From positions 1 through 52,089 of the forward strand of contig JAZDPV010000001.1 of NCBI GenBank assembly GCA_043797265.1: a DNA stretch of 52,089 nucleotides, given 5' to 3'. The position numbers and the translations under genes were made by a program. How positions within the stretch are numbered: the first letter of the stretch is position 1; every line of letters starts with the position of its first letter. Source of the stretch: an archaeon (GTDB lineage: Archaea; Nanobdellota; Nanobdellia; Pacearchaeales; GW2011-AR1). The notes beneath the pieces are model-generated. The model had not been told where the DNA came from. It saw only the letters and a program-made list of their open reading frames with translations, and made no database searches. This document shows, piece by piece, positions 1 through 52,089 of this stretch.

Positions 1-89
1 TCTTTTTTCCCAAACAAAATCTCAACTATTCTTCCAGTATTGACACCAGCCAATTCCTCGACGAGATCATGCAGAAGTTTAACTTGCAT
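1..89 (-). CDS. tfe: Partial gene (5' end), probable transcription factor E (TFE/TFIIE-alpha)
   Basis: Manual translation from ATG at 89: MQVKLLHDLVEELAGVNTGRIVEILFGKK..., resembling the N-terminal winged helix of archaeal TFE; runs off the window edge. Confidence 0.55.
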   Translation of the reverse strand, partial: MQVKLLHDLVEELAGVNTGRIVEILFGKK

Positions 90-190
90 CCATCGTGAAA
101 ATAATTCTCTTTTAAATACCTTTCCACCAAATTTGTTGTAATTATTAAATTACTATAAACCTATAAAAAAGAAATTCACCAAACCATACC

Positions 191-787
191 ATGGGATTTT
201 TCAGCAAAGAAAAAAATGAACCAGAAATACCAACGGCGCCAACATTGCCAGAACTGCCAAAATCACAAGTCAGCGAAAAAAAAATGTTGCCAGAACTTCC
301 GTCATTCCCATTAAATTCTAAAAACAAAAACCCAAATCAAGAAATAATCAAACCAGCGACGGCAAATAATATTTCTCCTAAGGGGAAAAGAGAGGATATG
401 AATATTCAAAACGATATTCATATATTAGAAGAGCCAGAAGGGGAATCTCTGATTCCTCCAAGGCCCTTTGAGAATCCTTCAATCCCGGAATTCCCGATGC
501 AATTATCAGTCGCTGACCTCCCAAGAAGAACACTGGAAATAAATCCGATAGAAGAAAAAATCACAAGAGAAGTCGAACCAATCTTTGTCCGAATCGACAA
601 ATTCCAGTCGGCCCAAAAAAATTTCGAACAAATCAAAATCAAAATCAAAGAAATAGAATCAATCATCGGAAAAATAAAAGACACAAAATCAAAAGAAGAA
701 ATCGAATTAAAAGGCTGGGCCGAAGACATCGAAAGAATCAAATCAAGATTGTCCGAAATAGATTCAAGCATTTTCGACCAAATCTAA
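191..787 (+). CDS. Hypothetical protein, Pro-rich N-terminus and C-terminal coiled coil
   Basis: 198-aa ORF; PIFVRIDKF followed by heptad pattern; stop overlaps next start (TAATG). Confidence 0.8.
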   Translation: MGFFSKEKNEPEIPTAPTLPELPKSQVSEKKMLPELPSFPLNSKNKNPNQEIIKPATANNISPKGKREDMNIQNDIHILEEPEGESLIPPRPFENPSIPEFPMQLSVADLPRRTLEINPIEEKITREVEPIFVRIDKFQSAQKNFEQIKIKIKEIESIIGKIKDTKSKEEIELKGWAEDIERIKSRLSEIDSSIFDQI

Positions 788-1140
788 TGGTACTAAAAGA
801 AGAACTTTTCATTTCAATATCCCCAATCACTTATCGGGAAAACAAATCCAACATTCTAAAAAGTCAAGCCGACATTCTCCAATCCCTCAAACGACTTCAT
901 AATCTGAACATCCTCGCACGCCAAAAACATGACCTGAAAAAAAGACTACACAAACTCACGTCGTCGGTAATATCCGAAATAGATTCAATCCAAGATAAAA
1001 TACCAACTCCGGGCATCCCAAAAACAATCCAAAGACACGAAATAAAAAAAATAGAATCAAAAGAATCACTTTCAAAATACAACGACATCGAGGACGAACT
1101 CAGATTAATCCAAGAGAAACTAAGAAATCTAAATTCTTAA
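787..1140 (+). CDS. Hypothetical coiled-coil protein
   Basis: 117-aa ORF translationally coupled to upstream gene. Confidence 0.75.
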   Translation: MVLKEELFISISPITYRENKSNILKSQADILQSLKRLHNLNILARQKHDLKKRLHKLTSSVISEIDSIQDKIPTPGIPKTIQRHEIKKIESKESLSKYNDIEDELRLIQEKLRNLNS

Positions 1141-1164
1141 AAACTCCAATTCTCTAATCATCTC

Positions 1165-2853
1165 ATGAACCGAAAACAACTAATCAAAAAATACATCGAC
1201 TTCTTCAAGTCAAAAGACCACAAGGAAATCCAGAACGCATCCCTAATCCCTGAAAACGACCCGACAGTTCTTTTCACAACAGCAGGAATGCACCCGCTCG
1301 TCCCATTTCTACTCGGACAAAAACATCCGCAAGGAAAAAAATTAGTCAATGTCCAACGATGCATCAGAACCGGCGACATCGACCAAGTCGGCGACACAAC
1401 TCACCACACATTTTTCGAAATGCTCGGCAACTGGTCACTCGGCGACTACTTCAAAAAAGAAGCAATCGAAATGTCTTTCGAATTTCTGACAAAAGAACTC
1501 AAAATACCGTCGGGAAAAATTTCAGCAACATGCTTCGCGGGAGATAACGATGCACCAAAAGACACCGAGTCGGAAAAAATTTGGAAATCATTAGGAATAA
1601 ACAAAATAAAATTTTTAAGCAAGAAAGATAATTGGTGGGGACCGGCAGGAAAAATTGGTCCGTGCGGGCCTGACACAGAAATATTTGTCAACAGCGTCGA
1701 AATCTGGAACGACGTCCTGATGCAATATTACAAAAACGAAAACGGAAACTACATCGAAGCAAAACAAAAAAACATCGACACTGGGATGGGCGTCGAACGA
1801 ACAATCGCAATCCTAAACAACCTCGACGACAACTACCTCATCGACTGCTGGAAACCAATCATCGAAAAAATAGAAAGATTATCCAAAGAAAAATACGCCG
1901 AAGACGAAGAAAAAACTCGCATAATGCGAATCATCGCCGACCACATCAAGGCCGCAGTTTTCATAATCAACGACGGCGTAATCCCATCCAACACCGAACA
2001 GGGCTACGTCCTCAGAAGATTAATCCGACGAGCAATAAGATACGGAAGACTTCTCGGCATAGAAAAATTCACAACAAAAGTCGCCGAACCAATTTTTTAC
2101 ATCTACGACGACTACAAATTAAACCAACAAAAAATTTTGCTCGAACTCGAAAAAGAGGAAGGAAACTTCCTAAGAACTCTTGAACAAGGAATTAGCATTT
2201 TTGAAAAATTCGCCAACAACTGCAAAAACATCGACGGCAAAACGGCATTCTTACTATTTCAATCCTATGGTTTTCCGCTGGAGACAACAATCGAGCTCGC
2301 AAAAGAAAAAGGAATCAGTGTCGACGAAAAAGCCTTCAATCAAGAACTCAAAAAACACCAAACACTTTCAAGAACTGCAACACAAGGTAAATTCAAATCC
2401 GGTCTAGCAGACAACTCAGAACAAACAACAAAACTTCACACAGCCTGCCACCTCCTAAACCAAGCATTAAGAGAAGTATTAAATAATAAAAACATTTTCC
2501 AAAAAGGCTCAAACATAACGCCCGAAAGATTAAGATTTGATTTTAACTTCGACAGAAAATTAACCGACGACGAAATAAAAAAAATAGAAAACTTGGTCAA
2601 TAAAAAAATCCAGGAAACAATTCCAGTAGGATTAGAAGAACTTTCATTAACCGAAGCAAAACAAAAAGGTGCACAAGGCATCTTCGAATCAAAATACGGC
2701 GACAAAGTAAAAGTCTACTCAATCGGAAACTTCTCAAAAGAAATCTGCGCCGGCCCTCACGTCGACAACACATCCGAACTCGGGCACTTTAAAATCACAA
2801 AAGAAGAATCATCAAGCCAAGGCGTCAGAAGAATCAGGGCAATCTTGGAATAA
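1165..2853 (+). CDS. alaS: Alanyl-tRNA synthetase, short form lacking C-Ala domain
   Basis: DPTVLFTTAGM, QRCIRTGD, HHTFFEMLGNWS, IDTGMGVER, GYVLRRLIRRA; editing motifs HTACH and CAGPH; ends at GVRRIRA. Confidence 0.97.
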   Translation: MNRKQLIKKYIDFFKSKDHKEIQNASLIPENDPTVLFTTAGMHPLVPFLLGQKHPQGKKLVNVQRCIRTGDIDQVGDTTHHTFFEMLGNWSLGDYFKKEAIEMSFEFLTKELKIPSGKISATCFAGDNDAPKDTESEKIWKSLGINKIKFLSKKDNWWGPAGKIGPCGPDTEIFVNSVEIWNDVLMQYYKNENGNYIEAKQKNIDTGMGVERTIAILNNLDDNYLIDCWKPIIEKIERLSKEKYAEDEEKTRIMRIIADHIKAAVFIINDGVIPSNTEQGYVLRRLIRRAIRYGRLLGIEKFTTKVAEPIFYIYDDYKLNQQKILLELEKEEGNFLRTLEQGISIFEKFANNCKNIDGKTAFLLFQSYGFPLETTIELAKEKGISVDEKAFNQELKKHQTLSRTATQGKFKSGLADNSEQTTKLHTACHLLNQALREVLNNKNIFQKGSNITPERLRFDFNFDRKLTDDEIKKIENLVNKKIQETIPVGLEELSLTEAKQKGAQGIFESKYGDKVKVYSIGNFSKEICAGPHVDNTSELGHFKITKEESSSQGVRRIRAILE

Positions 2854-3035
2854 TGTTAGAAGAAATAGACGATGAATATGAAGAGCCAAAAAGCAAAAAC
2901 GAAGAAGGAATAATTATTTGTAACAAAATGTGGGAGATATACACAGTGGCGGGAATGTGGTTATACTCAGACGACGAATGTAAAATTTGTGACGGTTTTA
3001 ATAAATTATGTAAACACTACGACCCAATTGACTAA
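2853..3035 (+). CDS. Small Cys-containing hypothetical protein
   Basis: 60-aa ORF coupled to alaS stop; CKIC and CKH. Confidence 0.5.
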   Translation: MLEEIDDEYEEPKSKNEEGIIICNKMWEIYTVAGMWLYSDDECKICDGFNKLCKHYDPID

Positions 3036-3103
3036 TAGAAAATTAATAATACCAAAAAAATCCGTGTCCATTCGCGTAATTCGTGAGCAAATCAACTCGT
3101 GAG

Positions 3104-3481
3104 CTACCTCTTCTTCCCAATCTTCTCCAAAATTTCATCAATCTTCTTCTCAGCCCGTCGATTAACTTCATAATCATATTCCATCTTCATCCTGTCCTTT
3201 TGCGCCTGCCTATTCTGGCTCATTAAAATCACCGGCGCCTGAATCGCTGCCAGACACGACAAAATCAAATTCAAAAGTATAAACGGATAAAAATCAACCA
3301 AATCTCCTCGAAGATATTTCAAAACAAAAACACCATTCGTCATCACCCAGCCCCCGAGAAAAACAAAAAACAAAATAATAAAAGTCCAGCTTCCCGCCCA
3401 CCTCGTCAAGCCATCCGCCGCTCTCTGCCCAAGCGACCGGTTGCCATGAATAATCTTCACAATCACACCCTCTTTTTTCAT
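3104..3481 (-). CDS. DUF1003-family membrane protein
   Basis: GQRAAD, GSWTFI, YPFILLNLILSCLAAIQAPVILMSQNRQ; ATG at 3481 preferred over the longer ORF start. Confidence 0.9.
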   Translation of the reverse strand: MKKEGVIVKIIHGNRSLGQRAADGLTRWAGSWTFIILFFVFLGGWVMTNGVFVLKYLRGDLVDFYPFILLNLILSCLAAIQAPVILMSQNRQAQKDRMKMEYDYEVNRRAEKKIDEILEKIGKKR

Positions 3482-3513
3482 AATACACAAACACAAAACT
3501 ACTTTATATATTT

Positions 3514-6018
3514 TCACTCAACATAAATACTAACTTTCCCCGGCTTCGCCTTCTTCGCTCTCCCATCGGGGTCGTACTTCCCAGAATCATTAACCGCAAA
3601 AATCTTAACATCTTTCCCAACCGCTTCAGAAATTTTCCCGACGTCAACCTTCGCCAACTCAAACGGCATCACATAAATATAAACTTTTTTCTTATCCAAA
3701 AATTTCTCAACAATCTTCCGAACATCTTCAACGATTTTCTTATTCAAATCCGAAACAACTCCCTTTTTCAAAATCTTAGATTCATCAACTTTCGGCCATT
3801 CAGCAACGGAGATAAAATCCTTATTCCCTAATTTAAACCAAATCTCTTCGGCAACATGCGGACAAAACGGCGCCAACAATTTCAACGAGTTCTCCAAACT
3901 TTTCTTGCCAACATTTTTCTGCCGCGCCAACAAATCAAACAATTCTCTCAACTCAATCGTCGCCGGCCGATAATCAAAACTCTCAATATAATTCCCAACG
4001 TTCTTAATCGTCAAGTTCAACTTCGACAAAACCTCGTCGCTGTCATCGCCAATTTTCACATTACTAAACAAATCAACAATTTTTTTAACAAATCTTGACG
4101 CGCCATTAATCCCGTCCTCGCTCCAATTAAAACCCTTGTCCGGCGAAGCAACCGACAACAAAAAAAACCGAGTCGCGTCGACGCCATACTTCGCCATCGT
4201 CTCCAACGGTTCAACAATATTCCCCTTCGACTTACTCATCTTCTCACCTTTCTCGTCGTTAATCATCCCCTGATGAAACAACCTAACTGCCGGTTCGTCA
4301 AAATCAACCAGCCCCAAGTCCCTCAAAAACTTCACATAAAATCTCGAATAAATCAAATGCAAACACGCGTGCTCAGCCCCGCCGACATAAACATCAATCG
4401 GGCACCAACTCCCAACTTTCTTCACATCAAAAATTTTCTTGTCATTCCTTGAATCGCAAAACCTCATGAAATACCAACTCGAATTCACAAACGTATCCAT
4501 CGTATCACTTTCCCGTCGAGCCTTCCCCCCGCACTTCGGACACCCCACATTCAACCACTTCTCATTCGTCTCCAACGGATTACCCTTCCCAAACTTCACA
4601 TCCTTCGGCAACTCAACCGGCAAATCTTTCTCAGCAACAGCGACGACACCGCACTCCTCACAATACACAACCGGAATCGGCGTCCCCCAATACCTCTGCC
4701 TCGAAATCCCCCAATCTCTCAACCTAAAATTCACAACCCGCCTCGCCAGTTTCTTCTTCGCCAACCAATCACTAATTTTCTCCTTCGCCTCTTCACTCGG
4801 TATACCATCAAACTCGCCAGAATTAGCAAGTATACCATTTCCAGTATAAGCATCCTTTGAATCCTGTTTATCCTGCTCTTTGTTTTCGATAACCTGTTTT
4901 ACCTCAATATCATACTTTTTCGCAAACTCAAAATCTCTCGCATCATGCGCCGGCACCGCCATCACCATCCCCGCCCCATAATCAGCGACGACAAAATTCC
5001 CAATCCAAATCGGAACCCTCTCCCCATTCGCCGGATTAATCGCATAACTCCCACTAAAAACTCCCTCCTTCTCTAAATCCCCGACATCCTTCGCTGAAAC
5101 CGACCTCAACTTTTTCAAAAACTTGTCAACATCTTTTTTCTGCTCAGCCGTCACCAACTCATCCAACCGAGCATGCTGCGCCGACACAACCATAAACGTC
5201 ACCCCAAAAATCGTATCCGGTCTCGTCGTAAAAATCGACCAAACACTTTTCTTTTCTTTAAATCCGTGTTCATCCGTGTTCATCCGTGAGCTATTCTCTT
5301 CTCTGCGAGCAATCTCAAAATCAATTTCAACTCCGTGAGAACGCCCAATCCAATTTCTCTGCATCGCCTTTGTCTTATCCGGCCACCCACTCAACTTCTT
5401 CAGTCCTTCATATAACTCGTCGGCATAATTAGTTATTTTCAAAAACCATTGCTTCAAATGTCGAACTTCAACTTTACTCCCGCACAAACAACAAACTCCA
5501 CCCTGCACCTGCTCGTTCGCCAAAACCGTCGCGCACTTCGGGCACCAATTCACAGCCGAAACTTTCTGATACGCAAGTCCCTTCTCCAACATCTTCAAAA
5601 AAATCCACTGGTCCCACTTGTAATAATCAGCGTCGGCAGTATTAATCATCCTCGACCAATCATAACTCAACCCAAGCCCCTTCTGCTGTTTCATAAAATT
5701 CAAAATCGACTTGTCCGTATAATCCTTAGGATGCGTCCCGACTTTAATCGCCGCATTCTCCGCCGGCAACCCCAACGCGTCATACCCAACCGGATGCAAA
5801 ACATTAAACCCATTCATAATCTTGAACCTCGCGAAAACGTCCCCAATCACAAAATTAAAAGCATGCCCCATGTGCAACCCTTCCCCCGACGGATACGCAA
5901 ACATTTCCAAAACATAAAATTTCTTCTTCTTGGACCTCTCATCAACCTCAAAAATTCTCTCCCCCTCCCACCTCTCCTGCCACTTTTTCTCAATCGCCGC
6001 AAAATCAAATTCATTCAT
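3514..6018 (-). CDS. leuS: Leucyl-tRNA synthetase, bacterial-type architecture
   Basis: MFAYPSGEGLHMGH (HIGH), KMSKS, FTTRPDT, GMVMAVPAHD, DWGISRQRYWGTPIP; ATG at 6018 assumed. Confidence 0.97.
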   Translation of the reverse strand: MNEFDFAAIEKKWQERWEGERIFEVDERSKKKKFYVLEMFAYPSGEGLHMGHAFNFVIGDVFARFKIMNGFNVLHPVGYDALGLPAENAAIKVGTHPKDYTDKSILNFMKQQKGLGLSYDWSRMINTADADYYKWDQWIFLKMLEKGLAYQKVSAVNWCPKCATVLANEQVQGGVCCLCGSKVEVRHLKQWFLKITNYADELYEGLKKLSGWPDKTKAMQRNWIGRSHGVEIDFEIARREENSSRMNTDEHGFKEKKSVWSIFTTRPDTIFGVTFMVVSAQHARLDELVTAEQKKDVDKFLKKLRSVSAKDVGDLEKEGVFSGSYAINPANGERVPIWIGNFVVADYGAGMVMAVPAHDARDFEFAKKYDIEVKQVIENKEQDKQDSKDAYTGNGILANSGEFDGIPSEEAKEKISDWLAKKKLARRVVNFRLRDWGISRQRYWGTPIPVVYCEECGVVAVAEKDLPVELPKDVKFGKGNPLETNEKWLNVGCPKCGGKARRESDTMDTFVNSSWYFMRFCDSRNDKKIFDVKKVGSWCPIDVYVGGAEHACLHLIYSRFYVKFLRDLGLVDFDEPAVRLFHQGMINDEKGEKMSKSKGNIVEPLETMAKYGVDATRFFLLSVASPDKGFNWSEDGINGASRFVKKIVDLFSNVKIGDDSDEVLSKLNLTIKNVGNYIESFDYRPATIELRELFDLLARQKNVGKKSLENSLKLLAPFCPHVAEEIWFKLGNKDFISVAEWPKVDESKILKKGVVSDLNKKIVEDVRKIVEKFLDKKKVYIYVMPFELAKVDVGKISEAVGKDVKIFAVNDSGKYDPDGRAKKAKPGKVSIYVE

Positions 6019-6089
6019 ATTAAATCTTGTCAACCGAACTTTAAAACTTTACCGCTAAACTTTTAAATCAATCCAATCTCATAATCTAA

Positions 6090-6296
6090 GCTCCTGTAGT
6101 CTAGTGGCCAAGGACGCCGCCCTCTCAAGACTTGCCTAAAGCAAGAATGAATGACGGGTTTAACCCGACTTTCAAAGAGGTGGGAAGCCCTCGTCGATGA
6201 GACAACGACTTCAGTTCGCTTGAACAACCACTGAAATCTCTTTCGAGATTTTGTTGGAGAACGGCGGTGACCCGGGTTCAAATCCCGGCGGGAGCA
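6090..6296 (+). tRNA. tRNA-Glu(CTC) with 134-nt intron at 37/38 (intron 6128-6261)
   Basis: Exons align with intronless tRNA-Glu(TTC) at 39708; acceptor GCTCCTG/CGGGAGC, T arm CCGGG-TTCAAAT-CCCGG; bulge-helix-bulge CTCT:GGAG with bulges CAA and AAC. Confidence 0.93.
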
Positions 6297-6399
6297 TATA
6301 ACTTTTCTCTGAAATTTGAAGTCAAATCTCAAATGATTTACCTCCCAAAACAAATCAAATATATTTTTCAAAATCAAATCATAAGACAGATAAAATCAA

Positions 6400-7482
6400 C
6401 TATCTTCTAATCCCAACACCGACGACAATCAAGAACATAATCACAACAACAATCAACAGAACCCAAAAAATCCAAGAAATTCCCGACGACGAAACGACAT
6501 CTTCTCCGCCAAGTTTCACAGCCCCCGAAGAATCAACCAAAATAGAATTGCTAATTATCCCCCCACTCTTAACAGAATAATCTACAACTTTCTGAGTCGT
6601 CTTCGAACTACCCGATTTTAAAATTACATAATGATTATCATCTTCATCTTCATCTTCCTCGTCCTTCAATGTTCTCGCGCTATCAGAAACCCCATCGTGA
6701 TTAATATTATAAGAATCATCCATCGTCAAAATCTTCAAGGTATAACTCGTATCTTCCCCTAACCCCGTCGCATTATAAAACTCGTCGCTGACATTCGCAA
6801 CATTCACCCCGTCCAAATAAATCAAGTTCAAATAAAAATCATCATCAGCCGGGTTGCTCCAATTCCACAAAATCCAACTTTCACCGACGGCAACATCTCC
6901 CAAATTACTAACCTTCCCCGGCGCGGCATCATCACCACAAACATAACCAATAATCCCCTCGTATCTCCAGCTCGCCCACTCCAGCGTCCTCAATTCATTC
7001 TTCTCGTCCTCATCCGTCGTATAAATATGATTACTATTCGGAACATTCCAAAACCTATAAACAGGCAGACTATTCACCCGCTCTTCCTCATAAATATAAA
7101 ACACAACGCCCTCATAAATCCAATCCGCCCCCCACATCTTCTCAAAATTTTCCCTTTCATTTCCTTCATCTGTAACATAAAAATGATCACCAAGTCTCGC
7201 GCTCCAAAATCTATAAACCGGAATCGTCCCCTCGCCCTCCTCCGCAAAAGCACCCCCAATAATCCCCTCATAAACAAACGCAGGATACTTCTCAATATTT
7301 TCCTTTTCTGCCTCGCTTATCGTATAAAAACGACCCCCAGTTTCAGAATTCAAAAATCTATAAATCGGAACCGAATCAGCGCACTCACTCTCGTCGACGC
7401 AACTCTCACATCCGCTAACAAAAACGAGACAAACTAAAAACATCATCGCCAACCCAAGCCCAAACATTTTTTTTATTACCAT
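6400..7482 (-). CDS. Cell-surface protein: signal peptide, DUF5648-like repeats, FN3-like domain, C-terminal TM anchor
   Basis: Three P(I/V)YRF...(F/I)Y(T/V)...YEG repeats; WNWSNP...YNATGL..DTSY FN3 pattern; hydrophobic termini. Confidence 0.8.
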   Translation of the reverse strand: MVIKKMFGLGLAMMFLVCLVFVSGCESCVDESECADSVPIYRFLNSETGGRFYTISEAEKENIEKYPAFVYEGIIGGAFAEEGEGTIPVYRFWSARLGDHFYVTDEGNERENFEKMWGADWIYEGVVFYIYEEERVNSLPVYRFWNVPNSNHIYTTDEDEKNELRTLEWASWRYEGIIGYVCGDDAAPGKVSNLGDVAVGESWILWNWSNPADDDFYLNLIYLDGVNVANVSDEFYNATGLGEDTSYTLKILTMDDSYNINHDGVSDSARTLKDEEDEDEDDNHYVILKSGSSKTTQKVVDYSVKSGGIISNSILVDSSGAVKLGGEDVVSSSGISWIFWVLLIVVVIMFLIVVGVGIRR

Positions 7483-7569
7483 TTTCCAAACATAACAAAA
7501 TCCCGAGCAAACATCCCTTATAAAAGATTATGGTAGTCAAATGTATACATTACAAAATAGTAAATTACA

Positions 7570-9444
7570 TCACATCCTCATCCTTAGTATCTCCCCATTA
7601 ACAAAATAACTCGGCTTCTTCCCCGAATAAGTCAAACACAAAAATCTCTTCGCCCTCGAAATCGCAACATAAAACAACCGACGCTCTTCCTCCTCCCTGT
7701 CGTACTCATCCCTCTTTATCATCTCAATCGCCGGATGGTCAGACGCCTTGCACGGAAAATTCGATTCATTAACTCCAATCAAAAAAACTTTCTTCGCCTC
7801 AAGCCCCTTAATCGCGTGCACCGTCGCAAGCATCACCCCGCCACCTACCTCCTTATCCTTACTGCTTATCGAGTCGTCTTCTCTCACAAAATGAGAAACC
7901 CCGCGCGACTTCATCAACGCCGACAACTCCACCAACTGCCGATTCGTCCTCGCCAAAACAAAAATATCCTCGGGCAAAACATCTCCTTTCAAAATCTCGC
8001 CCAAAACAAATTCCCGCTCCACCGCCTCGCTTTCAAAACCCAAAATCCTAATTCTATCCCTATCGTCTATTTTCAATTTTCTATTTTCTCTTCCCGACTG
8101 CAAGTCGGGAAGTTCCATTTCGGAAATCGCCTTATTCATAAAATCAACAATTTCCCAACTACTCCGATAATTTTTTGTCAAATGCACAACCTCGACATTC
8201 CTCCCATTTTTATCAAAACATAAAATATAATTTATATTCGAACCCCTCCACCCAAAAATCGACTGCCTCGGGTCACCGACGACAAACAAATTCGACGGCG
8301 CCAACAAATCCAGCAACTCAATCTGCATCGCGTTCACATCCTGATACTCGTCAACCAAAACATGTTCAAATTTCGGAATAGCGTCGGTATTCTTTTTCAA
8401 AAATCCAATCGCATCAATCATCTGGTCGCTATAATCTCTCAGCCCCTGCATCTCCATGTGCCCTTTCAAATACTTAGTAATATCCCTAATTCTCTCCGCG
8501 TTCTTCCGATGTTTCTCGTCAACGCCCTTGCTAAAATCATACTCCTTAATACCGGTCGCCTTGAAATAATCCATCACTGAAAAACAATCACTCACAAAAC
8601 TGCCGGCCATCTGTCTCCCTGTCATAAATTTTTTCTGCCCGACACTAAAATACCCATCCAAAACATCGCCCATATCCAGCCCCATCGACGCCAAAGCCAT
8701 ATTCATCCCAAGAATTTTATCCCCATAACTTTGCATTCGAATCGGCCGCCCGTAAATTCTCGCCTCATACTTTCTCAAAATCCTCTCGCAAAAAGAATTA
8801 AAAGTATGAACAGCGACGCCATTAACCCCTAAGCCATAAAGTCGTCTCTCCATTTCCTGTTTCGCCTTTCTCGTAAAAGTTATCGCCAAAATTTTCCCCG
8901 GCGCGACCCCGCGATATTTCACCAAAAATTCAATCCTCTTCGTCAAAACCATCGTCTTCCCCGTCCCCGCCCCGGCAACGCAAAGCACATTCGCCGCCTC
9001 GGAAATTATCGCCTTCTTCTGCTCATCATTAAACCTCTTCAAAAAACTATCAAGCTCGCGAAACTTAATCCTGTCCTCGTCGGTGATTTCAGTCTTCCCA
9101 AAATTAAATTTATTCACAACTTTTTTCCCATTCAAACTCGGACTAAAAATTTCAGCCCGCCCCTTCGTCGTCAAAGACAAAACTTTCACAAATTTATTAT
9201 AATCACTAACCACAAACTCAACCATCCCATTCACAATCAACCGCTCAATTTCCCGAAAAATTTTATCCCGCTCCCAATCCAACTCCCCAAAACTCTCCAA
9301 CTCATCCAGCCGATTTTTAACAACAGATTTATTTTTCAAATTCCCATTCAAAATATCAACCAACAAATTTTTCCCGACGGCAAACGGCAATTCCGCCAAT
9401 GCCTTCAAAATACAGACATAACCCAAAGAATTTTCCATAAACAA
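7570..9444 (-). CDS. UvrD/Rep-family SF1 helicase with N-terminal RQC-like winged helix
   Basis: AGAGTGKT, ITFTRKA, VDEYQD, VGDPRQSIFGWRG, NYRS, TVHAIKGLE, EERRLFYVAISRA. Confidence 0.92.
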   Translation of the reverse strand: MFMENSLGYVCILKALAELPFAVGKNLLVDILNGNLKNKSVVKNRLDELESFGELDWERDKIFREIERLIVNGMVEFVVSDYNKFVKVLSLTTKGRAEIFSPSLNGKKVVNKFNFGKTEITDEDRIKFRELDSFLKRFNDEQKKAIISEAANVLCVAGAGTGKTMVLTKRIEFLVKYRGVAPGKILAITFTRKAKQEMERRLYGLGVNGVAVHTFNSFCERILRKYEARIYGRPIRMQSYGDKILGMNMALASMGLDMGDVLDGYFSVGQKKFMTGRQMAGSFVSDCFSVMDYFKATGIKEYDFSKGVDEKHRKNAERIRDITKYLKGHMEMQGLRDYSDQMIDAIGFLKKNTDAIPKFEHVLVDEYQDVNAMQIELLDLLAPSNLFVVGDPRQSIFGWRGSNINYILCFDKNGRNVEVVHLTKNYRSSWEIVDFMNKAISEMELPDLQSGRENRKLKIDDRDRIRILGFESEAVEREFVLGEILKGDVLPEDIFVLARTNRQLVELSALMKSRGVSHFVREDDSISSKDKEVGGGVMLATVHAIKGLEAKKVFLIGVNESNFPCKASDHPAIEMIKRDEYDREEEERRLFYVAISRAKRFLCLTYSGKKPSYFVNGEILRMRM

Positions 9445-9507
9445 ATATCAGCAACAACTTTTTAAATTTTTACAAACTCCAAATTCAAACTCGGCGACAA
9501 AGTCACC

Positions 9508-10440
9508 CTACGCTGTCACACCGGCGACATTATTCCCCTCGTCCAACTCCCTCACAATATTTTCCTTGTCAATATAAAAATCAACAGCATCAAAATCACG
9601 CGACGGCATCTTAAGGTTCTCAACATAAAGAGTTCTCCCAAACCCAAACTCAATATCCCCGACGCCAAAAACCCTGACAACCTCACCGTCGGCAATAACA
9701 CTTAAATTAACACCGAAAGCATCAGACAGTCCCTCATTCAAAATCGTCAAATTAAAATCCAAGTACCGCCCTCTTTTAATCGCAGTCAAATCGCTTATCC
9801 TAACATCAGCCAGCGCCTCGACAAAATACAAGCCATCAATAAACCTAACCATGTCATCTGTCATTCTTTGCTCGCACCTCGCATACGGGAACATGACACT
9901 CAACGGATCGTCAGAATGATCAAAACCAAAAACGTGCCCCAGCTCATGCAACTCGACGACAGGATAATTACATTTCGGGTCATCATAAAGAAAAATTTTC
10001 CCTCTCTCAATAATCTTAAACAAGCTCGTGTTAATAATCCCAACCTGCCCGCCCTCCCCCGCCGCAACCAAATTATCACTAAGCATCATTGACTTATTAG
10101 AGCATTCAACATCAATATCAGCGTCGCCGTCAACCCCATAAAAATAAATATAATCAGTCATTCTCTCGAATATACCAAACGCCTCAATCATCGATTCCCT
10201 CCGACCCTCCGGACAAGAATCATTAATAAAATAAGAAATGTTATTATGATTAAATCTCAAGTTATCCCAATACACCGGATTCCCATCATAACTCACCATA
10301 GAGAACGACTCACTCCCCACCTCGCCAACCTTCATTTTAACAGGCTCGCTCGGAACATTTTGATACACAAGCCCGACCAACAACAACACAACAAACAACG
10401 CGAACATCACCACGACTATTTTCCAAATCATCCAAAACAA
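9508..10440 (-). CDS. Membrane-anchored matrixin (M10) zinc metalloprotease with CARDB-like domain
   Basis: HELGHVFGFDH plus Met-turn SVMFP; C-terminal RELDEGNN; N-terminal TM. Confidence 0.9.
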   Translation of the reverse strand: MFWMIWKIVVVMFALFVVLLLVGLVYQNVPSEPVKMKVGEVGSESFSMVSYDGNPVYWDNLRFNHNNISYFINDSCPEGRRESMIEAFGIFERMTDYIYFYGVDGDADIDVECSNKSMMLSDNLVAAGEGGQVGIINTSLFKIIERGKIFLYDDPKCNYPVVELHELGHVFGFDHSDDPLSVMFPYARCEQRMTDDMVRFIDGLYFVEALADVRISDLTAIKRGRYLDFNLTILNEGLSDAFGVNLSVIADGEVVRVFGVGDIEFGFGRTLYVENLKMPSRDFDAVDFYIDKENIVRELDEGNNVAGVTA

Positions 10441-10510
10441 AACAAATCACCCTATTTATTCTTTACCAAACAACCACAAACTTTTTATACCAAAAATTCC
10501 TACCATCACA

Positions 10511-11149
10511 ATGAAAATAGCGTCGGTATTTATTCTGTCAATAATATTTTTTCTAAGTATGGTTTGCGCAGCCAGCACAGCGTCGGCAAACAATCAACAA
10601 CAAACACAACTTCAAAACGAAATTACATCCAACACACAAGAAAGAATTCAAGAAATGCGAAAACTAAACGAAGAAAAAATTGAAAACCTCAGAGAAAGAA
10701 TACAAGAGAGAGAAGAAATTTTATTAGAAAAAAAGAACATCACGCTAAAACGAATCGACGACAAAATTATAGAAATGAAAGAAAAAGGAAACATAATTAG
10801 AACACGATTAAACTTAAGCAGCGAAGGTAACGGAAGTCAAATAAGAATCAGACTAAGTAACGGACGAAACGCTGAAATCAAAATCATGCCTGAAACAGCG
10901 TCGGCAAGAGCAATAGAAAGATTAAGATTAAAAAATTGCGACGGCAACTGCACAATAGAACTCAAAGAAGTCGGACAAGGAAACAAAACACGGGCAGTCT
11001 ACGAAGCAAGAGTCCAAAAAACATTCCGGCTCTTCGGATTTATTAAAAGAAACAAAGAAGTGCTGACTCAAATCGACGCAGAGACCGGCGAAGAAGTCAC
11101 GACAAGAAGACCATGGTGGTCATTTTTGGCAACCGAAAAAGAAAAATAA
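10511..11149 (+). CDS. Secreted hypothetical protein
   Basis: Signal peptide, coiled coil, C-terminal IDAETGE...RPWW. Confidence 0.8.
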   Translation: MKIASVFILSIIFFLSMVCAASTASANNQQQTQLQNEITSNTQERIQEMRKLNEEKIENLRERIQEREEILLEKKNITLKRIDDKIIEMKEKGNIIRTRLNLSSEGNGSQIRIRLSNGRNAEIKIMPETASARAIERLRLKNCDGNCTIELKEVGQGNKTRAVYEARVQKTFRLFGFIKRNKEVLTQIDAETGEEVTTRRPWWSFLATEKEK

Positions 11150-11230
11150 CTAATCCGAAGCACTTCATGATTTAGAAAACATTTATAAGTAATTAGCCAT
11201 TATACAACACAAGAAAAACAAGGTGGAAAA

Positions 11231-14200
11231 GTGAATTACAAGAAAAAAACAAAACAAAACAAAGCAAAAATTATTTTAATTCCATTTTTGATTTTCATTT
11301 TTTTAATACTCTCCGCCGTCGTTTATATGCAAGTCCAAAAATATAGAGATTCCTCCCAGGGACTTTCCTCTTCGGATTCCTACTCCCAACTCGAAAAAAA
11401 TAATGGAGTATGGAACGGAGACGGAAAAGAAATTGATAAAGAAACAAATTCTACAACAAGCAGCCAAAGTGGTAGCGCAACTAGCGGAGGCGGTGGAGGA
11501 GGAGGTGGAAGCGGAGGCAGCAGCGGAAGCACAACTAACAGCGAAGGTGGAATCGTATCCGCAGAAGAAAAGTCCGCAGAAGAAAATATCGCACAGGCGC
11601 AATCTGAAACGAGCTTTTATGTAGACAACTCACTTCCAAGCGATTGCAATAATTATAATGCGGCTACAAGAACATGCGGGAATGGAGACAAACAGGCATA
11701 TAATACAATACAAAAAGGAGTAAATATTGTTAAGGCAGGAGAGACACTGACCGTAAGAGGCGGGACCTATAAAGAATCAGTTATTCTTAAAAACAGCGGA
11801 ACAGCTGCTAACAGAATTACAATAAGAAATTATCCGGGGGAAGAGGCAATATTTGAGGGCTCTGAAAAAATAACTGGGTGGAAAAAATGCACTTCCCAAG
11901 CAGAATGCCTGGGAAATAAAAACTGGGACAAAATTTATTATGCTGATTTTCCCAATACAAGTAATGCTTTTACTTTTTTTATGCAAGGTTCTGAATTTTT
12001 GTATCCCTCCCAGTATCCAAATATGCGGGATAGATTTTATCCAGATGAATTTACTTATTATCTTTCTATTCCTAAGGCGGATATAGGAACCAATTATATT
12101 ATTGATGAGCGATTGGAAAGTTTTGGGGGCAGCAGTTTAATTGGTTCTTATGTAATGGTTCAGCACAGCAATAATCAGGTTGACCATAAAAAAATATTAA
12201 ACTACACACCTGCAGAAAAGAAAATAATAATTGAGCCAATAATCCCGGTATATGATCCTACCAAATATTCCATTGTGAATTACTATAGTAGTACATTCTT
12301 AGATTTAGAAGGCGATTATTATGTTAATGAAACTAGCAAGAATGGGATGAAAAAGATATATGTATGGTCCCTTCATAATGTTAATCTTGAAACTAATGGA
12401 GAAGTTACAAGGGCGGTAAGGGGAAATTTTTTGACAATTGCCAACAAAAATTATACGACAATAGACGGATTTATTTTTCAAAAAGCATCTGGTGATGTTC
12501 TATACACTGAATCGCGCGGAACCGATTATGGAAATATATTCAAGAACAACAAGGTAAGATATAATCAAGGGACTTATTTATTAAACATTAAATCTTCAAC
12601 AAATTTTATTATAGAAAACAATTACATTCATGAAAATAAAGGGCCTTATATAATAATTCAAACTGTTAATGATGACATTATTAAACCGAGAGGGATTATT
12701 ATTAAAGATAATCTTTTTTATAAGCAGTTGGGAGATAATATTGTGTTTTGGTCTTGCATTAACTGTGCAGCAATAAACAATACTGTAAGAGACTGTTATG
12801 GAATTCATCAAAGTGGAATGAAATCTTATGTGGGCGGAGAAAATATCCTTTTTGCAGGAAATAAATTTTTTAATACTCCAAGCGCATTAGCTTTCCAGCA
12901 ATTAGAAAACCTTACTTTATACAACAACATTATTTCAGGAGGAAGAATTGACCAATGGAGTGCCATGAAAGGAAAACTAATTATAATTAATAATATTTTA
13001 AACGGAGATCTATCTCTACCTTATGCGCCTGCAGAAACTATTTTTAAAAATAATATTTTTGATTCTTCTTTGGGTCCATTATCTCTTGATTACACAGAAA
13101 ATTTAGTAATTGGAACTTGGTATGCTGGATTTAAGATTAATCATGTTCCATCTGACAGGTCATTAATATTTAAAAATAGCCCAAAAGTAGTTGCAAAAAT
13201 AACTTTTCAAAATGCAATCAATGCAGACACACTATATATTAGTTCGGGATATAGTTCATTAATAAAATCAGGAGATTATTTAATTCACGAGAACGACGGG
13301 ATTATCAGAACAGTCAAGAGCGTAAGTGTTGGATGGTATATTGGCGGAATGTACTACACAAAAATCGAGGTTAATGAGCCTTTTGCAGAATTAAAGCCTG
13401 GCAAAATCCAGATTTGGAGCAGTATTTCTAATTTAGCAGTCGATTATAGTTTAAAAGAAAACAGTATGGCGATTGATAATGGAACCGATATTTCTGGAAT
13501 AATAAATGAATTAAAGCAGTACTTTCCTTATTATAATTTCTATCAGGATATAAATGGAAATCCAAGACCTTCTGGAGCAGAGTGGGATATAGGGCCTTAC
13601 GAATTTCAGGAGATGAAAAAATGCACCTCAAACACCGATTGCACCGACGGACTATACTGCAACGGCGCCGAAATCTGCTCGGGAGGAAAATGCATCTCTG
13701 GAAGTTCCATAAATTGCAATGACAAAATAAGTTGCACGACAGACAACTGTAATGAAGCAACCGACTCATGCGACTACACTCCATCCGACGCATTATGCGG
13801 AGACCAAATATCATGCACAGACGATGTCTGCAATACATTAAGCGGATGTAAAAATATAATCAACAACAACCACTGCGAATCTTGGGAATATTGCGATACA
13901 TCTAAAAACTGCGTCGAAAAAACCTGCAACTCATGCAACGATTGTGAATTATTTTGGGGAATCGGTTGCAATTACGACAAATGCAAAAGCAACTGCCCCG
14001 ACTGTTATTACGACCCTCTTTTAGGAAGTGAGAATTGCATTGAGTTTAATGAATTTTGTTCTTCAAGAATTTCAAGTTGTGGTGATTATCACGAAACAGA
14101 ATGTGACGCTGATGCATGCTCGCTGGATTGCAGATGGGACGGAAGCAATTGTGTTAAGGCAGGCGTCTGCAAAAATGGAGAAACAAGAAGTTGTGGTTCA

Positions 14201-16480
14201 GACATCGGAGAGTGTGTTGCCGGAACTGAAACATGTATCAATAAAAATTGGAATGGCGTATGTGCCGGCGAGATAACCCCATCAACAGAAATCTGCGACG
14301 GGAAGGATAACGACTGCAACGGGATTTCAGACGACAAAGATTTCGGAACAACAACTTGTGGTTTGGGCGCTTGCTCTCACACAACGCAAAATTGCCTATC
14401 TGGTTCACAAGAAATCTGCAATCCAACACAGGGTTCATCAACAGAAATCTGCGACGGCAGCACAGACGAAGATTGCGACGGCAGCACAGATGAGGGCTGT
14501 TTATGTATTAATGGGGAAACAAGAATTTGCGGAATAGACACAGGAGAATGCCAATCAGGAACCGAAACATGCACTAACGGAGTTTGGGGCACATGCTCAA
14601 ATCAAATAACCCCATCAACAGAAATCTGCGACGACAAGGATAACAATTGCGACGGAACCATCGACGAAGGCTGTCAAGTCTCCACCTCGTTCCCCACCGA
14701 CTACATAGCATACTGGAAATTCGAAACAAAAACAGGGGCAATCACTCCCGACGAAACCGGAAAAAATAATGGAATCCTTCTCGGAAACGCCAACATCATA
14801 ACAGACGCCGATAAAGGTAACGTGCTAATTTTAGATGGGAATGGAGACGCAGTCAAAATACAAAGAACTGCAGACTTAGAACCGCAAAGCATTACACTAA
14901 GCGTCTGGCTAAAAACAACAGCGTTCGGAAACAACTACCCATACGTCATCTCTAAGCCATACAGTTCCGGCAGCCCCTCTTTTGGAATCTACAAATATAC
15001 AGCAACACCAAGATACCAATTCACAACATTTAATACTGGCTCACGAGAAATCAATTCCCCCTCCGTAGCATCCGCATTCGTCGAAGACGGAAAATGGCAT
15101 CACTTAGTAGGAACCTATGACCACAATTATGTCAGGTTTTATCTTGACGGCATCGAGCAAGGAAGCGGGACAACCAACAACTTAAACATATTATATACAG
15201 CAGCCCAAAATGTAAGCATCGGTTGTTTCAATCCAGACTTGACAAACTATTGCGGAAATGGTTTAGTAGACGAAGCAATGGTTTACAACAGAGCATTGAG
15301 CTTAAGTGAAATACAGCAGATTTATTGCTCTCAGGGAGGAAGCGCATCTTTTTGCCAAACTCAAACACAAACCTGTTCAGACGGAATTAAAAACCAGGAC
15401 GAAACAGATGTTGATTGCGGTGGAACAAAATGCAGCAAATGTTCTAATGATAAAATATGTACTTTGAATACTGATTGCACAAGCAATACCTGCACCAACG
15501 GAAAATGCATTGCAACATGCACAGACACATGCGCAAGCTTAGGATATTCATGCGGAACTCAAACAATATGTGGAGCAAGTGCATCATGTGGAAGTTGTTC
15601 AGCAGGATATACCTGCACCAACGGAAAATGCATATCTTCTTCTGAATGCACAGACAGCGACGGGGGAAAAGATTATTACATTAAGGGAACAGCAACGGGT
15701 AAAAGTAGTATTAGTTATACCGATTCTTGTATTTTGACAACAAGATTATACGAATCTTTTTGCAGAAGTAATGGATATGCAAGCAGAGAACTTTATTCGT
15801 GTCCGAATGGATGTTCAGATGGGGCATGCATTAAAAAATTAGAAGGGTCTTTCCCGACCGACTACGTCGCATATTGGAAATTTGAAAACAACGCAAACGA
15901 CGAAACCGGAAAATACAACGGAATAGCAGCTGGAAATTCAATTTATGTCTCAGGCAAAAAAGGACAAGCCCTAAAATTAGATGGCAATGACGATTACATG
16001 GTCAGCTACTACGGATACACGCTGAACCCATCCGTCACACCCCATACTTACTCGCTATGGGTCAAGCATTACGCAACCGGCGGGAGTCCTTATCCTATAT
16101 TCTTATCGCAAAGTTCCGCATGGGCAAACCAGCGAATGTATTTAGCAATAAGTTCTTCTGGGAAATGGGCAATGGGAATTGCGGGAAGTTCTTCTGACTC
16201 AACCAGCGACATCTCAGCAGACAACAACTGGCACATGATTACAGTAACTATGGATGGAAGAACCGCAAGAATGTACGTCGACGGAGTGGACATCGGCCAC
16301 ACAAAAATCTACTCAAGCTACGCATTTGACAGCTACCTAAGATTCGGCGTCTACTCAAGTAATCTCGAATACGATTTCGCCGGAGAAATAGACGAAGCAA
16401 TGGTTTACAACAGAGTATTAAACACAAACGAAATACAGCAAATCTACTGCACCCAAGGCGGAACCGCCAGCTTCTGTTAA
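11231..16480 (+). CDS. Large surface protein/adhesin: TM, Gly/Ser linker, parallel beta-helix, Cys-rich repeats, two LamG-like domains
   Basis: GGTYKE and WDIGPYE flanking a beta-helix; EICDGKDNDCNG-type and CNDKISCTTDNC repeats; two AYWKFE...DEAMVYNR LamG-like domains; CTDSDGG motif. Confidence 0.88.
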   Translation: MNYKKKTKQNKAKIILIPFLIFIFLILSAVVYMQVQKYRDSSQGLSSSDSYSQLEKNNGVWNGDGKEIDKETNSTTSSQSGSATSGGGGGGGGSGGSSGSTTNSEGGIVSAEEKSAEENIAQAQSETSFYVDNSLPSDCNNYNAATRTCGNGDKQAYNTIQKGVNIVKAGETLTVRGGTYKESVILKNSGTAANRITIRNYPGEEAIFEGSEKITGWKKCTSQAECLGNKNWDKIYYADFPNTSNAFTFFMQGSEFLYPSQYPNMRDRFYPDEFTYYLSIPKADIGTNYIIDERLESFGGSSLIGSYVMVQHSNNQVDHKKILNYTPAEKKIIIEPIIPVYDPTKYSIVNYYSSTFLDLEGDYYVNETSKNGMKKIYVWSLHNVNLETNGEVTRAVRGNFLTIANKNYTTIDGFIFQKASGDVLYTESRGTDYGNIFKNNKVRYNQGTYLLNIKSSTNFIIENNYIHENKGPYIIIQTVNDDIIKPRGIIIKDNLFYKQLGDNIVFWSCINCAAINNTVRDCYGIHQSGMKSYVGGENILFAGNKFFNTPSALAFQQLENLTLYNNIISGGRIDQWSAMKGKLIIINNILNGDLSLPYAPAETIFKNNIFDSSLGPLSLDYTENLVIGTWYAGFKINHVPSDRSLIFKNSPKVVAKITFQNAINADTLYISSGYSSLIKSGDYLIHENDGIIRTVKSVSVGWYIGGMYYTKIEVNEPFAELKPGKIQIWSSISNLAVDYSLKENSMAIDNGTDISGIINELKQYFPYYNFYQDINGNPRPSGAEWDIGPYEFQEMKKCTSNTDCTDGLYCNGAEICSGGKCISGSSINCNDKISCTTDNCNEATDSCDYTPSDALCGDQISCTDDVCNTLSGCKNIINNNHCESWEYCDTSKNCVEKTCNSCNDCELFWGIGCNYDKCKSNCPDCYYDPLLGSENCIEFNEFCSSRISSCGDYHETECDADACSLDCRWDGSNCVKAGVCKNGETRSCGSDIGECVAGTETCINKNWNGVCAGEITPSTEICDGKDNDCNGISDDKDFGTTTCGLGACSHTTQNCLSGSQEICNPTQGSSTEICDGSTDEDCDGSTDEGCLCINGETRICGIDTGECQSGTETCTNGVWGTCSNQITPSTEICDDKDNNCDGTIDEGCQVSTSFPTDYIAYWKFETKTGAITPDETGKNNGILLGNANIITDADKGNVLILDGNGDAVKIQRTADLEPQSITLSVWLKTTAFGNNYPYVISKPYSSGSPSFGIYKYTATPRYQFTTFNTGSREINSPSVASAFVEDGKWHHLVGTYDHNYVRFYLDGIEQGSGTTNNLNILYTAAQNVSIGCFNPDLTNYCGNGLVDEAMVYNRALSLSEIQQIYCSQGGSASFCQTQTQTCSDGIKNQDETDVDCGGTKCSKCSNDKICTLNTDCTSNTCTNGKCIATCTDTCASLGYSCGTQTICGASASCGSCSAGYTCTNGKCISSSECTDSDGGKDYYIKGTATGKSSISYTDSCILTTRLYESFCRSNGYASRELYSCPNGCSDGACIKKLEGSFPTDYVAYWKFENNANDETGKYNGIAAGNSIYVSGKKGQALKLDGNDDYMVSYYGYTLNPSVTPHTYSLWVKHYATGGSPYPIFLSQSSAWANQRMYLAISSSGKWAMGIAGSSSDSTSDISADNNWHMITVTMDGRTARMYVDGVDIGHTKIYSSYAFDSYLRFGVYSSNLEYDFAGEIDEAMVYNRVLNTNEIQQIYCTQGGTASFC

Positions 16481-16515
16481 TAATAAACAAGCACTTTTAC
16501 ATAATCCAATATACA

Positions 16516-16971
16516 ATGATAATCCAATCCCCAGCCTTCAACCACAACGAAAAAATTCCTATCAAATATACAGCCGACGGAACAAACATAAACCCGGAAC
16601 TCAACATTACAAAAATCCCAGAAAACACAAAATCATTAATCTTAATCATGGACGATCCCGACGCCCAAAAAGTTTGCGGCTTCACTTGGATTCACTGGGT
16701 CCTGTTTAATATTCCTGTAAACAGCAACCAATTAACAATCCAAAAAAATTCAATCTCAGGAACTCCCGGAGAAAGCACTTACAAAAAACCAGAATACAAC
16801 GGACCAAATCCCCCAGCCGGCTCCGGAACTCACAATTATAATTTCAAAATCTACGCCCTCGACAAAAAACTCGAGCTCCCAGAAATGACACCACTCCCAA
16901 GAATTATCGAGGCAATGAAAAATCACATCGTCGCAGAATCAATCTTGACGGGCAAATACTCAAGAGATTAA
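16516..16971 (+). CDS. YbhB/YbcL (PEBP/Raf kinase inhibitor-like) protein
   Basis: DDPDA, WIHWVLFNIP, YNGPNPP, HNYNFKIYALD. Confidence 0.93.
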   Translation: MIIQSPAFNHNEKIPIKYTADGTNINPELNITKIPENTKSLILIMDDPDAQKVCGFTWIHWVLFNIPVNSNQLTIQKNSISGTPGESTYKKPEYNGPNPPAGSGTHNYNFKIYALDKKLELPEMTPLPRIIEAMKNHIVAESILTGKYSRD

Positions 16972-17543
16972 ACCAAATACTCAAACACTTTATCATACGG
17001 GATAACCCATTTCACGGCCTCATCTTTCGACGCCCGCTCCATAATTTTTCTAAACAGCCGAATCGAATTTCCATGCGCCGAAATCGCAACATTAACTTTG
17101 TTCTTCCTCATAAATTTTTTCAAATCCTTAACAAACTTCCCGACTCTCTTTTCAACGTCGGCAAACGACTCCCCTTCCGGCGGTCGGCAATCAAATCCCC
17201 GATGCCACAACTCATATTGCTCCACCCCAAATTTATCAACAATCTCATAATGATATTTTCCCTCCAACTCGCCATAACTTCGTTCAATCATTCTATCATC
17301 CTCTAAAATAATCTTGCACTCCGGATGAGACTTCAAAACTATTTTCAAACTATCCTTCGACCTCGACAAACTCGTATGAATCGCCACCTCAAATTTCTTC
17401 CCCTTCAACTCTTTCGCAATTTTCTCAGCATGTTCTCGTCCCTCCACCGTCAACTTCGCATCCTTAAACCCAGTAAACCGCCCATCCCGATTAAACGTCG
17501 TCTGCCCATGCCTAAACAAATAAATTTTAAACTTCTTTCTCAT
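16968..17543 (-). CDS. Histidine phosphatase / cofactor-dependent phosphoglycerate mutase family
   Basis: YLFRHGQT, ERSYGELEG, PPEGES, SAHGNSIR; ATG at 17543 follows GGAGG. Confidence 0.9.
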   Translation of the reverse strand: MRKKFKIYLFRHGQTTFNRDGRFTGFKDAKLTVEGREHAEKIAKELKGKKFEVAIHTSLSRSKDSLKIVLKSHPECKIILEDDRMIERSYGELEGKYHYEIVDKFGVEQYELWHRGFDCRPPEGESFADVEKRVGKFVKDLKKFMRKNKVNVAISAHGNSIRLFRKIMERASKDEAVKWVIPYDKVFEYLV

Positions 17544-17607
17544 AAAACACACCTCCTGAAACCTGAATTCTAAAACCTGAATTCTCGAAACGCAAAGCGT
17601 TTCGCCG

Positions 17608-17643
17608 CCCATGCCGAAACAAATAAATCCTAAACCTCTTCAT
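17608..17643 (-). repeat. Orphan duplicate of the phosphatase gene start (MKRFRIYLFRHG)
   Basis: Matches real start MRKKFKIYLFRHG at 17543 with synonymous/conservative changes. Confidence 0.85.
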
Positions 17644-17702
17644 AAATAAAACAACAAAACACCATATAAAAACATTTTTATAATAAGACATCCTAATAAT
17701 AT

Positions 17703-18023
17703 ATGATAACCCAAGTAATAATAATAACAGTATTCGCAATCATCGGCCTGATAATTTTAAGAACCGAACACCAAGCGCGAAAAATCAAAATCCTTGTCAT
17801 AATCGCCATCGGATTCCTCTTATATTTCTCAATCGTCACCTTGTTCACATCCGAAGAAGTCGACATCTCATCACCACGAGGCGTAGTCCAGGCAACATAT
17901 TTATACTTCGGCTGGATAGGACGAAGCGTATCAAACTTATGGGACATCGGCGTCGACACCACTCACCTCATCGGCAACGCAATAAAAATCAACAACACAA
18001 AAACCCCAGAAACACAAAGGTAA
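17703..18023 (+). CDS. Hypothetical membrane protein
   Basis: 106-aa ORF with two hydrophobic segments. Confidence 0.75.
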   Translation: MITQVIIITVFAIIGLIILRTEHQARKIKILVIIAIGFLLYFSIVTLFTSEEVDISSPRGVVQATYLYFGWIGRSVSNLWDIGVDTTHLIGNAIKINNTKTPETQR

Positions 18024-18055
18024 ATTTAAATACAATACCTCAATAATTCTAACAA

Positions 18056-18128
18056 GCCGCAGTAGCTCAGCAGGTAGAGCGTTACATTGGTAATGTAAAG
18101 GTCGAGAGTTCAAACCTCTCCTGTGGCT
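18056..18128 (+). tRNA. tRNA-Thr(GGT)
   Basis: Acceptor GCCGCAG/CTGTGGC; anticodon arm TTACA-TTGGTAA-TGTAA; T loop TTCAAAC. Confidence 0.95.
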
Positions 18129-18224
18129 TAGTGACCTTTACGTAAAGGTTAAGCAATTCGCTTCGAGCAACAAAATAATTAAAGATTATTGCGAAATGCA
18201 AATTGCGAACAAAAAGCGAACAAA

Positions 18225-18252
18225 CCACTACCCACTACCCACTACCCACTAC
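18225..18252. repeat. Heptamer tandem repeat (CCACTAC)x4
   Basis: Seen directly; related to (CACTTCC)x4 inside pheS. Confidence 0.85.
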
Positions 18253-18304
18253 CAACTAATGTGGCTCCCCAAAATCTTATAAACCCTACATCCAAACCTA
18301 ATTA

Positions 18305-18784
18305 ATGGAAGACAAAAATTTCGACCTCGAAAAAGCATACAATGAACTCAAACAAAAACACAGCCTGCCAGAATTCAAAAAATTAATACAAGATTTCGAC
18401 GTCGAAAAAATTCAAGACGAAAAACCAATTCTGCTAATAAGAGAAATCCGACGAACAATCAACGAAAAAATCATGGCATACATTCACCTGTTCGAAAATC
18501 TAATCAACCCAAACGCTCCGCCAATATTCATTTTCTCAATTCTCAAAAACATTTCAAACCAAGACAAAGACACAATCAAGGAAATTTACAAAACATTATC
18601 AAGAACACAAATCGAAACAATGAAACTCGACACCATCTACGACGAAACCGCCGAAATAAAATTCATCAACGACATTTTCAACAAATGGCAGGAAATCAAG
18701 CCAAAAATTTACAAGCTCATCGAGAACTTCGAAACAAACTTCGAAACAAACGACACATCAAAAAAAAGCAGTTACTTCAGTTAA
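18305..18784 (+). CDS. Hypothetical protein
   Basis: 159-aa ORF with backbone-type codon usage. Confidence 0.8.
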   Translation: MEDKNFDLEKAYNELKQKHSLPEFKKLIQDFDVEKIQDEKPILLIREIRRTINEKIMAYIHLFENLINPNAPPIFIFSILKNISNQDKDTIKEIYKTLSRTQIETMKLDTIYDETAEIKFINDIFNKWQEIKPKIYKLIENFETNFETNDTSKKSSYFS

Positions 18785-18834
18785 TTAAAACCCATCCAAA
18801 TTTATTTTTACCGACGATAAGTATTTGCATCTGA

Positions 18835-19083
18835 TTAATACTTATGTCCAAAAATTATCTGTTCCAAGTAAAGCTCTCGCCTCTCAACACTATAAGAAAA
18901 AATCATTCTTAATTTATCAATTCTAATTCTACAACTTCCCGAAAAATCATAATGCATATGTTTATATCTTTCAGGATTTTCCGCGACTTCCTCAATTTTT
19001 TTCTTAATTCTTTTTTGAAAAAACAAATCAACCTTTTTAAAATCTTTAATAAATTCTTTTGTCGGAAGTACTTTATAACTCAT
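18835..19083 (-). CDS. RelE/ParE-family toxin
   Basis: MSYKVLPTKEFIKDFKK...IKKKIEEVAENP...RIRIDKLRMIF...GH. Confidence 0.88.
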   Translation of the reverse strand: MSYKVLPTKEFIKDFKKVDLFFQKRIKKKIEEVAENPERYKHMHYDFSGSCRIRIDKLRMIFSYSVERRELYLEQIIFGHKY

Positions 19084-19249
19084 CCAAATCACCAAAATCT
19101 CTTTCTTCTATTTGCTTCTTGGCTCTCTTATTCCCCGCCACAATTTCAGCGTCGCTCATCAAAAACAGAGATTCCATTCGCTCATTCATTTCAGCGACCA
19201 ATCTAACTAAATCTTTCATCGCGTCCTTATCTACACATACACCTACCAT
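19073..19249 (-). CDS. Putative antitoxin (58 aa, below ORF-track cutoff)
   Basis: Manual translation MVGVCVDKDAMKDLVRLVAEMNERMESLFLMSDAEIVAGNKRAKKQIEERDFGDLDEL; overlaps toxin start. Confidence 0.8.
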   Translation of the reverse strand: MVGVCVDKDAMKDLVRLVAEMNERMESLFLMSDAEIVAGNKRAKKQIEERDFGDLDEL

Positions 19250-19306
19250 ATTTTATACAATCAACTTGAGATTAAATAGTTTTTGATTAAAAAGCAGTTA
19301 CTTCAG

Positions 19307-20998
19307 CTAATTAAAATCCACCCCAATCTCCATCCCCACAACCGGCATCTTAATTTTCCAATTTTTCAAAACTCTCGGCGCAATCTCGCCAATTCGGCCA
19401 ATCTCTTTCCCGCCGACGACAATCTTCCCGCACCGCCCAATAATATAATTCGAATCCCCTGCTCGCAGGTTCTCGTGCCCCGAAGGGGTATCAACCGCTT
19501 CAATCAAATATTCAATCCCCAACATCTTAAACAAATAATCCAAAACCTGTTTCATCTCGGTAAAATTCACACTCTCATCAACCAAAGCAATGGCCAACTT
19601 TTCTTTTTCCAAAACCATTGTCTCGTTTTCCCCTTTGCTAAAAACCCGACCAATCTCAAAAATTTTATGCGGGTAAGCCGCATCCGAATTCTCCGACGCT
19701 ATCTGCAACAGTCCCGTCAACAAATCAATCCTCAAAACATCCCGCCCAGTTTTCGAATTCTCAACCTCGACAAAATCATTAAAATCATAATGCATCTTTC
19801 TGACATCTTTCTTCGTCGTCAAATGAAAACTCGAGCACTCCAAAAATCCAAGCCCGGCTAAAATATTTCCAATAACTCTTTTCATCCTATCAGCAGGATT
19901 CTCCTCGGCAATCGTAGAAATCTTCGGAATCTCCGACTCAAACTTGTCATACCCATAAGCAATCGCAACTTCCTCCGCCAAATCAATCCAATGCAAAATA
20001 TCCATTCGATAAGCCGGCACATCCGCCACCATTTCCCTGACACCCGGCGCCTGGCTCTTGACACCTTGCGAAGCAATTCCCATTCTCGCAAGATAACCAA
20101 CAATTTCCTTTTCGCTCAACTTAATCCCAAGCGTCTTCTCAACATCCTCAATCCTGAAATCCATTTTCTCCGGCGACATATCGGGCGAAACAAAATTCCC
20201 ATCCCTATAATCCTTGACATCCATCGCGTAAACTTTCCCGCCCATCTCCGAAATCGCCGCGACAATAATATTCAAACACTTTTTCAAATAAACCAAATTA
20301 TGTCCCGAACATTCAATAAAAATATCCCTCGTCTTCTCGTCAATCCGCCCCGTCTTCTCAGAATTAATAATCGGCGGCATCGACAAAATCTCATCATTAG
20401 CATCGACAAAAACCGGAAATACACCACAGCCCTTCAATAAATCTCCATACTCTCGCCCAGCCGGATGCCCACGCAAAATCTGTCGCCCCGTCATCTCAGC
20501 CCGCGCCTCCAACGGCATAAATTTAATATCCTCCGGCTTTCGCCCGACAAACCGAATCGGCAACTTAATTTTATCAAGCGGATAAATCCCAATCGCCAAC
20601 TTCCGACGCTTCCGCCCAATCGAGCCGTGCAACTTTTCCTGAATATCAACAATCTCCTTAATTTTCTCGTCGTCAAATCTCATCCCTTTCACAATCGCGC
20701 AAACACTATGTGGCCTAACTTCCTTAACCGACTTGTCAATCGTCACGACAAAATCTTTCTCCGGCTTGTTCACATTAAAACTCGCAACTCTCCCCTTCAC
20801 GACAAATTGATTAATCGCTCTCATAAAATTCCCAGCCGACAACAAATCCGGCCGATTCGGAAAAACCTCAACCGACAATTCATCGTCGCTGACTTCCTCA
20901 ATCGGCGTCCCAAACATCGAAATTTTTTCCTCTAGCTCTTTTGTCAACTTCCCAATCTTTCTCTCAAATTTTTTCCTATTAATAGTTAGTATCGTCAT
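19307..20998 (-). CDS. pheT: Phenylalanyl-tRNA synthetase beta subunit (archaeal type)
   Basis: PNRPDLLS, QEKLH, SMPPIINS, PAYRMDILHWIDLAEEVAIAYGY, IFEIGRVF; ATG at 20998. Confidence 0.95.
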   Translation of the reverse strand: MTILTINRKKFERKIGKLTKELEEKISMFGTPIEEVSDDELSVEVFPNRPDLLSAGNFMRAINQFVVKGRVASFNVNKPEKDFVVTIDKSVKEVRPHSVCAIVKGMRFDDEKIKEIVDIQEKLHGSIGRKRRKLAIGIYPLDKIKLPIRFVGRKPEDIKFMPLEARAEMTGRQILRGHPAGREYGDLLKGCGVFPVFVDANDEILSMPPIINSEKTGRIDEKTRDIFIECSGHNLVYLKKCLNIIVAAISEMGGKVYAMDVKDYRDGNFVSPDMSPEKMDFRIEDVEKTLGIKLSEKEIVGYLARMGIASQGVKSQAPGVREMVADVPAYRMDILHWIDLAEEVAIAYGYDKFESEIPKISTIAEENPADRMKRVIGNILAGLGFLECSSFHLTTKKDVRKMHYDFNDFVEVENSKTGRDVLRIDLLTGLLQIASENSDAAYPHKIFEIGRVFSKGENETMVLEKEKLAIALVDESVNFTEMKQVLDYLFKMLGIEYLIEAVDTPSGHENLRAGDSNYIIGRCGKIVVGGKEIGRIGEIAPRVLKNWKIKMPVVGMEIGVDFN

Positions 20999-20999
20999 T

Positions 21000-21116
21000 T
21001 TATTTTGATTTATCAAAGTCCTCTTTGGTTATATAATAAATTTTTTTGCCATCACCAAAATATTTTGAAAGCTTATTAACAAAAGCCCCATCAATAAAAA
21101 CCAACGTATCTTTCAT
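21000..21116 (-). pseudogene. Internally deleted NYN-domain gene remnant (38 aa)
   Basis: MKDTLVFIDGAFVNKLSKYFGDGKKIYYITKEDFDKSK: NYN-like VFIDG start joined to an end resembling the intact NYN gene at 32199; preceded by GGAGG. Confidence 0.7.
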
Positions 21117-21217
21117 AACAAACCTCCACAAAAACAAAATTCATCCAGCGACCCCGTAGGATCACTGGGGAACATATTAATGTAACGTAGACCAAATGCT
21201 TTATAAGTTTTTCCGTC

Positions 21218-21265
21218 CCCAACCTTCTTCTCAAATTCCCTTCTATTAATCGTCAGTATCGTCAT
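21218..21265 (-). repeat. Orphan duplicate of pheT start (MTILTINRREFEKKVG)
   Basis: Matches real start MTILTINRKKFERKIG at 20998. Confidence 0.9.
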
Positions 21266-21833
21266 CTTTCAAAAACTCCATTATATCTTTTATTTCTTCA
21301 GTCTCATTAAAATGTCCTTCGCCACTTTTTACAATAATTTTAGAATTAAGTTTTTTCTTAAAAATCTTAGTTTCAGACAACGGAACATAAGGGTCATCGT
21401 CGGAAAAAATAGCCAAAACTTTCGTCATATGATTCCTCGCTTTTTCAAAATCCATCGGAACGCCAACCCATGATTTCACAATCTCAACACTTTCCTCGCC
21501 TTCTTCCTCAATAGACTTCTCATTTAACTTTGTCCACGGCGCAACAAAAACAATTCCGCCAACCTTAATATTACCTCCGACATCAGACAAATATCTGATT
21601 ATAGTTTGACAACCTATGCTATGCCCGACAAAACAAGTATTTTCATCCAAATCACCGATAACTTCTTTCAATTTAGAAACCCACTCGCCCATCTTCGGAT
21701 TATCACTATCAGGCATAGCCGGAGCAATAAATTTTATACCACTAATTTCGCACTCCTTTTTTAACGGTCCAAACCACGACTCACCATCCGGACTTCCTCC
21801 CCACCCATGAACTAAAATTAGTTTTTCCATCAT
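21246..21833 (-). CDS. RBBP9/YdeN-family alpha/beta serine hydrolase
   Basis: LVHGWGG, GHSIG nucleophile elbow, SDDDPYVP, GHF. Confidence 0.92.
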   Translation of the reverse strand: MMEKLILVHGWGGSPDGESWFGPLKKECEISGIKFIAPAMPDSDNPKMGEWVSKLKEVIGDLDENTCFVGHSIGCQTIIRYLSDVGGNIKVGGIVFVAPWTKLNEKSIEEEGEESVEIVKSWVGVPMDFEKARNHMTKVLAIFSDDDPYVPLSETKIFKKKLNSKIIVKSGEGHFNETEEIKDIMEFLKDDDTDD

Positions 21834-22012
21834 CCCTTCAACACCTCAATCAGCTCATCAAATTTATTATTAATCGTCTCTTCCAAACTTTCAAGCTGTT
21901 CCTTAATTTCCTCCAAAGAATTTGGGTTCGCCTCACCTTCCATAACCCAACCCCTCCCTTCTAATCAAAAACAAAATCCTTTTAATCCTGTTTATCCTGC
22001 TTATGTTCTCCA

Positions 22013-23548
22013 TCACTTCCTCCAAAACTTCATCTCCCTCAATTTATTTATATCATTCTTGTAAACTTCTCTCAAATCACTAATCCCAAAAAATTCCGTG
22101 ATAATTCTATCAAACCCTTGTCCCCACGCCAGAACCGGAATGTGCCGCCCAAACATCGGAATCGTAACCTCCGGCCTAAACATCCCAGCTCCGCCAAGCT
22201 CAACCCATTTCTTTTTATCCGGATGAAAAACATCAACCTCCAACGACGGCTCGGTATACGCAAAATACGCCGGCCTAATCCGAATTTTCTTATACCCCAT
22301 CTTCCGATAAAACTCTTTCAAATATCCAAGCAACTGCCGAAAATTCGCATTCTCGTCGACGACAATTCCCTCGGTCTGATTAAACTCAAACCCATGCGAC
22401 CAATCAACCGTCTCGTTCCTAAAACATTTCCCAAGCGCAAAATATTTAGCCGGAAATTCCTTGTTCTTTCCAATCTCTAAAAGTTTCCTCGCCGACAACG
22501 AAGTCGTATGCGTCCTCATCAAAACCCTCTTCGCCTCTTCCTCGCTCCATTTATACTGCCAACCTTTCGACCCATCAATCCCACCCTCGTGCGCCTTCTT
22601 GACTTTTTCCCAAACACTTCCCACTTCCCACTTCCCACTTCCCACCGCACTTTTTACATCTTTGATGTAAAAAGTGTCCTGCATCTCCCGAACCGGATGG
22701 TCCTGCGCCGTGAACAAACTATCAAAAACCCAAAACCCGCTCTCAACCAAATTCCCGCTCATCTCCTTGAACCCCATCTCCAGCCAAATCGACTTCGCGT
22801 AATCAATCGCCTGATTCACAAAATGTCTCTTCCCCCCATAAACCCTTGGCACCGCCGACGTCAAATCATACCGCCTAAACTTCTTCCCCTTCCACCCGCT
22901 CCCCCTCAAAATCTTCGGCGTCAACGCTTCAATCAAATCATCGCCCAAATTCATCTTCGAAATCTTTTCCCCCAGCCTCGTCAACTTAACCCTCACGCTT
23001 TTCCGTTCCTCGACCTCGACAATATCTTTCCGTCCACGCAAATTCGCAAACGCCAACTTGTCCAAATCAGCGATGGTATCCAAATCCATCGGCAACTTTT
23101 CCATAAAAATTTCTTCAATCATTTTGTTCGTCACCTCCTCCGGCTTCGCATTCAAATTCACTCGCCCGTCCTTAATCTCAACCAGCGCCTTCTTCTTCAA
23201 AGTCCCCAGCGCAATCTTCGCCTCATTCTCATTCAGCCCACAAACATTCCTAATCTCGCCAATCAAAATCGCCTTCTTCTCCGCCAACTTCCCCAGCAAA
23301 ATCCTCTCCGGCAATTCCTTCTTCAAATAATTAATCCCAAGGATTCCCAAAATCACGACGCTCTTCTCCAAACTTTCAATCTCAACCAAATCCTTGTTCT
23401 TCAAAAAACCAACCGCCCTCAAAATCGAAGTCCTGTCCAAACCAACCTTCTCAGCGACGACATCAACATCTAAAAACTTCCCGCCAAGCGCCGGCAAAAT
23501 CTCACGCTCCATCGGCGACAAACTTTCGACAATCAACTTCTCTTCCAT
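22013..23548 (-). CDS. pheS: Phenylalanyl-tRNA synthetase alpha subunit (archaeal type)
   Basis: QDHPVREMQDTFY, RTHTT, FRNETVDWSH, FAYTEPS, ELGGAGMFRPE. Confidence 0.97.
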   Translation of the reverse strand: MEEKLIVESLSPMEREILPALGGKFLDVDVVAEKVGLDRTSILRAVGFLKNKDLVEIESLEKSVVILGILGINYLKKELPERILLGKLAEKKAILIGEIRNVCGLNENEAKIALGTLKKKALVEIKDGRVNLNAKPEEVTNKMIEEIFMEKLPMDLDTIADLDKLAFANLRGRKDIVEVEERKSVRVKLTRLGEKISKMNLGDDLIEALTPKILRGSGWKGKKFRRYDLTSAVPRVYGGKRHFVNQAIDYAKSIWLEMGFKEMSGNLVESGFWVFDSLFTAQDHPVREMQDTFYIKDVKSAVGSGKWEVGSVWEKVKKAHEGGIDGSKGWQYKWSEEEAKRVLMRTHTTSLSARKLLEIGKNKEFPAKYFALGKCFRNETVDWSHGFEFNQTEGIVVDENANFRQLLGYLKEFYRKMGYKKIRIRPAYFAYTEPSLEVDVFHPDKKKWVELGGAGMFRPEVTIPMFGRHIPVLAWGQGFDRIITEFFGISDLREVYKNDINKLREMKFWRK

Positions 23549-23610
23549 AAAATCAACTAATAAAAGAACTATTTAAAATTAACCAACTAAGTCTTTACAA
23601 GCGAAACATC

Positions 23611-25356
23611 CTAATATAACAACTTATGTATCTCAATCAAATGTTCCAAATGTTTCTTCTTCTGCTTCTTAAAATCAAACTTCTTCCCGTGAATTATCTG
23701 AGCCAACTCCTGCCCCGCCAAAATCTTCGGCGTCACGACGTAATCTGCCCCCGCCTCATACAACTTCAGCGTCTCGCTAATCCGCGAACCTGTCACGACA
23801 ATCTTGACACTCGGGCCAACTTCCCTGACCTTCTTCACCAAATACAAGCTCTCATCAAAACCCGGAATCGTCGAAACCACCAGCTTCAACTTCCCAATAT
23901 TAATCTTCCCCAGCAACTCCGGACTCGTCACATCCCCATAAATGCACGAAATCTTTTTTTTCATCAAAGCATTAATCACCTCAGGATTATAATCAACAAC
24001 CAACAACTTACTCCTCTTCTCCAGCAACTCCTCCATCAACACCCCGCCCATCCTATGCGACCCAATCAACAAAATCTCTTTGTCGCCCTCGCCCTCATAT
24101 TCAAGATCCTCTTTCATCGGCAGAAACTTCAAAACAGCGACGGGATATTTGAAAATTTTATAAAACCAATTTTTATAGTTAATAAAATAAGGAGTAACCG
24201 ACATCGTGACAATCGTCGCCAGAACCACAGTCGATAACAAACTCGCATCCAAAACTCCCATCATCACGCCGACAAATCCAATAATCAAAGAAAACTCAGA
24301 AAGTTGAGCCAATGAAATCGCAGTCAAAAAACTAGTCCGCGACCTGTATCCAACAACTCTCAAAAGTAGCAGCGTCACAACCGGCTTCACAATACAGGCG
24401 CCGACCAAAAGCAAGACAAGTAATCCCATCCTCGCACCAATCCCGACAAAAATAATCTGCATTCCCAAAGCTACAAAGAAAAGAATCGCAAAGAAATCTC
24501 TCAACGGAGAAATCCTTGATTCCAACTCTATCTTAAACGGCGAATTCGCCAACGAAATCCCGGCAATAAAAGCCCCAATCACAATCGACAACTCCGAAAC
24601 ATAAGCCAGAATAATAAACAAAAACAAAACAGCCAGCGACGACAAAAACAAAAGCTCGACCGAAGCCGCTGCAAACCTGAACAATTTATTCAAAATAAAC
24701 TTTTGAAAAACAACAGCGAACGCCAAAATTCCAACAAGCTTCACGAACGCAATCTCGATAGGAGCCACGGCAAAACTCCCGCTCGTAAAAATCACAATTG
24801 CCACAATCGCAATAAAATCCTGCAGCAACAAAATTCCCAAAATCAAACGCCCATGCAAAGTCACCAACTCGCCCCGGTCAGACAACAACTTAATATCAAC
24901 CATCGTCGAACTAAACGCCAGAATAATCCCGATATAAGCCGCCTGCAACGAAGTCAAATTCAAAAAACCAGCAAACAATAAAACAACCCCAAAAATAATC
25001 ACGACCTGCAGCAACCCGACAATCACAATCTTCTTCAGCCCAGCCTCCTTGATTTTCTTAAACGAAATCTCAAGCCCCGCCGTAAACAACAAGAACGCAA
25101 TCCCAATTTCAGAAAACGCATAAATCAAATCCATGTTCTTGACAAACCCAAAAACCAGCGGTCCAATAACCAAACCAGCGACGACATAAGCCGGAATCAA
25201 CGGCTGCCTCAACATTCTCGCAACAAAAGCCAAAATCGCCGCGACAATCAAAATCAAAGCAATATCAAAAATTATCGCCTCACTCGCCGGCAATTCTCCA
25301 ACGCGACTTCCAATCTCATTTATCACCCCAAAAGCAAAACCTGTAATACCCATCAA
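23611..25356 (-). CDS. CPA2 cation:proton antiporter with TrkA-N domain (KefB/KefC-like)
   Basis: EIGIAFLLFTAGLE, SST, GILLLQD, LSEFS; C-terminal IGSHRMG...YGD. Confidence 0.93.
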   Translation of the reverse strand: MMGITGFAFGVINEIGSRVGELPASEAIIFDIALILIVAAILAFVARMLRQPLIPAYVVAGLVIGPLVFGFVKNMDLIYAFSEIGIAFLLFTAGLEISFKKIKEAGLKKIVIVGLLQVVIIFGVVLLFAGFLNLTSLQAAYIGIILAFSSTMVDIKLLSDRGELVTLHGRLILGILLLQDFIAIVAIVIFTSGSFAVAPIEIAFVKLVGILAFAVVFQKFILNKLFRFAAASVELLFLSSLAVLFLFIILAYVSELSIVIGAFIAGISLANSPFKIELESRISPLRDFFAILFFVALGMQIIFVGIGARMGLLVLLLVGACIVKPVVTLLLLRVVGYRSRTSFLTAISLAQLSEFSLIIGFVGVMMGVLDASLLSTVVLATIVTMSVTPYFINYKNWFYKIFKYPVAVLKFLPMKEDLEYEGEGDKEILLIGSHRMGGVLMEELLEKRSKLLVVDYNPEVINALMKKKISCIYGDVTSPELLGKINIGKLKLVVSTIPGFDESLYLVKKVREVGPSVKIVVTGSRISETLKLYEAGADYVVTPKILAGQELAQIIHGKKFDFKKQKKKHLEHLIEIHKLLY

Positions 25357-25387
25357 TTATAATGCCAATCATCTTTTATAAAAGTTC

Positions 25388-25948
25388 TCAAAACTCAACA
25401 CTCTCAGCAATCTGTTTCGACGACATTCCCAAACTTGTCCCAAACGCTTTCCTGCCTTTCTCGTCGATAACTTCACTCTCGCTCAAACCAAGCGACGCAA
25501 TCCCAATCCTACATCCCGCCTTCCGGCAAACTTTCACATTCTGAATAATTCTCCCCAACCTCAACGCCTTTTCTTTTCCATTCAACTTTCCAACTTCCGA
25601 CATATCAACAACAACTAAAATATTTTTCTCTTTCGCAATCTTCGCGACGACGTGATTGATTCCCGAATCTCTTTGTTTCAATGTATCGCTTTTCGTTCCC
25701 CGCTCAGGCGAAATCAAATAATCAATCCGCAAAGTCTCGACAATCCGTCGATTAAACGCATCATCCCCGCCGACAATCCCAATCTTTTTATCAGAACCTT
25801 TCAGTGAATCAACAATCCTCCGAGCTTCCTTTTCCGTCGCCCCAATTAAATATCCATCGCAAGAATCATCACCAAAAATCCCCTCCTTCGATTTAACCTT
25901 CTTTAGATAAATAGAACCTTTCAAATTAAATAAATTAATATCTCCCAT
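25388..25948 (-). CDS. rnp3: RNase P protein subunit p30 (Rpp30)
   Basis: FNRRIVE, LISPE, DTLKQRDSGINHVVAKIAKEKNI. Confidence 0.85.
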   Translation of the reverse strand: MGDINLFNLKGSIYLKKVKSKEGIFGDDSCDGYLIGATEKEARRIVDSLKGSDKKIGIVGGDDAFNRRIVETLRIDYLISPERGTKSDTLKQRDSGINHVVAKIAKEKNILVVVDMSEVGKLNGKEKALRLGRIIQNVKVCRKAGCRIGIASLGLSESEVIDEKGRKAFGTSLGMSSKQIAESVEF

Positions 25949-25949
25949 A

Positions 25950-26783
25950 TCATAAATTGTCCAAAGGACTTTTTATATTCTCCAGTTTTTGATTAGAAAC
26001 ATGAGTATAAATTTCTGTCGTAGAAACATCACTATGTCCAAGCAACTTCTGAATATATCGAATATCAACTCCCTGCTCCAAAAGATGCGTCGCAAAACTA
26101 TGTCGAAGCATATGTGGGTGAATCCTAATTCCAATTTTCTTTCCAAGTCTCTCTAAAACTTTTTGAACAGACTTCTTACTATATTTCCTGCCATCTCTCC
26201 CTTCAAAAACATAATCCGTTCGAAATTTCATAGAGCTATAATATTTCAATAAATCATCCTTCAAATTATCAGACAAAATACTAATTCTATCTTTCTTCCC
26301 CTTACCCAGCCTAACCAAAATCAGTCCCCTGTCAAAATCAATATCACTTCTTTTTAAATTCAACAACTCCGAAAGCCGAAGTCCAGAAGAATAAAACAAC
26401 TTCACAATCAATCGATGTTTTATGTTATCACAAGCCTCAATCATTTCTTTTATTTTTTCAGCACTAATAACTTTCGGCAAAGTTTGTTCTTTTTTCTTTA
26501 TAGGAATTTGCTCAAAATCAAACGGTTTATTCAATATTTCACGAAAAAAGAAAGCCACCGCGGCATATTTTAACCTCATAGAATTAACCGACAAATTATC
26601 GCAAGACAAAAGATAAGATTTAACACTTTCATTAGATAGATTAAGACTACATTTATGACAATAATCTATGAATCCCATAATATGAAAATTATATGACCTA
26701 ATCGTTTGAACACTAAACCCATGTAATTTACACCTATTGATTATTCTATTTTGATATTCAGACCGAACATTCTGATAATACAT
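25950..26783 (-). CDS. Tyrosine recombinase (XerD/IntI-like) with SAM-like N-terminal domain
   Basis: GLRLSE, GKGKKDR, HMLRHSFATHLLE, LLGH, EIYTH: full catalytic set; start could be TTG 26792 or ATG 26783. Confidence 0.95.
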   Translation of the reverse strand: MYYQNVRSEYQNRIINRCKLHGFSVQTIRSYNFHIMGFIDYCHKCSLNLSNESVKSYLLSCDNLSVNSMRLKYAAVAFFFREILNKPFDFEQIPIKKKEQTLPKVISAEKIKEMIEACDNIKHRLIVKLFYSSGLRLSELLNLKRSDIDFDRGLILVRLGKGKKDRISILSDNLKDDLLKYYSSMKFRTDYVFEGRDGRKYSKKSVQKVLERLGKKIGIRIHPHMLRHSFATHLLEQGVDIRYIQKLLGHSDVSTTEIYTHVSNQKLENIKSPLDNL

Positions 26784-26835
26784 CAGCGACAAAATAATAA
26801 CATTTATTTAAATTCTCGTTGAAATTATAAAATTA

Positions 26836-26878
26836 TAACATCTACTAGATAGATTTGTATATCTAATAGATGTTAGCC
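26836..26878. other. attI-like recombination site: 40-bp palindrome ending in GTTAGCC
   Basis: TAACATCTA-C-TAGATA-N8-TATCTA-A-TAGATGTTA directly upstream of the recombinase; GTTRRRY-like core. Confidence 0.6.
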
Positions 26879-27086
26879 AAAATTTTCTTACTGCCTCCTA
26901 GCGTCGGTAAACCTCAAATTCTGATTTTGATATCTTCGTTTAACGCTCCAATGCGAAATTAAAATTGTCGCATAACATCGCTGATTAAACGAAATTGCTG
27001 AAAATAAAAACTAAAATTGTCTACCTAACCCCCACGGAAAGAGCGCGCGAGTTTTCTACGAAAACAGATAGTCGGCTTCGCCGAAA

Positions 27087-27353
27087 TTATTTTAATTCTT
27101 TTGCAACTTTTTCGCCATCTTTTGTTCTTCTGTAAATCCTTCCTGTTCTTTCTTCAGGGTTTACAACTTCAACTAATTTCTTTTCTTTCAATTCAGACAA
27201 TGCACGAGAAACAAGATTGAAATAAGTATTGCTGTTGCTTTTGTAAATTTTTATAACCAATTCAGAGGGCATCAGAGGTTTATCTAAATTCATAAAAACC
27301 TCTTTCCTATTCTTCCCTCTTTTTACAAAACCTATTGCTTTTAGCAATTCCAT
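27087..27353 (-). CDS. Winged-helix (ArsR/MarR-like) regulator
   Basis: PLMPSEL...VSRALSELKEKKLVE...GRIYRRT. Confidence 0.85.
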   Translation of the reverse strand: MELLKAIGFVKRGKNRKEVFMNLDKPLMPSELVIKIYKSNSNTYFNLVSRALSELKEKKLVEVVNPEERTGRIYRRTKDGEKVAKELK

Positions 27354-27460
27354 AGCAATCTATAAGCAATTTGGCTTAAGAAACAAATTCAACAATCTAT
27401 TAGCAAATTGTAAACGAAAAAAGAAAAGTTTTTAAAGGAGTTATTACACATTAATTCATT

Positions 27461-27970
27461 ATGGCGAAAGAAAATCATACCTACCAAATTATTTCGGTAA
27501 TTCTTTTAGTTGCGGTAATCACTTTTGCAGGATTATATTTTACAAAATCTGCTCCTTCACAAGAAATAAACGAACAAACTTGTTCAGATTTTATTAACGA
27601 ATGCCCAGAAATTCCGGCAGAAAAGGCTTTAATATTTGGAGCTTTAAATTCTTGGGGAGAAAATCTTTATGACTCTAGTAAAAATCTCTTTACTGTGGAA
27701 ATTTATAATTTTGGAAATGTTGAAGCAAGAAATGTAGAAGTAATATGCGATGTTACTGTTGGAGATGAAGATGGATATGAGGTGTCAGATATTCCCGTAT
27801 CAACAGTTACAAAAAGGATTGGAAATGTAGCATCAACATCTTACAAATATGTAGACCTTGAAAACAATATAAACAAACAGAAAGAAGGGAATTATCCTCT
27901 TGCAAGCTGTCGTATAAGTTATTGTGAAAACTGTGAAATTTTATCTGACAGAATTCCCGATTTAGAATAA
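27461..27970 (+). CDS. Membrane-anchored exported protein, Ig/CARDB-like
   Basis: N-terminal TM; VEIYNFGNVEARNVEV; several Cys. Confidence 0.75.
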   Translation: MAKENHTYQIISVILLVAVITFAGLYFTKSAPSQEINEQTCSDFINECPEIPAEKALIFGALNSWGENLYDSSKNLFTVEIYNFGNVEARNVEVICDVTVGDEDGYEVSDIPVSTVTKRIGNVASTSYKYVDLENNINKQKEGNYPLASCRISYCENCEILSDRIPDLE

Positions 27971-27971
27971 A

Positions 27972-28331
27972 ATGTTTTTCATATTTGGTTGGGGACATAG
28001 AAATATAAAAAATTTTGGTCAAACTCTTGTCCAAAAATGTCCTGTTTGTTCTCACACTTCTCATTATTCTCTTGTAAGAACAAGAGATTGGTTTACTTTA
28101 TTTTTTATTCCAATCTTTCCCTATGAAACAAAATATTATTTAGAATGTCCTGTTTGTAAAAATGCTTTTGAATTAGAGAATGAAAACAACATAGAAAAGT
28201 TAAAAGAAATCGCGGAACTTATAGAAAAATTTGACAATAAAGAAGTAACAAAGAAAGAATTAAACAAACAATATAATAGTTTAGTGAAAGAAATAAAACC
28301 AGAAACAAAAGAAGAAGATGAAGAAGATTAA
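27972..28331 (+). CDS. Zinc-ribbon protein (zinc_ribbon_15-like)
   Basis: MFFIFG...CPVC...WFTLFFIPIFP...CPVC. Confidence 0.88.
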   Translation: MFFIFGWGHRNIKNFGQTLVQKCPVCSHTSHYSLVRTRDWFTLFFIPIFPYETKYYLECPVCKNAFELENENNIEKLKEIAELIEKFDNKEVTKKELNKQYNSLVKEIKPETKEEDEED

Positions 28332-28501
28332 TTTTCTTTTTTAGAAAAAAAGAAACAAAAAAGCGCGCTCTAAAACCAACGACAATTTTAAAGACAATTT
28401 TCAGCAACTACGATATCAAAGAATTTTCGGCAGTAAAAAAACTCTCTCCGCTACGCTCCGAGCCACGCCTTGCAGGCTCTCCTCACTTCGTTCGTCGGGT
28501 C

Positions 28502-28611
28502 GGCTAACAGCGATTAAAGAGAAAATCCTTGCAGGATTTTCCCAAATTAATTTCTCATCCAGCTCGTAAACTCGCGGGAGAAATTAACTTTCTTTAATCG
28601 CGATGTTAAAC
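28502..28611. other. attC-like site (110 bp)
   Basis: TAACA-GCGATTAAAGA pairs with TCTTTAATCGC-GA-TGTTA (2-nt bulge); two internal hairpins GAAAATCCT/AGGATTTTC and TTAATTTCTC/GAGAAATTAA. Confidence 0.7.
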
Positions 28612-28645
28612 CCAAAAAATCCGCCCTCATCCGCGAAATCCGTGG

Positions 28646-29338
28646 TTAAAATTTCTCTCCTCTAATAATAGTCCCAACAAACTTCTTCCCACGCAAAATC
28701 CCATCAATCGCTTTCAACGACCCGACGATATAAGTTACAATCTTCTCGTCCCGAATTACCCTCGCCGCCGATTGGTCCAAAACAAAATGCTGCCCCGCTT
28801 CAAACTTAATTTTCCTAAACATCCCATAAAAATCATCCCAGCTAATCCTCGAAATAAATCGCGCTCCCTTGTTCGTCTTCGGATTCGCGCTATAAAGCCC
28901 CCGAACATTCGTCAAGTTAATAAACGAACATCCCAAATATCCAGCCAACTTCGCCGCAGTCCCGTCGCTGGTATTTTTCCTGTAATATCTCAACGCCCCG
29001 CAAAACACAACCCGATTTTTTCTCAACAAATTCTTAACCCTTTTCATGTTCAACGGCACATCCTCATTAGCGACCTTCCCAAAAATTCTCGCCATAAACC
29101 CGGCATGCAATCTTGTCACCACAATCCCCTCCATCGACCGCGCTTTCATCCCCTTCTTTAACTTTTTCAACGCTCCCATATACCTCCGCGCCGTCGACCC
29201 CCCACCAGTCACGACGACAAACCTCTTGTCTCCATGCGAATCCAGCAATCGCTTAAACCTAACCAAAAATTTATCATCGACATCATCCGGCACAATCCTC
29301 GACCCACCCAGCGAAATCACCCAAACTTTTTCCATCAT
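28646..29338 (-). CDS. pyrH: UMP kinase
   Basis: VISLGGS, VVTGGGSTAR, TSDGTAA, NLTNVRGLY, AGQHFVLD. Confidence 0.93.
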   Translation of the reverse strand: MMEKVWVISLGGSRIVPDDVDDKFLVRFKRLLDSHGDKRFVVVTGGGSTARRYMGALKKLKKGMKARSMEGIVVTRLHAGFMARIFGKVANEDVPLNMKRVKNLLRKNRVVFCGALRYYRKNTSDGTAAKLAGYLGCSFINLTNVRGLYSANPKTNKGARFISRISWDDFYGMFRKIKFEAGQHFVLDQSAARVIRDEKIVTYIVGSLKAIDGILRGKKFVGTIIRGEKF

Positions 29339-29412
29339 CTAAAACAACAACACAACTTTATATATATTATGAAAACAGAAAAAACTATTAACAACAAAAA
29401 CCTCAAACAAAC

Positions 29413-29721
29413 ATGGAAAGAAATCCCATAACAGAATCTCTCGCTAAAAATTTTCGTGAATATTTACAAGACCCATCGCTTAACGGAGGTTACAAAGCCG
29501 AAATCCCCTCGCCAAATCTAATAACATACAACGTCGCCAACCTTCATTTCGAAGTAGAATTCGTAGAAAAATACCAATGTAAATTAAGAATAACAAATGG
29601 TTCAAAGATAGAAGAACAAGTAAGCATCCCATACAACGAATTTTCCAAAACTCCAGATTGGCAAATTTTTCTCGAAGGAATATTCGCACTCACAAGACAA
29701 AGATTACTTCACCGTGAATAA
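29413..29721 (+). CDS. Hypothetical protein
   Basis: 102-aa ORF filling the gap between minus-strand genes. Confidence 0.6.
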   Translation: MERNPITESLAKNFREYLQDPSLNGGYKAEIPSPNLITYNVANLHFEVEFVEKYQCKLRITNGSKIEEQVSIPYNEFSKTPDWQIFLEGIFALTRQRLLHRE

Positions 29722-29985
29722 CTCGTCGTCATTCACATCAAAAATTCCCAGTCGAACTCCGGCGTCCAACCACCCATGCGCGTAACTCAAAGCCGCGAAA
29801 GCATTCACCCAATCACCCTTTCTTTCAAAATGTCGCGCGTCAGAAACATAATTCCCAACCATCCCGATAATCTCATCCGCCTCGCTCCCTTTCCCGTCGA
29901 CAACATTCTTCTTCGCTTCAGCCAGCCCCCGCCCGGTCAAATCAAAATACCTGTCCAACTTTTCTCTCGAAATTTCATTCCCCAT
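29704..29985 (-). CDS. DUF357-family protein
   Basis: YVSDARHF...GDWVNAFAALSYAHGWLDAG. Confidence 0.92.
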   Translation of the reverse strand: MGNEISREKLDRYFDLTGRGLAEAKKNVVDGKGSEADEIIGMVGNYVSDARHFERKGDWVNAFAALSYAHGWLDAGVRLGIFDVNDDELFTVK

Positions 29986-30009
29986 AAAATAAAAATCAAA
30001 TCAACCCTT

Positions 30010-30666
30010 TTAAAATTTCCCTTCCAACATGGCATAAGCATTCTGCTTCTTAATCACGAACCGCGAACCAATAATATCAGAAACAACAGCGCTAATAAAA
30101 AAATTATCAATAGCCGCACGAAACACGCCCTCCAAAATCGGAATATGAACAGAATCAGAAACTTTATCTAAAACATTCTTTATCTCGTCAGCACTCAACA
30201 CAATTCTCGTCAACTGCTTCTGTCCCGCTCGAATAACAATCAACGGCTTCCCGGCGCCATGACACTCAATAGTCGAAACCGAAACGTCATTAAGCAGCAA
30301 CGTAATCTTCCCATAATCCTGGCTCAACCCAACATTGCCCATAATTCTCGGCGGAACCATAATAAAATTTCCTTCTCCAACCTCCCCCAACTTCTCCCTG
30401 CCTTGCGTCACTTTCCCACCAGGTGGCACACGCATCACTTTTCGAATCGGAACACGCGGCGGAACAACAGGAATTTTAGGCAAAACCTTAGGAGTTTCCA
30501 TCGACGCCATCATAACTTTTTCTGAAAACTTCGGCACCAAATCCGCATGAACAACAAATTTCTCATCGTGAACTAAACCATTGGCCCTAATATTCTGCAA
30601 AATCGCCAGAACAAATCTCCGGACAAAAGGATGCTCAGCCACCAAAGAAATCTGCTCAGAGCTCAT
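30010..30666 (-). CDS. Hypothetical protein; C-terminus resembles the N-terminal domain of type II/IV secretion ATPases
   Basis: YGKITLLLNDVSVSTIECHGAGKPLIV; no Walker motifs. Confidence 0.7.
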   Translation of the reverse strand: MSSEQISLVAEHPFVRRFVLAILQNIRANGLVHDEKFVVHADLVPKFSEKVMMASMETPKVLPKIPVVPPRVPIRKVMRVPPGGKVTQGREKLGEVGEGNFIMVPPRIMGNVGLSQDYGKITLLLNDVSVSTIECHGAGKPLIVIRAGQKQLTRIVLSADEIKNVLDKVSDSVHIPILEGVFRAAIDNFFISAVVSDIIGSRFVIKKQNAYAMLEGKF

Positions 30667-31082
30667 ATACTCGGCAACGGCTTGGGTCTCGCCATCACAC
30701 CCGAAACCTGACTCCTAAAACCTGAATTCTCAGAAGATTCCATCTCTTGTCTTCCGCGTAACTTCCCCTCCATCAAAACCAATCCCTTCGCAATCGTTTT
30801 GTTCTGCTCCAGCAACGAATCAATTTTCTTCAACATATCCTTGTCATCAACTCGCCCCCCCGATACAAACCCCTTCGCCGCCTCCTCAAAAACATTCAAC
30901 AGCCTCGTAATATTATCAGACAACGCCCCAAACTTAATCGACAAATTCGTCATCGCATGTTGCAACCCCACAAAATTCTCAACCAACAATTCCTCTCTTT
31001 CTTTCGCTGTCATTTTATTCACAGAACTTTTTCTAACTTTCACATCCCCAGAATCCTCTTCCTCTACCACCTTCTTCACCAT
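30663..31082 (-). CDS. Hypothetical coiled-coil protein
   Basis: LVENFVGLQ...LLEQNKTIAKGL; coupled to downstream gene. Confidence 0.8.
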   Translation of the reverse strand: MVKKVVEEEDSGDVKVRKSSVNKMTAKEREELLVENFVGLQHAMTNLSIKFGALSDNITRLLNVFEEAAKGFVSGGRVDDKDMLKKIDSLLEQNKTIAKGLVLMEGKLRGRQEMESSENSGFRSQVSGVMARPKPLPSI

Positions 31083-31157
31083 ATCAAAATTAAGAAGACC
31101 TTATTTATAAAAGTATTGGGAAGAGGATAATAAATATAAATTTATTATAAATTTATA

Positions 31158-31228
31158 TGGGCGCAGGAGGAATCAAACCCCCGCCTCCCGGGCTGGAGCC
31201 GAGCAGACTATCATTATCCGATGCACCC
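31158..31228 (-). tRNA. tRNA-Trp(CCA)
   Basis: Acceptor GGGTGCA/TGCGCCC; anticodon arm CTCGG-CTCCAGC-CCGGG; atypical A19 and T56. Confidence 0.8.
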
Positions 31229-31268
31229 AATATAAAAATAAAGATAACACATCTTTTAAATTTAATCA

Positions 31269-31398
31269 TGGGCCGCAGGAGGTGAGCAATTCGCTTTTGA
31301 AAAATAATTTTCGTAATATTTTTTCAAATGCAAATTGCGAATTAGAACCCCCGCCTCCCGGGCTGGAGCCGAGCAGACTATCATTATCCGATGCACCC
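31269..31398 (-). pseudogene. Second tRNA-Trp copy interrupted in the T loop by a ~60-bp hairpin
   Basis: Identical to 31158-31228 through the 5' T-stem, then insert, then CCTCCTGCGGCCCA (one extra G). Confidence 0.75.
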
Positions 31399-31501
31399 AA
31401 TACAAAAATAGAGATAATACAATTTTTAAATTTAATCCCAACAAACAAACGCAGACAAACCGCGCAACATCCCACTTCCAGCGACGACAAAGTTGGCGCG
31501 G

Positions 31502-31544
31502 ACTTCCAGCAAAGCGGACTACCCACTTCCAGCAAAGCGGACTA
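31502..31544. repeat. Direct repeat ACTTCCAGCAAAGCGGACTA x2 (23-bp period)
   Basis: Seen directly; spans the stop of the PIN-like gene; partial third copy near 31471. Confidence 0.8.
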
Positions 31545-32202
31545 TCTCATCTATTTCATTAGATGAGATAGCGCACCCTTTAAACTTAACACCATACAAC
31601 AACGCATCCAACAAATCCTTGCTTTTCCCGAAGGAAACCAACCCCTTTTTCCACGCAATATACACCAACTCCGCCGACCGAATAAATTTAACATTCTTCA
31701 AATTATCCAACAACTTCAAATTCGCATCCAACGGCATGTGCAACTTTCGCTCCATCATTCTCTCCAAATCTCCCGGCGCTTCAACCAGCATCCTCGTCGT
31801 CCTTTCATCAATCACAACCACGTTCTCATCTCCGCACAAATTCGCAAACGCCAAACATTCCGCCTCGCCATCATGTACAATTTTTATCTTTTCTCCCGTC
31901 GCTGTCACCCGCAAAATCCCATTCACAATTTTCAAAATCCGCTTCGTCTCCCTATTCAATTTTTGTGGTGCAACAAAATCCGTCGCCATCTTAAAAATCC
32001 CGCGAGAAATCAAATCCTCAACCTGAATCGCTTCCAGTTTAAACTTTTTAATTCCCATCGGCTTATCAATCACTTCCCCTTTAATCCTCGGCGTCAAAAT
32101 AAATTCTCCGCCAAAAATCAACTTCAACTTCTCAATCACTGGCAACATCCCATTCATAGTAAGAGAAATTATCGGCCCGGCATCGAAGATTAAATATTTC
32201 AT
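31519..32202 (-). CDS. PIN-like protein (DUF3368-like)
   Basis: LIFDAGPIISL, DGEAECLA, VVIDERTTR; ATG at 32202. Confidence 0.75.
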   Translation of the reverse strand: MKYLIFDAGPIISLTMNGMLPVIEKLKLIFGGEFILTPRIKGEVIDKPMGIKKFKLEAIQVEDLISRGIFKMATDFVAPQKLNRETKRILKIVNGILRVTATGEKIKIVHDGEAECLAFANLCGDENVVVIDERTTRMLVEAPGDLERMMERKLHMPLDANLKLLDNLKNVKFIRSAELVYIAWKKGLVSFGKSKDLLDALLYGVKFKGCAISSNEIDEIVRFAGSG

Positions 32203-32825
32203 TTCTTGTCCTTCAAACATTTATTTAATTCTTCTTTCTTTAAAATCAAATAAGGAAATTTCTGTCTCAACTCATTCGAAAACCCTCGGGCGACAGAAAC
32301 ACACAAAACATCTTTCCCAATTTCACCAACCAAATTCAAAGCCGGAACAAAATCAGCGTCGCCAGAAATTAAAACACAACAATCAACTCCATCTATCGCC
32401 GCCTTAACTACATCAATCGCAATCCAAACATCAATACCCTTTTCCTTCTTCTGATTATCAGCAATATCCAAAAACGCCTCCTCGACAATCGGCTTACAAA
32501 CCTCACACAAATCCCACGCCTCAACCAATTCCTGCCGTCTCTTCTTCAACTCCTTCGTAGATAATTTTTGCAACTTTCTCGTAATTATTTTAATTCCCTG
32601 CTTTTGCAAATACCCCAAAAATACCCTCTGTGTTTTATATATAATTTCATTGTCTTTTCTATCGGGCATCGATGCATACCAACGAATTTCAGAAACATTC
32701 AAATAATATTTTTCAGAAATAAAATCACAAAGTTTCTTTATATCAACCAATCCTGGCTTAATCAAATGCTTAACATTATGATACCAATTATTAGCGTCAA
32801 TAAAGACAATAGTTTTCTTATCCAT
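32199..32825 (-). CDS. NYN-domain (LabA/DUF88) putative ribonuclease
   Basis: VFIDANN, KEKGIDVWIAID, LISGDADFVPA, SNEL; ATG at 32825 after GAGGTG. Confidence 0.93.
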   Translation of the reverse strand: MDKKTIVFIDANNWYHNVKHLIKPGLVDIKKLCDFISEKYYLNVSEIRWYASMPDRKDNEIIYKTQRVFLGYLQKQGIKIITRKLQKLSTKELKKRRQELVEAWDLCEVCKPIVEEAFLDIADNQKKEKGIDVWIAIDVVKAAIDGVDCCVLISGDADFVPALNLVGEIGKDVLCVSVARGFSNELRQKFPYLILKKEELNKCLKDKK

Positions 32826-32922
32826 TAAACACCTCAAGAATATGAAGCCCGGCATGTCCGAAGAGATACCGGGGACTTAAAGTATAATAAAATACACAAC
32901 TTAGTTTATATTTGTTTCGATT

Positions 32923-33041
32923 AGAAATTATCGGCCCAGCGTCGAGAATAAGATACTTCATAAAAAATTCCTCCTGAAATCTGAATTCTGAAATCTGACA
33001 TCTCGCGAAGCGCGTCTCGCATCAAAAATCAAATACTTCAT
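32923..33041 (-). repeat. Two orphan duplicates of the PIN-like gene start (32923-32961 and 33018-33041)
   Basis: MKYLILDAGPIIS and MKYLIFDA versus real MKYLIFDAGPIIS at 32202. Confidence 0.9.
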
Positions 33042-33066
33042 CCAACCACTCCATCCCTATTTTTTA

Positions 33067-33651
33067 TCATCTATTTTCTTTTTCACGACTTGTCGCGAAA
33101 ATCCCCTCCGCAATTTTAATCCTCTCTCGAACCGGCATCGAAACCGAAACTTTCGCGTCGCCAATATGCGACTGCCCAATATATCCAGCCATATCCCACA
33201 AGCTAACCCCCAACAAATCAGCCGTCGCCTCCGACGACAAACCATGCTCATACAACTTGAACGCCTTGTTAATTTCTGCCTTTCTGAAAACATCTTTAAT
33301 ATACTCCCCCAAATCCCCGTCAATCTTATTCAGCGAATTTCTAATCCGCCCCAGATAAACCCGAGCATTCTTAACATTACCCCTCTCCAGCGCCCCAACG
33401 GCCAGCCTCAAATTTTTTATAACAGCGTCGCGAAAACTAACCCAGCCCTCCATCGTCCGATAATTATCCCGCTCCAAAACCTTCCCCAACGAATAAACCA
33501 AAACCGCCACGACAATATTATCCCCATCCTGAAAAATCGCCGCCGCATGAATCGTTTGATTCGAAAGCGACTTCAACTCATCAGCATTATCATCTTCAAA
33601 AAATTTCTTAGTCTCCCGCAAAATCCGCAAAACATTCTCAACCTCTCTCAT
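33067..33651 (-). CDS. Hypothetical protein with C-terminal HTH (UPF0175-like)
   Basis: KLYEHGLSSEATADLLGVSLWD. Confidence 0.75.
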   Translation of the reverse strand: MREVENVLRILRETKKFFEDDNADELKSLSNQTIHAAAIFQDGDNIVVAVLVYSLGKVLERDNYRTMEGWVSFRDAVIKNLRLAVGALERGNVKNARVYLGRIRNSLNKIDGDLGEYIKDVFRKAEINKAFKLYEHGLSSEATADLLGVSLWDMAGYIGQSHIGDAKVSVSMPVRERIKIAEGIFATSREKENR

Positions 33652-33701
33652 GAAATTCTAATAATCCCAAACATTATAAATCTTCTCACATAATCAATAC
33701 A

Positions 33702-34073
33702 ATGAAAATCCTGCTCGACACCAATTTCATCCTGACCTGCGCAAAACAAAAAATCGACATAGACACCTCTCTAAATAAAATCACAACAGAAAAAATAGAA
33801 TACCTCGTCCCCCAAGACGTCCTCAACGAACTCGGCAACCTAAAACAAATCCCAAAACACAAACAAGCCGCAGAATTATCTTTCCAAATTCTCCAAACCC
33901 TAAACCCAAAAATAATACAACTCAAAACCAGAAATCCAAACATCGACATCAAAATAATCAACTACATAATCGACAAGCCAATCATTCTCGCCACCCTCGA
34001 CAAAAACCTAAAATCCCGCATCAAAAACAAAATCCTCACAATAAGGAATAAAAAAAATTTAGAACTCTTATAG
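33702..34073 (+). CDS. PIN-domain protein (Fcf1/Utp24-like)
   Basis: ILLDTNF, VLNEL, LATLDKNL; conserved position upstream of rpo7. Confidence 0.88.
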   Translation: MKILLDTNFILTCAKQKIDIDTSLNKITTEKIEYLVPQDVLNELGNLKQIPKHKQAAELSFQILQTLNPKIIQLKTRNPNIDIKIINYIIDKPIILATLDKNLKSRIKNKILTIRNKKNLELL

Positions 34074-34107
34074 CAAACTTTAAAAATCAAATTTTTCTCT
34101 CTATAAT

Positions 34108-34710
34108 ATGTTCTACGAAGTTTTAGTAACAGACCATGTAAGAGTAGAGCCGAACAAATTCGGAATGAATACTGACGAAGCTGTCCGGGCCCAACTCGAA
34201 GAATCCTACTCCGGTTTCCAAGACAAAGACATCGGCACGGTAGTCGCAGTTCTCGACGTAACCGAAGTAAGGGAGGGAATCATAATCCCCGGCGACGGCG
34301 CCGCCTATTACGAATCAACATTCAAACTAATCGTCTTCAAACCAGAACTCCAAGAAATCGTCTACGGCACAATCGAAGAAATCACAAACTTCGGCGCATT
34401 CATATCTATGGGCCCAATTCGCGGCATGATTCACATCTCACAAACAATGGACGACTTCGTATCATTCTCCGACTCCGGCGTTCTGACCGGCAAAGACGGA
34501 AAAAAAAATTTAGTCCAAGGCGACAAATGCATCGCACGAATCGTCGCCATTTCATATAAAGGCGAAGAACCAAAAATCGGACTAACAATGCGACAACCCG
34601 GTCTCGGAAAACTCGAATGGATAAAAACCGAAAAAGAAAAAGGACAAAAGAAAATAAAACAAGAAACCACAAAAGAAACTAAAATAACTAAAAAAGAAAA
34701 GAAAAAATAA
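34108..34710 (+). CDS. rpoE1: RNA polymerase subunit Rpo7 (E')
   Basis: GIIIPGDGAAYY, FGAFI, GMIHISQ, KIGLTMRQPGLGKLEW. Confidence 0.96.
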   Translation: MFYEVLVTDHVRVEPNKFGMNTDEAVRAQLEESYSGFQDKDIGTVVAVLDVTEVREGIIIPGDGAAYYESTFKLIVFKPELQEIVYGTIEEITNFGAFISMGPIRGMIHISQTMDDFVSFSDSGVLTGKDGKKNLVQGDKCIARIVAISYKGEEPKIGLTMRQPGLGKLEWIKTEKEKGQKKIKQETTKETKITKKEKKK

Positions 34711-34901
34711 TGGCGCAAAAGGAAAAATCATGTCTAAATTGCAGAACAATTTATTTCGGCGACAAATGCCCAAAGTGCGGCGAAGTCCCATCATCTGAAA
34801 CATTCAAGGGCAGAATCCATATCTTCGACGCCAAAAAATCCGAGCTCGCAGAAAACATGAAAATAAACAGCGAAGGCGAATTCGCAATCAAATCAAAATG
34901 A
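34710..34901 (+). CDS. spt4: Transcription elongation factor Spt4 (RpoE'')
   Basis: CLNC...CPKCG, SELAE, GEFAIK; follows rpo7. Confidence 0.93.
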   Translation: MAQKEKSCLNCRTIYFGDKCPKCGEVPSSETFKGRIHIFDAKKSELAENMKINSEGEFAIKSK

Positions 34902-35242
34902 CCGAATTCAAAATAATTAAACAGGAAAAAAACCCATTTTTACAACGGGAAAAAATCACGCTGGAAATCAACAACAAAACAACGCTAAGCGCCGACGAGG
35001 TAAAATCATTAATCAAAAAAGACCCAAATTTAACAGTAGTCAAAAAAATAAACACAAACTTTGGCAGCCAAACATCCATCGCAGAAATAATGGTCTACGA
35101 CAACCAGGAAGCAAAAGAAAGAATTGAAACAATCCCAAAAAAAATTCGCAAAAAAATAAAAGCCGACGAGAAAACAGAAAAAGAAACCAAAAAAAAAAGC
35201 AGAAGCAAAACAAAAAGAAACCGAACAACCCAAAGAAACTAA
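34898..35242 (+). CDS. rps24e: Ribosomal protein eS24 (S24e)
   Basis: NPFLQREKI, KINTNFG, VYD; operon context; tail possibly frameshifted in an A10 run. Confidence 0.85.
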   Translation: MTEFKIIKQEKNPFLQREKITLEINNKTTLSADEVKSLIKKDPNLTVVKKINTNFGSQTSIAEIMVYDNQEAKERIETIPKKIRKKIKADEKTEKETKKKSRSKTKRNRTTQRN

Positions 35243-35263
35243 ACCAGAAGAAAAAACAGAATA

Positions 35264-35497
35264 ATGGTAGTCAAATCAAAAATCAAGGGAAAGAAAAAAC
35301 ACGTCAATAAACCCACATCAGTCAAATACAAAAAATACACAATCGAAGGAAACAAGATAATAAAAAAAGCCCGAAGCTGTCCAAGATGTGGTCCCGGAAT
35401 TTTCCTCTCCGTCGGCAAAGGCAGAAATTACTGCGGCCGATGTCACTTCACCGAATTCGACAAAAAAGAAGTCGAACCAAAACTCGAAACAAAATAA
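35264..35497 (+). CDS. rps27ae: Ribosomal protein eS31 (S27ae)
   Basis: CPRCGPGIFL...RNYCGRCHFTE. Confidence 0.95.
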   Translation: MVVKSKIKGKKKHVNKPTSVKYKKYTIEGNKIIKKARSCPRCGPGIFLSVGKGRNYCGRCHFTEFDKKEVEPKLETK

Positions 35498-35641
35498 TCT
35501 CACTGCCTTAAACACAATTATCTATCTTAGGACTTATATGAGTCATTAAATTATAACTACGCCGATTGTCGAATACCAATAACCGACAATCACAAAATGC
35601 AAAACCTTTTACAAACCCTACCACTTTTTCTTTAGAAAAAG

Positions 35642-35786
35642 TTGAGATGAGAACTTTCCGAAGGAAATTTCGAATTAGGTTACTATCTTAAAGCCGTCCG
35701 CAGGACAACCCTGCAATTCGCAGCTGAGCGTAGCGATGACCGAATTGAGATGAGAACTTTCCGTAGGAAATTTCGAATTAGGTTAT
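35642..35786. repeat. 42-bp direct repeat x2 with internal hairpin
   Basis: TTGAGATGAGAACTTTCCG(A/T)AGGAAATTTCGAATTAGGTTA at ~35642 and ~35745. Confidence 0.85.
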
Positions 35787-36043
35787 AATTTTACGAAGTA
35801 AAATTATAACCCTAGGAGATGCGATAAAGCGATTAAATAGTTGCCCTACCGCTCTCTCCTGGGGAAAAAGAGGTGATACTATAACTAATTAGTAATACTT
35901 TTTAAACCTTTCGTCTGTAGTAATTTGTAAGTGACACACACAAATAACAGCACCAAAAACACAACAAACAAATCCGCGTAATCCATAAACCATTCTTAAT
36001 CCCACAAACAAATATATATTAACACATCCATCCAATAATACAA

Positions 36044-36850
36044 ATGAAAACCGACGACAAAATAAATCAAAACCAATTCTTCGACCTCATAACCGGCGAA
36101 GAACTTAGTTGGCAGGCAATAATCTACGACCTCATCAAGACAGAACAACTCGACCCTTGGGACATCGACCTCGCCATCCTCGCCGACAAATATGTCCAGA
36201 TAATCCAGCAACTCGAAGACGCCGACTTCTTCATCTCTTCAAAAGTTTTATTGGCCTGCTCACTCCTCCTCCGCCTCAAATCCGAAATTCTAATCAACTC
36301 CTACATCCATGACCTCAACGACGCACTCTACGGACGACGCGACGAAAAAAAATATGAACTCGAAAGAATTGAAATCAACGAAGACGAACTCCCAATTCTA
36401 ATTCCAAAAACCCCGATGGCGCGTCATAGAAAAGTCACACTCAAAGAATTAATGGCCGCACTCAATCAGGCAATCGACACCGAAAACCGCCGAATCAAAA
36501 GAGAAATAAAAGGAATCCAGGCAAAAAAATCCGCGTTAGACGTCATGCCAAAAAATTCCTTCGTCCCGTTAAAAATCAGAATCAAAACAATTTTCAACAT
36601 CATAAAAAATCACATCAACGACGGCAACGACCACATGAAATTCTCACACCTCGCCCCAGACAAAGAAGAAAAACTCGCGTCCTTCGTCCCAATCCTCCAC
36701 CTTTCCAACGACGGTAAAATTTTCCTCAGACAACAAACCCACTTCGAAGAAATCCACATGACATTCCAACCCCACCTCGACGAGCACAAAGAATTAATAG
36801 AAGAGCTGGGGCTTAGTGACGACATTCAAGAACAAATAAAACGAGAATAA
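36044..36850 (+). CDS. scpA: Segregation/condensation protein A (kleisin)
   Basis: LDPWDIDL, LLRLKSE, RKVTLKELMAAL, FVPILHL...LRQQTHFEEI. Confidence 0.92.
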   Translation: MKTDDKINQNQFFDLITGEELSWQAIIYDLIKTEQLDPWDIDLAILADKYVQIIQQLEDADFFISSKVLLACSLLLRLKSEILINSYIHDLNDALYGRRDEKKYELERIEINEDELPILIPKTPMARHRKVTLKELMAALNQAIDTENRRIKREIKGIQAKKSALDVMPKNSFVPLKIRIKTIFNIIKNHINDGNDHMKFSHLAPDKEEKLASFVPILHLSNDGKIFLRQQTHFEEIHMTFQPHLDEHKELIEELGLSDDIQEQIKRE

Positions 36851-36865
36851 TTTTACAGATAAAAA

Positions 36866-37141
36866 TCAAAATAAAAGAGGTTGTGCATTTCTAAATCTAC
36901 TTTGATAAATTGAAAGGTAATTTCTTTCTATAAAATCTTCCTCGACTAAATGACGTAAATCAGAAATCCCTACCTTACTTACTACATCCCAAGCAAAACC
37001 CATAGCATCCCTTCCAGATTTAAACGGTCCATTCTTATCCCGCCCCCACTCATACATACAAAAAAGAGAAGTCCCAATCGCCATCGACGCACAAAGCGCC
37101 GGAGTACCAACATAAAATACAACATCCCCAAAATTTACCAT
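36866..37141 (-). CDS. Hypothetical membrane protein
   Basis: 91-aa ORF with N-terminal hydrophobic segment. Confidence 0.55.
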   Translation of the reverse strand: MVNFGDVVFYVGTPALCASMAIGTSLFCMYEWGRDKNGPFKSGRDAMGFAWDVVSKVGISDLRHLVEEDFIERNYLSIYQSRFRNAQPLLF

Positions 37142-37180
37142 ATTTCTTCAGATAAAATGAGTTTAAAAAATTATATATAC

Positions 37181-38338
37181 TCAACTAATCATCTCAATAA
37201 TCTCATTCTCTTTTAAAAATTCCTCTTCCCCGCTCTCCATATCTTTAACTTTAAACTTCCCCTTCGCAACCTCATCCTTCCCGACAATTACAACCTTACC
37301 AATCCTCTTCGCATTCGCGTACTCCAACGCCTTTCCAACCGACTTGTCCATCAAGACATTAACAGAAATCCCAGCGTCACGAAGTTTCCCTGCCAAATCA
37401 ATAACAGCATCGTCCTCATCAATCGAAATAATCTGGACCTTCGTCACATCGCCCTCGACATCAGACAAACTCACAATCCTCTCCAGCCCAAACGCAAAAC
37501 CAAAACTCTGAACATCATCAATCAAATAAGCCCCGCCTCCGCAAATAGAATCCTTCATCTCACCGCTTCTAATTTCAAAAATCGTCCCGTTATAATACGA
37601 CAATCCCCGCGCCAGCGTCGGCAAAAACTCCAACTTCAACCCATAAGCCCGGCACGCCTTCTTCATCACTTTAATCTCCTCATAAAACTTATACTTCCCA
37701 AAATCGCCTTTCTCAAAAACTTTCAAAATTTTCTCAGCCCCAATTTTTTTCAAATTATCCGCAACCTCTTTCCTCGACAACTTGTCAAACTTATCCAGCT
37801 CCCGAATCACGCGCTCCCTATCTCTCTCGGCAACATTCTCCGAAACCAAAATCTCATTCAACAACTTCCGATTATTAAAATAAATAACACAATCAATCCC
37901 GACCTTGTCCAAAATTCTCTTCGCTAAACTCAAAACCTCAACCTCGTCCTTCATCGAACTCCCGACGACATCAACATCACACTGCACAAATTCCCTAAAC
38001 CTATTGGCACTAACCGGCTCATCCCTAAAAACCCGGCAAATCTCATACCTCTTATACGGCAACTTCTGATTCTGCGCAATCCTCTTCAACTGAAAAGTCG
38101 ACTCATACTTCAACGCCAACTCCCTCTGCCCCCTGTCCTCCAATTTGAAAATCTCCGAAACAGCCTCGTCATTCTCATTCTCGCCACGCACAAACTCCTC
38201 GTATTCGACCGTCGGCGTCTCAGTCGGCTCAAACCCATAAAGCTCAAATTGCTCCCGAATAATCTTCAAAATTTTCGCCCGCTTCATCGCCTCAACCCCG
38301 ACAAAATCCCTGAATCCTTTAACCGTATTTGTTTTCAT
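37181..38338 (-). CDS. hisS: Histidyl-tRNA synthetase
   Basis: VKGFRDF, FRDEP...RFREFVQCDVD, LARGLSYYNGTIFE, GGGAY, GFAFGLER. Confidence 0.96.
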   Translation of the reverse strand: MKTNTVKGFRDFVGVEAMKRAKILKIIREQFELYGFEPTETPTVEYEEFVRGENENDEAVSEIFKLEDRGQRELALKYESTFQLKRIAQNQKLPYKRYEICRVFRDEPVSANRFREFVQCDVDVVGSSMKDEVEVLSLAKRILDKVGIDCVIYFNNRKLLNEILVSENVAERDRERVIRELDKFDKLSRKEVADNLKKIGAEKILKVFEKGDFGKYKFYEEIKVMKKACRAYGLKLEFLPTLARGLSYYNGTIFEIRSGEMKDSICGGGAYLIDDVQSFGFAFGLERIVSLSDVEGDVTKVQIISIDEDDAVIDLAGKLRDAGISVNVLMDKSVGKALEYANAKRIGKVVIVGKDEVAKGKFKVKDMESGEEEFLKENEIIEMIS

Positions 38339-38757
38339 TTTCTCAATCTATTTACTAACGCATCCACCCTCCTCTTGATAGCGCCCAACGTCTTATTAAT
38401 CTTTTCTTTATCATCTCCAAAAACATCAGCGATTCTCCAAACAACAACTTTATCTCGCCAAGCCGGATTATCAAAAATAATTTTAGGAACATCATCTGCA
38501 ACAATAATTATTTCATCCTGCACCTCAAGCAACTTCACATTAATCCCGCGCGACTTTTCACTTAAAGGAATACAAAATTTTTCCAAGATATATTTATTTC
38601 TCCTTTTCTCGTCGGATTTCATTGGAACATTCACTTCAACAATTCCCGCGCTACTAACTTCGATATCCTTATTTTTATTAATAGAATTAAAATAAGCCTC
38701 AGCAAACTTACTTCTAAAACGATTATACTTGCAAATAAAAAGTATTTTTTTCACCAT
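38335..38757 (-). CDS. Low-molecular-weight protein tyrosine phosphatase / ArsC family
   Basis: ILFICKYNRFRS (CX5R), SAG, WRIAD. Confidence 0.88.
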   Translation of the reverse strand: MVKKILFICKYNRFRSKFAEAYFNSINKNKDIEVSSAGIVEVNVPMKSDEKRRNKYILEKFCIPLSEKSRGINVKLLEVQDEIIIVADDVPKIIFDNPAWRDKVVVWRIADVFGDDKEKINKTLGAIKRRVDALVNRLRK

Positions 38758-38792
38758 CTTCCATCAACTATTCTCTCGCAACTTCGTCGCGA

Positions 38793-38864
38793 GGCGGAAG
38801 CCGAGAATCGAACTCGGGCCGTTCGGACCACAACCGAACATTCTGCCATTAAACTACAACCGCC
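38793..38864 (-). tRNA. tRNA-His(GTG) with encoded G-1 and C73
   Basis: Anticodon arm TTCGG-TTGTGGT-CCGAA; T arm CCGAG-TTCGATT-CTCGG; two T:T mismatches in the acceptor stem. Confidence 0.9.
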
Positions 38865-39061
38865 ATTAAGATTTAATTGAAAACCAGATATAAAAAGTTT
38901 GGCATCAAAGTCACGACTAAAAAAATCCCGTCCAATGCCGATAACTCCATGCACCTACCATACAATATCCAAAAATTTAACATACTTAAATCTTCTTATT
39001 AAAAAATTAAAGCCGGCGACCTTCCGCCCGGCGGCTTCAAAAATAAAAATACATAAGGAAT

Positions 39062-39262
39062 TTAAGCCGCCTCTTCAGATTCTTCTTCAGCCGGAGCCTC
39101 AGTCGATTCTTCTTCAGGTTCAGCGTCTACCGATTCCTCAGGTTCTGGAGCCTCTTCTTCAGCCAAAGCATCCTCAGATTCTTCGACCGGAGCCTCTTCA
39201 GTTTCTTCCTCAGAAGCAACTTCTTCAGTTTCTTCCTCGGGAACTACTGTTTTTCTTTTCAT
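39062..39262 (-). CDS. Small Glu-rich low-complexity protein
   Basis: MKRKTVVPEEETEEVASEEE...; followed by a GC-rich inverted repeat at ~39010-39037. Confidence 0.6.
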   Translation of the reverse strand: MKRKTVVPEEETEEVASEEETEEAPVEESEDALAEEEAPEPEESVDAEPEEESTEAPAEEESEEAA

Positions 39263-39459
39263 AAAAAAAGAACACAAAAATTCTTTATAAAGATTTAGGT
39301 GCACTCACAAATAAGAACTAAGAACATTCCCCGTAAAAAAGTTTTCCCGACGGCACCGAATAATTCCCGCACGCCCAAACAAACCCAACAACAAAATCAA
39401 AACCAACACAAAAATTATCTTCTCATGAAATACAAAAATACAATTATTTAAAAATTATC

Positions 39460-39672
39460 ATGTCATACAACATAATGGTCCTCCAATACAAACTCAAATC
39501 ATCAACTCGCTGGAAAGATTACCCCGGCAAAAACAAAATAAAAAAACCGCTAAACAAATACGACTTCCGTCTCCTCAGTGAAGACAAATCAAAAGTCCTC
39601 GCAGAAAAAGGCCCTTACGAAAAAATCATGAAACGTTTTCGTCAAATCGAATTTTTCAAGCATAAAAAATAA
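39460..39672 (+). CDS. Small basic hypothetical protein
   Basis: 70-aa ORF with backbone codon usage. Confidence 0.65.
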   Translation: MSYNIMVLQYKLKSSTRWKDYPGKNKIKKPLNKYDFRLLSEDKSKVLAEKGPYEKIMKRFRQIEFFKHKK

Positions 39673-39707
39673 CAACCCTTAAAAACCAAAATCAACATTC
39701 AAACACA

Positions 39708-39780
39708 GCTCGCGTAGTCTAGTGGCCAAGGACACTGCCCTTTCACGGCAGTAACCCGGGTTCAAATCCCGGCGTGAGCA
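39708..39780 (+). tRNA. tRNA-Glu(TTC)
   Basis: Acceptor GCTCGCG/CGTGAGC; anticodon arm CTGCC-CTTTCAC-GGCAG; T loop TTCAAAT. Confidence 0.96.
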
Positions 39781-39863
39781 TCCGAGTAAAATGTTATCTT
39801 GCAGGGATTTTTTGTATCGTATAAATCCAAGGTCTTTTTTAAAACACCTTGATTAAATACAGC

Positions 39864-41033
39864 ATGAAATTAGATCCATATAATCACAAAGAAAGATACC
39901 TCGAATGGAAAGAGAAAAACAAAAATGGAATCGATAGTTTGAGCGAGTTTAATTCTAAAATGATTTTGGATTATCTGTATGATATGGAGAATGGGCTTAA
40001 TGTGGCAACAGGTAGCAAAAAAGGAGCAAGAAGTTATATTAGATTACATTCAATAAAATTAAGACTTGTATTTTTACTCAGGCAACTTGAGAAAAATTTT
40101 CACACATACAAAATCACGGACATAACAGAGAGGCAGCTTCATAATTTTTTTACCGATATGAGAAACGGCACAATAAAGAAATCGAGGGGGACAGAGTATA
40201 AATCGACGGCCGATTACGTTAAAAACTTCAAAGCGTTTTGGCATTGGCATCAAAAAGTTAATAGAAAAAAGGGAATAGAAATTCAGGATATCACCTCTGA
40301 CTTAGATATAAGTCGTGTAAAACCAGATTGGGTTTATTTAACTGAAGAAGAAATAAAAAATTTATGCAATAAAGCAAAGTATGAGTATAAAGTTTTGATT
40401 ATGTTTTTATTTGATAGCGGGATTAGAGCGCCAACTGAATTAATGAATATTAAAGTTTCAGATTTTTATGATAATTTCAAGGAACTCAATATCAGAGAGG
40501 AAATAAGTAAAACATTTGGAAGAAGAATAAAATTAATGCTTTGTTCCGAATTAATAAAAGATTATATAAAAAATAAGAATTTAAAATTAGAAGATTATGT
40601 TTTCAAAATAAGTCCGCCCTCCGTAAATCAATATTTAAAACGACTTGCAAAAAGAATATTGGGAGATATAACTAGCCCAGCCGGACAAAAATACTCAGAA
40701 CTTACTATGTACGATTTCCGACATTGTTCCTGCTGTTATTGGCTTCCACGTTATAAATCAGAATCGGCCTTAAAATTTAGATTTGGTTGGAAAAAATCCG
40801 ATAAAATCCACTATTATTCTGAGATGTTAGGAATGAAAGACACAATCAGAGAAGAAGATATACTCCTCGACGTCACAAAAACAGAACTTGAAAAACAATT
40901 AATTAAAACTGGAAACGAAAATGAAATGTTAAAAGACAGAGTACAAATTTTGGAAACCCAAATTCAGAGAATTTCACAAATGATTAATTTTTCTATAAAT
41001 ACAGGAAAACAAATTTTAGTTGTAGGACAATAA
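39864..41033 (+). CDS. Tyrosine recombinase / integrase with C-terminal coiled coil
   Basis: DSGIRAPTEL, YDFRH, RFGW, IHYY; adjacent to tRNA; ATG at 39864 assumed. Confidence 0.88.
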   Translation: MKLDPYNHKERYLEWKEKNKNGIDSLSEFNSKMILDYLYDMENGLNVATGSKKGARSYIRLHSIKLRLVFLLRQLEKNFHTYKITDITERQLHNFFTDMRNGTIKKSRGTEYKSTADYVKNFKAFWHWHQKVNRKKGIEIQDITSDLDISRVKPDWVYLTEEEIKNLCNKAKYEYKVLIMFLFDSGIRAPTELMNIKVSDFYDNFKELNIREEISKTFGRRIKLMLCSELIKDYIKNKNLKLEDYVFKISPPSVNQYLKRLAKRILGDITSPAGQKYSELTMYDFRHCSCCYWLPRYKSESALKFRFGWKKSDKIHYYSEMLGMKDTIREEDILLDVTKTELEKQLIKTGNENEMLKDRVQILETQIQRISQMINFSINTGKQILVVGQ

Positions 41034-41038
41034 AAATT

Positions 41039-41686
41039 CTACTGAGTTAAATTAATTCTTTCCCTCGCCATTTTCACCCACTTTTTATCCAACTCAATTC
41101 CAATCCAGTTTCTTTTTGTTTGTTGACATGCAACACAAACAGAACCGCTTCCGCAAAATGGATCAAGAATTAAATCACCTTCTTTGGAACTATGTTCAAT
41201 CATTTTTATTATTAGATCAATCGGCTTTTCATGAGGATGAGTTTGCAAATTATGATTAATATGATTTGCATTTTGCACATCGGCAAAATTCCTTAAATTA
41301 TATTTTGGCTTCCCTTTCTCCAAAACAAGAATTAATTCATACTGATGACGAAAAGCCCAACCCAACCCAAATCCATGTTTTTTCCAAACGATAAGATGCC
41401 TAATTCTAAAAACAGTATACCTCAAAATAAATTCTGTTAAAAATGGATAATGTTTCCAGTTTGTAAATAAATAAAGTGAACTATTCCTTTTTAATATTCG
41501 ATAAAATTCAACCAAAGCCGAACAATTTATTAATGGATTTTCATTATTGATTATTGTTTTATTGGTCGTGCCATAAGCAACATTATCGCCGTAAGGTGGA
41601 TCGGTAATAATTAAGTCAATGCAATTTTTTGGAAGCCCCTTCAGGATTTTTATACAATCCCCTTCGATAATTTTATTTGTTTCCAT
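41039..41686 (-). CDS. DNA methyltransferase, N6/N4 beta class
   Basis: TDPPY followed by HPHEKP and DPFCGSGS. Confidence 0.93.
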   Translation of the reverse strand: METNKIIEGDCIKILKGLPKNCIDLIITDPPYGDNVAYGTTNKTIINNENPLINCSALVEFYRILKRNSSLYLFTNWKHYPFLTEFILRYTVFRIRHLIVWKKHGFGLGWAFRHQYELILVLEKGKPKYNLRNFADVQNANHINHNLQTHPHEKPIDLIIKMIEHSSKEGDLILDPFCGSGSVCVACQQTKRNWIGIELDKKWVKMARERINLTQ

Positions 41687-41858
41687 TTTTCATAAGAATT
41701 TTTCCAATCATAAACTCAATTCTATCTAATTGAAGAGAATTTTGCAATTTTAGTCTGCAAAATTCTGAAAGTGTCAGCATTCTTTTTTTGGCTTCGTTTT
41801 TAAGATGATAAAGAAATTCGGTTTCAACAACTATGTGAATATGTGAATTTTTGCCCAT
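41673..41858 (-). CDS. Small ribbon-helix-helix-like (MobC/CopG-like) protein
   Basis: SHIHIVVE...LKNEAKKRMLTLSEFCR. Confidence 0.6.
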   Translation of the reverse strand: MGKNSHIHIVVETEFLYHLKNEAKKRMLTLSEFCRLKLQNSLQLDRIEFMIGKILMKNGNK

Positions 41859-42065
41859 TTTGTCTTTCTTCCAAAATCCTTTCAAGAATGTAATTTAATT
41901 CTTTTAATTTTGAAATTATTTCCTCACCAATATCGTAAGAGATTTTTTCTTCCATAGAAAATTTATAAAATCAATCCTTATAATAAATCGGAAAATTTTT
42001 TTGGGTAAAAAATTGTATCATTTTTTTCTCCGAGTTAATTTATAAGGCGTCCATCTCGACAAATC

Positions 42066-43154
42066 ATGAAGAAAATTATTATCGAATCTGATAAAATTTA
42101 TTGCGGAGATTCTCTTAATCTTTTAAAAGAAATTCCAGATAAATTTGTAAATTGCGTTGTGACTTCCCCGCCCTATTGGGCATTGAGAGATTATAAAACA
42201 AAAGGGCAAATCGGGCTTGAAGAAAATTTCAATAATTATATTGAAAAATTATGCAACATATTCGACGAAGTCAAAAGAGTTCTGAAAGACGAGGGCACTT
42301 GCTGGGTGAACATAGGAGATACCTATTATACAAAATCGGGAAGCTCCTTCTTAAACGACAATATAGTTTCAAATAAAAAAATAAGATCAACCGGAATCAA
42401 CAAGGCCAATCTCATAAGAGGAAATGGATTAATCAAAAGTAAAAATCTCACCCTAACTCCCTTTAGATTTGCAATTGAAATGCAGAAACGAGGCTGGATA
42501 ATTAGAAATGTAATAATCTGGCACAAGCCAAATTGTATGCCAACTTCTGTAAAAGATAGATTCACGGTTGATTTCGAATATTTATTTTTCTTCGTAAAAT
42601 CTAAAAAATATTATTTTGAACAACAACGAGAACCCCATAAAAAAACAAGTATTCAGAGAACAAAATATAAATGGAATGGACACCGGGAACCGGGAAGTAG
42701 TTTTGCGGGAATGGACATCAAAAAAATGTGCTACCCCGACGGAAGAAATAAAAGGTGCGTATGGAATATTTCAACCGGTTCATACAGGGGCGCTCATTTT
42801 GCAGTTTATCCCGAGAAGTTAATCGAAATTCCAATAAGCGCAGGATGCCCTCCCGAAGGAATTGTTTTAGATCCCTTTATGGGAAGCGGAACTACCGGAG
42901 TAGTTGCCAAAAAATTAGGAAGAAATTATCTTGGATTTGATATAAATAAAAAATATTGCAGAATAGCAGAAAAAAGAATTAATTCTGAAAAAATAAAATC
43001 AGAGACATGCTACATTTGCGGGAACACCATTAAAGAAAACGAAATCTGTCAAACCTGCTTCGACTTTTTCAAACAAAAATATCCTAATGAAAAAAAATTC
43101 AAACAAATTTTACAATGGCACAAAAACCATACCCAACTAAACAAAAAATGCTGA
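42066..43154 (+). CDS. DNA methyltransferase, N4-C/N6 beta class, with C-terminal CxxC-CxxC extension
   Basis: TSPPYW, HFAVYP, DPFMGSGTT; tail CYIC...CQTC. Confidence 0.92.
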   Translation: MKKIIIESDKIYCGDSLNLLKEIPDKFVNCVVTSPPYWALRDYKTKGQIGLEENFNNYIEKLCNIFDEVKRVLKDEGTCWVNIGDTYYTKSGSSFLNDNIVSNKKIRSTGINKANLIRGNGLIKSKNLTLTPFRFAIEMQKRGWIIRNVIIWHKPNCMPTSVKDRFTVDFEYLFFFVKSKKYYFEQQREPHKKTSIQRTKYKWNGHREPGSSFAGMDIKKMCYPDGRNKRCVWNISTGSYRGAHFAVYPEKLIEIPISAGCPPEGIVLDPFMGSGTTGVVAKKLGRNYLGFDINKKYCRIAEKRINSEKIKSETCYICGNTIKENEICQTCFDFFKQKYPNEKKFKQILQWHKNHTQLNKKC

Positions 43155-43456
43155 AAATCCTTCCGCTTGCAATTTTCGTGTTGCTCGTGTTAACACAGAT
43201 TGGAATAGTTGTTGCAGCAGATGAATCTGACTTTGAACAGATTTTAATGCCCTTGACAACGGTTTACAATCTTGTGAAATATGCAGCAACGATAATTGCA
43301 GGATTAGTGATGCTCTTCGCAGGAATCACTTACATCTCAAGCGGTTCAAATCCCGGCAAACGAGAGAAAGCCAAGAACATGGTGATGTATGTCATTGTGG
43401 GTCTGATTGTAATATGGGCAGCACCTTTCGTCGTAGATTTGATATTGGGGGGATAA
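43148..43456 (+). CDS. TrbC/VirB2-like pilin
   Basis: Signal peptide plus two TM helices flanking YISSGSNPGKREKAKNM; internal ATG (MLKILP) assumed as start. Confidence 0.8.
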   Translation: MLKILPLAIFVLLVLTQIGIVVAADESDFEQILMPLTTVYNLVKYAATIIAGLVMLFAGITYISSGSNPGKREKAKNMVMYVIVGLIVIWAAPFVVDLILGG

Positions 43457-43468
43457 GCAAAAATACAA

Positions 43469-43840
43469 ATGAAAAATTTGTTTGTTTTTTTAGCGGTTGC
43501 TTTAGCTCTGCCTTTAGCAACCGCCTTCAATTGCACCGCTCTCGACGGCGAAAATAAAAAGGTTTGCAACTATATAGAAAGCACCGACTGGCCCCAGTCT
43601 GAAAAAGATTTTATTATCAAAGATATGATTAATTCTGGAGGCTCCCTTAATGGAAATTTTGAATCTATTTTAAACAAACCCGTAGAAAATACGATTCAAC
43701 TAAATAAACTTGAAGAAGTAGATTTAAAGATTAGCGACGAGAACAAGAAGTTTTTAATAGATTTTTCCTCAATCTCAATCTTTGGATATGTTATCTACGC
43801 CTTTCTTAAAAAATATTATCTTCTGCTCAGATTTATATGA
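43469..43840 (+). CDS. Exported protein with C-terminal TM
   Basis: Signal peptide, Cys pair, hydrophobic C-terminus; lies in the T4SS-like operon. Confidence 0.75.
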   Translation: MKNLFVFLAVALALPLATAFNCTALDGENKKVCNYIESTDWPQSEKDFIIKDMINSGGSLNGNFESILNKPVENTIQLNKLEEVDLKISDENKKFLIDFSSISIFGYVIYAFLKKYYLLLRFI

Positions 43841-44664
43841 GTTCTTGCGGAATTACTAATCTGGGAACTTGTTTAGTCGAAAAATTATTTGATTTTATAA
43901 TTTATATTTTAAATCTTCCCGTCAAACCTCTTTTGGCCCTCATTAATAATCTTATGATTGAACCGGTAAATATTCAAATTTTTGTCGGGACATGGTCAAT
44001 AATAATTTACATGCTTTCCTTATTTTATGGCATACTTCTTTTAATTACAGGATTTAGATTTTTAGTTTCAGGATATTCCCCAGAACAACGAGAGAAAGCC
44101 AAGAAAAGTCTTGCAGATATTTTAATCATGATGGTTTTAGTTCAAACAAGTTTCTTTCTTTATTCGCTGGTTTTAGAAATTGTAGCGTCGATGACCGCAG
44201 TAGTTTATGGTTCAATTCCTGCAAATTTTTTCTTAGCAACTTCAGACGGCTTTGTTAATATTGGATTGGAATTAGTGATGATGGTCCCTTATGTCGCAAC
44301 ACTTTTAATAACTTTAATTTTCTTGGCATTAAGATATATTTGCGTTGGCGTTGGCGTTGTTTTCTGCGCTATTGGAATTTTCTTTTATTTTTTCGAGCCA
44401 TTACAATCTTACGGAAAATTAATCTTAAATTATTTAGGGGTTTTAATCTCCCTGCCGTTTTTCTACTCAATTATACTTTTGGCTTCTTCTAAATTTTTAG
44501 AAACAGAAACTTTCTCCGGTCTAAAAATTCTGGTGATGATTGGAGGATTTAGTCTCGTCAATCTCTTTACTTTATTTATAGCATTGTTTGTAATTTTCAA
44601 AGCAGCCAACGCCGTAGCAACACCAGTAAAACAAGTCGTGACTCTCGTCGGCGCAGGAGATTAA
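43837..44664 (+). CDS. Polytopic membrane protein, VirB6-like
   Basis: About 6 TM helices; lies between pilin and VirB4; contains pilin-like SGYSPEQREKAKK. Confidence 0.65.
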   Translation: MSSCGITNLGTCLVEKLFDFIIYILNLPVKPLLALINNLMIEPVNIQIFVGTWSIIIYMLSLFYGILLLITGFRFLVSGYSPEQREKAKKSLADILIMMVLVQTSFFLYSLVLEIVASMTAVVYGSIPANFFLATSDGFVNIGLELVMMVPYVATLLITLIFLALRYICVGVGVVFCAIGIFFYFFEPLQSYGKLILNYLGVLISLPFFYSIILLASSKFLETETFSGLKILVMIGGFSLVNLFTLFIALFVIFKAANAVATPVKQVVTLVGAGD

Positions 44665-44665
44665 A

Positions 44666-47569
44666 ATGTACGAAATACCGCAACAGCTCGAGTATAAATA
44701 AAAAATTGTCTTCGACCTAACTTTTCCCCAGTTGGCCTACGCTCTTATTTTTTTCCCGATTATTTTTTCTTTGTTGTTCAAGATTAATGCAAACATTTAT
44801 GTCAGAGTTTTTTTAGCATCAATTCCCACACTTTTAGCGTCGGGGTTTATGTTTTTTGATTTGTCAACTCACTTAAAAAATTGGTATACTTGGTTTAAAC
44901 TGAGAGAATTAAAAGAACCCGAGAAAATTAAATCTATTTTAGAAATTGGAGAAATAAAAGATAATTTTATTTATTGCAAAAATAAAAAAATTGCCGTCTT
45001 AAAAGTTGATTCAATCAATTTCGGAATAAAACCGCAAAAAGAACAAGAGACCATCATGCTTTCTTTTCAAAAATTTCTTAACTCAATTGATTTTCCCATT
45101 CAAATTTTAATGACGACGGAAACACTCGATTTAGAAATTTATCTAAAAGGTCTCAAAGAAAAAGCGACCGAAAAAAAGAATAAAGAAATTTTTGATTCTT
45201 ATCGTACCCACATGAAAGATTTGATTGAGAAAAATAGCGCAATGAATAGAAATTTTTACGTTGTGATCCCAGAGTCGACAGACATCGGAATTCAAATAAA
45301 ATTATGCGAAGAAAGGCTTCACAGTTTAAATCTTAAAACATGCAGATTAAATAATTTCCAATTAAGCGAAATATTTTTTAAAATTTTTAATTCAAAAAAC
45401 CCCTTGCCCAACTTGATAAAAAATTCTCCGGACTTTCTCGAAATCGACGGGAAATTCCATAAAATTATTTATGCTCATGGTTATCCTCGTTCCGTCGATA
45501 AAGGCTTTCTTGATAAACTCGTCAGCTGTTCAGGAAACTTTGATTTTTCCTTACATATTAATCCCCAACAAATAGAACAAACTTTAATTTTACTAAATAG
45601 AGAATTGCAAAAACAAAGAGCCGACCTTTACTCAACAAAATTAAAAAATCAATTTAATCCAAGCCTTGAAATAAAATATAAAGATACTAAAGGGGTTCTT
45701 GAAAGTTTACAAAAAGGCAAAGAAAAACTTTTTAATATCGGGCTTTACATTAATTGCAGAGCAGATAGCCTCGATGGGCTTAGACTTCTAACTAAAAAAA
45801 TAGAATCGGAATTAAATTCTTTGCTTATAATTCCACGACAGCCAAACTTCAGGATGATTCAAGGATTTAAATCCTGCCTGCCTTTAGCCAAAGATTATTT
45901 AGGCACCACGAGAAATATAACAACATCGGCACTTTCGGCGTTTTTCCCATTTACTTCCCCATTCTTCAAATTTGACGAGACAGGAATTTGGTTCGGATTG
46001 AATAAAAATCATATCCCTATAATTCGGGATATTTTTAAATTATCTAATTCAAACGGGATGTGTCTGGCAAGTTCAGGAGCAGGAAAGAGTTATATGACGA
46101 AACTTTTCATAACAAGACACTTGCTCAATGGCACAAAAGTCATCGTGATTGATCCTCAAAGCGAATATAAGGGGTTAGTTAAAAAATTTGAAGGGCAAAG
46201 AATTAATTTGTCCCGAACTTCCGATACGATAATTAATCCTCTTGACTTAATGGGGCACGATTATGCCGAAAAGAGACTTTCGTTGATGGACTTAATGCCC
46301 GTGATGTTAGGGCAGTTGACCGAACCGCAGAAATCATTTATTGATCAGGCCTTAACGGAGGCTTACGAGCGGAAGGGAATTTATATGAACGATAACGAGA
46401 GTTGGGGCAACGAACCGCCGATTTTAGGCGACGTGTTAAAAGTTTTGGAAAGAATGGAGAAGATGGCTATTAACCTCGAGAAAACGACGCTACGAAGCCT
46501 GATAAACCGTTTGCGACTATATGTCGACGGAGTTTTCTCGTTTCTAAATCGGCACACCAATATTAATTTCGGGAATAAATTTGTCTGCTTTGATATCGGG
46601 AACATGCCCAAACAGGTTAAACCGACCATTATGTTTTTGGTTCTTGATTATGTCTATATGAAAATGAAAAGGGATATCGAGAGAAAACTTTTGGTGGTTG
46701 ACGAGGCATGGACTTTACTTTCACGAGCCGAAGAGGCGTCTTATATTTTTGAAATTGTCAAAACTTGCCGTAAATTTAACATGGGACTTTTTCTAATTAA
46801 TCAGGAAGTTGAAGGGATGATTAATTCTCAGGCAGGACGATCCGCCCTTGCAAATTCTTCTTATACAATTCTCCTCAGACAAAAACCCGCAGTAATCGAA
46901 GGCATTCAAAAAACATTTCATTTAAGCAATGTCGAAAGAATCGCATTACTTACTGCAGGAGTCGGCGAAGGCATACTTTTAATGGAAGACGAACACTCGG
47001 AAATAAAAATTGTCGCCTCAAAAGAAGAGCACAAATATATAACAACCAACGCAGACGAACTCCTCAAAGAAGAATCCCAAGACATCGAAGGCAAGAGCGT
47101 AAACATTAAAGTTGACGAAACAAAAAGAATTCATCTATCAAAAAATTTAACAAAAAGCGAAAAGGATTATTTAATTAAGAAAGAATTTCGGGAAGAATTC
47201 TTCAAAAGTATTTCTTCAAACAAAAAAGAAAAATATTTTATCAAACCAAGATTCAACGAAACCCCAAACCACCTTTTTGTAATTTACGACATTAAAAACT
47301 ATCTTGAAAGAAAAGGAATTCAGGTTGAACTTTATGCAACAAAAAAGCCGGACATTGTTTTTAGTTTGAATAACAAAAAATATGCGATTGAAGTTGAAAC
47401 CGGAGCGGGCTTAAGTAAGATTAGTCGGATGGAAGAAAAACTAAAAGTACTAAAAAATTATGATGAATGGTTTTTTGTTGTGACTGATAGAAATAAAGTC
47501 AAAGCTTATAAAAAGTTTGGAAAGTCAGTAGATTTAAGATATTTGAAACAACGACTTTCTAAGTTCTGA
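44666..47569 (+). CDS. virB4: PrgI/VirB3-VirB4 ATPase fusion with C-terminal PD-(D/E)xK-like domain; in-frame TAA at codon 12
   Basis: Walker A ASSGAGKS, IDPQSEY, INPLD, Walker B VVDEAW, RKFN; ATG 44666 is in frame with ORF 44732, interrupted by TAA 44699-44701. Confidence 0.88.
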
Positions 47570-47606
47570 CGATAAATATCTCAAAGTCAGTCGGCATAAT
47601 AAACTA

Positions 47607-49058
47607 TTATTGAGATAGTGACTGATTAAGATTCTTTATTCCCTCAATAATCTCTTTCTCCAGTTTTTCAATTTTCCCCATAATCTTTTCAGGCTTCTCA
47701 TAAACAACTTCCTCATACTCAATCTCCTTATACTTCGAAATAGACAAATCATAATCATTCCCAATAATCTCTTCAACCGGAACAAAAAAATGTTTAGCCT
47801 TCCTGTCTTCATTATCTTCTTTCTTTCTTTTCTCAAACCTCTCTAAAATATCCGGGATATCATTCTTATTAGGAGTCTCCGTCCTCTTATCATCCAACGA
47901 AAACCCATCCGCCTCCATATCATAAAACCAAACTTTCTTGGTCGGCTCCCCTCGTGTAAAAAATAAAACCGCAGTAGAAACACCCGCATACGGCTTAAAC
48001 ACCCCAGACGGCATCGAAACAATCGCATCAAGCCTACAATCTTCTAACAACATTTTTCTAATCGCCCTATGCGCCTTCGAACCTCCAAATAAAACTCCAT
48101 CCGGAACAATCACCGCACACCGCCCCCCATTCGTCAAAGAATTATACATCAATTCCAAAAACAACAACTCCGTCTTCTTTGTCTTAACCGTAAACTCATC
48201 ACTCATCTCCGACTCATCAATCGAACCCTTAAACGGCGGATTCGCCAAAATCAAATCATAAGTATTATCCTTATACCTTTTCGAAAGCGTATTCAACTGC
48301 TCAATATTCGGCTTCTTAATTCCATGCATCATCATGTTCATCAAAGAGATTCTCGTCAAAACCGGATCAATATCAAAACCATAAAGATTATCCTCGTCCA
48401 AAATCTGCTTCTGCTTTGCGCTCAACGTACTAACCCCATCCTTTTTATTCGAATCCAAAATATACTCATAAGTATTAACCAAAAATCCCGCAGTCCCACA
48501 AGCCGGGTCAAGAATCAAATCATCATACTTCGGCTTCGCTAATCCAATCATCATCTGAATAATATGTCTCGGCGTCCTAAACTGTCCATTCTTCCCAGCT
48601 GTCTGCAATTCACTCAAAAGATATTCATACATATCTCCCTGTGCATCCTGATTCTGCTCTTTAATATGCATATCATTAATTATCTTAACCGCCTCAATCA
48701 ACAACGACGCATTAGGAATCTCAAAGTTCGCACTCTTCATATATTTCGAAAAAGAATCCCCGTCCCCAAGCGTCCTCATAAAAAGAAAAACCTTATCCCT
48801 AACATGTTCAAGAATCTTATCTGCCCCATACTCACTCCAAACACTCCAACGACAATCCACATGTCCATGAAACACTGAAGTATATTTTTCTCCCGTAAGC
48901 ACCGCCTCCTGCTCTCTTTGAGTATCCATGTCCTCAAACCTCTTCATAAAAATCAAATAAGATATCTGCTCAATCGCTTGTAACGGGTTAGAGATCCCTC
49001 CAGACCAAAACTTATCCCAAAGCCTTCTTATTTTTGATTTTAATATTGGGTCTAGCAT
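47607..49058 (-). CDS. hsdM: Type I R-M methyltransferase subunit
   Basis: LWDKFWSGG, GQFRTPRHII, DPACGTAGFL, ANPPF, VPDGVLFG. Confidence 0.96.
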   Translation of the reverse strand: MLDPILKSKIRRLWDKFWSGGISNPLQAIEQISYLIFMKRFEDMDTQREQEAVLTGEKYTSVFHGHVDCRWSVWSEYGADKILEHVRDKVFLFMRTLGDGDSFSKYMKSANFEIPNASLLIEAVKIINDMHIKEQNQDAQGDMYEYLLSELQTAGKNGQFRTPRHIIQMMIGLAKPKYDDLILDPACGTAGFLVNTYEYILDSNKKDGVSTLSAKQKQILDEDNLYGFDIDPVLTRISLMNMMMHGIKKPNIEQLNTLSKRYKDNTYDLILANPPFKGSIDESEMSDEFTVKTKKTELLFLELMYNSLTNGGRCAVIVPDGVLFGGSKAHRAIRKMLLEDCRLDAIVSMPSGVFKPYAGVSTAVLFFTRGEPTKKVWFYDMEADGFSLDDKRTETPNKNDIPDILERFEKRKKEDNEDRKAKHFFVPVEEIIGNDYDLSISKYKEIEYEEVVYEKPEKIMGKIEKLEKEIIEGIKNLNQSLSQ

Positions 49059-49059
49059 T

Positions 49060-49662
49060 TTATTTTTTAGACTTCCTCCTTTTTTTAGGTTTGGGTTTCT
49101 TACTTTTAAAATAATAATTTATTATTTGATCTATAAAAAAAACACTAATCGATATTAGTATCGCCAATAAAGAATATCTATTGGCTCTCATTGCAATTTT
49201 TTCAACATTTTTAGTTTTCTGAAGAAGAAATTCCTCAGTTGACATAACGACCTCATAATTATCTTTCTGAGTAAAGTTCCCCTCATTAATTACATTTCCA
49301 TAAATACTAATTAATTTAATTTCTCTAGATTCTTTATTATCTATTGAGGTATCTAAGGGAAAGACAATAGTTTCATTACCCCTGTATTCATAATCAACAT
49401 TAATCCCATCTATTTGAATCGATTTTATTTTTGTTTCATTAGTTATTTCTAATTTTAATATAGCTTCTTCATTAGCCTTATAAGTTTTTTCAAATTCTGA
49501 AAGTATATTCGAACTTGAATTAGGAAATTCAATTATTACATATCCAGCCATTCTCATTTGTATGTTGCCTATCCCAAAATAAAACATAAAAGTAGCAGTT
49601 ACAATAACTAAAATAATCACAATCATAATAGAAAAAACCTCCAGATCTCCATCTGTTTTCAT
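49060..49662 (-). CDS. Hypothetical protein with N- and C-terminal TM helices
   Basis: 200-aa AT-rich ORF between hsdS and hsdM. Confidence 0.75.
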   Translation of the reverse strand: MKTDGDLEVFSIMIVIILVIVTATFMFYFGIGNIQMRMAGYVIIEFPNSSSNILSEFEKTYKANEEAILKLEITNETKIKSIQIDGINVDYEYRGNETIVFPLDTSIDNKESREIKLISIYGNVINEGNFTQKDNYEVVMSTEEFLLQKTKNVEKIAMRANRYSLLAILISISVFFIDQIINYYFKSKKPKPKKRRKSKK

Positions 49663-50822
49663 AATATCTCCCCCCGAAAAGCCTTCTGCATCAACACCCC
49701 AAACAAATCACCAATCTCCTTCCCCGATTTCCCCTGAGCTTCCTTAATCCTCTCAACCCTCTCAACAATAGAAGCAAACTTTTTCTGAAGAGCAATAGGC
49801 GGAAGAGGAATTTTTATTTTTTTCATTACTCCTTGGTTTAACTTTCCCCTTGTTGTTCCAGAGATATATCTGTTCAAATCAGTTAAATTAAACCAATACA
49901 TAAGAAATTGGATATTTACCAACTCTTTCTTCACTCGTAAAGCATGGGCATGATTATTTACCCAAGACTTTCCGTTAATAATATAAGAACATTTTTGTTT
50001 ATACCCCCAGCTTCCTCCGTCTTCGGCTAAAAGCAAGAGCCTTTCGTTAAAAATAAAATCTGCAACGGAGTCTTGCTGCCCATTTGCGCCATAATAAGGA
50101 ATCCCCCCCTTTTTTCTATCTGACTCGGTTATTGGAATTCTTTGACTATCTAAACATTCGATTATCTTTCCCAGCTCAACCTCCCCAAGCTCCTTCCCCA
50201 AAAACATCTCATTAAAAACACTCTTTAAATAATCATCCATCAACCCATCAGCCTCCTCCCGCCGCCGCTTCAACCCTTCCGCCCGCTCCAAAACCTCAAC
50301 TATCTTCTTCTGAGTAGATAATGGCGGAAGAGAGATTTTTATTTTTTTTAATGGAGTTAAATTAATACTACTTCTAGTTGATCCTCCCGCAAATGCTAAA
50401 ATCTGCCCCTGACCTCTTTCTGTTGATAGATATATTTTTAAAAATTCAGGGTCCATATCATTTTTATCAACCGAAATCTTTGCACAACTTGAAGCAATTA
50501 ATCCTTTTTTTATAGATTTAGGCAATAAACAAACTTTTCCTATTGTTGCGCCAGTTTTTGCAAGAATTATATCCTCTGGATAAACCGCGCTACGAATAAT
50601 CTCACTAAATTTACTTTCAGTTATATAAACCAAATCGGAGCCATTAAATTTATGATCTTTAGTTATATTTTTTATTCTAATAACAGGAATGCCCTCGCTA
50701 ACATATTCAGAAGCATGAAGCTGTGTCCCAAAAGGTCCATCTACTACAGCGAACTTTTTATCTTCTAAAATATTTCCCATCTCAACCTCTTTCCACCCAG
50801 TAGGCAACTGTTTAACTTCCAT
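49659..50822 (-). CDS. hsdS: Type I R-M specificity subunit
   Basis: LPTGW; two TRDs each followed by I(S/P)LPP...QKK; ends LMQKAFRGE. Confidence 0.95.
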   Translation of the reverse strand: MEVKQLPTGWKEVEMGNILEDKKFAVVDGPFGTQLHASEYVSEGIPVIRIKNITKDHKFNGSDLVYITESKFSEIIRSAVYPEDIILAKTGATIGKVCLLPKSIKKGLIASSCAKISVDKNDMDPEFLKIYLSTERGQGQILAFAGGSTRSSINLTPLKKIKISLPPLSTQKKIVEVLERAEGLKRRREEADGLMDDYLKSVFNEMFLGKELGEVELGKIIECLDSQRIPITESDRKKGGIPYYGANGQQDSVADFIFNERLLLLAEDGGSWGYKQKCSYIINGKSWVNNHAHALRVKKELVNIQFLMYWFNLTDLNRYISGTTRGKLNQGVMKKIKIPLPPIALQKKFASIVERVERIKEAQGKSGKEIGDLFGVLMQKAFRGEIL

Positions 50823-51624
50823 TCCCATCCCCCTGCTTAGCAATAATATAATTTATTAAAGCCGAAGATAAAATTAAAATCAATCTAGCTTCTTCTTCAT
50901 TAGGATTATAGCCCTGCCCATCACTTCCATGCCTTATCCCACCATCATCACTTGTCCATCCATAAAGTTTCCCAATTGCGTCCTTGAGTGATTGATGAAT
51001 ATTAAACTTTTTTATTAACTCTCCCAAAGTACCCTTTTGACTCAAAACAATCTTCACAAGAGACTCAAGGGAACTAATAGATTCTTTTATAGAATTTTCA
51101 TAGTCGGGCTTTTTTCGATTAGATAAAAATTTAAGTGCTTTGTCTAAATGTGTTTGAACAGGATTAAATTTGTCTTCTTGGTCAAATACTTTTTCTATTT
51201 CCCTTATTTCCTCTTCGGAGATTATTTCTACAACTTGATTATTTACTATTCTGTATGCCGAATTTTCTTCCTTTAGTATTCGATTAAATTTCTCTGTTAA
51301 AGATTGTTGACTAAATTCTTTAATCGTCTTTTCTATCAAATCAAAAATCTCGTACCATTCTAACCCACTATATTCATTATCTACTTCTCTTATTAGGGAA
51401 TAGCTAGCGATTTTTCTAAAATCTGAAATACCCCTCTTAAAAATAGAGTCCCAACAATTTTCCAAAAAATTAGATACATTACGATCGCTTAGTGGATATT
51501 CTACTTTTGATATAATTTCGTCATAAAAAACATTCCAAAGACGCACCTTTAAAGAATCGCTAATAAAACCTCTCTGTAATTCCTTACTCAAATCTGAATA
51601 CTCATATCTCTCTGAAAATTTCAT
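50812..51624 (-). CDS. AbiJ N-terminal domain 4-like protein (putative defence gene)
   Basis: MKFSERY...LKVRLWN...WYEIFDLIE; C-terminal NSIKESISSLE...GGIRHG (HEPN-like). Confidence 0.75.
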   Translation of the reverse strand: MKFSERYEYSDLSKELQRGFISDSLKVRLWNVFYDEIISKVEYPLSDRNVSNFLENCWDSIFKRGISDFRKIASYSLIREVDNEYSGLEWYEIFDLIEKTIKEFSQQSLTEKFNRILKEENSAYRIVNNQVVEIISEEEIREIEKVFDQEDKFNPVQTHLDKALKFLSNRKKPDYENSIKESISSLESLVKIVLSQKGTLGELIKKFNIHQSLKDAIGKLYGWTSDDGGIRHGSDGQGYNPNEEEARLILILSSALINYIIAKQGDGNGS

Positions 51625-51812
51625 CTCCCCCTACCTCCCGCCCCAAGAAACATCAACACGATCATCAAATAAATCAACCCACCCAACAGAATACCAAAAC
51701 TAAAACCAAACGCACCAACAAAACTTTTCATAATATCAGAAAAAGCATCAGTACCTGCCAGAATCAAAATAATAAATGCTCCAAAAATCAGAGCAATAAT
51801 CTCATTCACCAT
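51621..51812 (-). CDS. Small two-TM membrane protein
   Basis: 63-aa hydrophobic ORF coupled to the AbiJ-like gene. Confidence 0.65.
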   Translation of the reverse strand: MVNEIIALIFGAFIILILAGTDAFSDIMKSFVGAFGFSFGILLGGLIYLMIVLMFLGAGGRGR

Positions 51813-51981
51813 CCTCAGCCCCTAGATTAAACTCTTTCCTAATTATCTCTCTAAGCTTTGCATTCACAGACTTACTTTCTTGCTCACAAAGTTTTTTCAA
51901 ATAAAGAAATTCACTTCGATATAACCTCGTCGAAACAATCTTTCTTTCCTCCCCACTGAGAGGGTGATTTTTCAATACCAT
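51802..51981 (-). CDS. Small RHH-like regulator (59 aa, below ORF-track cutoff)
   Basis: Manual translation MVLKNHPLSGEERKIVSTRLYRSEFLYLKKLCEQESKSVNAKLREII... Confidence 0.55.
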   Translation of the reverse strand: MVLKNHPLSGEERKIVSTRLYRSEFLYLKKLCEQESKSVNAKLREIIRKEFNLGAEDGE

Positions 51982-52089
51982 AAGAATCAGAAGCTCTACG
52001 GGTATTTAAAGATTTATGTTTTATACTAATCATGTATACACCTTTTTCTTAAAAATATCCAAATATTCCCATACAAAGTTTTATATATT

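Follow-up and report, generated by a model that had tools for sequence, protein, structure and literature searches.

Some integrative elements, among them phage 21 and e14 in icd and SXT in prfC, bring a substitute for the gene end they enter; site-specific integration is known to leave replacement termini with silent changes. Restriction-modification gene complexes that insert with long target duplication were reportedly described by Nobusato and colleagues in 2000, and the Rickettsia palindromic elements, small repeats lying in frame in protein genes, are said to have been described by Ogata and colleagues in the same year. According to Furuta et al. (2010; PMC2853133), restriction-modification genes are inserted without a transposase or integrase and lie between direct repeats that vary in length and exceed 30 bp. 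Where a relative has the site uninterrupted, the repeated sequence occurs once; in many cases it spans a translation start or stop, leaving the target gene intact; the cases are bacterial, no archaeal case having passed the screen, and the mechanism is given as unknown. In a second study (PMC5361080), homology-facilitated illegitimate recombination is proposed for the displacement of T6SS effector-immunity modules and for Rhs/CDI orphan modules.

Here we analysed a 52,089-nucleotide stretch (the window) of G000, a tiny archaeal genome in a fragmented assembly of 18 contigs. At four loci a gene terminus is duplicated around an insert by direct repeats of 23–51 nt that are 74–90% identical; repeat search and strand reading placed these duplicates where the original prediction had them. 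In each case the gene stays intact through one of the repeat copies, and what remains of the other is a dead stub, bearing out the view that the modules are true insertions at gene termini. The belief that no described system has this pattern did not survive comparison with PMC2853133, which reports long target duplications spanning start or stop codons for bacterial restriction-modification genes and is the closest precedent, or with PMC5361080, where one-sided homologous capture is proposed for T6SS effector-immunity arrays. Both bacterial restriction-modification insertions and the present loci share addiction-type cargo, absence of a transposase or integrase, variable direct repeats and an intact target gene. 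They differ in cargo (restriction-modification genes there, NYN nuclease and toxin-antitoxin pairs here), in repeats (near-identical there, for example 44/46 nt, whereas many here are 74–90% identical with a synonymous excess), and in the presence here of one fixed-end cassette family before many genes. What may be new is an archaeal variant of insertion with long target duplication, and the pattern points to a way of gene insertion without any known transposase. We read the four loci, at roughly even confidence, as small accessory DNA inserted in the first 8–17 codons of a conserved gene (three loci) or at overlapping convergent ends (one locus) by homology-facilitated illegitimate recombination, the cassette's own terminus copy serving as anchor.

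Inserts are of two kinds: promoter-bearing cassettes with an NYN nuclease, a ParE/RelE toxin-antitoxin pair or, elsewhere, a HEPN-MNT pair; and a non-coding mini-element of 56–63 nt, composed of a hairpin, (TCAGNNN)n and GGAGG. The original prediction of small modules of NYN and toxin-antitoxin type holds for the cassettes, but not for the phosphatase and outer 227-aa-gene inserts, which are mini-elements. Self-expressed cassettes have their own TATA box a few bases past the stub. Every start repeat opens with ATG and, read on the minus strand, the upstream copy reaches a stop within about 20–50 codons. The simplest case is the phosphatase start:

17607..17643, minus strand: phosphatase start stub (MKRFRIYLFRHG), from direct repeat and translations
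17544..17606, minus strand: phosphatase mini-element, from sequence, motif search and fold; member of the 30-array G000 family
16968..17543, minus strand: histidine phosphatase gene, working copy, ATG at 17543 (Pfam His_Phos_1, E=4.7e-35)

The repeat (17504–17537 and 17607–17640) is 34 nt long and 88% identical, and the N-terminus of the phosphatase aligns with that of the G005 orthologue, MKKRLKVYLFRHG. The mini-element consists of an 8-bp hairpin (CGAAACGC/GCGTTTCG) and a heptamer run (AGAATTC/AGGTTTT/AGGTTTC), with GGAGG 8 nt ahead of the working ATG; the stub frame passes through it and stops after 38 codons.

Both ends of pheT, a gene matched in 39 of 41 related genomes with a within-genus identity of 58–80%, are occupied:

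18305..18784, plus strand: 159-aa conserved gene, convergent with pheT; ORF whose last codons (KSSYFS and stop) lie within the repeat
18763..18801, no strand: repeat copy B, the working 3' end of the 159-aa gene plus a pheT 3'-end stub
18835..19095, minus strand: ParE/RelE-family toxin gene, the cassette cargo (Pfam ParE_toxin, 25.9 bits, cut-off 23)
19073..19249, minus strand: ORF for a presumed 58-aa antitoxin, overlapping the toxin gene on its upstream side
19289..19327, no strand: repeat copy A, the working pheT stop (GVDFN and stop) plus a stub of the convergent gene's end
19307..20998, minus strand: pheT, archaeal Phe-tRNA synthetase beta subunit, working copy, from matches in relatives
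20999..21217, minus strand: degenerate cassette at the pheT start, read from sequence: TATA-like box, stable hairpin (CCAGTGATCC..GGGTCGCTGG) and 38-aa ORF
21218..21268, minus strand: pheT start stub (MTILTINRREFEKKVG), from the repeat; overlaps the 3' end of the hydrolase gene at its ATG (21265)
21246..21833, minus strand: serine hydrolase gene, upstream of pheT (Pfam Ser_hydrolase)

At the 3' end, copies A and B are 39 nt long and 90% identical, with one G/A difference that is silent in both frames (TAG/TAA; AGC/AGT). The 159-aa gene had no match in Pfam or NCBIfam; its homologue in G005 lies on the opposite strand between pheT and the phosphatase gene. Because the 58-aa partner likewise had no family match in Pfam or NCBIfam, its antitoxin role is presumed only from its position in a type II pair. 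At the start, the repeat (20951–21001 and 21218–21268) is 51 nt long and 80% identical, and the stub residues EFEKKVG are nearer the genus consensus than those of the working copy. The intervening cassette folds at −26.7 kcal/mol (z=−2.3), and its hairpin motif recurs upstream in several NYN cassette leaders. Its 38-aa ORF (21000–21116) had no match in a Pfam search; it resembles an NYN N-terminus, with a weak BLASTP match to a G000 NYN protein (8/20 identical, E=7e-4). The serine hydrolase gene also neighbours pheT in the relative G008 (locus L006), where the same site holds other cargo, a HAD and MazG-like pair between two pheT-start copies, the stub being fused in frame with the first cargo gene. 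G015 has a copy of the pheT N-terminus about 117 nt upstream.

The remaining locus in the window carries two inserts in series:

33018..33041, minus strand: stub copy 1 of the 227-aa gene (MKYLIFDA), from the repeat
32962..33017, minus strand: outer mini-element, from sequence and motif search: short hairpin, TCAGATT/TCAGAAT/TCAGATT, then GGAGG
32923..32961, minus strand: stub copy 2 of the 227-aa gene (MKYLILDAGPIIS), from the repeat
32826..32922, minus strand: left part of the NYN cassette, recognised by its conserved left end: A-rich stretch and TATA (AATCGAAACAAATATAAAC), then leader hairpin at about 32848–32873
32199..32825, minus strand: NYN nuclease gene, its TGA stop overlapping the host ATG as ATGA (Pfam NYN, 74.7 bits)
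31519..32202, minus strand: 227-aa conserved gene, working copy, ATG at 32202, from conservation in metagenome stretches

The 227-aa gene had been called PIN-like, a label for which we found no match in Pfam or NCBIfam. Stub copy 2 and the working start (32923–32961 and 32164–32202) are 82% identical over 39 nt, with five synonymous and two non-synonymous nucleotide differences (Nei-Gojobori) and 12 of 13 residues identical; the third copy (33019–33041) is 23 nt long and 74–78% identical. The left end of the cassette recurs in L123, L135, L137 and L178. Orthologues were found in 104 metagenome stretches, 80 of which were kept, and in other lineages the NYN cassette has a constant right junction at the ATG, while stub length varies (6, 13, 17 and 18 codons) with cassette and target unchanged. 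On the host-gene tree the cassette requires at least five changes among seven carriers, at least four of them forced by well-supported branches, and NYN and host-protein identities order the lineages differently. As the NYN proteins are about as diverged as the host protein (58–75% against 65–80% identity), recent transfer is not demonstrated.

Comparison of filled and empty alleles, which had been proposed as a check, yielded uninterrupted sites. The closest relative has such sites; of 12 targets with an orthologue in G005, 8 are preceded there by a same-strand ORF ending 1–43 nt before the start, and 33 of 72 classified loci have an uninterrupted 227-aa gene with a neighbouring gene end at its start or within 45 nt of it.

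The pattern also extends across the genome, as a terminus scan of the kind suggested with the original prediction revealed. When the first 16 residues of each of 528 G000 ORFs were compared with the 2.5 kb upstream, 24 genes had an upstream copy at a score of at least 50 (no controls) and 27 at a score of at least 45 (one control), some of these matches being tandem paralogues that were removed by inspection; five of 523 genes had a C-terminal copy at a score of at least 45, against no controls. After curation, at least 15 stub-insert-gene loci remain. No recombinase was found by sequence reading and Pfam inside or adjoining about 15 G000 inserts, in agreement with the claim that no transposase or integrase is adjacent. 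The suggested link to the recombinase at 25950 found no backing; the gene adjoins no locus:

25950..26792, minus strand: XerA-like tyrosine recombinase (Pfam Phage_integrase and SAM_4), outside the structure

These results bear on the idea that the inserts are remnants of a larger integrase-borne virus or plasmid, which entered an att site in a gene end, brought a replacement terminus and decayed to addictive cargo. G000 has three tyrosine recombinases, the XerA-like gene being one, and toxin-antitoxin modules resist loss. The icd and prfC elements share with the G000 loci a duplicated terminus, mostly silent differences and an element-borne copy that restores the gene; they are, however, large and integrase-encoding with a fixed att core, none of which is seen in G000. 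Given also that the inserts are gene-dense and only 80–800 nt long, that they enter many different targets, that stub length varies for one cassette and target, and that none of 13 candidate stretches in a viral contig collection held NYN relatives, we regard such an origin as very improbable.

The NYN cassette is a defined unit in many DPANN archaea, comprising a TATA box, a covarying leader hairpin (10 pairs, five with compensatory changes and none broken) and an ORF with no separate stop codon, which continues into the restored gene's ATG. Of 56 loci, 51 carry the cassette's AAGTCCC motif. Copy number is patchy, at 0–6 per genome in 81 genomes, with eight matches in G000. Outside G000, only about one NYN locus in four has a recognisable stub; a strict test requiring a match of at least four residues picked out 6 of 37 loci and 5 of 370 controls. 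In L098, an unrelated GNAT insert has ATGA overlaps at both ends.

Several of these properties would suit dedicated integration, in which the NYN (PIN-like) nuclease or a host enzyme makes widely staggered cuts around a translation or transcription start, fill-in leaves a target duplication of 20–120 nt whose copies diverge afterwards, and toxin-antitoxin cassettes and the mini-element are moved in trans. One fixed-end family precedes at least 20 different, unrelated genes, often behind a stub matching the local gene; 37 of 47 NYN genes end −25 to +2 nt from the next ATG, 16 of them by ATGA overlap; all 24 relatives compared retain the acidic residues D10, D132, D138, D156 and D158. In about 10 loci of G000, similarity between the copies starts at the ATG and is absent before it, and some repeats are near-identical (42/43 nt in C16, 49/51 nt in L211 and 41/42 nt in L234). 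Against this, the characterised NYN enzymes known to us are RNases, and the tight ATG fit, like that of the GNAT insert, could come from genome streamlining. C14 has its NYN gene running opposite to the repeat, which uncouples the repeat from cassette orientation. The synonymous excess between the copies also speaks against it, and we consider dedicated integration possible, though distinctly less probable than the anchored reading.

In 12 G000 pairs, differences at codon positions 1, 2 and 3 number 18/20/39 (chi-square P=0.005), and in eight pairs from other genomes 13/6/35; they are thus non-random, as expected from the outset. The ratio pN/pS is 0.27 in the G000 pairs (P=0.004 against 0.5) and 0.12 elsewhere (P=4e-7), well below the value of at least 0.5 expected if one copy simply drifted; the synonymous share is inflated, since protein similarity was used to collect the pairs and the limits of the repeats were drawn by eye. 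The description "mostly synonymous" stands per site, but not in raw counts, with 38 synonymous and 39 non-synonymous differences in G000. All 12 differences in L113 and L123 are synonymous, and multi-base synonymous switches (TCG/AGT, AGA/CGG) separate some copies. Similarly, the claim that the repeats are not fresh target-site duplications agrees with this excess, but not with the near-identical repeats. Residues polarised by G005 are derived about equally often in working copy and stub (about 10 and 9, by hand count). The excess fits a terminus copy that the module would have brought with it from another lineage, where it had evolved in service as a functional gene start.

Selection on the stubs, as upstream reading frames for coupled translation or as alternative starts that constrain both copies, would also account for the excess. 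The outer stub frame at the 227-aa gene and that at the cupin locus close at a TGA overlapping the next ATG, and the G008 fusion could be read in the same way. Coupling, however, requires a translated frame rather than a particular peptide, stub ends vary in position and frame, and older stubs decay at random in the sister lineages L178 and L179, so that clean stubs are probably recent. We therefore find selection on the stubs improbable.

The arrangement of the loci, their uninterrupted counterparts, their recurrence in other genomes, the patchy distribution and the synonymous excess are observed; for the one-sided homologous anchor we favour, we infer that one repeat copy came from a donor, how the ends were joined and any part played by the NYN nuclease. 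The cassette would spread between related genomes as a DNA piece that takes in the opening codons of its downstream gene; we know of no competence or transfer route for these archaea. These codons would pair with the resident gene, and the promoter end would be joined illegitimately a few codons inside that gene, possibly on a sister chromosome copy. Such homology-facilitated illegitimate recombination would amount to the same thing as "insertion with long and variable target duplication", and the repeats could later permit precise loss of the cassette. That modules travel with their own terminus copy is supported by the synonymous excess, the constant right junction and the changes on the host tree, but NYN cassettes before at least 20 genes with local stubs mean that a duplication also has to form de novo whenever a new target is entered, for which the anchor alone is insufficient. 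Nor does a simple one-crossover model predict the mosaic repeats of L214, L135 and the SBDS pair, with an identical 3' part (24–41 nt) and a diverged 5' part. In PMC5361080, T6SS, Rhs and CDI modules are similarly proposed to have one conserved anchor and an illegitimately joined end, to carry their own flank copy and to orphan the old parts; there the toxin locus itself provides the anchor and the module already present is pushed downstream, whereas here the anchor would be the first codons of an unrelated housekeeping gene and the remnant a stub of 6–40 codons.

The mini-element forms 30 arrays in G000 and none in 120 relatives (1 of 121 genomes searched). Besides its places near gene starts, it lies in frame within 23 long ORFs, in loops of housekeeping genes that are variable in the orthologue; the window holds a third heptamer example:

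30711..30730, minus strand: mini-element in frame near the C-terminus of ORF 30663–31082 (...ENSGFRSQVSG...)

At two contig ends a start plus mini-element is repeated in identical tandem copies, which, with the fragmented assembly, could suggest strain variants of one population stitched in series. The architecture is nevertheless seen again in assemblies made independently (G008 and loci L113, L123, L135, L137, L208, L211, L214 and L234), the in-frame copies would not be expected from stitching, and a graph mis-join cannot create a stub-cassette junction absent from either hypothetical strain; we hold an artefact to be extremely improbable. The mini-element resembles Rickettsia palindromic elements in being short, multi-copy, non-coding and in frame inside conserved housekeeping genes. 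It is unlike them in its confinement to one genome and its locus-specific hairpin arms, which are partly an inverted copy of adjacent host sequence, only the TCAG periodicity being common between copies. Near gene starts it is also, unlike them, bracketed by duplicated start codons, where it probably supplies a ribosome-binding site for re-initiation.

The duplicated gene termini proposed at four loci of the window were all borne out, both on reading the minus strand and in a direct-repeat search, with the following extents.

Repeated gene termini in the window
17504-17537 and 17607-17640: phosphatase start repeat, 34 nt, 88% identical
18763-18801 and 19289-19327: flanks of the ParE/RelE pair, 39 nt, 90% identical
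20951-21001 and 21218-21268: pheT start repeat, 51 nt, 80% identical
32164-32202 and 32923-32961: start repeat of a conserved 227-aa gene (31519-32202, minus strand), 39 nt, 82% identical
33019-33041: third, outer copy of the 227-aa gene start, only 23-24 nt

At gene starts, a dead upstream copy of the terminus (the stub) is separated by an insert from the working copy, which keeps the host gene whole. The original prediction took the inserts to be gene modules; this holds for pheT and the inner copy of the 227-aa gene, which contain gene cassettes, whereas the phosphatase gene and the outer copy of the 227-aa gene contain a non-coding element. The label ‘PIN-like’ for the 227-aa gene finds no backing in Pfam or NCBIfam, where the gene matches no family. 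Pfam confirmed His_Phos_1, ParE_toxin, NYN, serine hydrolase and XerA-like recombinase genes in the window. As had been claimed, neither transposase nor integrase was found in or beside the inserts examined. The suggested link to the recombinase at 25950 did not survive, since the recombinase genes of this genome (G000; 625 kb in 18 contigs, the window being contig 1) all lie away from inserts: none of its three tyrosine recombinases is near one, and the same goes for its single Y1 transposase fragment and single reverse transcriptase (RT). One tyrosine recombinase adjoins the truncated Y1 (IS200-type) transposase (C18:84904-87294), and the RT gene (C3:10119-10757) belongs to a class found in 19 of 49 genomes from the genus; in both of these regions the coding-strand skew is weak, like that of foreign DNA.

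The ParE/RelE cassette of the window sits between two convergent genes with overlapping ends, where the repeat covers both stop codons and the one G/A difference between its copies is silent for either gene. The ParE_toxin match scores 25.9 bits against a cut-off of 23, and the toxin gene is overlapped by a 58-aa upstream ORF that lacks a family match; from this combination of a toxin family and a small overlapping upstream partner, the pair is predicted to be a type II toxin-antitoxin (TA) system. A search for known RNA families across the window returned four tRNAs only. GC skew falls to about -0.5 in stretches with minus-strand genes, a purine excess of coding strands that is unusually strong, and just downstream of the 227-aa gene (31502-31544) there is a perfect 20-nt direct repeat (ACTTCCAGCAAAGCGGACTA) with a spacing of 23 nt.

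The genome-wide scan of gene termini proposed with the original prediction revealed an excess over controls at gene starts in G000. Each gene’s 16-aa N-terminus was compared with its own 2.5 kb upstream, with the region upstream of another, randomly chosen gene as control; 27 of 528 genes scored at least 45 (one control) and 24 scored at least 50 (no control). In the closest relative, G005, the same thresholds were reached by 11 and 8 of 564 genes, mostly tandem paralogues, with no control matches. After inspection, at least 15 G000 loci are stub-insert-gene structures. A C-terminal scan at a score of at least 45 gave 5/523 genes in G000 and 5/558 in G005 (controls 0), several of which were set aside as paralogues, such as the common tails of ribosomal stalk proteins.

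At about 10 G000 loci the repeats start at the ATG and the sequence upstream lacks similarity, and cassettes open with a TATA-like box 5-20 nt past the stub. The cargo, whose assignments Pfam backs, is an NYN gene at five or six loci (hosts include EndoIII, SBDS, the 227-aa gene and genes on contigs C16 and C12), a ParE-type pair before an EndoIV-like gene, and a HEPN plus nucleotidyltransferase pair before ABCE1. The pheT insert contains a degenerate 38-aa fragment that weakly matches an NYN N-terminus, and some inserts contain no ORF. Insert ORFs were assigned to NYN, ParE_toxin, HEPN or NTP_transf_2 or had no assignment; no recombinase or transposase was present among them, and no restriction or modification gene was found in the inserts examined. 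The longest repeat seen is at C12:4349-4700, where about 190 nt without an ORF separate a 40-codon stub of a GTPase gene start from the working start; its copies show many silent differences, including TCG/AGT.

The differences between repeat copies bear on where the stubs come from. A synonymous excess, which the original prediction had offered as a check, was present in both sets of pairs.

Codon differences between repeat copies
12 G000 pairs: 172 codons, 77 differences, Sd 38, Nd 39, pN/pS 0.27, P vs 1 = 2e-8, P vs 0.5 = 0.004
8 pairs from other genomes: 144 codons, 54 differences, Sd 36.4, Nd 17.6, pN/pS 0.12, P vs 1 = 8e-14, P vs 0.5 = 4e-7

A pN/pS of at least 0.5 is expected if the stub drifts freely and only the working copy is constrained; the observed ratios come from pairs collected by protein similarity and delimited by eye, both of which favour synonymous differences. 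At the metagenomic loci L113 and L123, all 12 differences are synonymous. Multi-base switches (TCG/AGT, AGA/CGG) separate copies, and in a hand count with G005 as polariser, derived residues were about equally common in working copy and stub. No adenine-specific differences of the diversity-generating (DGR) type were seen by eye. Clean stubs look like the working gene starts of another lineage rather than drifting relics, supporting the original prediction that a module arrives with its own copy of the terminus. Older stubs do show random decay: in the stub common to the sister lineages L178 and L179, the 3' part is scrambled, and the cassette beside it is conserved. Splicing or ribosome hopping over the insert would maintain selection on the stub and was therefore considered; it was set aside, as direct repeats cannot form a bulge-helix-bulge and inserts of 600-800 nt are too long.

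Comparison with relatives, another check named in the original prediction, uncovered uninterrupted sites both in G005 and at loci of the 227-aa gene. Of 12 targets that have an orthologue in G005, eight are preceded by a same-strand ORF stopping 1-43 nt before the start, leaving no space for a cassette. Occupied pheT starts occur in other members of the genus: HAD-like and MazG-like genes lie between a 13-codon stub and the working start in the related genome G008, and an N-terminal copy lies about 117 nt upstream in G015. In two further relatives, pheT (G023:C22:2858-4576 and G018:C26:726-2426) is matched in two pieces that share an open frame and are separated by about 65-70 nt near residue 458, which suggests an in-frame insertion there. 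A metagenome scan for the 227-aa gene yielded 80 loci, 72 of them classifiable; the neighbouring gene ends at or within 45 nt of the start in 33, mostly with an ATGA overlap, and the rest carry an NYN cassette (7) or some other insert (32). About half of the loci hold an insert, of 60-1650 nt, and the junction of the upstream gene with the 227-aa gene is a hot spot for insertions in general. One such insert (L098:2575-3003) lacks a stub and consists of a GNAT gene whose two ends both form ATGA overlaps.

NYN cassettes before the 227-aa gene (L123, L135, L137, L178/L179 and the window) have a common left end, AAACCRAAAACAATATAAAC, and at the right end the NYN frame runs up to the ATG; stub lengths are 6, 13, 17 and 18 codons. 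On the host-gene tree, the seven NYN carriers require at least five changes, at least four of them forced by well-supported branches, and the ranking of lineages by NYN identity differs from that by host-protein identity. That the inserts are remnants of integrase-borne elements is unlikely: no integrase lies in or beside them, and no constant att core is present, as stubs of 6-18 codons accompany the same cassette at the same gene. These same two absences set the inserts apart from integrase-borne integrative elements generally. An assembly artefact is also unlikely, since mis-joining two strains cannot create the junction between stub and cassette and the same architecture recurs in independent assemblies. 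Reads came from one study (best share 0.14), in which three runs gave low-depth contigs of 150-240 nt, none across a junction; one X2 contig skips 17534-17664, with 32 other letters in its place, and is anchored on one side by 21 letters at 80% likeness.

The NYN cassette behaves as a unit well beyond this host gene. A genome-collection scan found 65 NYN loci at 49-75% identity, in assemblies of Pacearchaeota, Woesearchaeota and Nanoarchaeota; 60 of the loci were analysed. This range of relatives places the window among DPANN archaea. A same-strand ORF lies within 200 nt downstream at 47 of these, and in 37 of the 47, with starts called by a simple rule, the end of the NYN frame falls -25 to +2 from the downstream ATG, 16 having an ATGA overlap. 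The downstream genes are of at least 20 different kinds, including a YchF-like GTPase, PolX, a 2-oxoacid oxidoreductase beta subunit, CysRS, DNA ligase, HsdM, HsdR and a Cas4-like nuclease. Clear stubs matching the local gene are present at L208, L211, L214 and L234, and short ones at L178, L180, L185, L188, L212 and L217; in a strict prefix test, at least four residues match in 6 of 37 loci (5 of 370 mismatched controls) and at least five in 4 of 37 (0 of 370). Whole-flank alignment at 20 NYN loci was too noisy, and with tight windows one locus was clear (L080; 1001-2400, genome G188), where the cassette lies in the 3' part of an IS66-like transposase gene of which about 25 codons are duplicated; other mobile elements are therefore among the cassette's targets as well. 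At L094, a C-terminal copy lies further out.

The motif AAGTCCC occurs within 150 nt of the NYN start in 51 of 56 loci, and 45 aligned leaders fold into a 10-pair hairpin with compensatory changes at five pairs and none broken. This hairpin (CCCCGG..UUCG..CCGGG, with variants CCAG/CUGG), which has no match in Rfam, lies at 32848-32873 of the window, the presumed 5' end of NYN cassette transcripts, and may serve the NYN nuclease for recognition or control. The window NYN protein matches PF01936 at 74.7 bits (cut-off 24.2), and D10, D132, D138, D156 and D158, which we take to be the catalytic residues, do not vary across 24 sequences. Within the family, NYN genes are unevenly spread (54 of 81 genomes, 0-6 matches each; eight matches in G000, six above the cut-off). 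PADLOC returned weak matches to NYN-type defence candidates, and none of 13 stretches from a viral contig collection held an NYN relative.

The best mechanistic fit, to which we give roughly even chances, is a one-sided homologous anchor combined with an illegitimate joint, which would produce a ‘long and variable target duplication’. Under such homology-facilitated illegitimate recombination, one repeat copy and its adjoining tract would come from a diverged donor; the synonymous excess, subject to the ascertainment bias in the pairs, and the variable left junctions fit this. Such capture alone does not explain one cassette family at 20 or more targets with local stubs, nor repeats that are nearly identical, nor mosaic ones that diverge in the 5' part and agree fully in a 3' block; duplication must therefore also arise de novo, in a step that might involve the NYN nuclease. 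Duplication of the target in place is a possible but less probable account. A single-crossover (Campbell) mosaic, in which the stub is derived 3' and the working copy 5', fits ABCE1, SBDS and the EndoIV-like gene on hand reading, and was rejected as a general rule because pheT, EndoIII and the gene at 36120 of C12 do not fit.

The original prediction knew of no comparable system; the pattern does fit the long and variable target duplication of bacterial restriction-modification genes (PMC2853133). As in insertion with long target duplication sensu Furuta et al. 2010, the direct repeats exceed 30 bp (three window repeats are 34-51 nt, the outer copy at the 227-aa gene 23-24 nt) and are single-copy in the relatives’ uninterrupted sites, and the inserts lack transposase, integrase or other mobile-element genes; unlike there, the cargo is not restriction-modification. 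In the bacterial insertions repeats often span start or stop codons, and the source leaves the mechanism open (PMC2853133). A similar combination of anchor and illegitimate joint is proposed for T6SS effector-immunity arrays (PMC5361080). The literature searched yielded no prior description of a mobile NYN cassette, or of this pattern in archaea. The bacterial pattern was reportedly described in 2000. The genomes of DPANN archaea are very small and densely packed and contain few mobile elements that can be recognised, and the loci bear on how these organisms acquire accessory and defence genes: they point to a route, used repeatedly and without a recombinase, by which genes are placed precisely at gene boundaries; it leaves essential genes unbroken and is reversible through the flanking repeats. 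The instances are graded from near-identical to decayed stubs and include one cassette family at 20 or more targets, making the mechanism testable by population genomics and NYN biochemistry.

A separate oddity is the non-coding element found at the phosphatase gene and at the outer copy of the 227-aa gene start. This mini-element of 56-63 nt consists of a short hairpin, three or four TCAGNNN heptamers and a GGAGG about 8 nt before the working ATG. G000 contains 30 arrays of two or more TCAGNNN units followed by TCAG (0.05 predicted by shuffles) and 28 matches to a four-unit pattern that is absent from 120 other genomes of the order, eight of them of the same genus; nine ‘control’ matches in G139, considered as a second heptamer family, proved to be one tandem array. 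Most arrays (23 of 30) lie inside open frames of at least 100 aa, all on the coding strand, in hosts that also include PolB and Kae1 besides the example sites below.

Example in-frame heptamer arrays in G000
C3:15132-15156: EndoIII
C5:16235-16259: GatE-like gene
C9:14076-14100: Cbf5
C12:66183-66207 and 66669-66693: ProRS (twice)
C15:610-634: RtcB
C18:33283-33300: L6

Among 15 arrays aligned across to G005, the gap is at least 6 aa in eight, 1-3 aa in four and none in three. Codon alignments show that the hairpin’s 5' arm is host sequence and its 3' arm an inverted copy over host codons, as in ATG AAG CCG GCA CGG CTT CAT C of a topoisomerase-like gene. The array palindromes are perfect, 7-14 bp long and partly over host codons, and the 3-nt variable part is mostly uniform per array and different among arrays. 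Polymerase, tRNA synthetase and ribosomal protein genes contain perfect palindromes and foreign peptides. Near gene starts, mini-elements are bracketed by duplicated starts at the phosphatase gene, the 227-aa gene and a cupin gene (C16); such bracketing is also seen at a pilin-like gene (C7, RGQVT...RGQVT in frame) and in a tandem case at two contig ends. The arrays resemble MITEs and RPE-like small mobile repeats in lying in frame within protein-coding genes relative to orthologues, and differ in that the hairpin is locus-specific, with only the TCAGNNN period common; across the 30 arrays, with hairpins partly host-derived, there is no conserved sequence with terminal inverted repeats. Reverse transcriptase was rejected as the heptamer source, as RT genes occur in 19 of 49 genus genomes and the heptamers in G000 alone.

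On a bolder reading, which we consider rather improbable, the NYN cassette would be a new kind of autonomous mobile element without transposase or integrase, its own PIN-like nuclease driving insertion. The nuclease would recognise gene start regions and drive insertion directly before the start codon, duplicating a long stretch of the target; the covarying leader hairpin would serve it for recognition or control, and TA cassettes would be passengers or scars of that reaction; the mini-element could be a repair scar left by fold-back synthesis and templated heptamer addition.

The same design with another repeat unit is found at the 227-aa gene start in a different lineage (L113:2021-2167), in the order 19-codon stub, hairpin CGAGAA..TTCTCG, GTCGCTT-type repeats, GGAGG and ATG, with 5/5 repeat differences synonymous. 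A second heptamer type, GGTAGNN (e.g. GGTAGTG x4), is intergenic and lies just upstream of gene starts, at 18236-18270 of the window, at C16:36450-36495 and on C14 near 28804.

Follow-up and report, generated by a model that had tools for sequence, protein, structure and literature searches.

The window, as we call the whole 52,089-nt stretch of archaeal DNA analysed here, comes from a 625-kb genome assembly of 83 per cent completeness. Within it, a 2.7-kb low-GC insert (positions 25949–28645) separates pyrH from rnp3. The native left flank, rnp3, encodes RNase P protein component 3 (25388..25948, minus strand; matches to Pfam RNase_P_p30 and NCBIfam RNaseP3, both below cut-off), and the native right flank, pyrH, encodes an archaeal UMP kinase (28646..29338, minus strand; matches to Pfam AA_kinase and to TIGR02076, the latter at 138 bits, below its cut-off of 158). 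These profile matches bear out an earlier note on this DNA, which had placed a cassette-capture system between the two genes. At 14 of 26 pyrH loci of relatives, rnp3 lies downstream of pyrH at a distance of no more than 60 nt. The GC content of the insert is 29–32 per cent (29.4 per cent in its cargo), compared to 38.6 per cent for the window and 41.7–46 per cent for rnp3 and pyrH. At its right edge, 28612..28645 is a short native 3' flank of pyrH rather than cassette DNA, and a very similar stretch follows pyrH in one relative (G015, locus L041) that has no recombinase there. The anatomy that the earlier note had described, consisting of a recombinase, a 40-bp palindrome, three AT-rich cargo genes, and a 110-bp hairpin, is present in full.

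The recombinase gene (25950..26792, minus strand) is intact and encodes a tyrosine recombinase of the XerA family of 280 aa, or 277 aa from the likely ATG start; its stop codon and the start of rnp3 are 1 nt apart. The protein belongs to an array-linked group that we refer to as clade A. It passes the archaeal XerA profile NF040815 (recomb_XerA_Arch; 235.8 bits, cut-off 220) and fails both integron integrase profiles, TIGR02249 (195.2 bits, cut-off 265) and NF011946 (134.8 bits, cut-off 435). Its best solved relative is XerA of P. abyssi (4a8e; E-value 1.3e-50), to which residues 9–272 align collinearly in one unbroken stretch, whereas the alignment to Vibrio IntI4 (2a3v) is broken in two (query residues 26–181 and 206–279), with 24 recombinase residues opposite 66 at the position of the IntI insert. 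TIGR02249 positions ~181–236 are likewise without a match in every hit from the genus. The absence of the IntI insert, which the earlier note had read from the sequence, is therefore confirmed. Residues R136, K164, H224, R227, H250, and Y259, which we take to be the catalytic residues of this tyrosine recombinase, occupy columns that are invariant among 26 aligned sequences. None of the 49 genus genomes reaches the integron-integrase profile cut-off, and the earlier expectation that IntI-based screens could miss the system holds for the genus as well. The insert of integron integrases, which surrounds patch III and includes the I2 helix, is reportedly necessary for IntI activity; if so, the clade-A enzyme must have a different means of dealing with folded sites.

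The recombinase is transcribed away from an attI-like site (26836..26878, plus strand). This site is a 40-bp palindrome with arms of 16 nt each (26836–26851 and 26860–26875; 94 per cent complementary, separated by an 8-nt gap), and its right end carries the 7-mer GTTAGCC (26872–26878), which places the putative crossover between G and TT at 26872|26873. Two metagenome contigs match the window from 26871 onward and differ before that position. In 13 of 19 loci, the reverse complement of the R'' box of the first site occurs once, 41–93 nt upstream of the recombinase start. The same test failed in the other 6 loci, including that of the closest ortholog (G044, 88 per cent identity). The types of attI vary together with the clade-A subtype.

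Beyond the attI-like site lies a gene cassette of 1733 bp (26873..28605, plus strand), delimited by the junction rule described below and by breaks of homology in metagenomes. It consists of a leader module, three ORFs, a trailer module, and a folded site. The non-coding leader (26873..27086, plus strand) and trailer (28332..28501, plus strand) are both common to many cassettes and form an inverted repeat of each other (26990–27021 with 28381–28412). The leader is 94 per cent identical to that of another genome (G060) over 26894–27095 and 81–99 per cent identical in other arrays; the trailer has homology to other arrays, and a metagenome contig is identical to it over 28333–28481. Small GC hairpins are found at the ends of these modules, beside the ORFs. 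The three ORFs encode a small winged-helix-like protein of 88 aa (27087..27353, minus strand; weak matches to Pfam DUF4364 and HVO_A0261_N, below cut-off), a Cys-rich protein of 169 aa with a hydrophobic N-terminal stretch and without a family match (27461..27970, plus strand), and a zinc-ribbon protein of 119 aa (27972..28331, plus strand; Pfam Zn_ribbon_15, 47 bits, cut-off 28.9). The cargo genes are absent from the loci of relatives that we examined. A search for a defence function of the three proteins yielded nothing above noise in PADLOC and no match to a curated defence system.

The cassette ends in an attC-like folded site of 110 nt (28502..28611, plus strand), which scores 102.3 bits with a covariance model, R1. 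Its R'' box GGCTAAC (28502–28508) is the exact reverse complement of the GTTAGCC at 26872, and its R' box is GTTAAAC (28605–28611). Next to the R boxes, A28509 pairs with T28604, L'' (28510–28521) faces L' (28589–28601), and G28602 and A28603 are bulged; an inner hairpin (28522–28540) is followed by a variable part. A generic scan for AAC...GTT hairpins gave many chance hits in AT-rich DNA, and homology and the covariance model were used instead. Rfam at its gathering thresholds reports only four tRNAs in the whole window, and only chance-level matches in 26780–28680 at E-values up to 10; ARAGORN finds nothing in the insert region.

Within the window alone the match between the 7-mers is weak evidence: the 625-kb genome contains 9 copies of one and 10 of the other, and the fold of 321 nt at this single locus has a z-score of only −1.8. 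What makes the pattern significant is the comparison with relatives, by way of covariation and of the R''/R' rule. Specifically, in a structure test of 15 sites, 90.1 per cent of cells were paired and 12 of 23 pairs showed compensatory changes; none of 500 shuffles was as good, and slid controls gave 34–53 per cent. Because the sites had been chosen by the pairing of their arms, the covariation in helix 1 is partly circular. The inner hairpin, which was not used in site selection, is 94 per cent paired, with covariation in 5 of its 7 pairs. Among 139 sites, with lengths of 82–191 nt, AAC is present in 130 and GTT in 124, and 84 have GAT before the GTT on the 3' arm, opposite a single A. Most R boxes do not fit the integron consensus (25 of 139 R'' boxes match RYYYAAC and 24 of 139 R' boxes match GTTRRRY).

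Such sites are widespread among relatives of the source genome. Of the 48 genus genomes searched besides the source genome, 36 have an R1 match; a sample of 151 genomes from the order gave 51 with a match, distributed over 33 of 84 genera. As a negative control, R1 was applied to 320 kb of sequence surrounding 38 relatives of the recombinase in other lineages and gave no match; these loci came from a search that returned 600 relatives, mostly bacterial and dominated by generic Xer motifs, and that has little bearing on the range of clade A. The named archaeal relatives among the loci fetched are MAGs of Pacearchaeota and Woesearchaeota only. In 53 of 54 loci all sites lie on one strand, and the orientation bias of the ORFs is weak (45 in the same direction and 26 opposite).

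Many neighbouring sites in these arrays follow a junction rule, by which the R'' of a cassette complements the cassette's own first bases, that is, the tail of the previous R'. The rule is exact in 17 of 41 neighbouring pairs, compared to a shuffle mean of 2.39 and a maximum of 9, and none of 10,000 shuffles reached 17. A second, independent set of 43 pairs, taken from other genera, has 19 that obey it exactly (shuffle mean 2.47). By comparison, only 4 of 71 sites have an R'' that exactly complements the R' of the same site. The remaining pairs, 24 of 41 and 24 of 43, do not obey the rule exactly, for which missed sites or decay are plausible causes.

Homologs of the cassette in other contexts point to its movement. 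One genome (G060) carries a recombinase of 61 per cent identity in a different chromosomal context, together with two further folded sites and a cassette that has the same leader and trailer (200 nt of leader at 94 per cent nucleotide identity) around other ORFs. In metagenome contigs, homology to the window breaks at 26871 and at ~28607. Relatives with different cargo and a junction at GTT, which the earlier note had proposed to look for, thus exist. The 5' end of the cassette is joined to an upstream site in another genome (G047), a groundwater contig has it next to a different type of attI-like palindrome, and a sediment contig contains a relative of the cassette of ~95 per cent identity with a replacement of 332 letters. 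Joints in short contigs that connect 27003–27010 with 28397–28399 were set aside; they fall within the inverted repeat of leader and trailer and are possible assembly artefacts. Neither a circular cassette nor an empty attI was seen for this locus, and no public sequencing run contained more than 12 per cent of the words of the stretch. For the junction of a circularized cassette, the predicted single-stranded DNA fold has an energy of −96.7 kcal/mol, compared to −39.0 ± 3.9 kcal/mol for 20 shuffles, with 57 predicted pairs between leader and trailer.

In the recombinase phylogeny, the array-linked enzymes form a clade of their own with a branch support of 100, and array-adjacent genes make up 16 of 23 tree rows on the clade-A side and 0 of 23 on the other side. 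The source genome encodes a second paralog (contig C18, positions 84862–85668) that has 37 per cent identity to the recombinase of the window. The clade of this paralog, clade B, keeps one neighbouring gene in 12 of 12 loci and is thus syntenic; it presumably represents the housekeeping XerA. The clade of the window's recombinase, on the other hand, is found in changing chromosomal contexts. Given the paralog, the changing contexts, and the separate clade, the enzyme of the window is not a single-copy, vertically inherited chromosomal XerA. The grouping with chromosomal XerA that the earlier note had named as a point against its reading was not recovered: the enzyme is of the XerA family by profile, but its clade stands apart from the C18 paralog. 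A pattern search of the source genome for a dif site gave no convincing candidate.

The link between enzyme and sites is also seen gene by gene. Among the 24 recombinase genes of the genus that score at least 195 bits, 17 are accompanied by a folded site that lies 5' of the gene and is directed away from it, in line with the earlier suggestion that hairpins should accompany homologous recombinases. Of the seven high-scoring genes without such a site, six have no more than 970 nt of contig on that side. No folded site lies within 10 kb of the lower-scoring full-length recombinase genes of the genus.

Together, the anatomy of the locus, the covariation, the junction rule, the variable cargo, and the link to one clade support the non-canonical cassette-capture system that the earlier note had proposed. 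We consider it highly probable that 25949–28645 is a small integron-like platform, consisting of a clade-A recombinase, an attI-like site, one cassette, and an attC-like site. The clade-A recombinase would catalyse cassette exchange, and its substrate would be folded single-stranded DNA. In the mechanism that we propose, by analogy with integrons, the fold would form either on single-stranded DNA or through extrusion of a cruciform, and the recombinase would bind the folded site at its L box and its paired R box (nnnnAAC/GTTnnnn). Strands would be cut and exchanged between G and TT, which would let a circular cassette enter at attI or a cassette between two sites be excised. In IntI, the strand to be used is marked by extrahelical bases and the I2 helix; here, this role probably falls to the conserved 2-nt bulge, which is usually GA and is followed by TGTT. 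In the circular form, pairing of the leader with the trailer would extend the site to a palindrome of ~450 nt. We also favour, with less assurance, a wider interpretation, in which the folded-hairpin cassette arrays of an entire order of small archaea have as their native integrase a dedicated XerA branch that lacks the IntI insert. We found no published description of such a XerA-type cassette system.

Alternatively, these could be ordinary cassette arrays (CALINs) that are served in trans by a canonical IntI, whose gene would lie elsewhere or in other organisms, with the neighbouring XerA-like gene as a bystander. The counts given in one published survey of archaeal integrons, 539 attC sites and only six IntIs in 75 archaeal MAGs, would suit such an arrangement, as would the survey's statement that exogenous IntIs can use CALINs (Ghaly et al. 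2022, PMC9668308). Moreover, 16 genus genomes (completeness 69–91 per cent) have sites and lack a full clade-A gene. Yet not one of the 49 genus genomes exceeds the IntI cut-off, the arrays start at a distance of 41–93 nt on the upstream side of the clade-A gene and obey the first-cassette rule at 13 of 19 loci, adjacency is limited to one clade (16 of 23 versus 0 of 23), and most R boxes fall outside the IntI consensus, all of which makes service in trans quite unlikely. It is also unlikely that the housekeeping XerA on contig C18 recombines sites that mimic dif, the clade-A gene being a redundant or regulatory copy. None of the 23 tree genes outside clade A is adjacent to an array, the lower-scoring full-length genes of the genus have no site within 10 kb, and attI types change with the clade-A subtype, even though the XerA profile scores the two clades alike (203–240 bits for clade A, with some below the cut-off of 220, and 214–231 bits for clade B) and some genomes with sites yielded only the housekeeping type.

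A different kind of explanation is that the repeats are structured non-coding RNAs, or terminator or promoter modules, that recur between the genes of a hypervariable island. Covariation alone cannot separate the folding of DNA from that of RNA, the leader and trailer modules (200–270 nt) are longer than any known attC, and their small GC hairpins sit beside ORFs. RNA elements, however, would not be predicted to show an R'' that complements the previous tail (36 of 84) over its own R' (4 of 71), breaks of homology exactly at GTT, or a constant placement beside one recombinase clade, and no Rfam family matches even at E-values up to 10; we therefore consider this explanation very improbable.

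If a plain XerA-type enzyme indeed runs these arrays, several consequences follow. The extra domain serves both to define integron integrases and to search for them, and IntI-based screens would undercount such systems; this would explain why archaeal attC-type arrays are almost always found without IntI in surveys. The structural rule for recognizing a folded attC would have an alternative solution, and the I2 domain would be dispensable for recombination of hairpin sites. The system would either have arisen from Xer independently or preserve the state from which bacterial integron integrases descended, and the link between Xer and integron integrases could be tested with a minimal unit of one recombinase, attI, cassette, and folded site. 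It is also likely that genes flow by way of this system in archaea that are very small and depend on a host.

The resemblance to integrons extends from the layout to the junctions. As in integrons, the recombinase is transcribed away from an attI-type site, short cassettes form same-strand arrays, every cassette is closed by an imperfect inverted repeat that has AAC...GTT boxes and unpaired bases, the putative crossover lies at G|TT, and R'' complements the leading bases of its own cassette rather than the adjoining R' tail. Unlike integrons, the system of the window has a recombinase without the domain specific to IntI and with scores below the cut-offs of the IntI profiles, and its attI-like site is itself a palindrome. 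The folded sites of the window type are branched with a conserved inner hairpin, most of their R boxes depart from RYYYAAC/GTTRRRY, and the cassettes carry conserved, mutually pairing leader and trailer modules of 170–270 nt. The orientation bias of the ORFs is weak, and the cassette of the window holds three of them.

With archaeal XerA (structures 4a8e and 5hxy), which resolves chromosome dimers at dif, the recombinase shares its profile family, its best solved relatives, its length, and the absence of an insert. As described for Thermococcales, dif occurs once, measures 28 bp (two 11-bp arms around a 6-bp spacer), and does not adjoin xerA (Cortez et al. 2010, PMC2958812). Unlike dif, the sites reported here are many, folded, and 82–191 nt long, bound variable genes, and start beside the recombinase gene, and the clade-A enzyme falls in a clade apart from the syntenic XerA that these genomes also encode.

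Two further systems invite comparison. In the dif modules of Acinetobacter plasmids and in IMEX elements, both of which are Xer-dependent mobile modules of bacteria, the housekeeping XerC/D of the host acts on double-stranded dif-like sites, and dif modules are flanked by inverted sites. Like these, our system pairs a Xer-type recombinase, and no integrase with an extra domain, with modules bounded by short sites that it would move; unlike them, its sites are direct, form hairpins, and follow the junction rule of integrons, and a dedicated recombinase paralog lies beside the array. The Vibrio cholerae repeats are long, homogeneous chromosomal attC sites in large sedentary arrays that are served by a canonical IntI (VchIntIA, 2a3v). 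The archaeal sites are similarly long, mutually similar within a lineage, and located in large sedentary arrays, but they differ from the Vibrio cholerae repeats in their added conserved inner hairpin and in the pairing leader and trailer modules that accompany them.

The elements that the earlier note had read from the sequence are all present. A tyrosine recombinase is encoded on the reverse strand (positions 25950–26792; 280 aa, or 277 aa from the probable ATG start), and upstream of it lies a palindrome with 16-nt arms (26836–26851 and 26860–26875; 94 per cent complementary, with 8 nt between them), whose right end carries GTTAGCC (26872–26878). Three small cargo ORFs (27087–27353 on the reverse strand, 27461–27970 and 27972–28331 on the forward strand) are followed by a 110-nt hairpin (28502–28611) that starts with GGCTAAC, ends with GTTAAAC, and leaves G28602 and A28603 unpaired. 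Complementarity of the 7-mers is by itself weak evidence: the two words recur (nine and ten times) in the 625-kb genome, and the 321-nt region folds unexceptionally (z = -1.8). The window's only Rfam matches are ordinary genes for the tRNAs of Thr, Trp, His, and Glu (18055–18129, 31157–31229, 38791–38864, and 39708–39780).

By sequence comparison, the 2.7 kb between rnp3 (25388–25948) and pyrH (28646–29338) are an insertion. Among 26 pyrH loci of relatives, rnp3 lies at most 60 nt downstream of pyrH in 14 and 214–887 nt downstream in five, and is unseen in the examined stretch of seven, some of which end at a contig edge. The GC content is 31.8 per cent in the recombinase gene and 29.4 per cent in the cargo, versus 41.7 per cent in rnp3 and 46 per cent in pyrH, and positions 28612–28645 are similar to the native pyrH 3' flank of one relative (G015). 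In the closest relative (G023; pyrH 78 per cent identical), a recombinase gene of another subtype, only 44 per cent identical to that of the window, occupies the same place beside rnp3, on a contig that stops 125 nt upstream of the gene. The 214-nt pyrH–rnp3 gap of another relative (L044, in G019:C2) appears to hold the degenerate 3' arm of a folded site, in which ATT replaces GTT. Together, this remnant and the G023 recombinase suggest that such platforms have settled in the spacer repeatedly or long ago.

The recombinase passes the cut-off of the archaeal XerA equivalog model NF040815 (235.8 versus 220 bits) and fails those of the integron-integrase models TIGR02249 (195.2 versus 265 bits) and NF011946 (134.8 versus 435 bits). 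Its best solved relatives are the XerA proteins of Pyrococcus abyssi (4a8e; E = 1.3e-50, in a single collinear stretch) and Thermoplasma (5hxy). The alignment with Vibrio IntI4 (2a3v) splits into two pieces with 24 query residues opposite 66 of IntI4, and therefore the IntI insert is absent, as had been claimed. None of the 49 genomes searched encodes a canonical IntI. An alignment of 26 relatives shows no variation at R136, K164, H224, R227, H250, and Y259, which we take to be the tyrosine-recombinase catalytic residues. Recombinases of Bacteroidota and other bacteria (L143–L156), also without the insert, are 39–46 per cent identical to that of the window over the full length, about as close as other archaeal subtypes, and have no site of the hairpin's type within 6 kb.

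The hairpin is one of a family of repeats: at the DNA level, positions 28340–28645 match 33 of the 48 other genomes of the genus, often several times per contig and on one strand. Fifteen well-formed sites share the plan nnnnAAC-A-stem, conserved inner hairpin, variable part, stem-GAT-GTTnnnn. Of their alignment cells, 90.1 per cent are paired (34–53 per cent in slid controls), a value that is partly circular for the outer stem, which served in choosing the sites; both sides have changed in 12 of 23 pairs, and none of 500 shuffles is as good. The inner hairpin, which played no part in that choice, is 94 per cent paired, with covariation in five of seven pairs. R1, a covariance model of the site, matches 36 of the 48 other genus genomes (up to 11 sites per genome) and 51 of 151 genomes in a sample of the order (33 of 84 genera), and has no match in 320 kb surrounding 38 relatives of the recombinase in other lineages (mostly bacteria). 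Over the loci examined, it finds 139 distinct sites of 82–191 nt, of which 130 have AAC and 124 have GTT. In 53 of 54 loci, the sites share a single strand; the sole opposite-strand match (L136:10778–10923, forward strand, in G130:C10), between array and recombinase gene, may be the palindromic attI matched in reverse. Cassette spacing has a median of 773 nt (n = 71), and the longest ORF runs along the array in 45 cassettes and opposes it in 26. In the window's own genome (83 per cent complete), the sole further candidate site is a weak R1 match on another contig (C5:12407–12583; 28.1 bits, E = 0.0012). The start of a third contig (C7:1–40) resembles the right half of the attI palindrome, including its GATGTGTT end, and could mark another attI-like site or an array, truncated by the assembly.

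Once an integron attC has been integrated, its final six bases are part of the cassette that follows, and the R'' box of a cassette should therefore complement the R' tail of the previous site and not its own. Exact complementarity to the previous tail was found in 17 of 41 neighbouring pairs of a first set (shuffle mean 2.39, maximum 9; none of 10,000 reached 17) and in 19 of 43 pairs in arrays from other genera (shuffle mean 2.47); R'' exactly complements its own R' in 4 of 71 sites. One array (L140) forms a perfect chain of five. In 13 of 19 loci, the window among them, the stretch from the recombinase gene to the first site contains a single copy of the 7-mer expected at attI, 41–93 nt upstream of the gene and usually right after an inverted repeat. 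The remaining pairs and six attI tests, including that of an ortholog at 88 per cent identity (G044), do not follow the rule, plausibly because sites were missed or have decayed.

Cargo differs among relatives, with junctions at GTT, in the comparison that the earlier note had proposed. The recombinase of G060, 61 per cent identical to that of the window, adjoins a different gene; the recombinase gene is followed by a 200-nt leader (the non-coding start of the cassette) 94 per cent identical to positions 26894–27095, different ORFs, and two hairpin sites. The window's cassette start recurs in G047 behind the GTT of an upstream site, as the second cassette of an array. Two metagenome contigs match from position 26871 on and differ upstream, and in one of them the preceding letters look like an attI palindrome that belongs to another subtype. 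A further contig matches 28495–28607 exactly and then diverges, and a relative of the entire cassette, with a replacement of 332 letters, lies on a contig from sediment. No public sequencing run was found with this locus (best share of words 0.12). The leader, the trailer (its counterpart at the cassette end), and the folded site occur on contigs from four runs of four studies, some without any difference. These modules (26871–27092 and 28333–28607) are present in lake, groundwater, and sediment metagenomes, at up to 100 per cent identity. Their summed contig depths are far above those of the cargo, and they are much more widespread than any single cassette.

XerA profile scores do not separate the window's recombinase clade (203–240 bits) from a second clade (214–231 bits). 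In a tree of 46 recombinases, a branch with SH-aLRT support of 100 divides them 23 to 23: all 16 array-adjacent genes and four genes cut off at contig ends fall on the window's side, and none of the opposite 23 adjoins an array. The genome's own paralog (contig C18; 37 per cent identical) lies across that branch. Relatives of this paralog retain a neighbouring gene in 12 of 12 loci, a pattern that fits vertical inheritance of a housekeeping XerA. The tree points to the window's enzyme as a dedicated paralog and not the cell's presumed housekeeping XerA. Similar hairpins do accompany homologous recombinases: in the genus, 24 genes reach 195 bits or more against the window's protein, of which 17 carry a site on the 5' side, directed away from the gene, and six of the other seven have at most 970 nt of contig there. 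No site lies within 10 kb of lower-scoring full-length genus recombinases. Assemblies break 36–970 nt upstream of six of the 24 array-clade genes (G023:C22, G003:C26, G004:C23, G048:C29, G052:C1, and G061:C5), which would be expected of arrays that contain repeats or that vary within populations.

The trailer repeats the leader in inverted orientation. With the two joined by script as they would be in a circularised cassette, the single-strand fold is predicted at -96.7 kcal/mol versus -39.0 ± 3.9 kcal/mol for 20 shuffles, with 57 trailer–leader pairs and the R box paired across the junction. Because leader and trailer pair in this modelled fold, the functional site may be a palindrome of about 450 nt. 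Whereas the anatomy, the junction rule, and the link to the recombinase clade have been demonstrated above, we infer the form of the substrate and the choice of strand, as we do catalysis.

Our searches of the literature on XerA/attC cassettes, archaeal integrons, and DPANN integrons brought up no description of such arrays with a XerA-type integrase. One study describes integrons in 75 archaeal MAGs, with IntI defined by its specific domain, and counts six IntIs and 539 attCs, mostly as CALINs, i.e. arrays without IntI (Ghaly et al. 2022; PMC9668308). The window contains a genuine integron-like cassette platform, and its recombinase is no IntI.

Follow-up and report, generated by a model that had tools for sequence, protein, structure and literature searches.

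The two ends of the gene cassette at 26873-28605 of the window (the whole stretch of DNA analysed, 52,089 nucleotides, which is contig C1 of a 625-kb genome, G000, of 83% completeness) are, by their sequence, complementary to each other and not to the ends of other cassettes. We consider it probable, at roughly 60%, that these arms would act as an intramolecular clamp in single-stranded DNA, holding both att sites together for excision and completing the site on the excised circle. The best explanation of the region as a whole is an integron-like platform, made up of a recombinase, attI, one cassette and attC, which is inserted between the p30 and pyrH genes. The system works like an integron, lacks two of the defining features of integrons (the I2 helix and the extrahelical bases of attC) and adds a self-pairing that spans the cassette.

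The locus reads, in order, an RNase P p30-like gene (25388..25948, minus strand), a tyrosine recombinase gene (25950..26792, minus), an attI-like site (26836..26875), the three-gene cassette, an attC-like site (28502..28611, folded as the bottom strand) and a pyrH-like UMP kinase gene (28646..29338, minus; 138 bits to TIGR02076, under its cut-off of 158). The two outer genes are host flanks: p30 directly abuts pyrH in 8/29 genus relatives and two more have a gap of 34 nt, so the block of recombinase, att sites and cassette is an insertion. Attachment sites of attC type are found at the same p30/pyrH place in four relatives, and at L001 a recombinase 87% identical to that of the window occupies the same locus beside a different cassette. 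In G233 (L140/L047) a recombinase of another subclade (44% identical) adjoins p30 and an attC adjoins pyrH, on two contigs; the same locus is apparently used there by another family member. The window's cargo consists of an 88-aa winged-helix-like protein (27087..27353, minus; weak Pfam matches under cut-off to DUF4364 and HVO_A0261_N), a 169-aa protein with a hydrophobic N-terminus (27461..27970, plus; no match in Pfam or NCBIfam, hence no family, and a best Atlas score of 0.89 to unnamed clusters, which is a lead only) and a 119-aa zinc-ribbon protein (27972..28331, plus; PF17032 at 47 bits, cut-off 28.9). Two homologs of the winged-helix protein lie at L006 3145-3814, a Bacteroidota locus fetched for a distant recombinase.

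The recombinase (280 aa) keeps the catalytic residues R139, K167, H227, R230, H253 and Y262 and stands beside the array, as in integrons. The IntI-specific insertion with the I2 helix is missing: against IntI1 and IntI2 there is a 40-column gap, and the archaeal XerA structure 4A8E, its best solved relative (E 1.3e-50), aligns colinearly with small gaps only. Profile scores are 235.8 bits for NF040815 (cut-off 220) and 195.2 bits, in two stretches, for TIGR02249 (cut-off 265). No IntI, as a protein above the TIGR02249 cut-off, was found in any of five genomes, namely the window's own (83% complete) and four array-bearing relatives. In a tree of 97 proteins, a quick version with no bootstrap, the recombinase falls into a 39-row clade (SH-aLRT 97) apart from IntI, and other I2-less subclades have arrays too. 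A second recombinase of the genome, on contig C18, belongs to a separate clade and groups with paralogs of G049, G089 and G149. Close homologs of the cassette-associated enzyme are patchy (18/301 family genomes at E<=1e-78; 19/301 class genomes at E<=1e-72), the nearest named ones being Nanoarchaeota, Woesearchaeota and Pacearchaeota records. Judging from linkage, the enzyme presumably acts on the att sites next to it.

The attI-like site contains TAA (26864-66), a 6-nt overlap TAGATG (26867-72) and TTA, forming here a 16-bp palindrome whose hairpin is predicted at p 0.90, and crossover would take place at G26872|T26873. The TAA-6 nt-TT motif is conserved upstream of related recombinases, the sequence differs after G|TT between genomes, L001 included, and contigs from sequencing runs end loose at 26871. 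The perfect palindrome of the window is not general, because an inverted copy of the L arm, at 9/11 or better, is present in only 12/34 sites, a few of which have misplaced anchors. The attC-like site has AAC at 28506-08, an unbulged 7-bp L stem (28514-20/28591-97), spacers of 6 and 8 nt and a three-way junction, with the likely crossover at G28605|T28606; its fold (-29.5 kcal/mol, z -7.44) was equalled by 0/200 shuffles. Since two strict attC finders had missed many sites, these were collected by profile and hand curation. Spacers of 6/8 nt recur in 25/38 complete attC sites and an uninterrupted 7-bp L stem, followed by a conserved mismatch and the junction, in 24/38. The extrahelical bases of the integron L box (PMC5027507) are thus not seen, and a comparable role could fall to a bulge located farther outward or within the 6/8 spacer.

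The bottom strand gives the more stable attC fold in 40/42 sites. Small hairpins are biased by strand: 72/90 triloops are GNA on the bottom strand and 1/90 on the top, compared with 40 and 46 of 385 in a background of 300 kb of genome. In DNA, d(GNA) loops have a very high stability (PMC3201870), and the same loop occurs in the aadA1 and catB3 attC sites; the bottom-strand GNA triloops are therefore a pointer to single-stranded DNA. In related DPANN genomes, arrays of attC-like sites follow attI where contigs permit (at least six sites each in L058, L059 and L081), and these related arrays have the tandem cassettes with folded attC sites and AAC/GTT cores that are expected of an integron. Contigs in L070, L071, L080, L082, L083 and L086 stop at or just past attI; because many do so, arrays are often unassembled. 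In L085 (G697) the attC sites of the array are of a different type, very short and nearly the same as one another, and the recombinase beside them is 50% identical to that of the window. Shrunken attC sites with only 4-12 nt from AAC to GTT, suggesting off-register recombination, are found in L180 (about 2200) and L173 (about 1240).

The original prediction described the cassette ends as colinear inverted repeats, and all seven of its blocks are present in the proposed places and order (left and right arm, respectively): GTTAGCC (26872/28502), TTACTGCC (26888/28429), AAATTCT (26916/28420), TTTGATATC (26926/28412), TTGCTGAAAAT (26995/28397), TAAAATTGTC (27012/28381, with a second copy at 26960) and AGAGCGCGC (27040/28363). 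The hairpins reported in the gaps are there as well, at 26935/26985 on the left and 28460/28475 on the right. The arms had been drawn too short, at 26872-27048 and 28363-28508, and reach inward to about 27086 and 28332. Thus the left arm (26872..27086, plus) comprises P1 (26872-78), an AAT-type linker, P2 (26888-95), P3 (26916-34), P4 (26995-27005), P5 (27012-21), P6 (27040-48) and a small hairpin (27072-84), and the right arm (28332..28508, plus) a palindrome (28333-55), P6' (28363-71), P5' (28381-90), P4' (28397-407), P3' (28412-26), P2' (28429-36) and P1' (28502-08). What is unusual about these ends are the inner blocks; the terminal GTTAGCC/GGCTAAC, which had been counted with them, is an ordinary R'/R'' match that classical cassettes have too. 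The gap hairpin of the left arm (26935..26993) has the layout of an attC turned inside out (L', short hairpin, TAAC, spacer, L''), with an R' profile score of 24.2 at 26976 on the bottom strand, compared with 24.6 for the true attC. Opposite the short AAT linker lies a branched element (ACT ... TTGCA hairpin ...; 28441..28501, plus) that precedes AAC in nearly every cassette, its loose motif being found at the 3' end of 47/48.

Since global alignment failed from long unequal gaps, the arms were compared by a chain of exact blocks (at least 7 nt). The chain sums to 61 nt, or 54 without the terminal 9 nt, while 5,000 dinucleotide shuffles gave a mean of 8.3 and a maximum of 30, and 19,889 pairs from the same genome at the same spacing a maximum of 39 (38 in the AT-rich subset of 4,233), so the matches clearly exceed the shuffled and AT-rich controls. 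Plain local alignment, a weaker test because the gaps are long, was matched by 0/3,000, 42/3,000 and 0/3,000 shuffles under three gap settings and by 18/5,000 window pairs. Elsewhere in the genome there is no copy of the arm sequences at useful scores among the matches listed, the right arm with attC has no match in phages or plasmids and a 24-nt arm pattern none in viral contigs. Folding of 26830-28615 with DNA parameters (multiloop energies are approximate) predicts P2-P6 (p 0.86-0.98), the attI hairpin (p 0.90) and the attC stem (p 0.93-0.95) together, which bears out, in the model, the proposal that the cassette can fold back as single-stranded DNA. The suggested competition of this fold with the att hairpins is limited to the 7-bp terminal helix P1 (p 0.05), which loses to them; the inner helices coexist with both. 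The arm helices do not pick a strand, because the energies of the whole region are near equal (-219.2 for the bottom and -215.8 for the top); the wobble bias is modest, with 12 A.C and 5 G.T.

The pairing is specific to each cassette. For 42 curated cassettes with both ends (a set that excludes cassettes truncated at contig ends and the L085 type with its short attC), and after trimming of the terminal 9 nt, the gain in joint folding is -13.8 kcal/mol for cognate ends against -1.45 for non-cognate ones, and a cassette's own right end ranks first in 30/42 and in the top three in 38/42 (permutation p<5e-5; the cassettes are related and the counts overstate independence). The same-orientation control in these 42 cassettes is null (p 0.77), in 4/42 the cognate ends show weak pairing (ranks 7-15) and P1 of L001 is mismatched. 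The expectation that classical cassettes are without such arms was borne out in 14 cassettes of class 1/2 integrons (the boundaries of two are doubtful), which have no cognate effect (-1.19 against -1.25, p 0.52). Several of them have terminal matches of 11-13 nt, so P1 is classical and P2 onward is not.

Homologs of the window's left arm occur in 15/400 class genomes from six families, where, as had been anticipated, the arms bracket unrelated cargo: among 16 cassettes with arms of this family, counting the window's own, cargo similarity is seen only among three proteins. The predicted pairing is kept while the blocks change on both sides together, P2 being TTACTGCC/GGCAGTAA, TTTCCAATCTCC/GGAGATTGGAAA or TATTTCCACTTTC/GAAAGTGGAAATA and P3 TTTGATATC/GATATCAAA or GTTGTTATC/GATAACAAC. 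In 8-10 cassettes the scaffold stops abruptly at shared motifs on either side, and two sequencing runs contain five contigs with a loose end at 28331. Window-like arms are deep repeats in four unrelated metagenomes. One X6 contig has the window's left arm and similar cargo with another right arm after 28362, so a mismatched cassette exists or was misassembled. Over window 26931-28362, the cassette on contig 27 of run X6 is nearly identical except within the 169-aa gene, where 332 other letters stand in place of 337 nt. In 12 internal cassettes of relatives P2 is present in 12/12, and the core goes to P1 in seven and to attC pairs in five. A helix with AAT at its opening and ACT at its close is characteristic of the arms (46/197 arm helices, 0/94 interior repeats), and one or more modules of the AAT/ACT or AAT/ACG kind are present in 36/48 cassettes. 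The same AAT/ACT helix closes the second hairpin in 28/34 attC sites; since it occurs at both, the cassette stem takes the place of attC hairpin 2. The long arms look like nested copies of one module, derived partly from attC pieces. In L002 the same cassette start occurs again after the first attC and in L087 some 330 nt are duplicated, both upstream of the recombinase; these are either tandem copies or assembly effects.

In many cassettes of relatives the fold-back continues through the coding sequence. Exact inverted 11-mers number 149 in the ORFs of single-gene cassettes against 15.3 expected from synonymous shuffles, compared with 19 against 15.2 in host ORFs, 16 against 17.9 in AT-matched neighbours and 2 against 0.7 in classical cassette genes, and in L072 ten nested blocks, each of 10-15 bp, are spread over the whole of a 921-nt cassette. 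The effect is significant in 25/40 single-gene and 1/7 multi-gene cassettes; the window's own three genes have none (4 observed, 5.4 expected). Coding fold-back drops as the non-coding arm pairing grows (rho -0.52, p 1.6e-4, n=47). Six homologs of the L072 gene that have no visible att sites have no fold-back, and in a non-cassette homolog of 71% nucleotide identity 47/90 pairs are broken. Positions in helices differ from this homolog about as often as others (53/180 and 168/582), with no enrichment of synonymous change (20:33 and 60:108), so selection and fold-back copying are not distinguished. The coding helices are almost wholly Watson-Crick, with eight mismatches in all, too few for a wobble test.

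In the mechanism that we propose, the bottom strand would become single, either as lagging-strand template or as incoming DNA, and P2-P6 would zip the two ends, bringing the folded upstream att site and the cassette attC side by side. The core could then slide between two hairpins and a four-way junction, and the Xer-like enzyme would either exchange one strand pair at G|TT or resolve the junction. P1 would close and the circle be released with its attC fully paired and extended by the long stem. The circle would later enter double-stranded attI by one strand exchange and replication, as CTX phage does with XerC, because the attI and attC overlaps in the window are of different length (6 and 8 nt) and have only GATG, beside the crossover, in common. 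Long shared arms of the window's type may be a reusable scaffold for cargo incapable of folding on its own, while in short-armed cassettes the gene itself would provide the stem. Xer enzymes without I2 do recombine the folded single-stranded DNA of CTX phage (PMC4246890, PMC7790495); against a need for a clamp, classical cassettes of up to 1.5 kb are excised without arms (PMC5371416). More tentatively, and with clearly less confidence than in the clamp itself, we suggest that the system may be an integron able to do without I2, in which each cassette is a self-pairing rod of single-stranded DNA whose ends pre-form a Holliday-like junction, to be resolved by an ordinary Xer-type enzyme, and in which new cassettes arise when cargo is taken up by the reusable scaffold at a constant inner boundary (27086 and 28332 here), the gene then evolving to fold.

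Could the fold instead serve the free, travelling cassette, as a compact hairpin-rich rod that resists nucleases and single-strand binding protein during uptake and offers a ready attC? Pairing deep in genes, far from the sites, as in the ten nested blocks of the 921-nt cassette, would fit this, as would the same arms in distant families and in unrelated metagenomes and a solo cassette on contig C5 (about 13043-12413, minus), located at a place other than attI. However, the conserved shape of the AAT linker/branched-element junction, which is repeated inside attC, goes beyond what protection needs, and we find this account rather unlikely as the main role, although it is compatible with the clamp. 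The solo cassette has an 83-aa gene, private unrelated arms and a long branched attC, with no recombinase within the surrounding 5 kb, and lies between two housekeeping genes which we take to be gatE and aspS from their resemblance. It is more doubtful still that the complementarity is left over from the making or ageing of cassettes, with fold-back copying or repair on folded single-stranded DNA perfecting near-matches and little selective role. The unbiased divergence of helix positions and their lack of synonymous enrichment agree with such copying, as do the nearly pure Watson-Crick helices and the unfolded cargo in long scaffolds, as expected of recent captures, but a phase of clamped single-stranded DNA would still be needed and copying does not explain the fixed junction geometry or the strand-biased triloops.

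A further reading, in which the arms descend from attC as homologous relics downstream of divergent genes and owe their inversion to that of the genes alone, is largely refuted and retains very little probability: the left arm does hold an inside-out attC, both outer genes end at the arms and arm modules are common to several cassettes, yet same-orientation similarity is null, cognate pairing is specific and arms are found around single genes as well as around genes of the same direction. Among RNA elements, deltaviruses and Obelisks are rod-like circular coding RNAs; they resemble the cassettes in forming a circle of roughly 1 kb with coding sequence paired end to end, whereas the cassettes are apparently DNA, non-replicating, integrated in the chromosome and diverse in cargo. 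RNA parameters also favour the bottom strand. Nevertheless, it is hardly probable that the folded molecule is RNA, such as a cassette transcript in a reverse-transcription route, since the loops are 3-nt GNA (90 triloops, 19 loops of four bases) of the DNA-stable kind, G.U is not enriched in the coding helices, Rfam gave only two chance matches far under the gathering score and the folded strand tracks attC and not gene direction. Inversion of the interval, which the original prediction had offered beside excision, has the least in its favour and is scarcely credible. Inverted repeats do flank the cargo and genes of single-gene cassettes point both ways (22 plus, 18 minus), but the polarity of the scaffold is constant, with the AAT linker attI-proximal in 42/48 cassettes and its mirror at the far end in 3/48, and the att cores are in direct orientation, unlike the inverted sites, found in both orientations, of an invertible switch or shufflon. 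No strand-changing joints were seen in four contig sets, which drop rare variants and come from runs in which at most 12% of the sequence words were present.

With integrons the present system shares the recombinase gene divergent from attI and cassette array, the G|TT insertion point in an attI beside that gene, AAC...G|TT cores, a probable folding of the bottom strand, a short R'/R'' end match and variable cargo at one locus. It differs in having no IntI insertion, a 6-nt attI overlap, an unbulged 7-bp L stem and three-way junction in place of extrahelical bases, long cassette-specific arms, fold-back through genes and genes in either direction; the latter run both ways, those of the window divergently, which would speak against promoterless cassettes read from Pc. 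Ghaly et al. 2022 reported archaeal integrons and CALINs, among them six Pacearchaeales genomes with attC and no IntI (PMC9668308), which may represent the present system; the accessible part of the supplement yielded no site sequences for comparison. A term search of the accessible text of bioRxiv 2026.05.13.725050 gave no mention of integrons. CTX phage attP(+) with XerC/XerD (an IMEX; PMC4246890) is similar in its I2-less Xer-type enzyme on folded single-stranded DNA and in the single exchange by partial overlap homology that we propose; here, in contrast, there are a dedicated recombinase with its own site and gene-cassette arrays, no phage is involved and identity of the site with chromosomal dif is not claimed. 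Archaeal XerA/dif (PMC8371274; PDB 4A8E) has an enzyme of the same length class and the TAA-6 nt-TTA core, with a 6-bp central region between inverted arms, as in the window. Unlike a conserved, near-universal chromosomal XerA gene, the present recombinase is patchy, missing at the empty locus and in a clade apart from the genome's second recombinase, whose clade is common to G000, G049, G089 and G149.

A literature search, mostly outside subscription journals, found neither these arms nor a coding fold-back of cassettes described, and no report of an I2-less enzyme running cassette arrays. According to PMC7790495, cassette capture requires I2, no other protein has this helix and intermediates are lacking; here cassette arrays lie beside an I2-less enzyme and DNA structure appears to do the job of the helix. 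The first formation of cassettes has been called largely unknown (PMC5371416), and one scaffold with many unrelated cargos and sharp edges makes cassette genesis testable. Genes with codons pairing end to end in single-stranded DNA would mean a constraint of a new kind on coding sequence and leave a trace of cassette history that can be searched for, and a candidate is suggested for the enzyme serving the integrase-less attC clusters of Pacearchaeales. If I2-less rod integrons are real, they would offer a present-day model of the stage before IntI and make the route by which cassettes arise visible. Further along the window, a tRNA-Trp gene (31157-31229) is accompanied, 170 nt away, by a 92-nt partial copy at 31346-31437 that is 95% identical.
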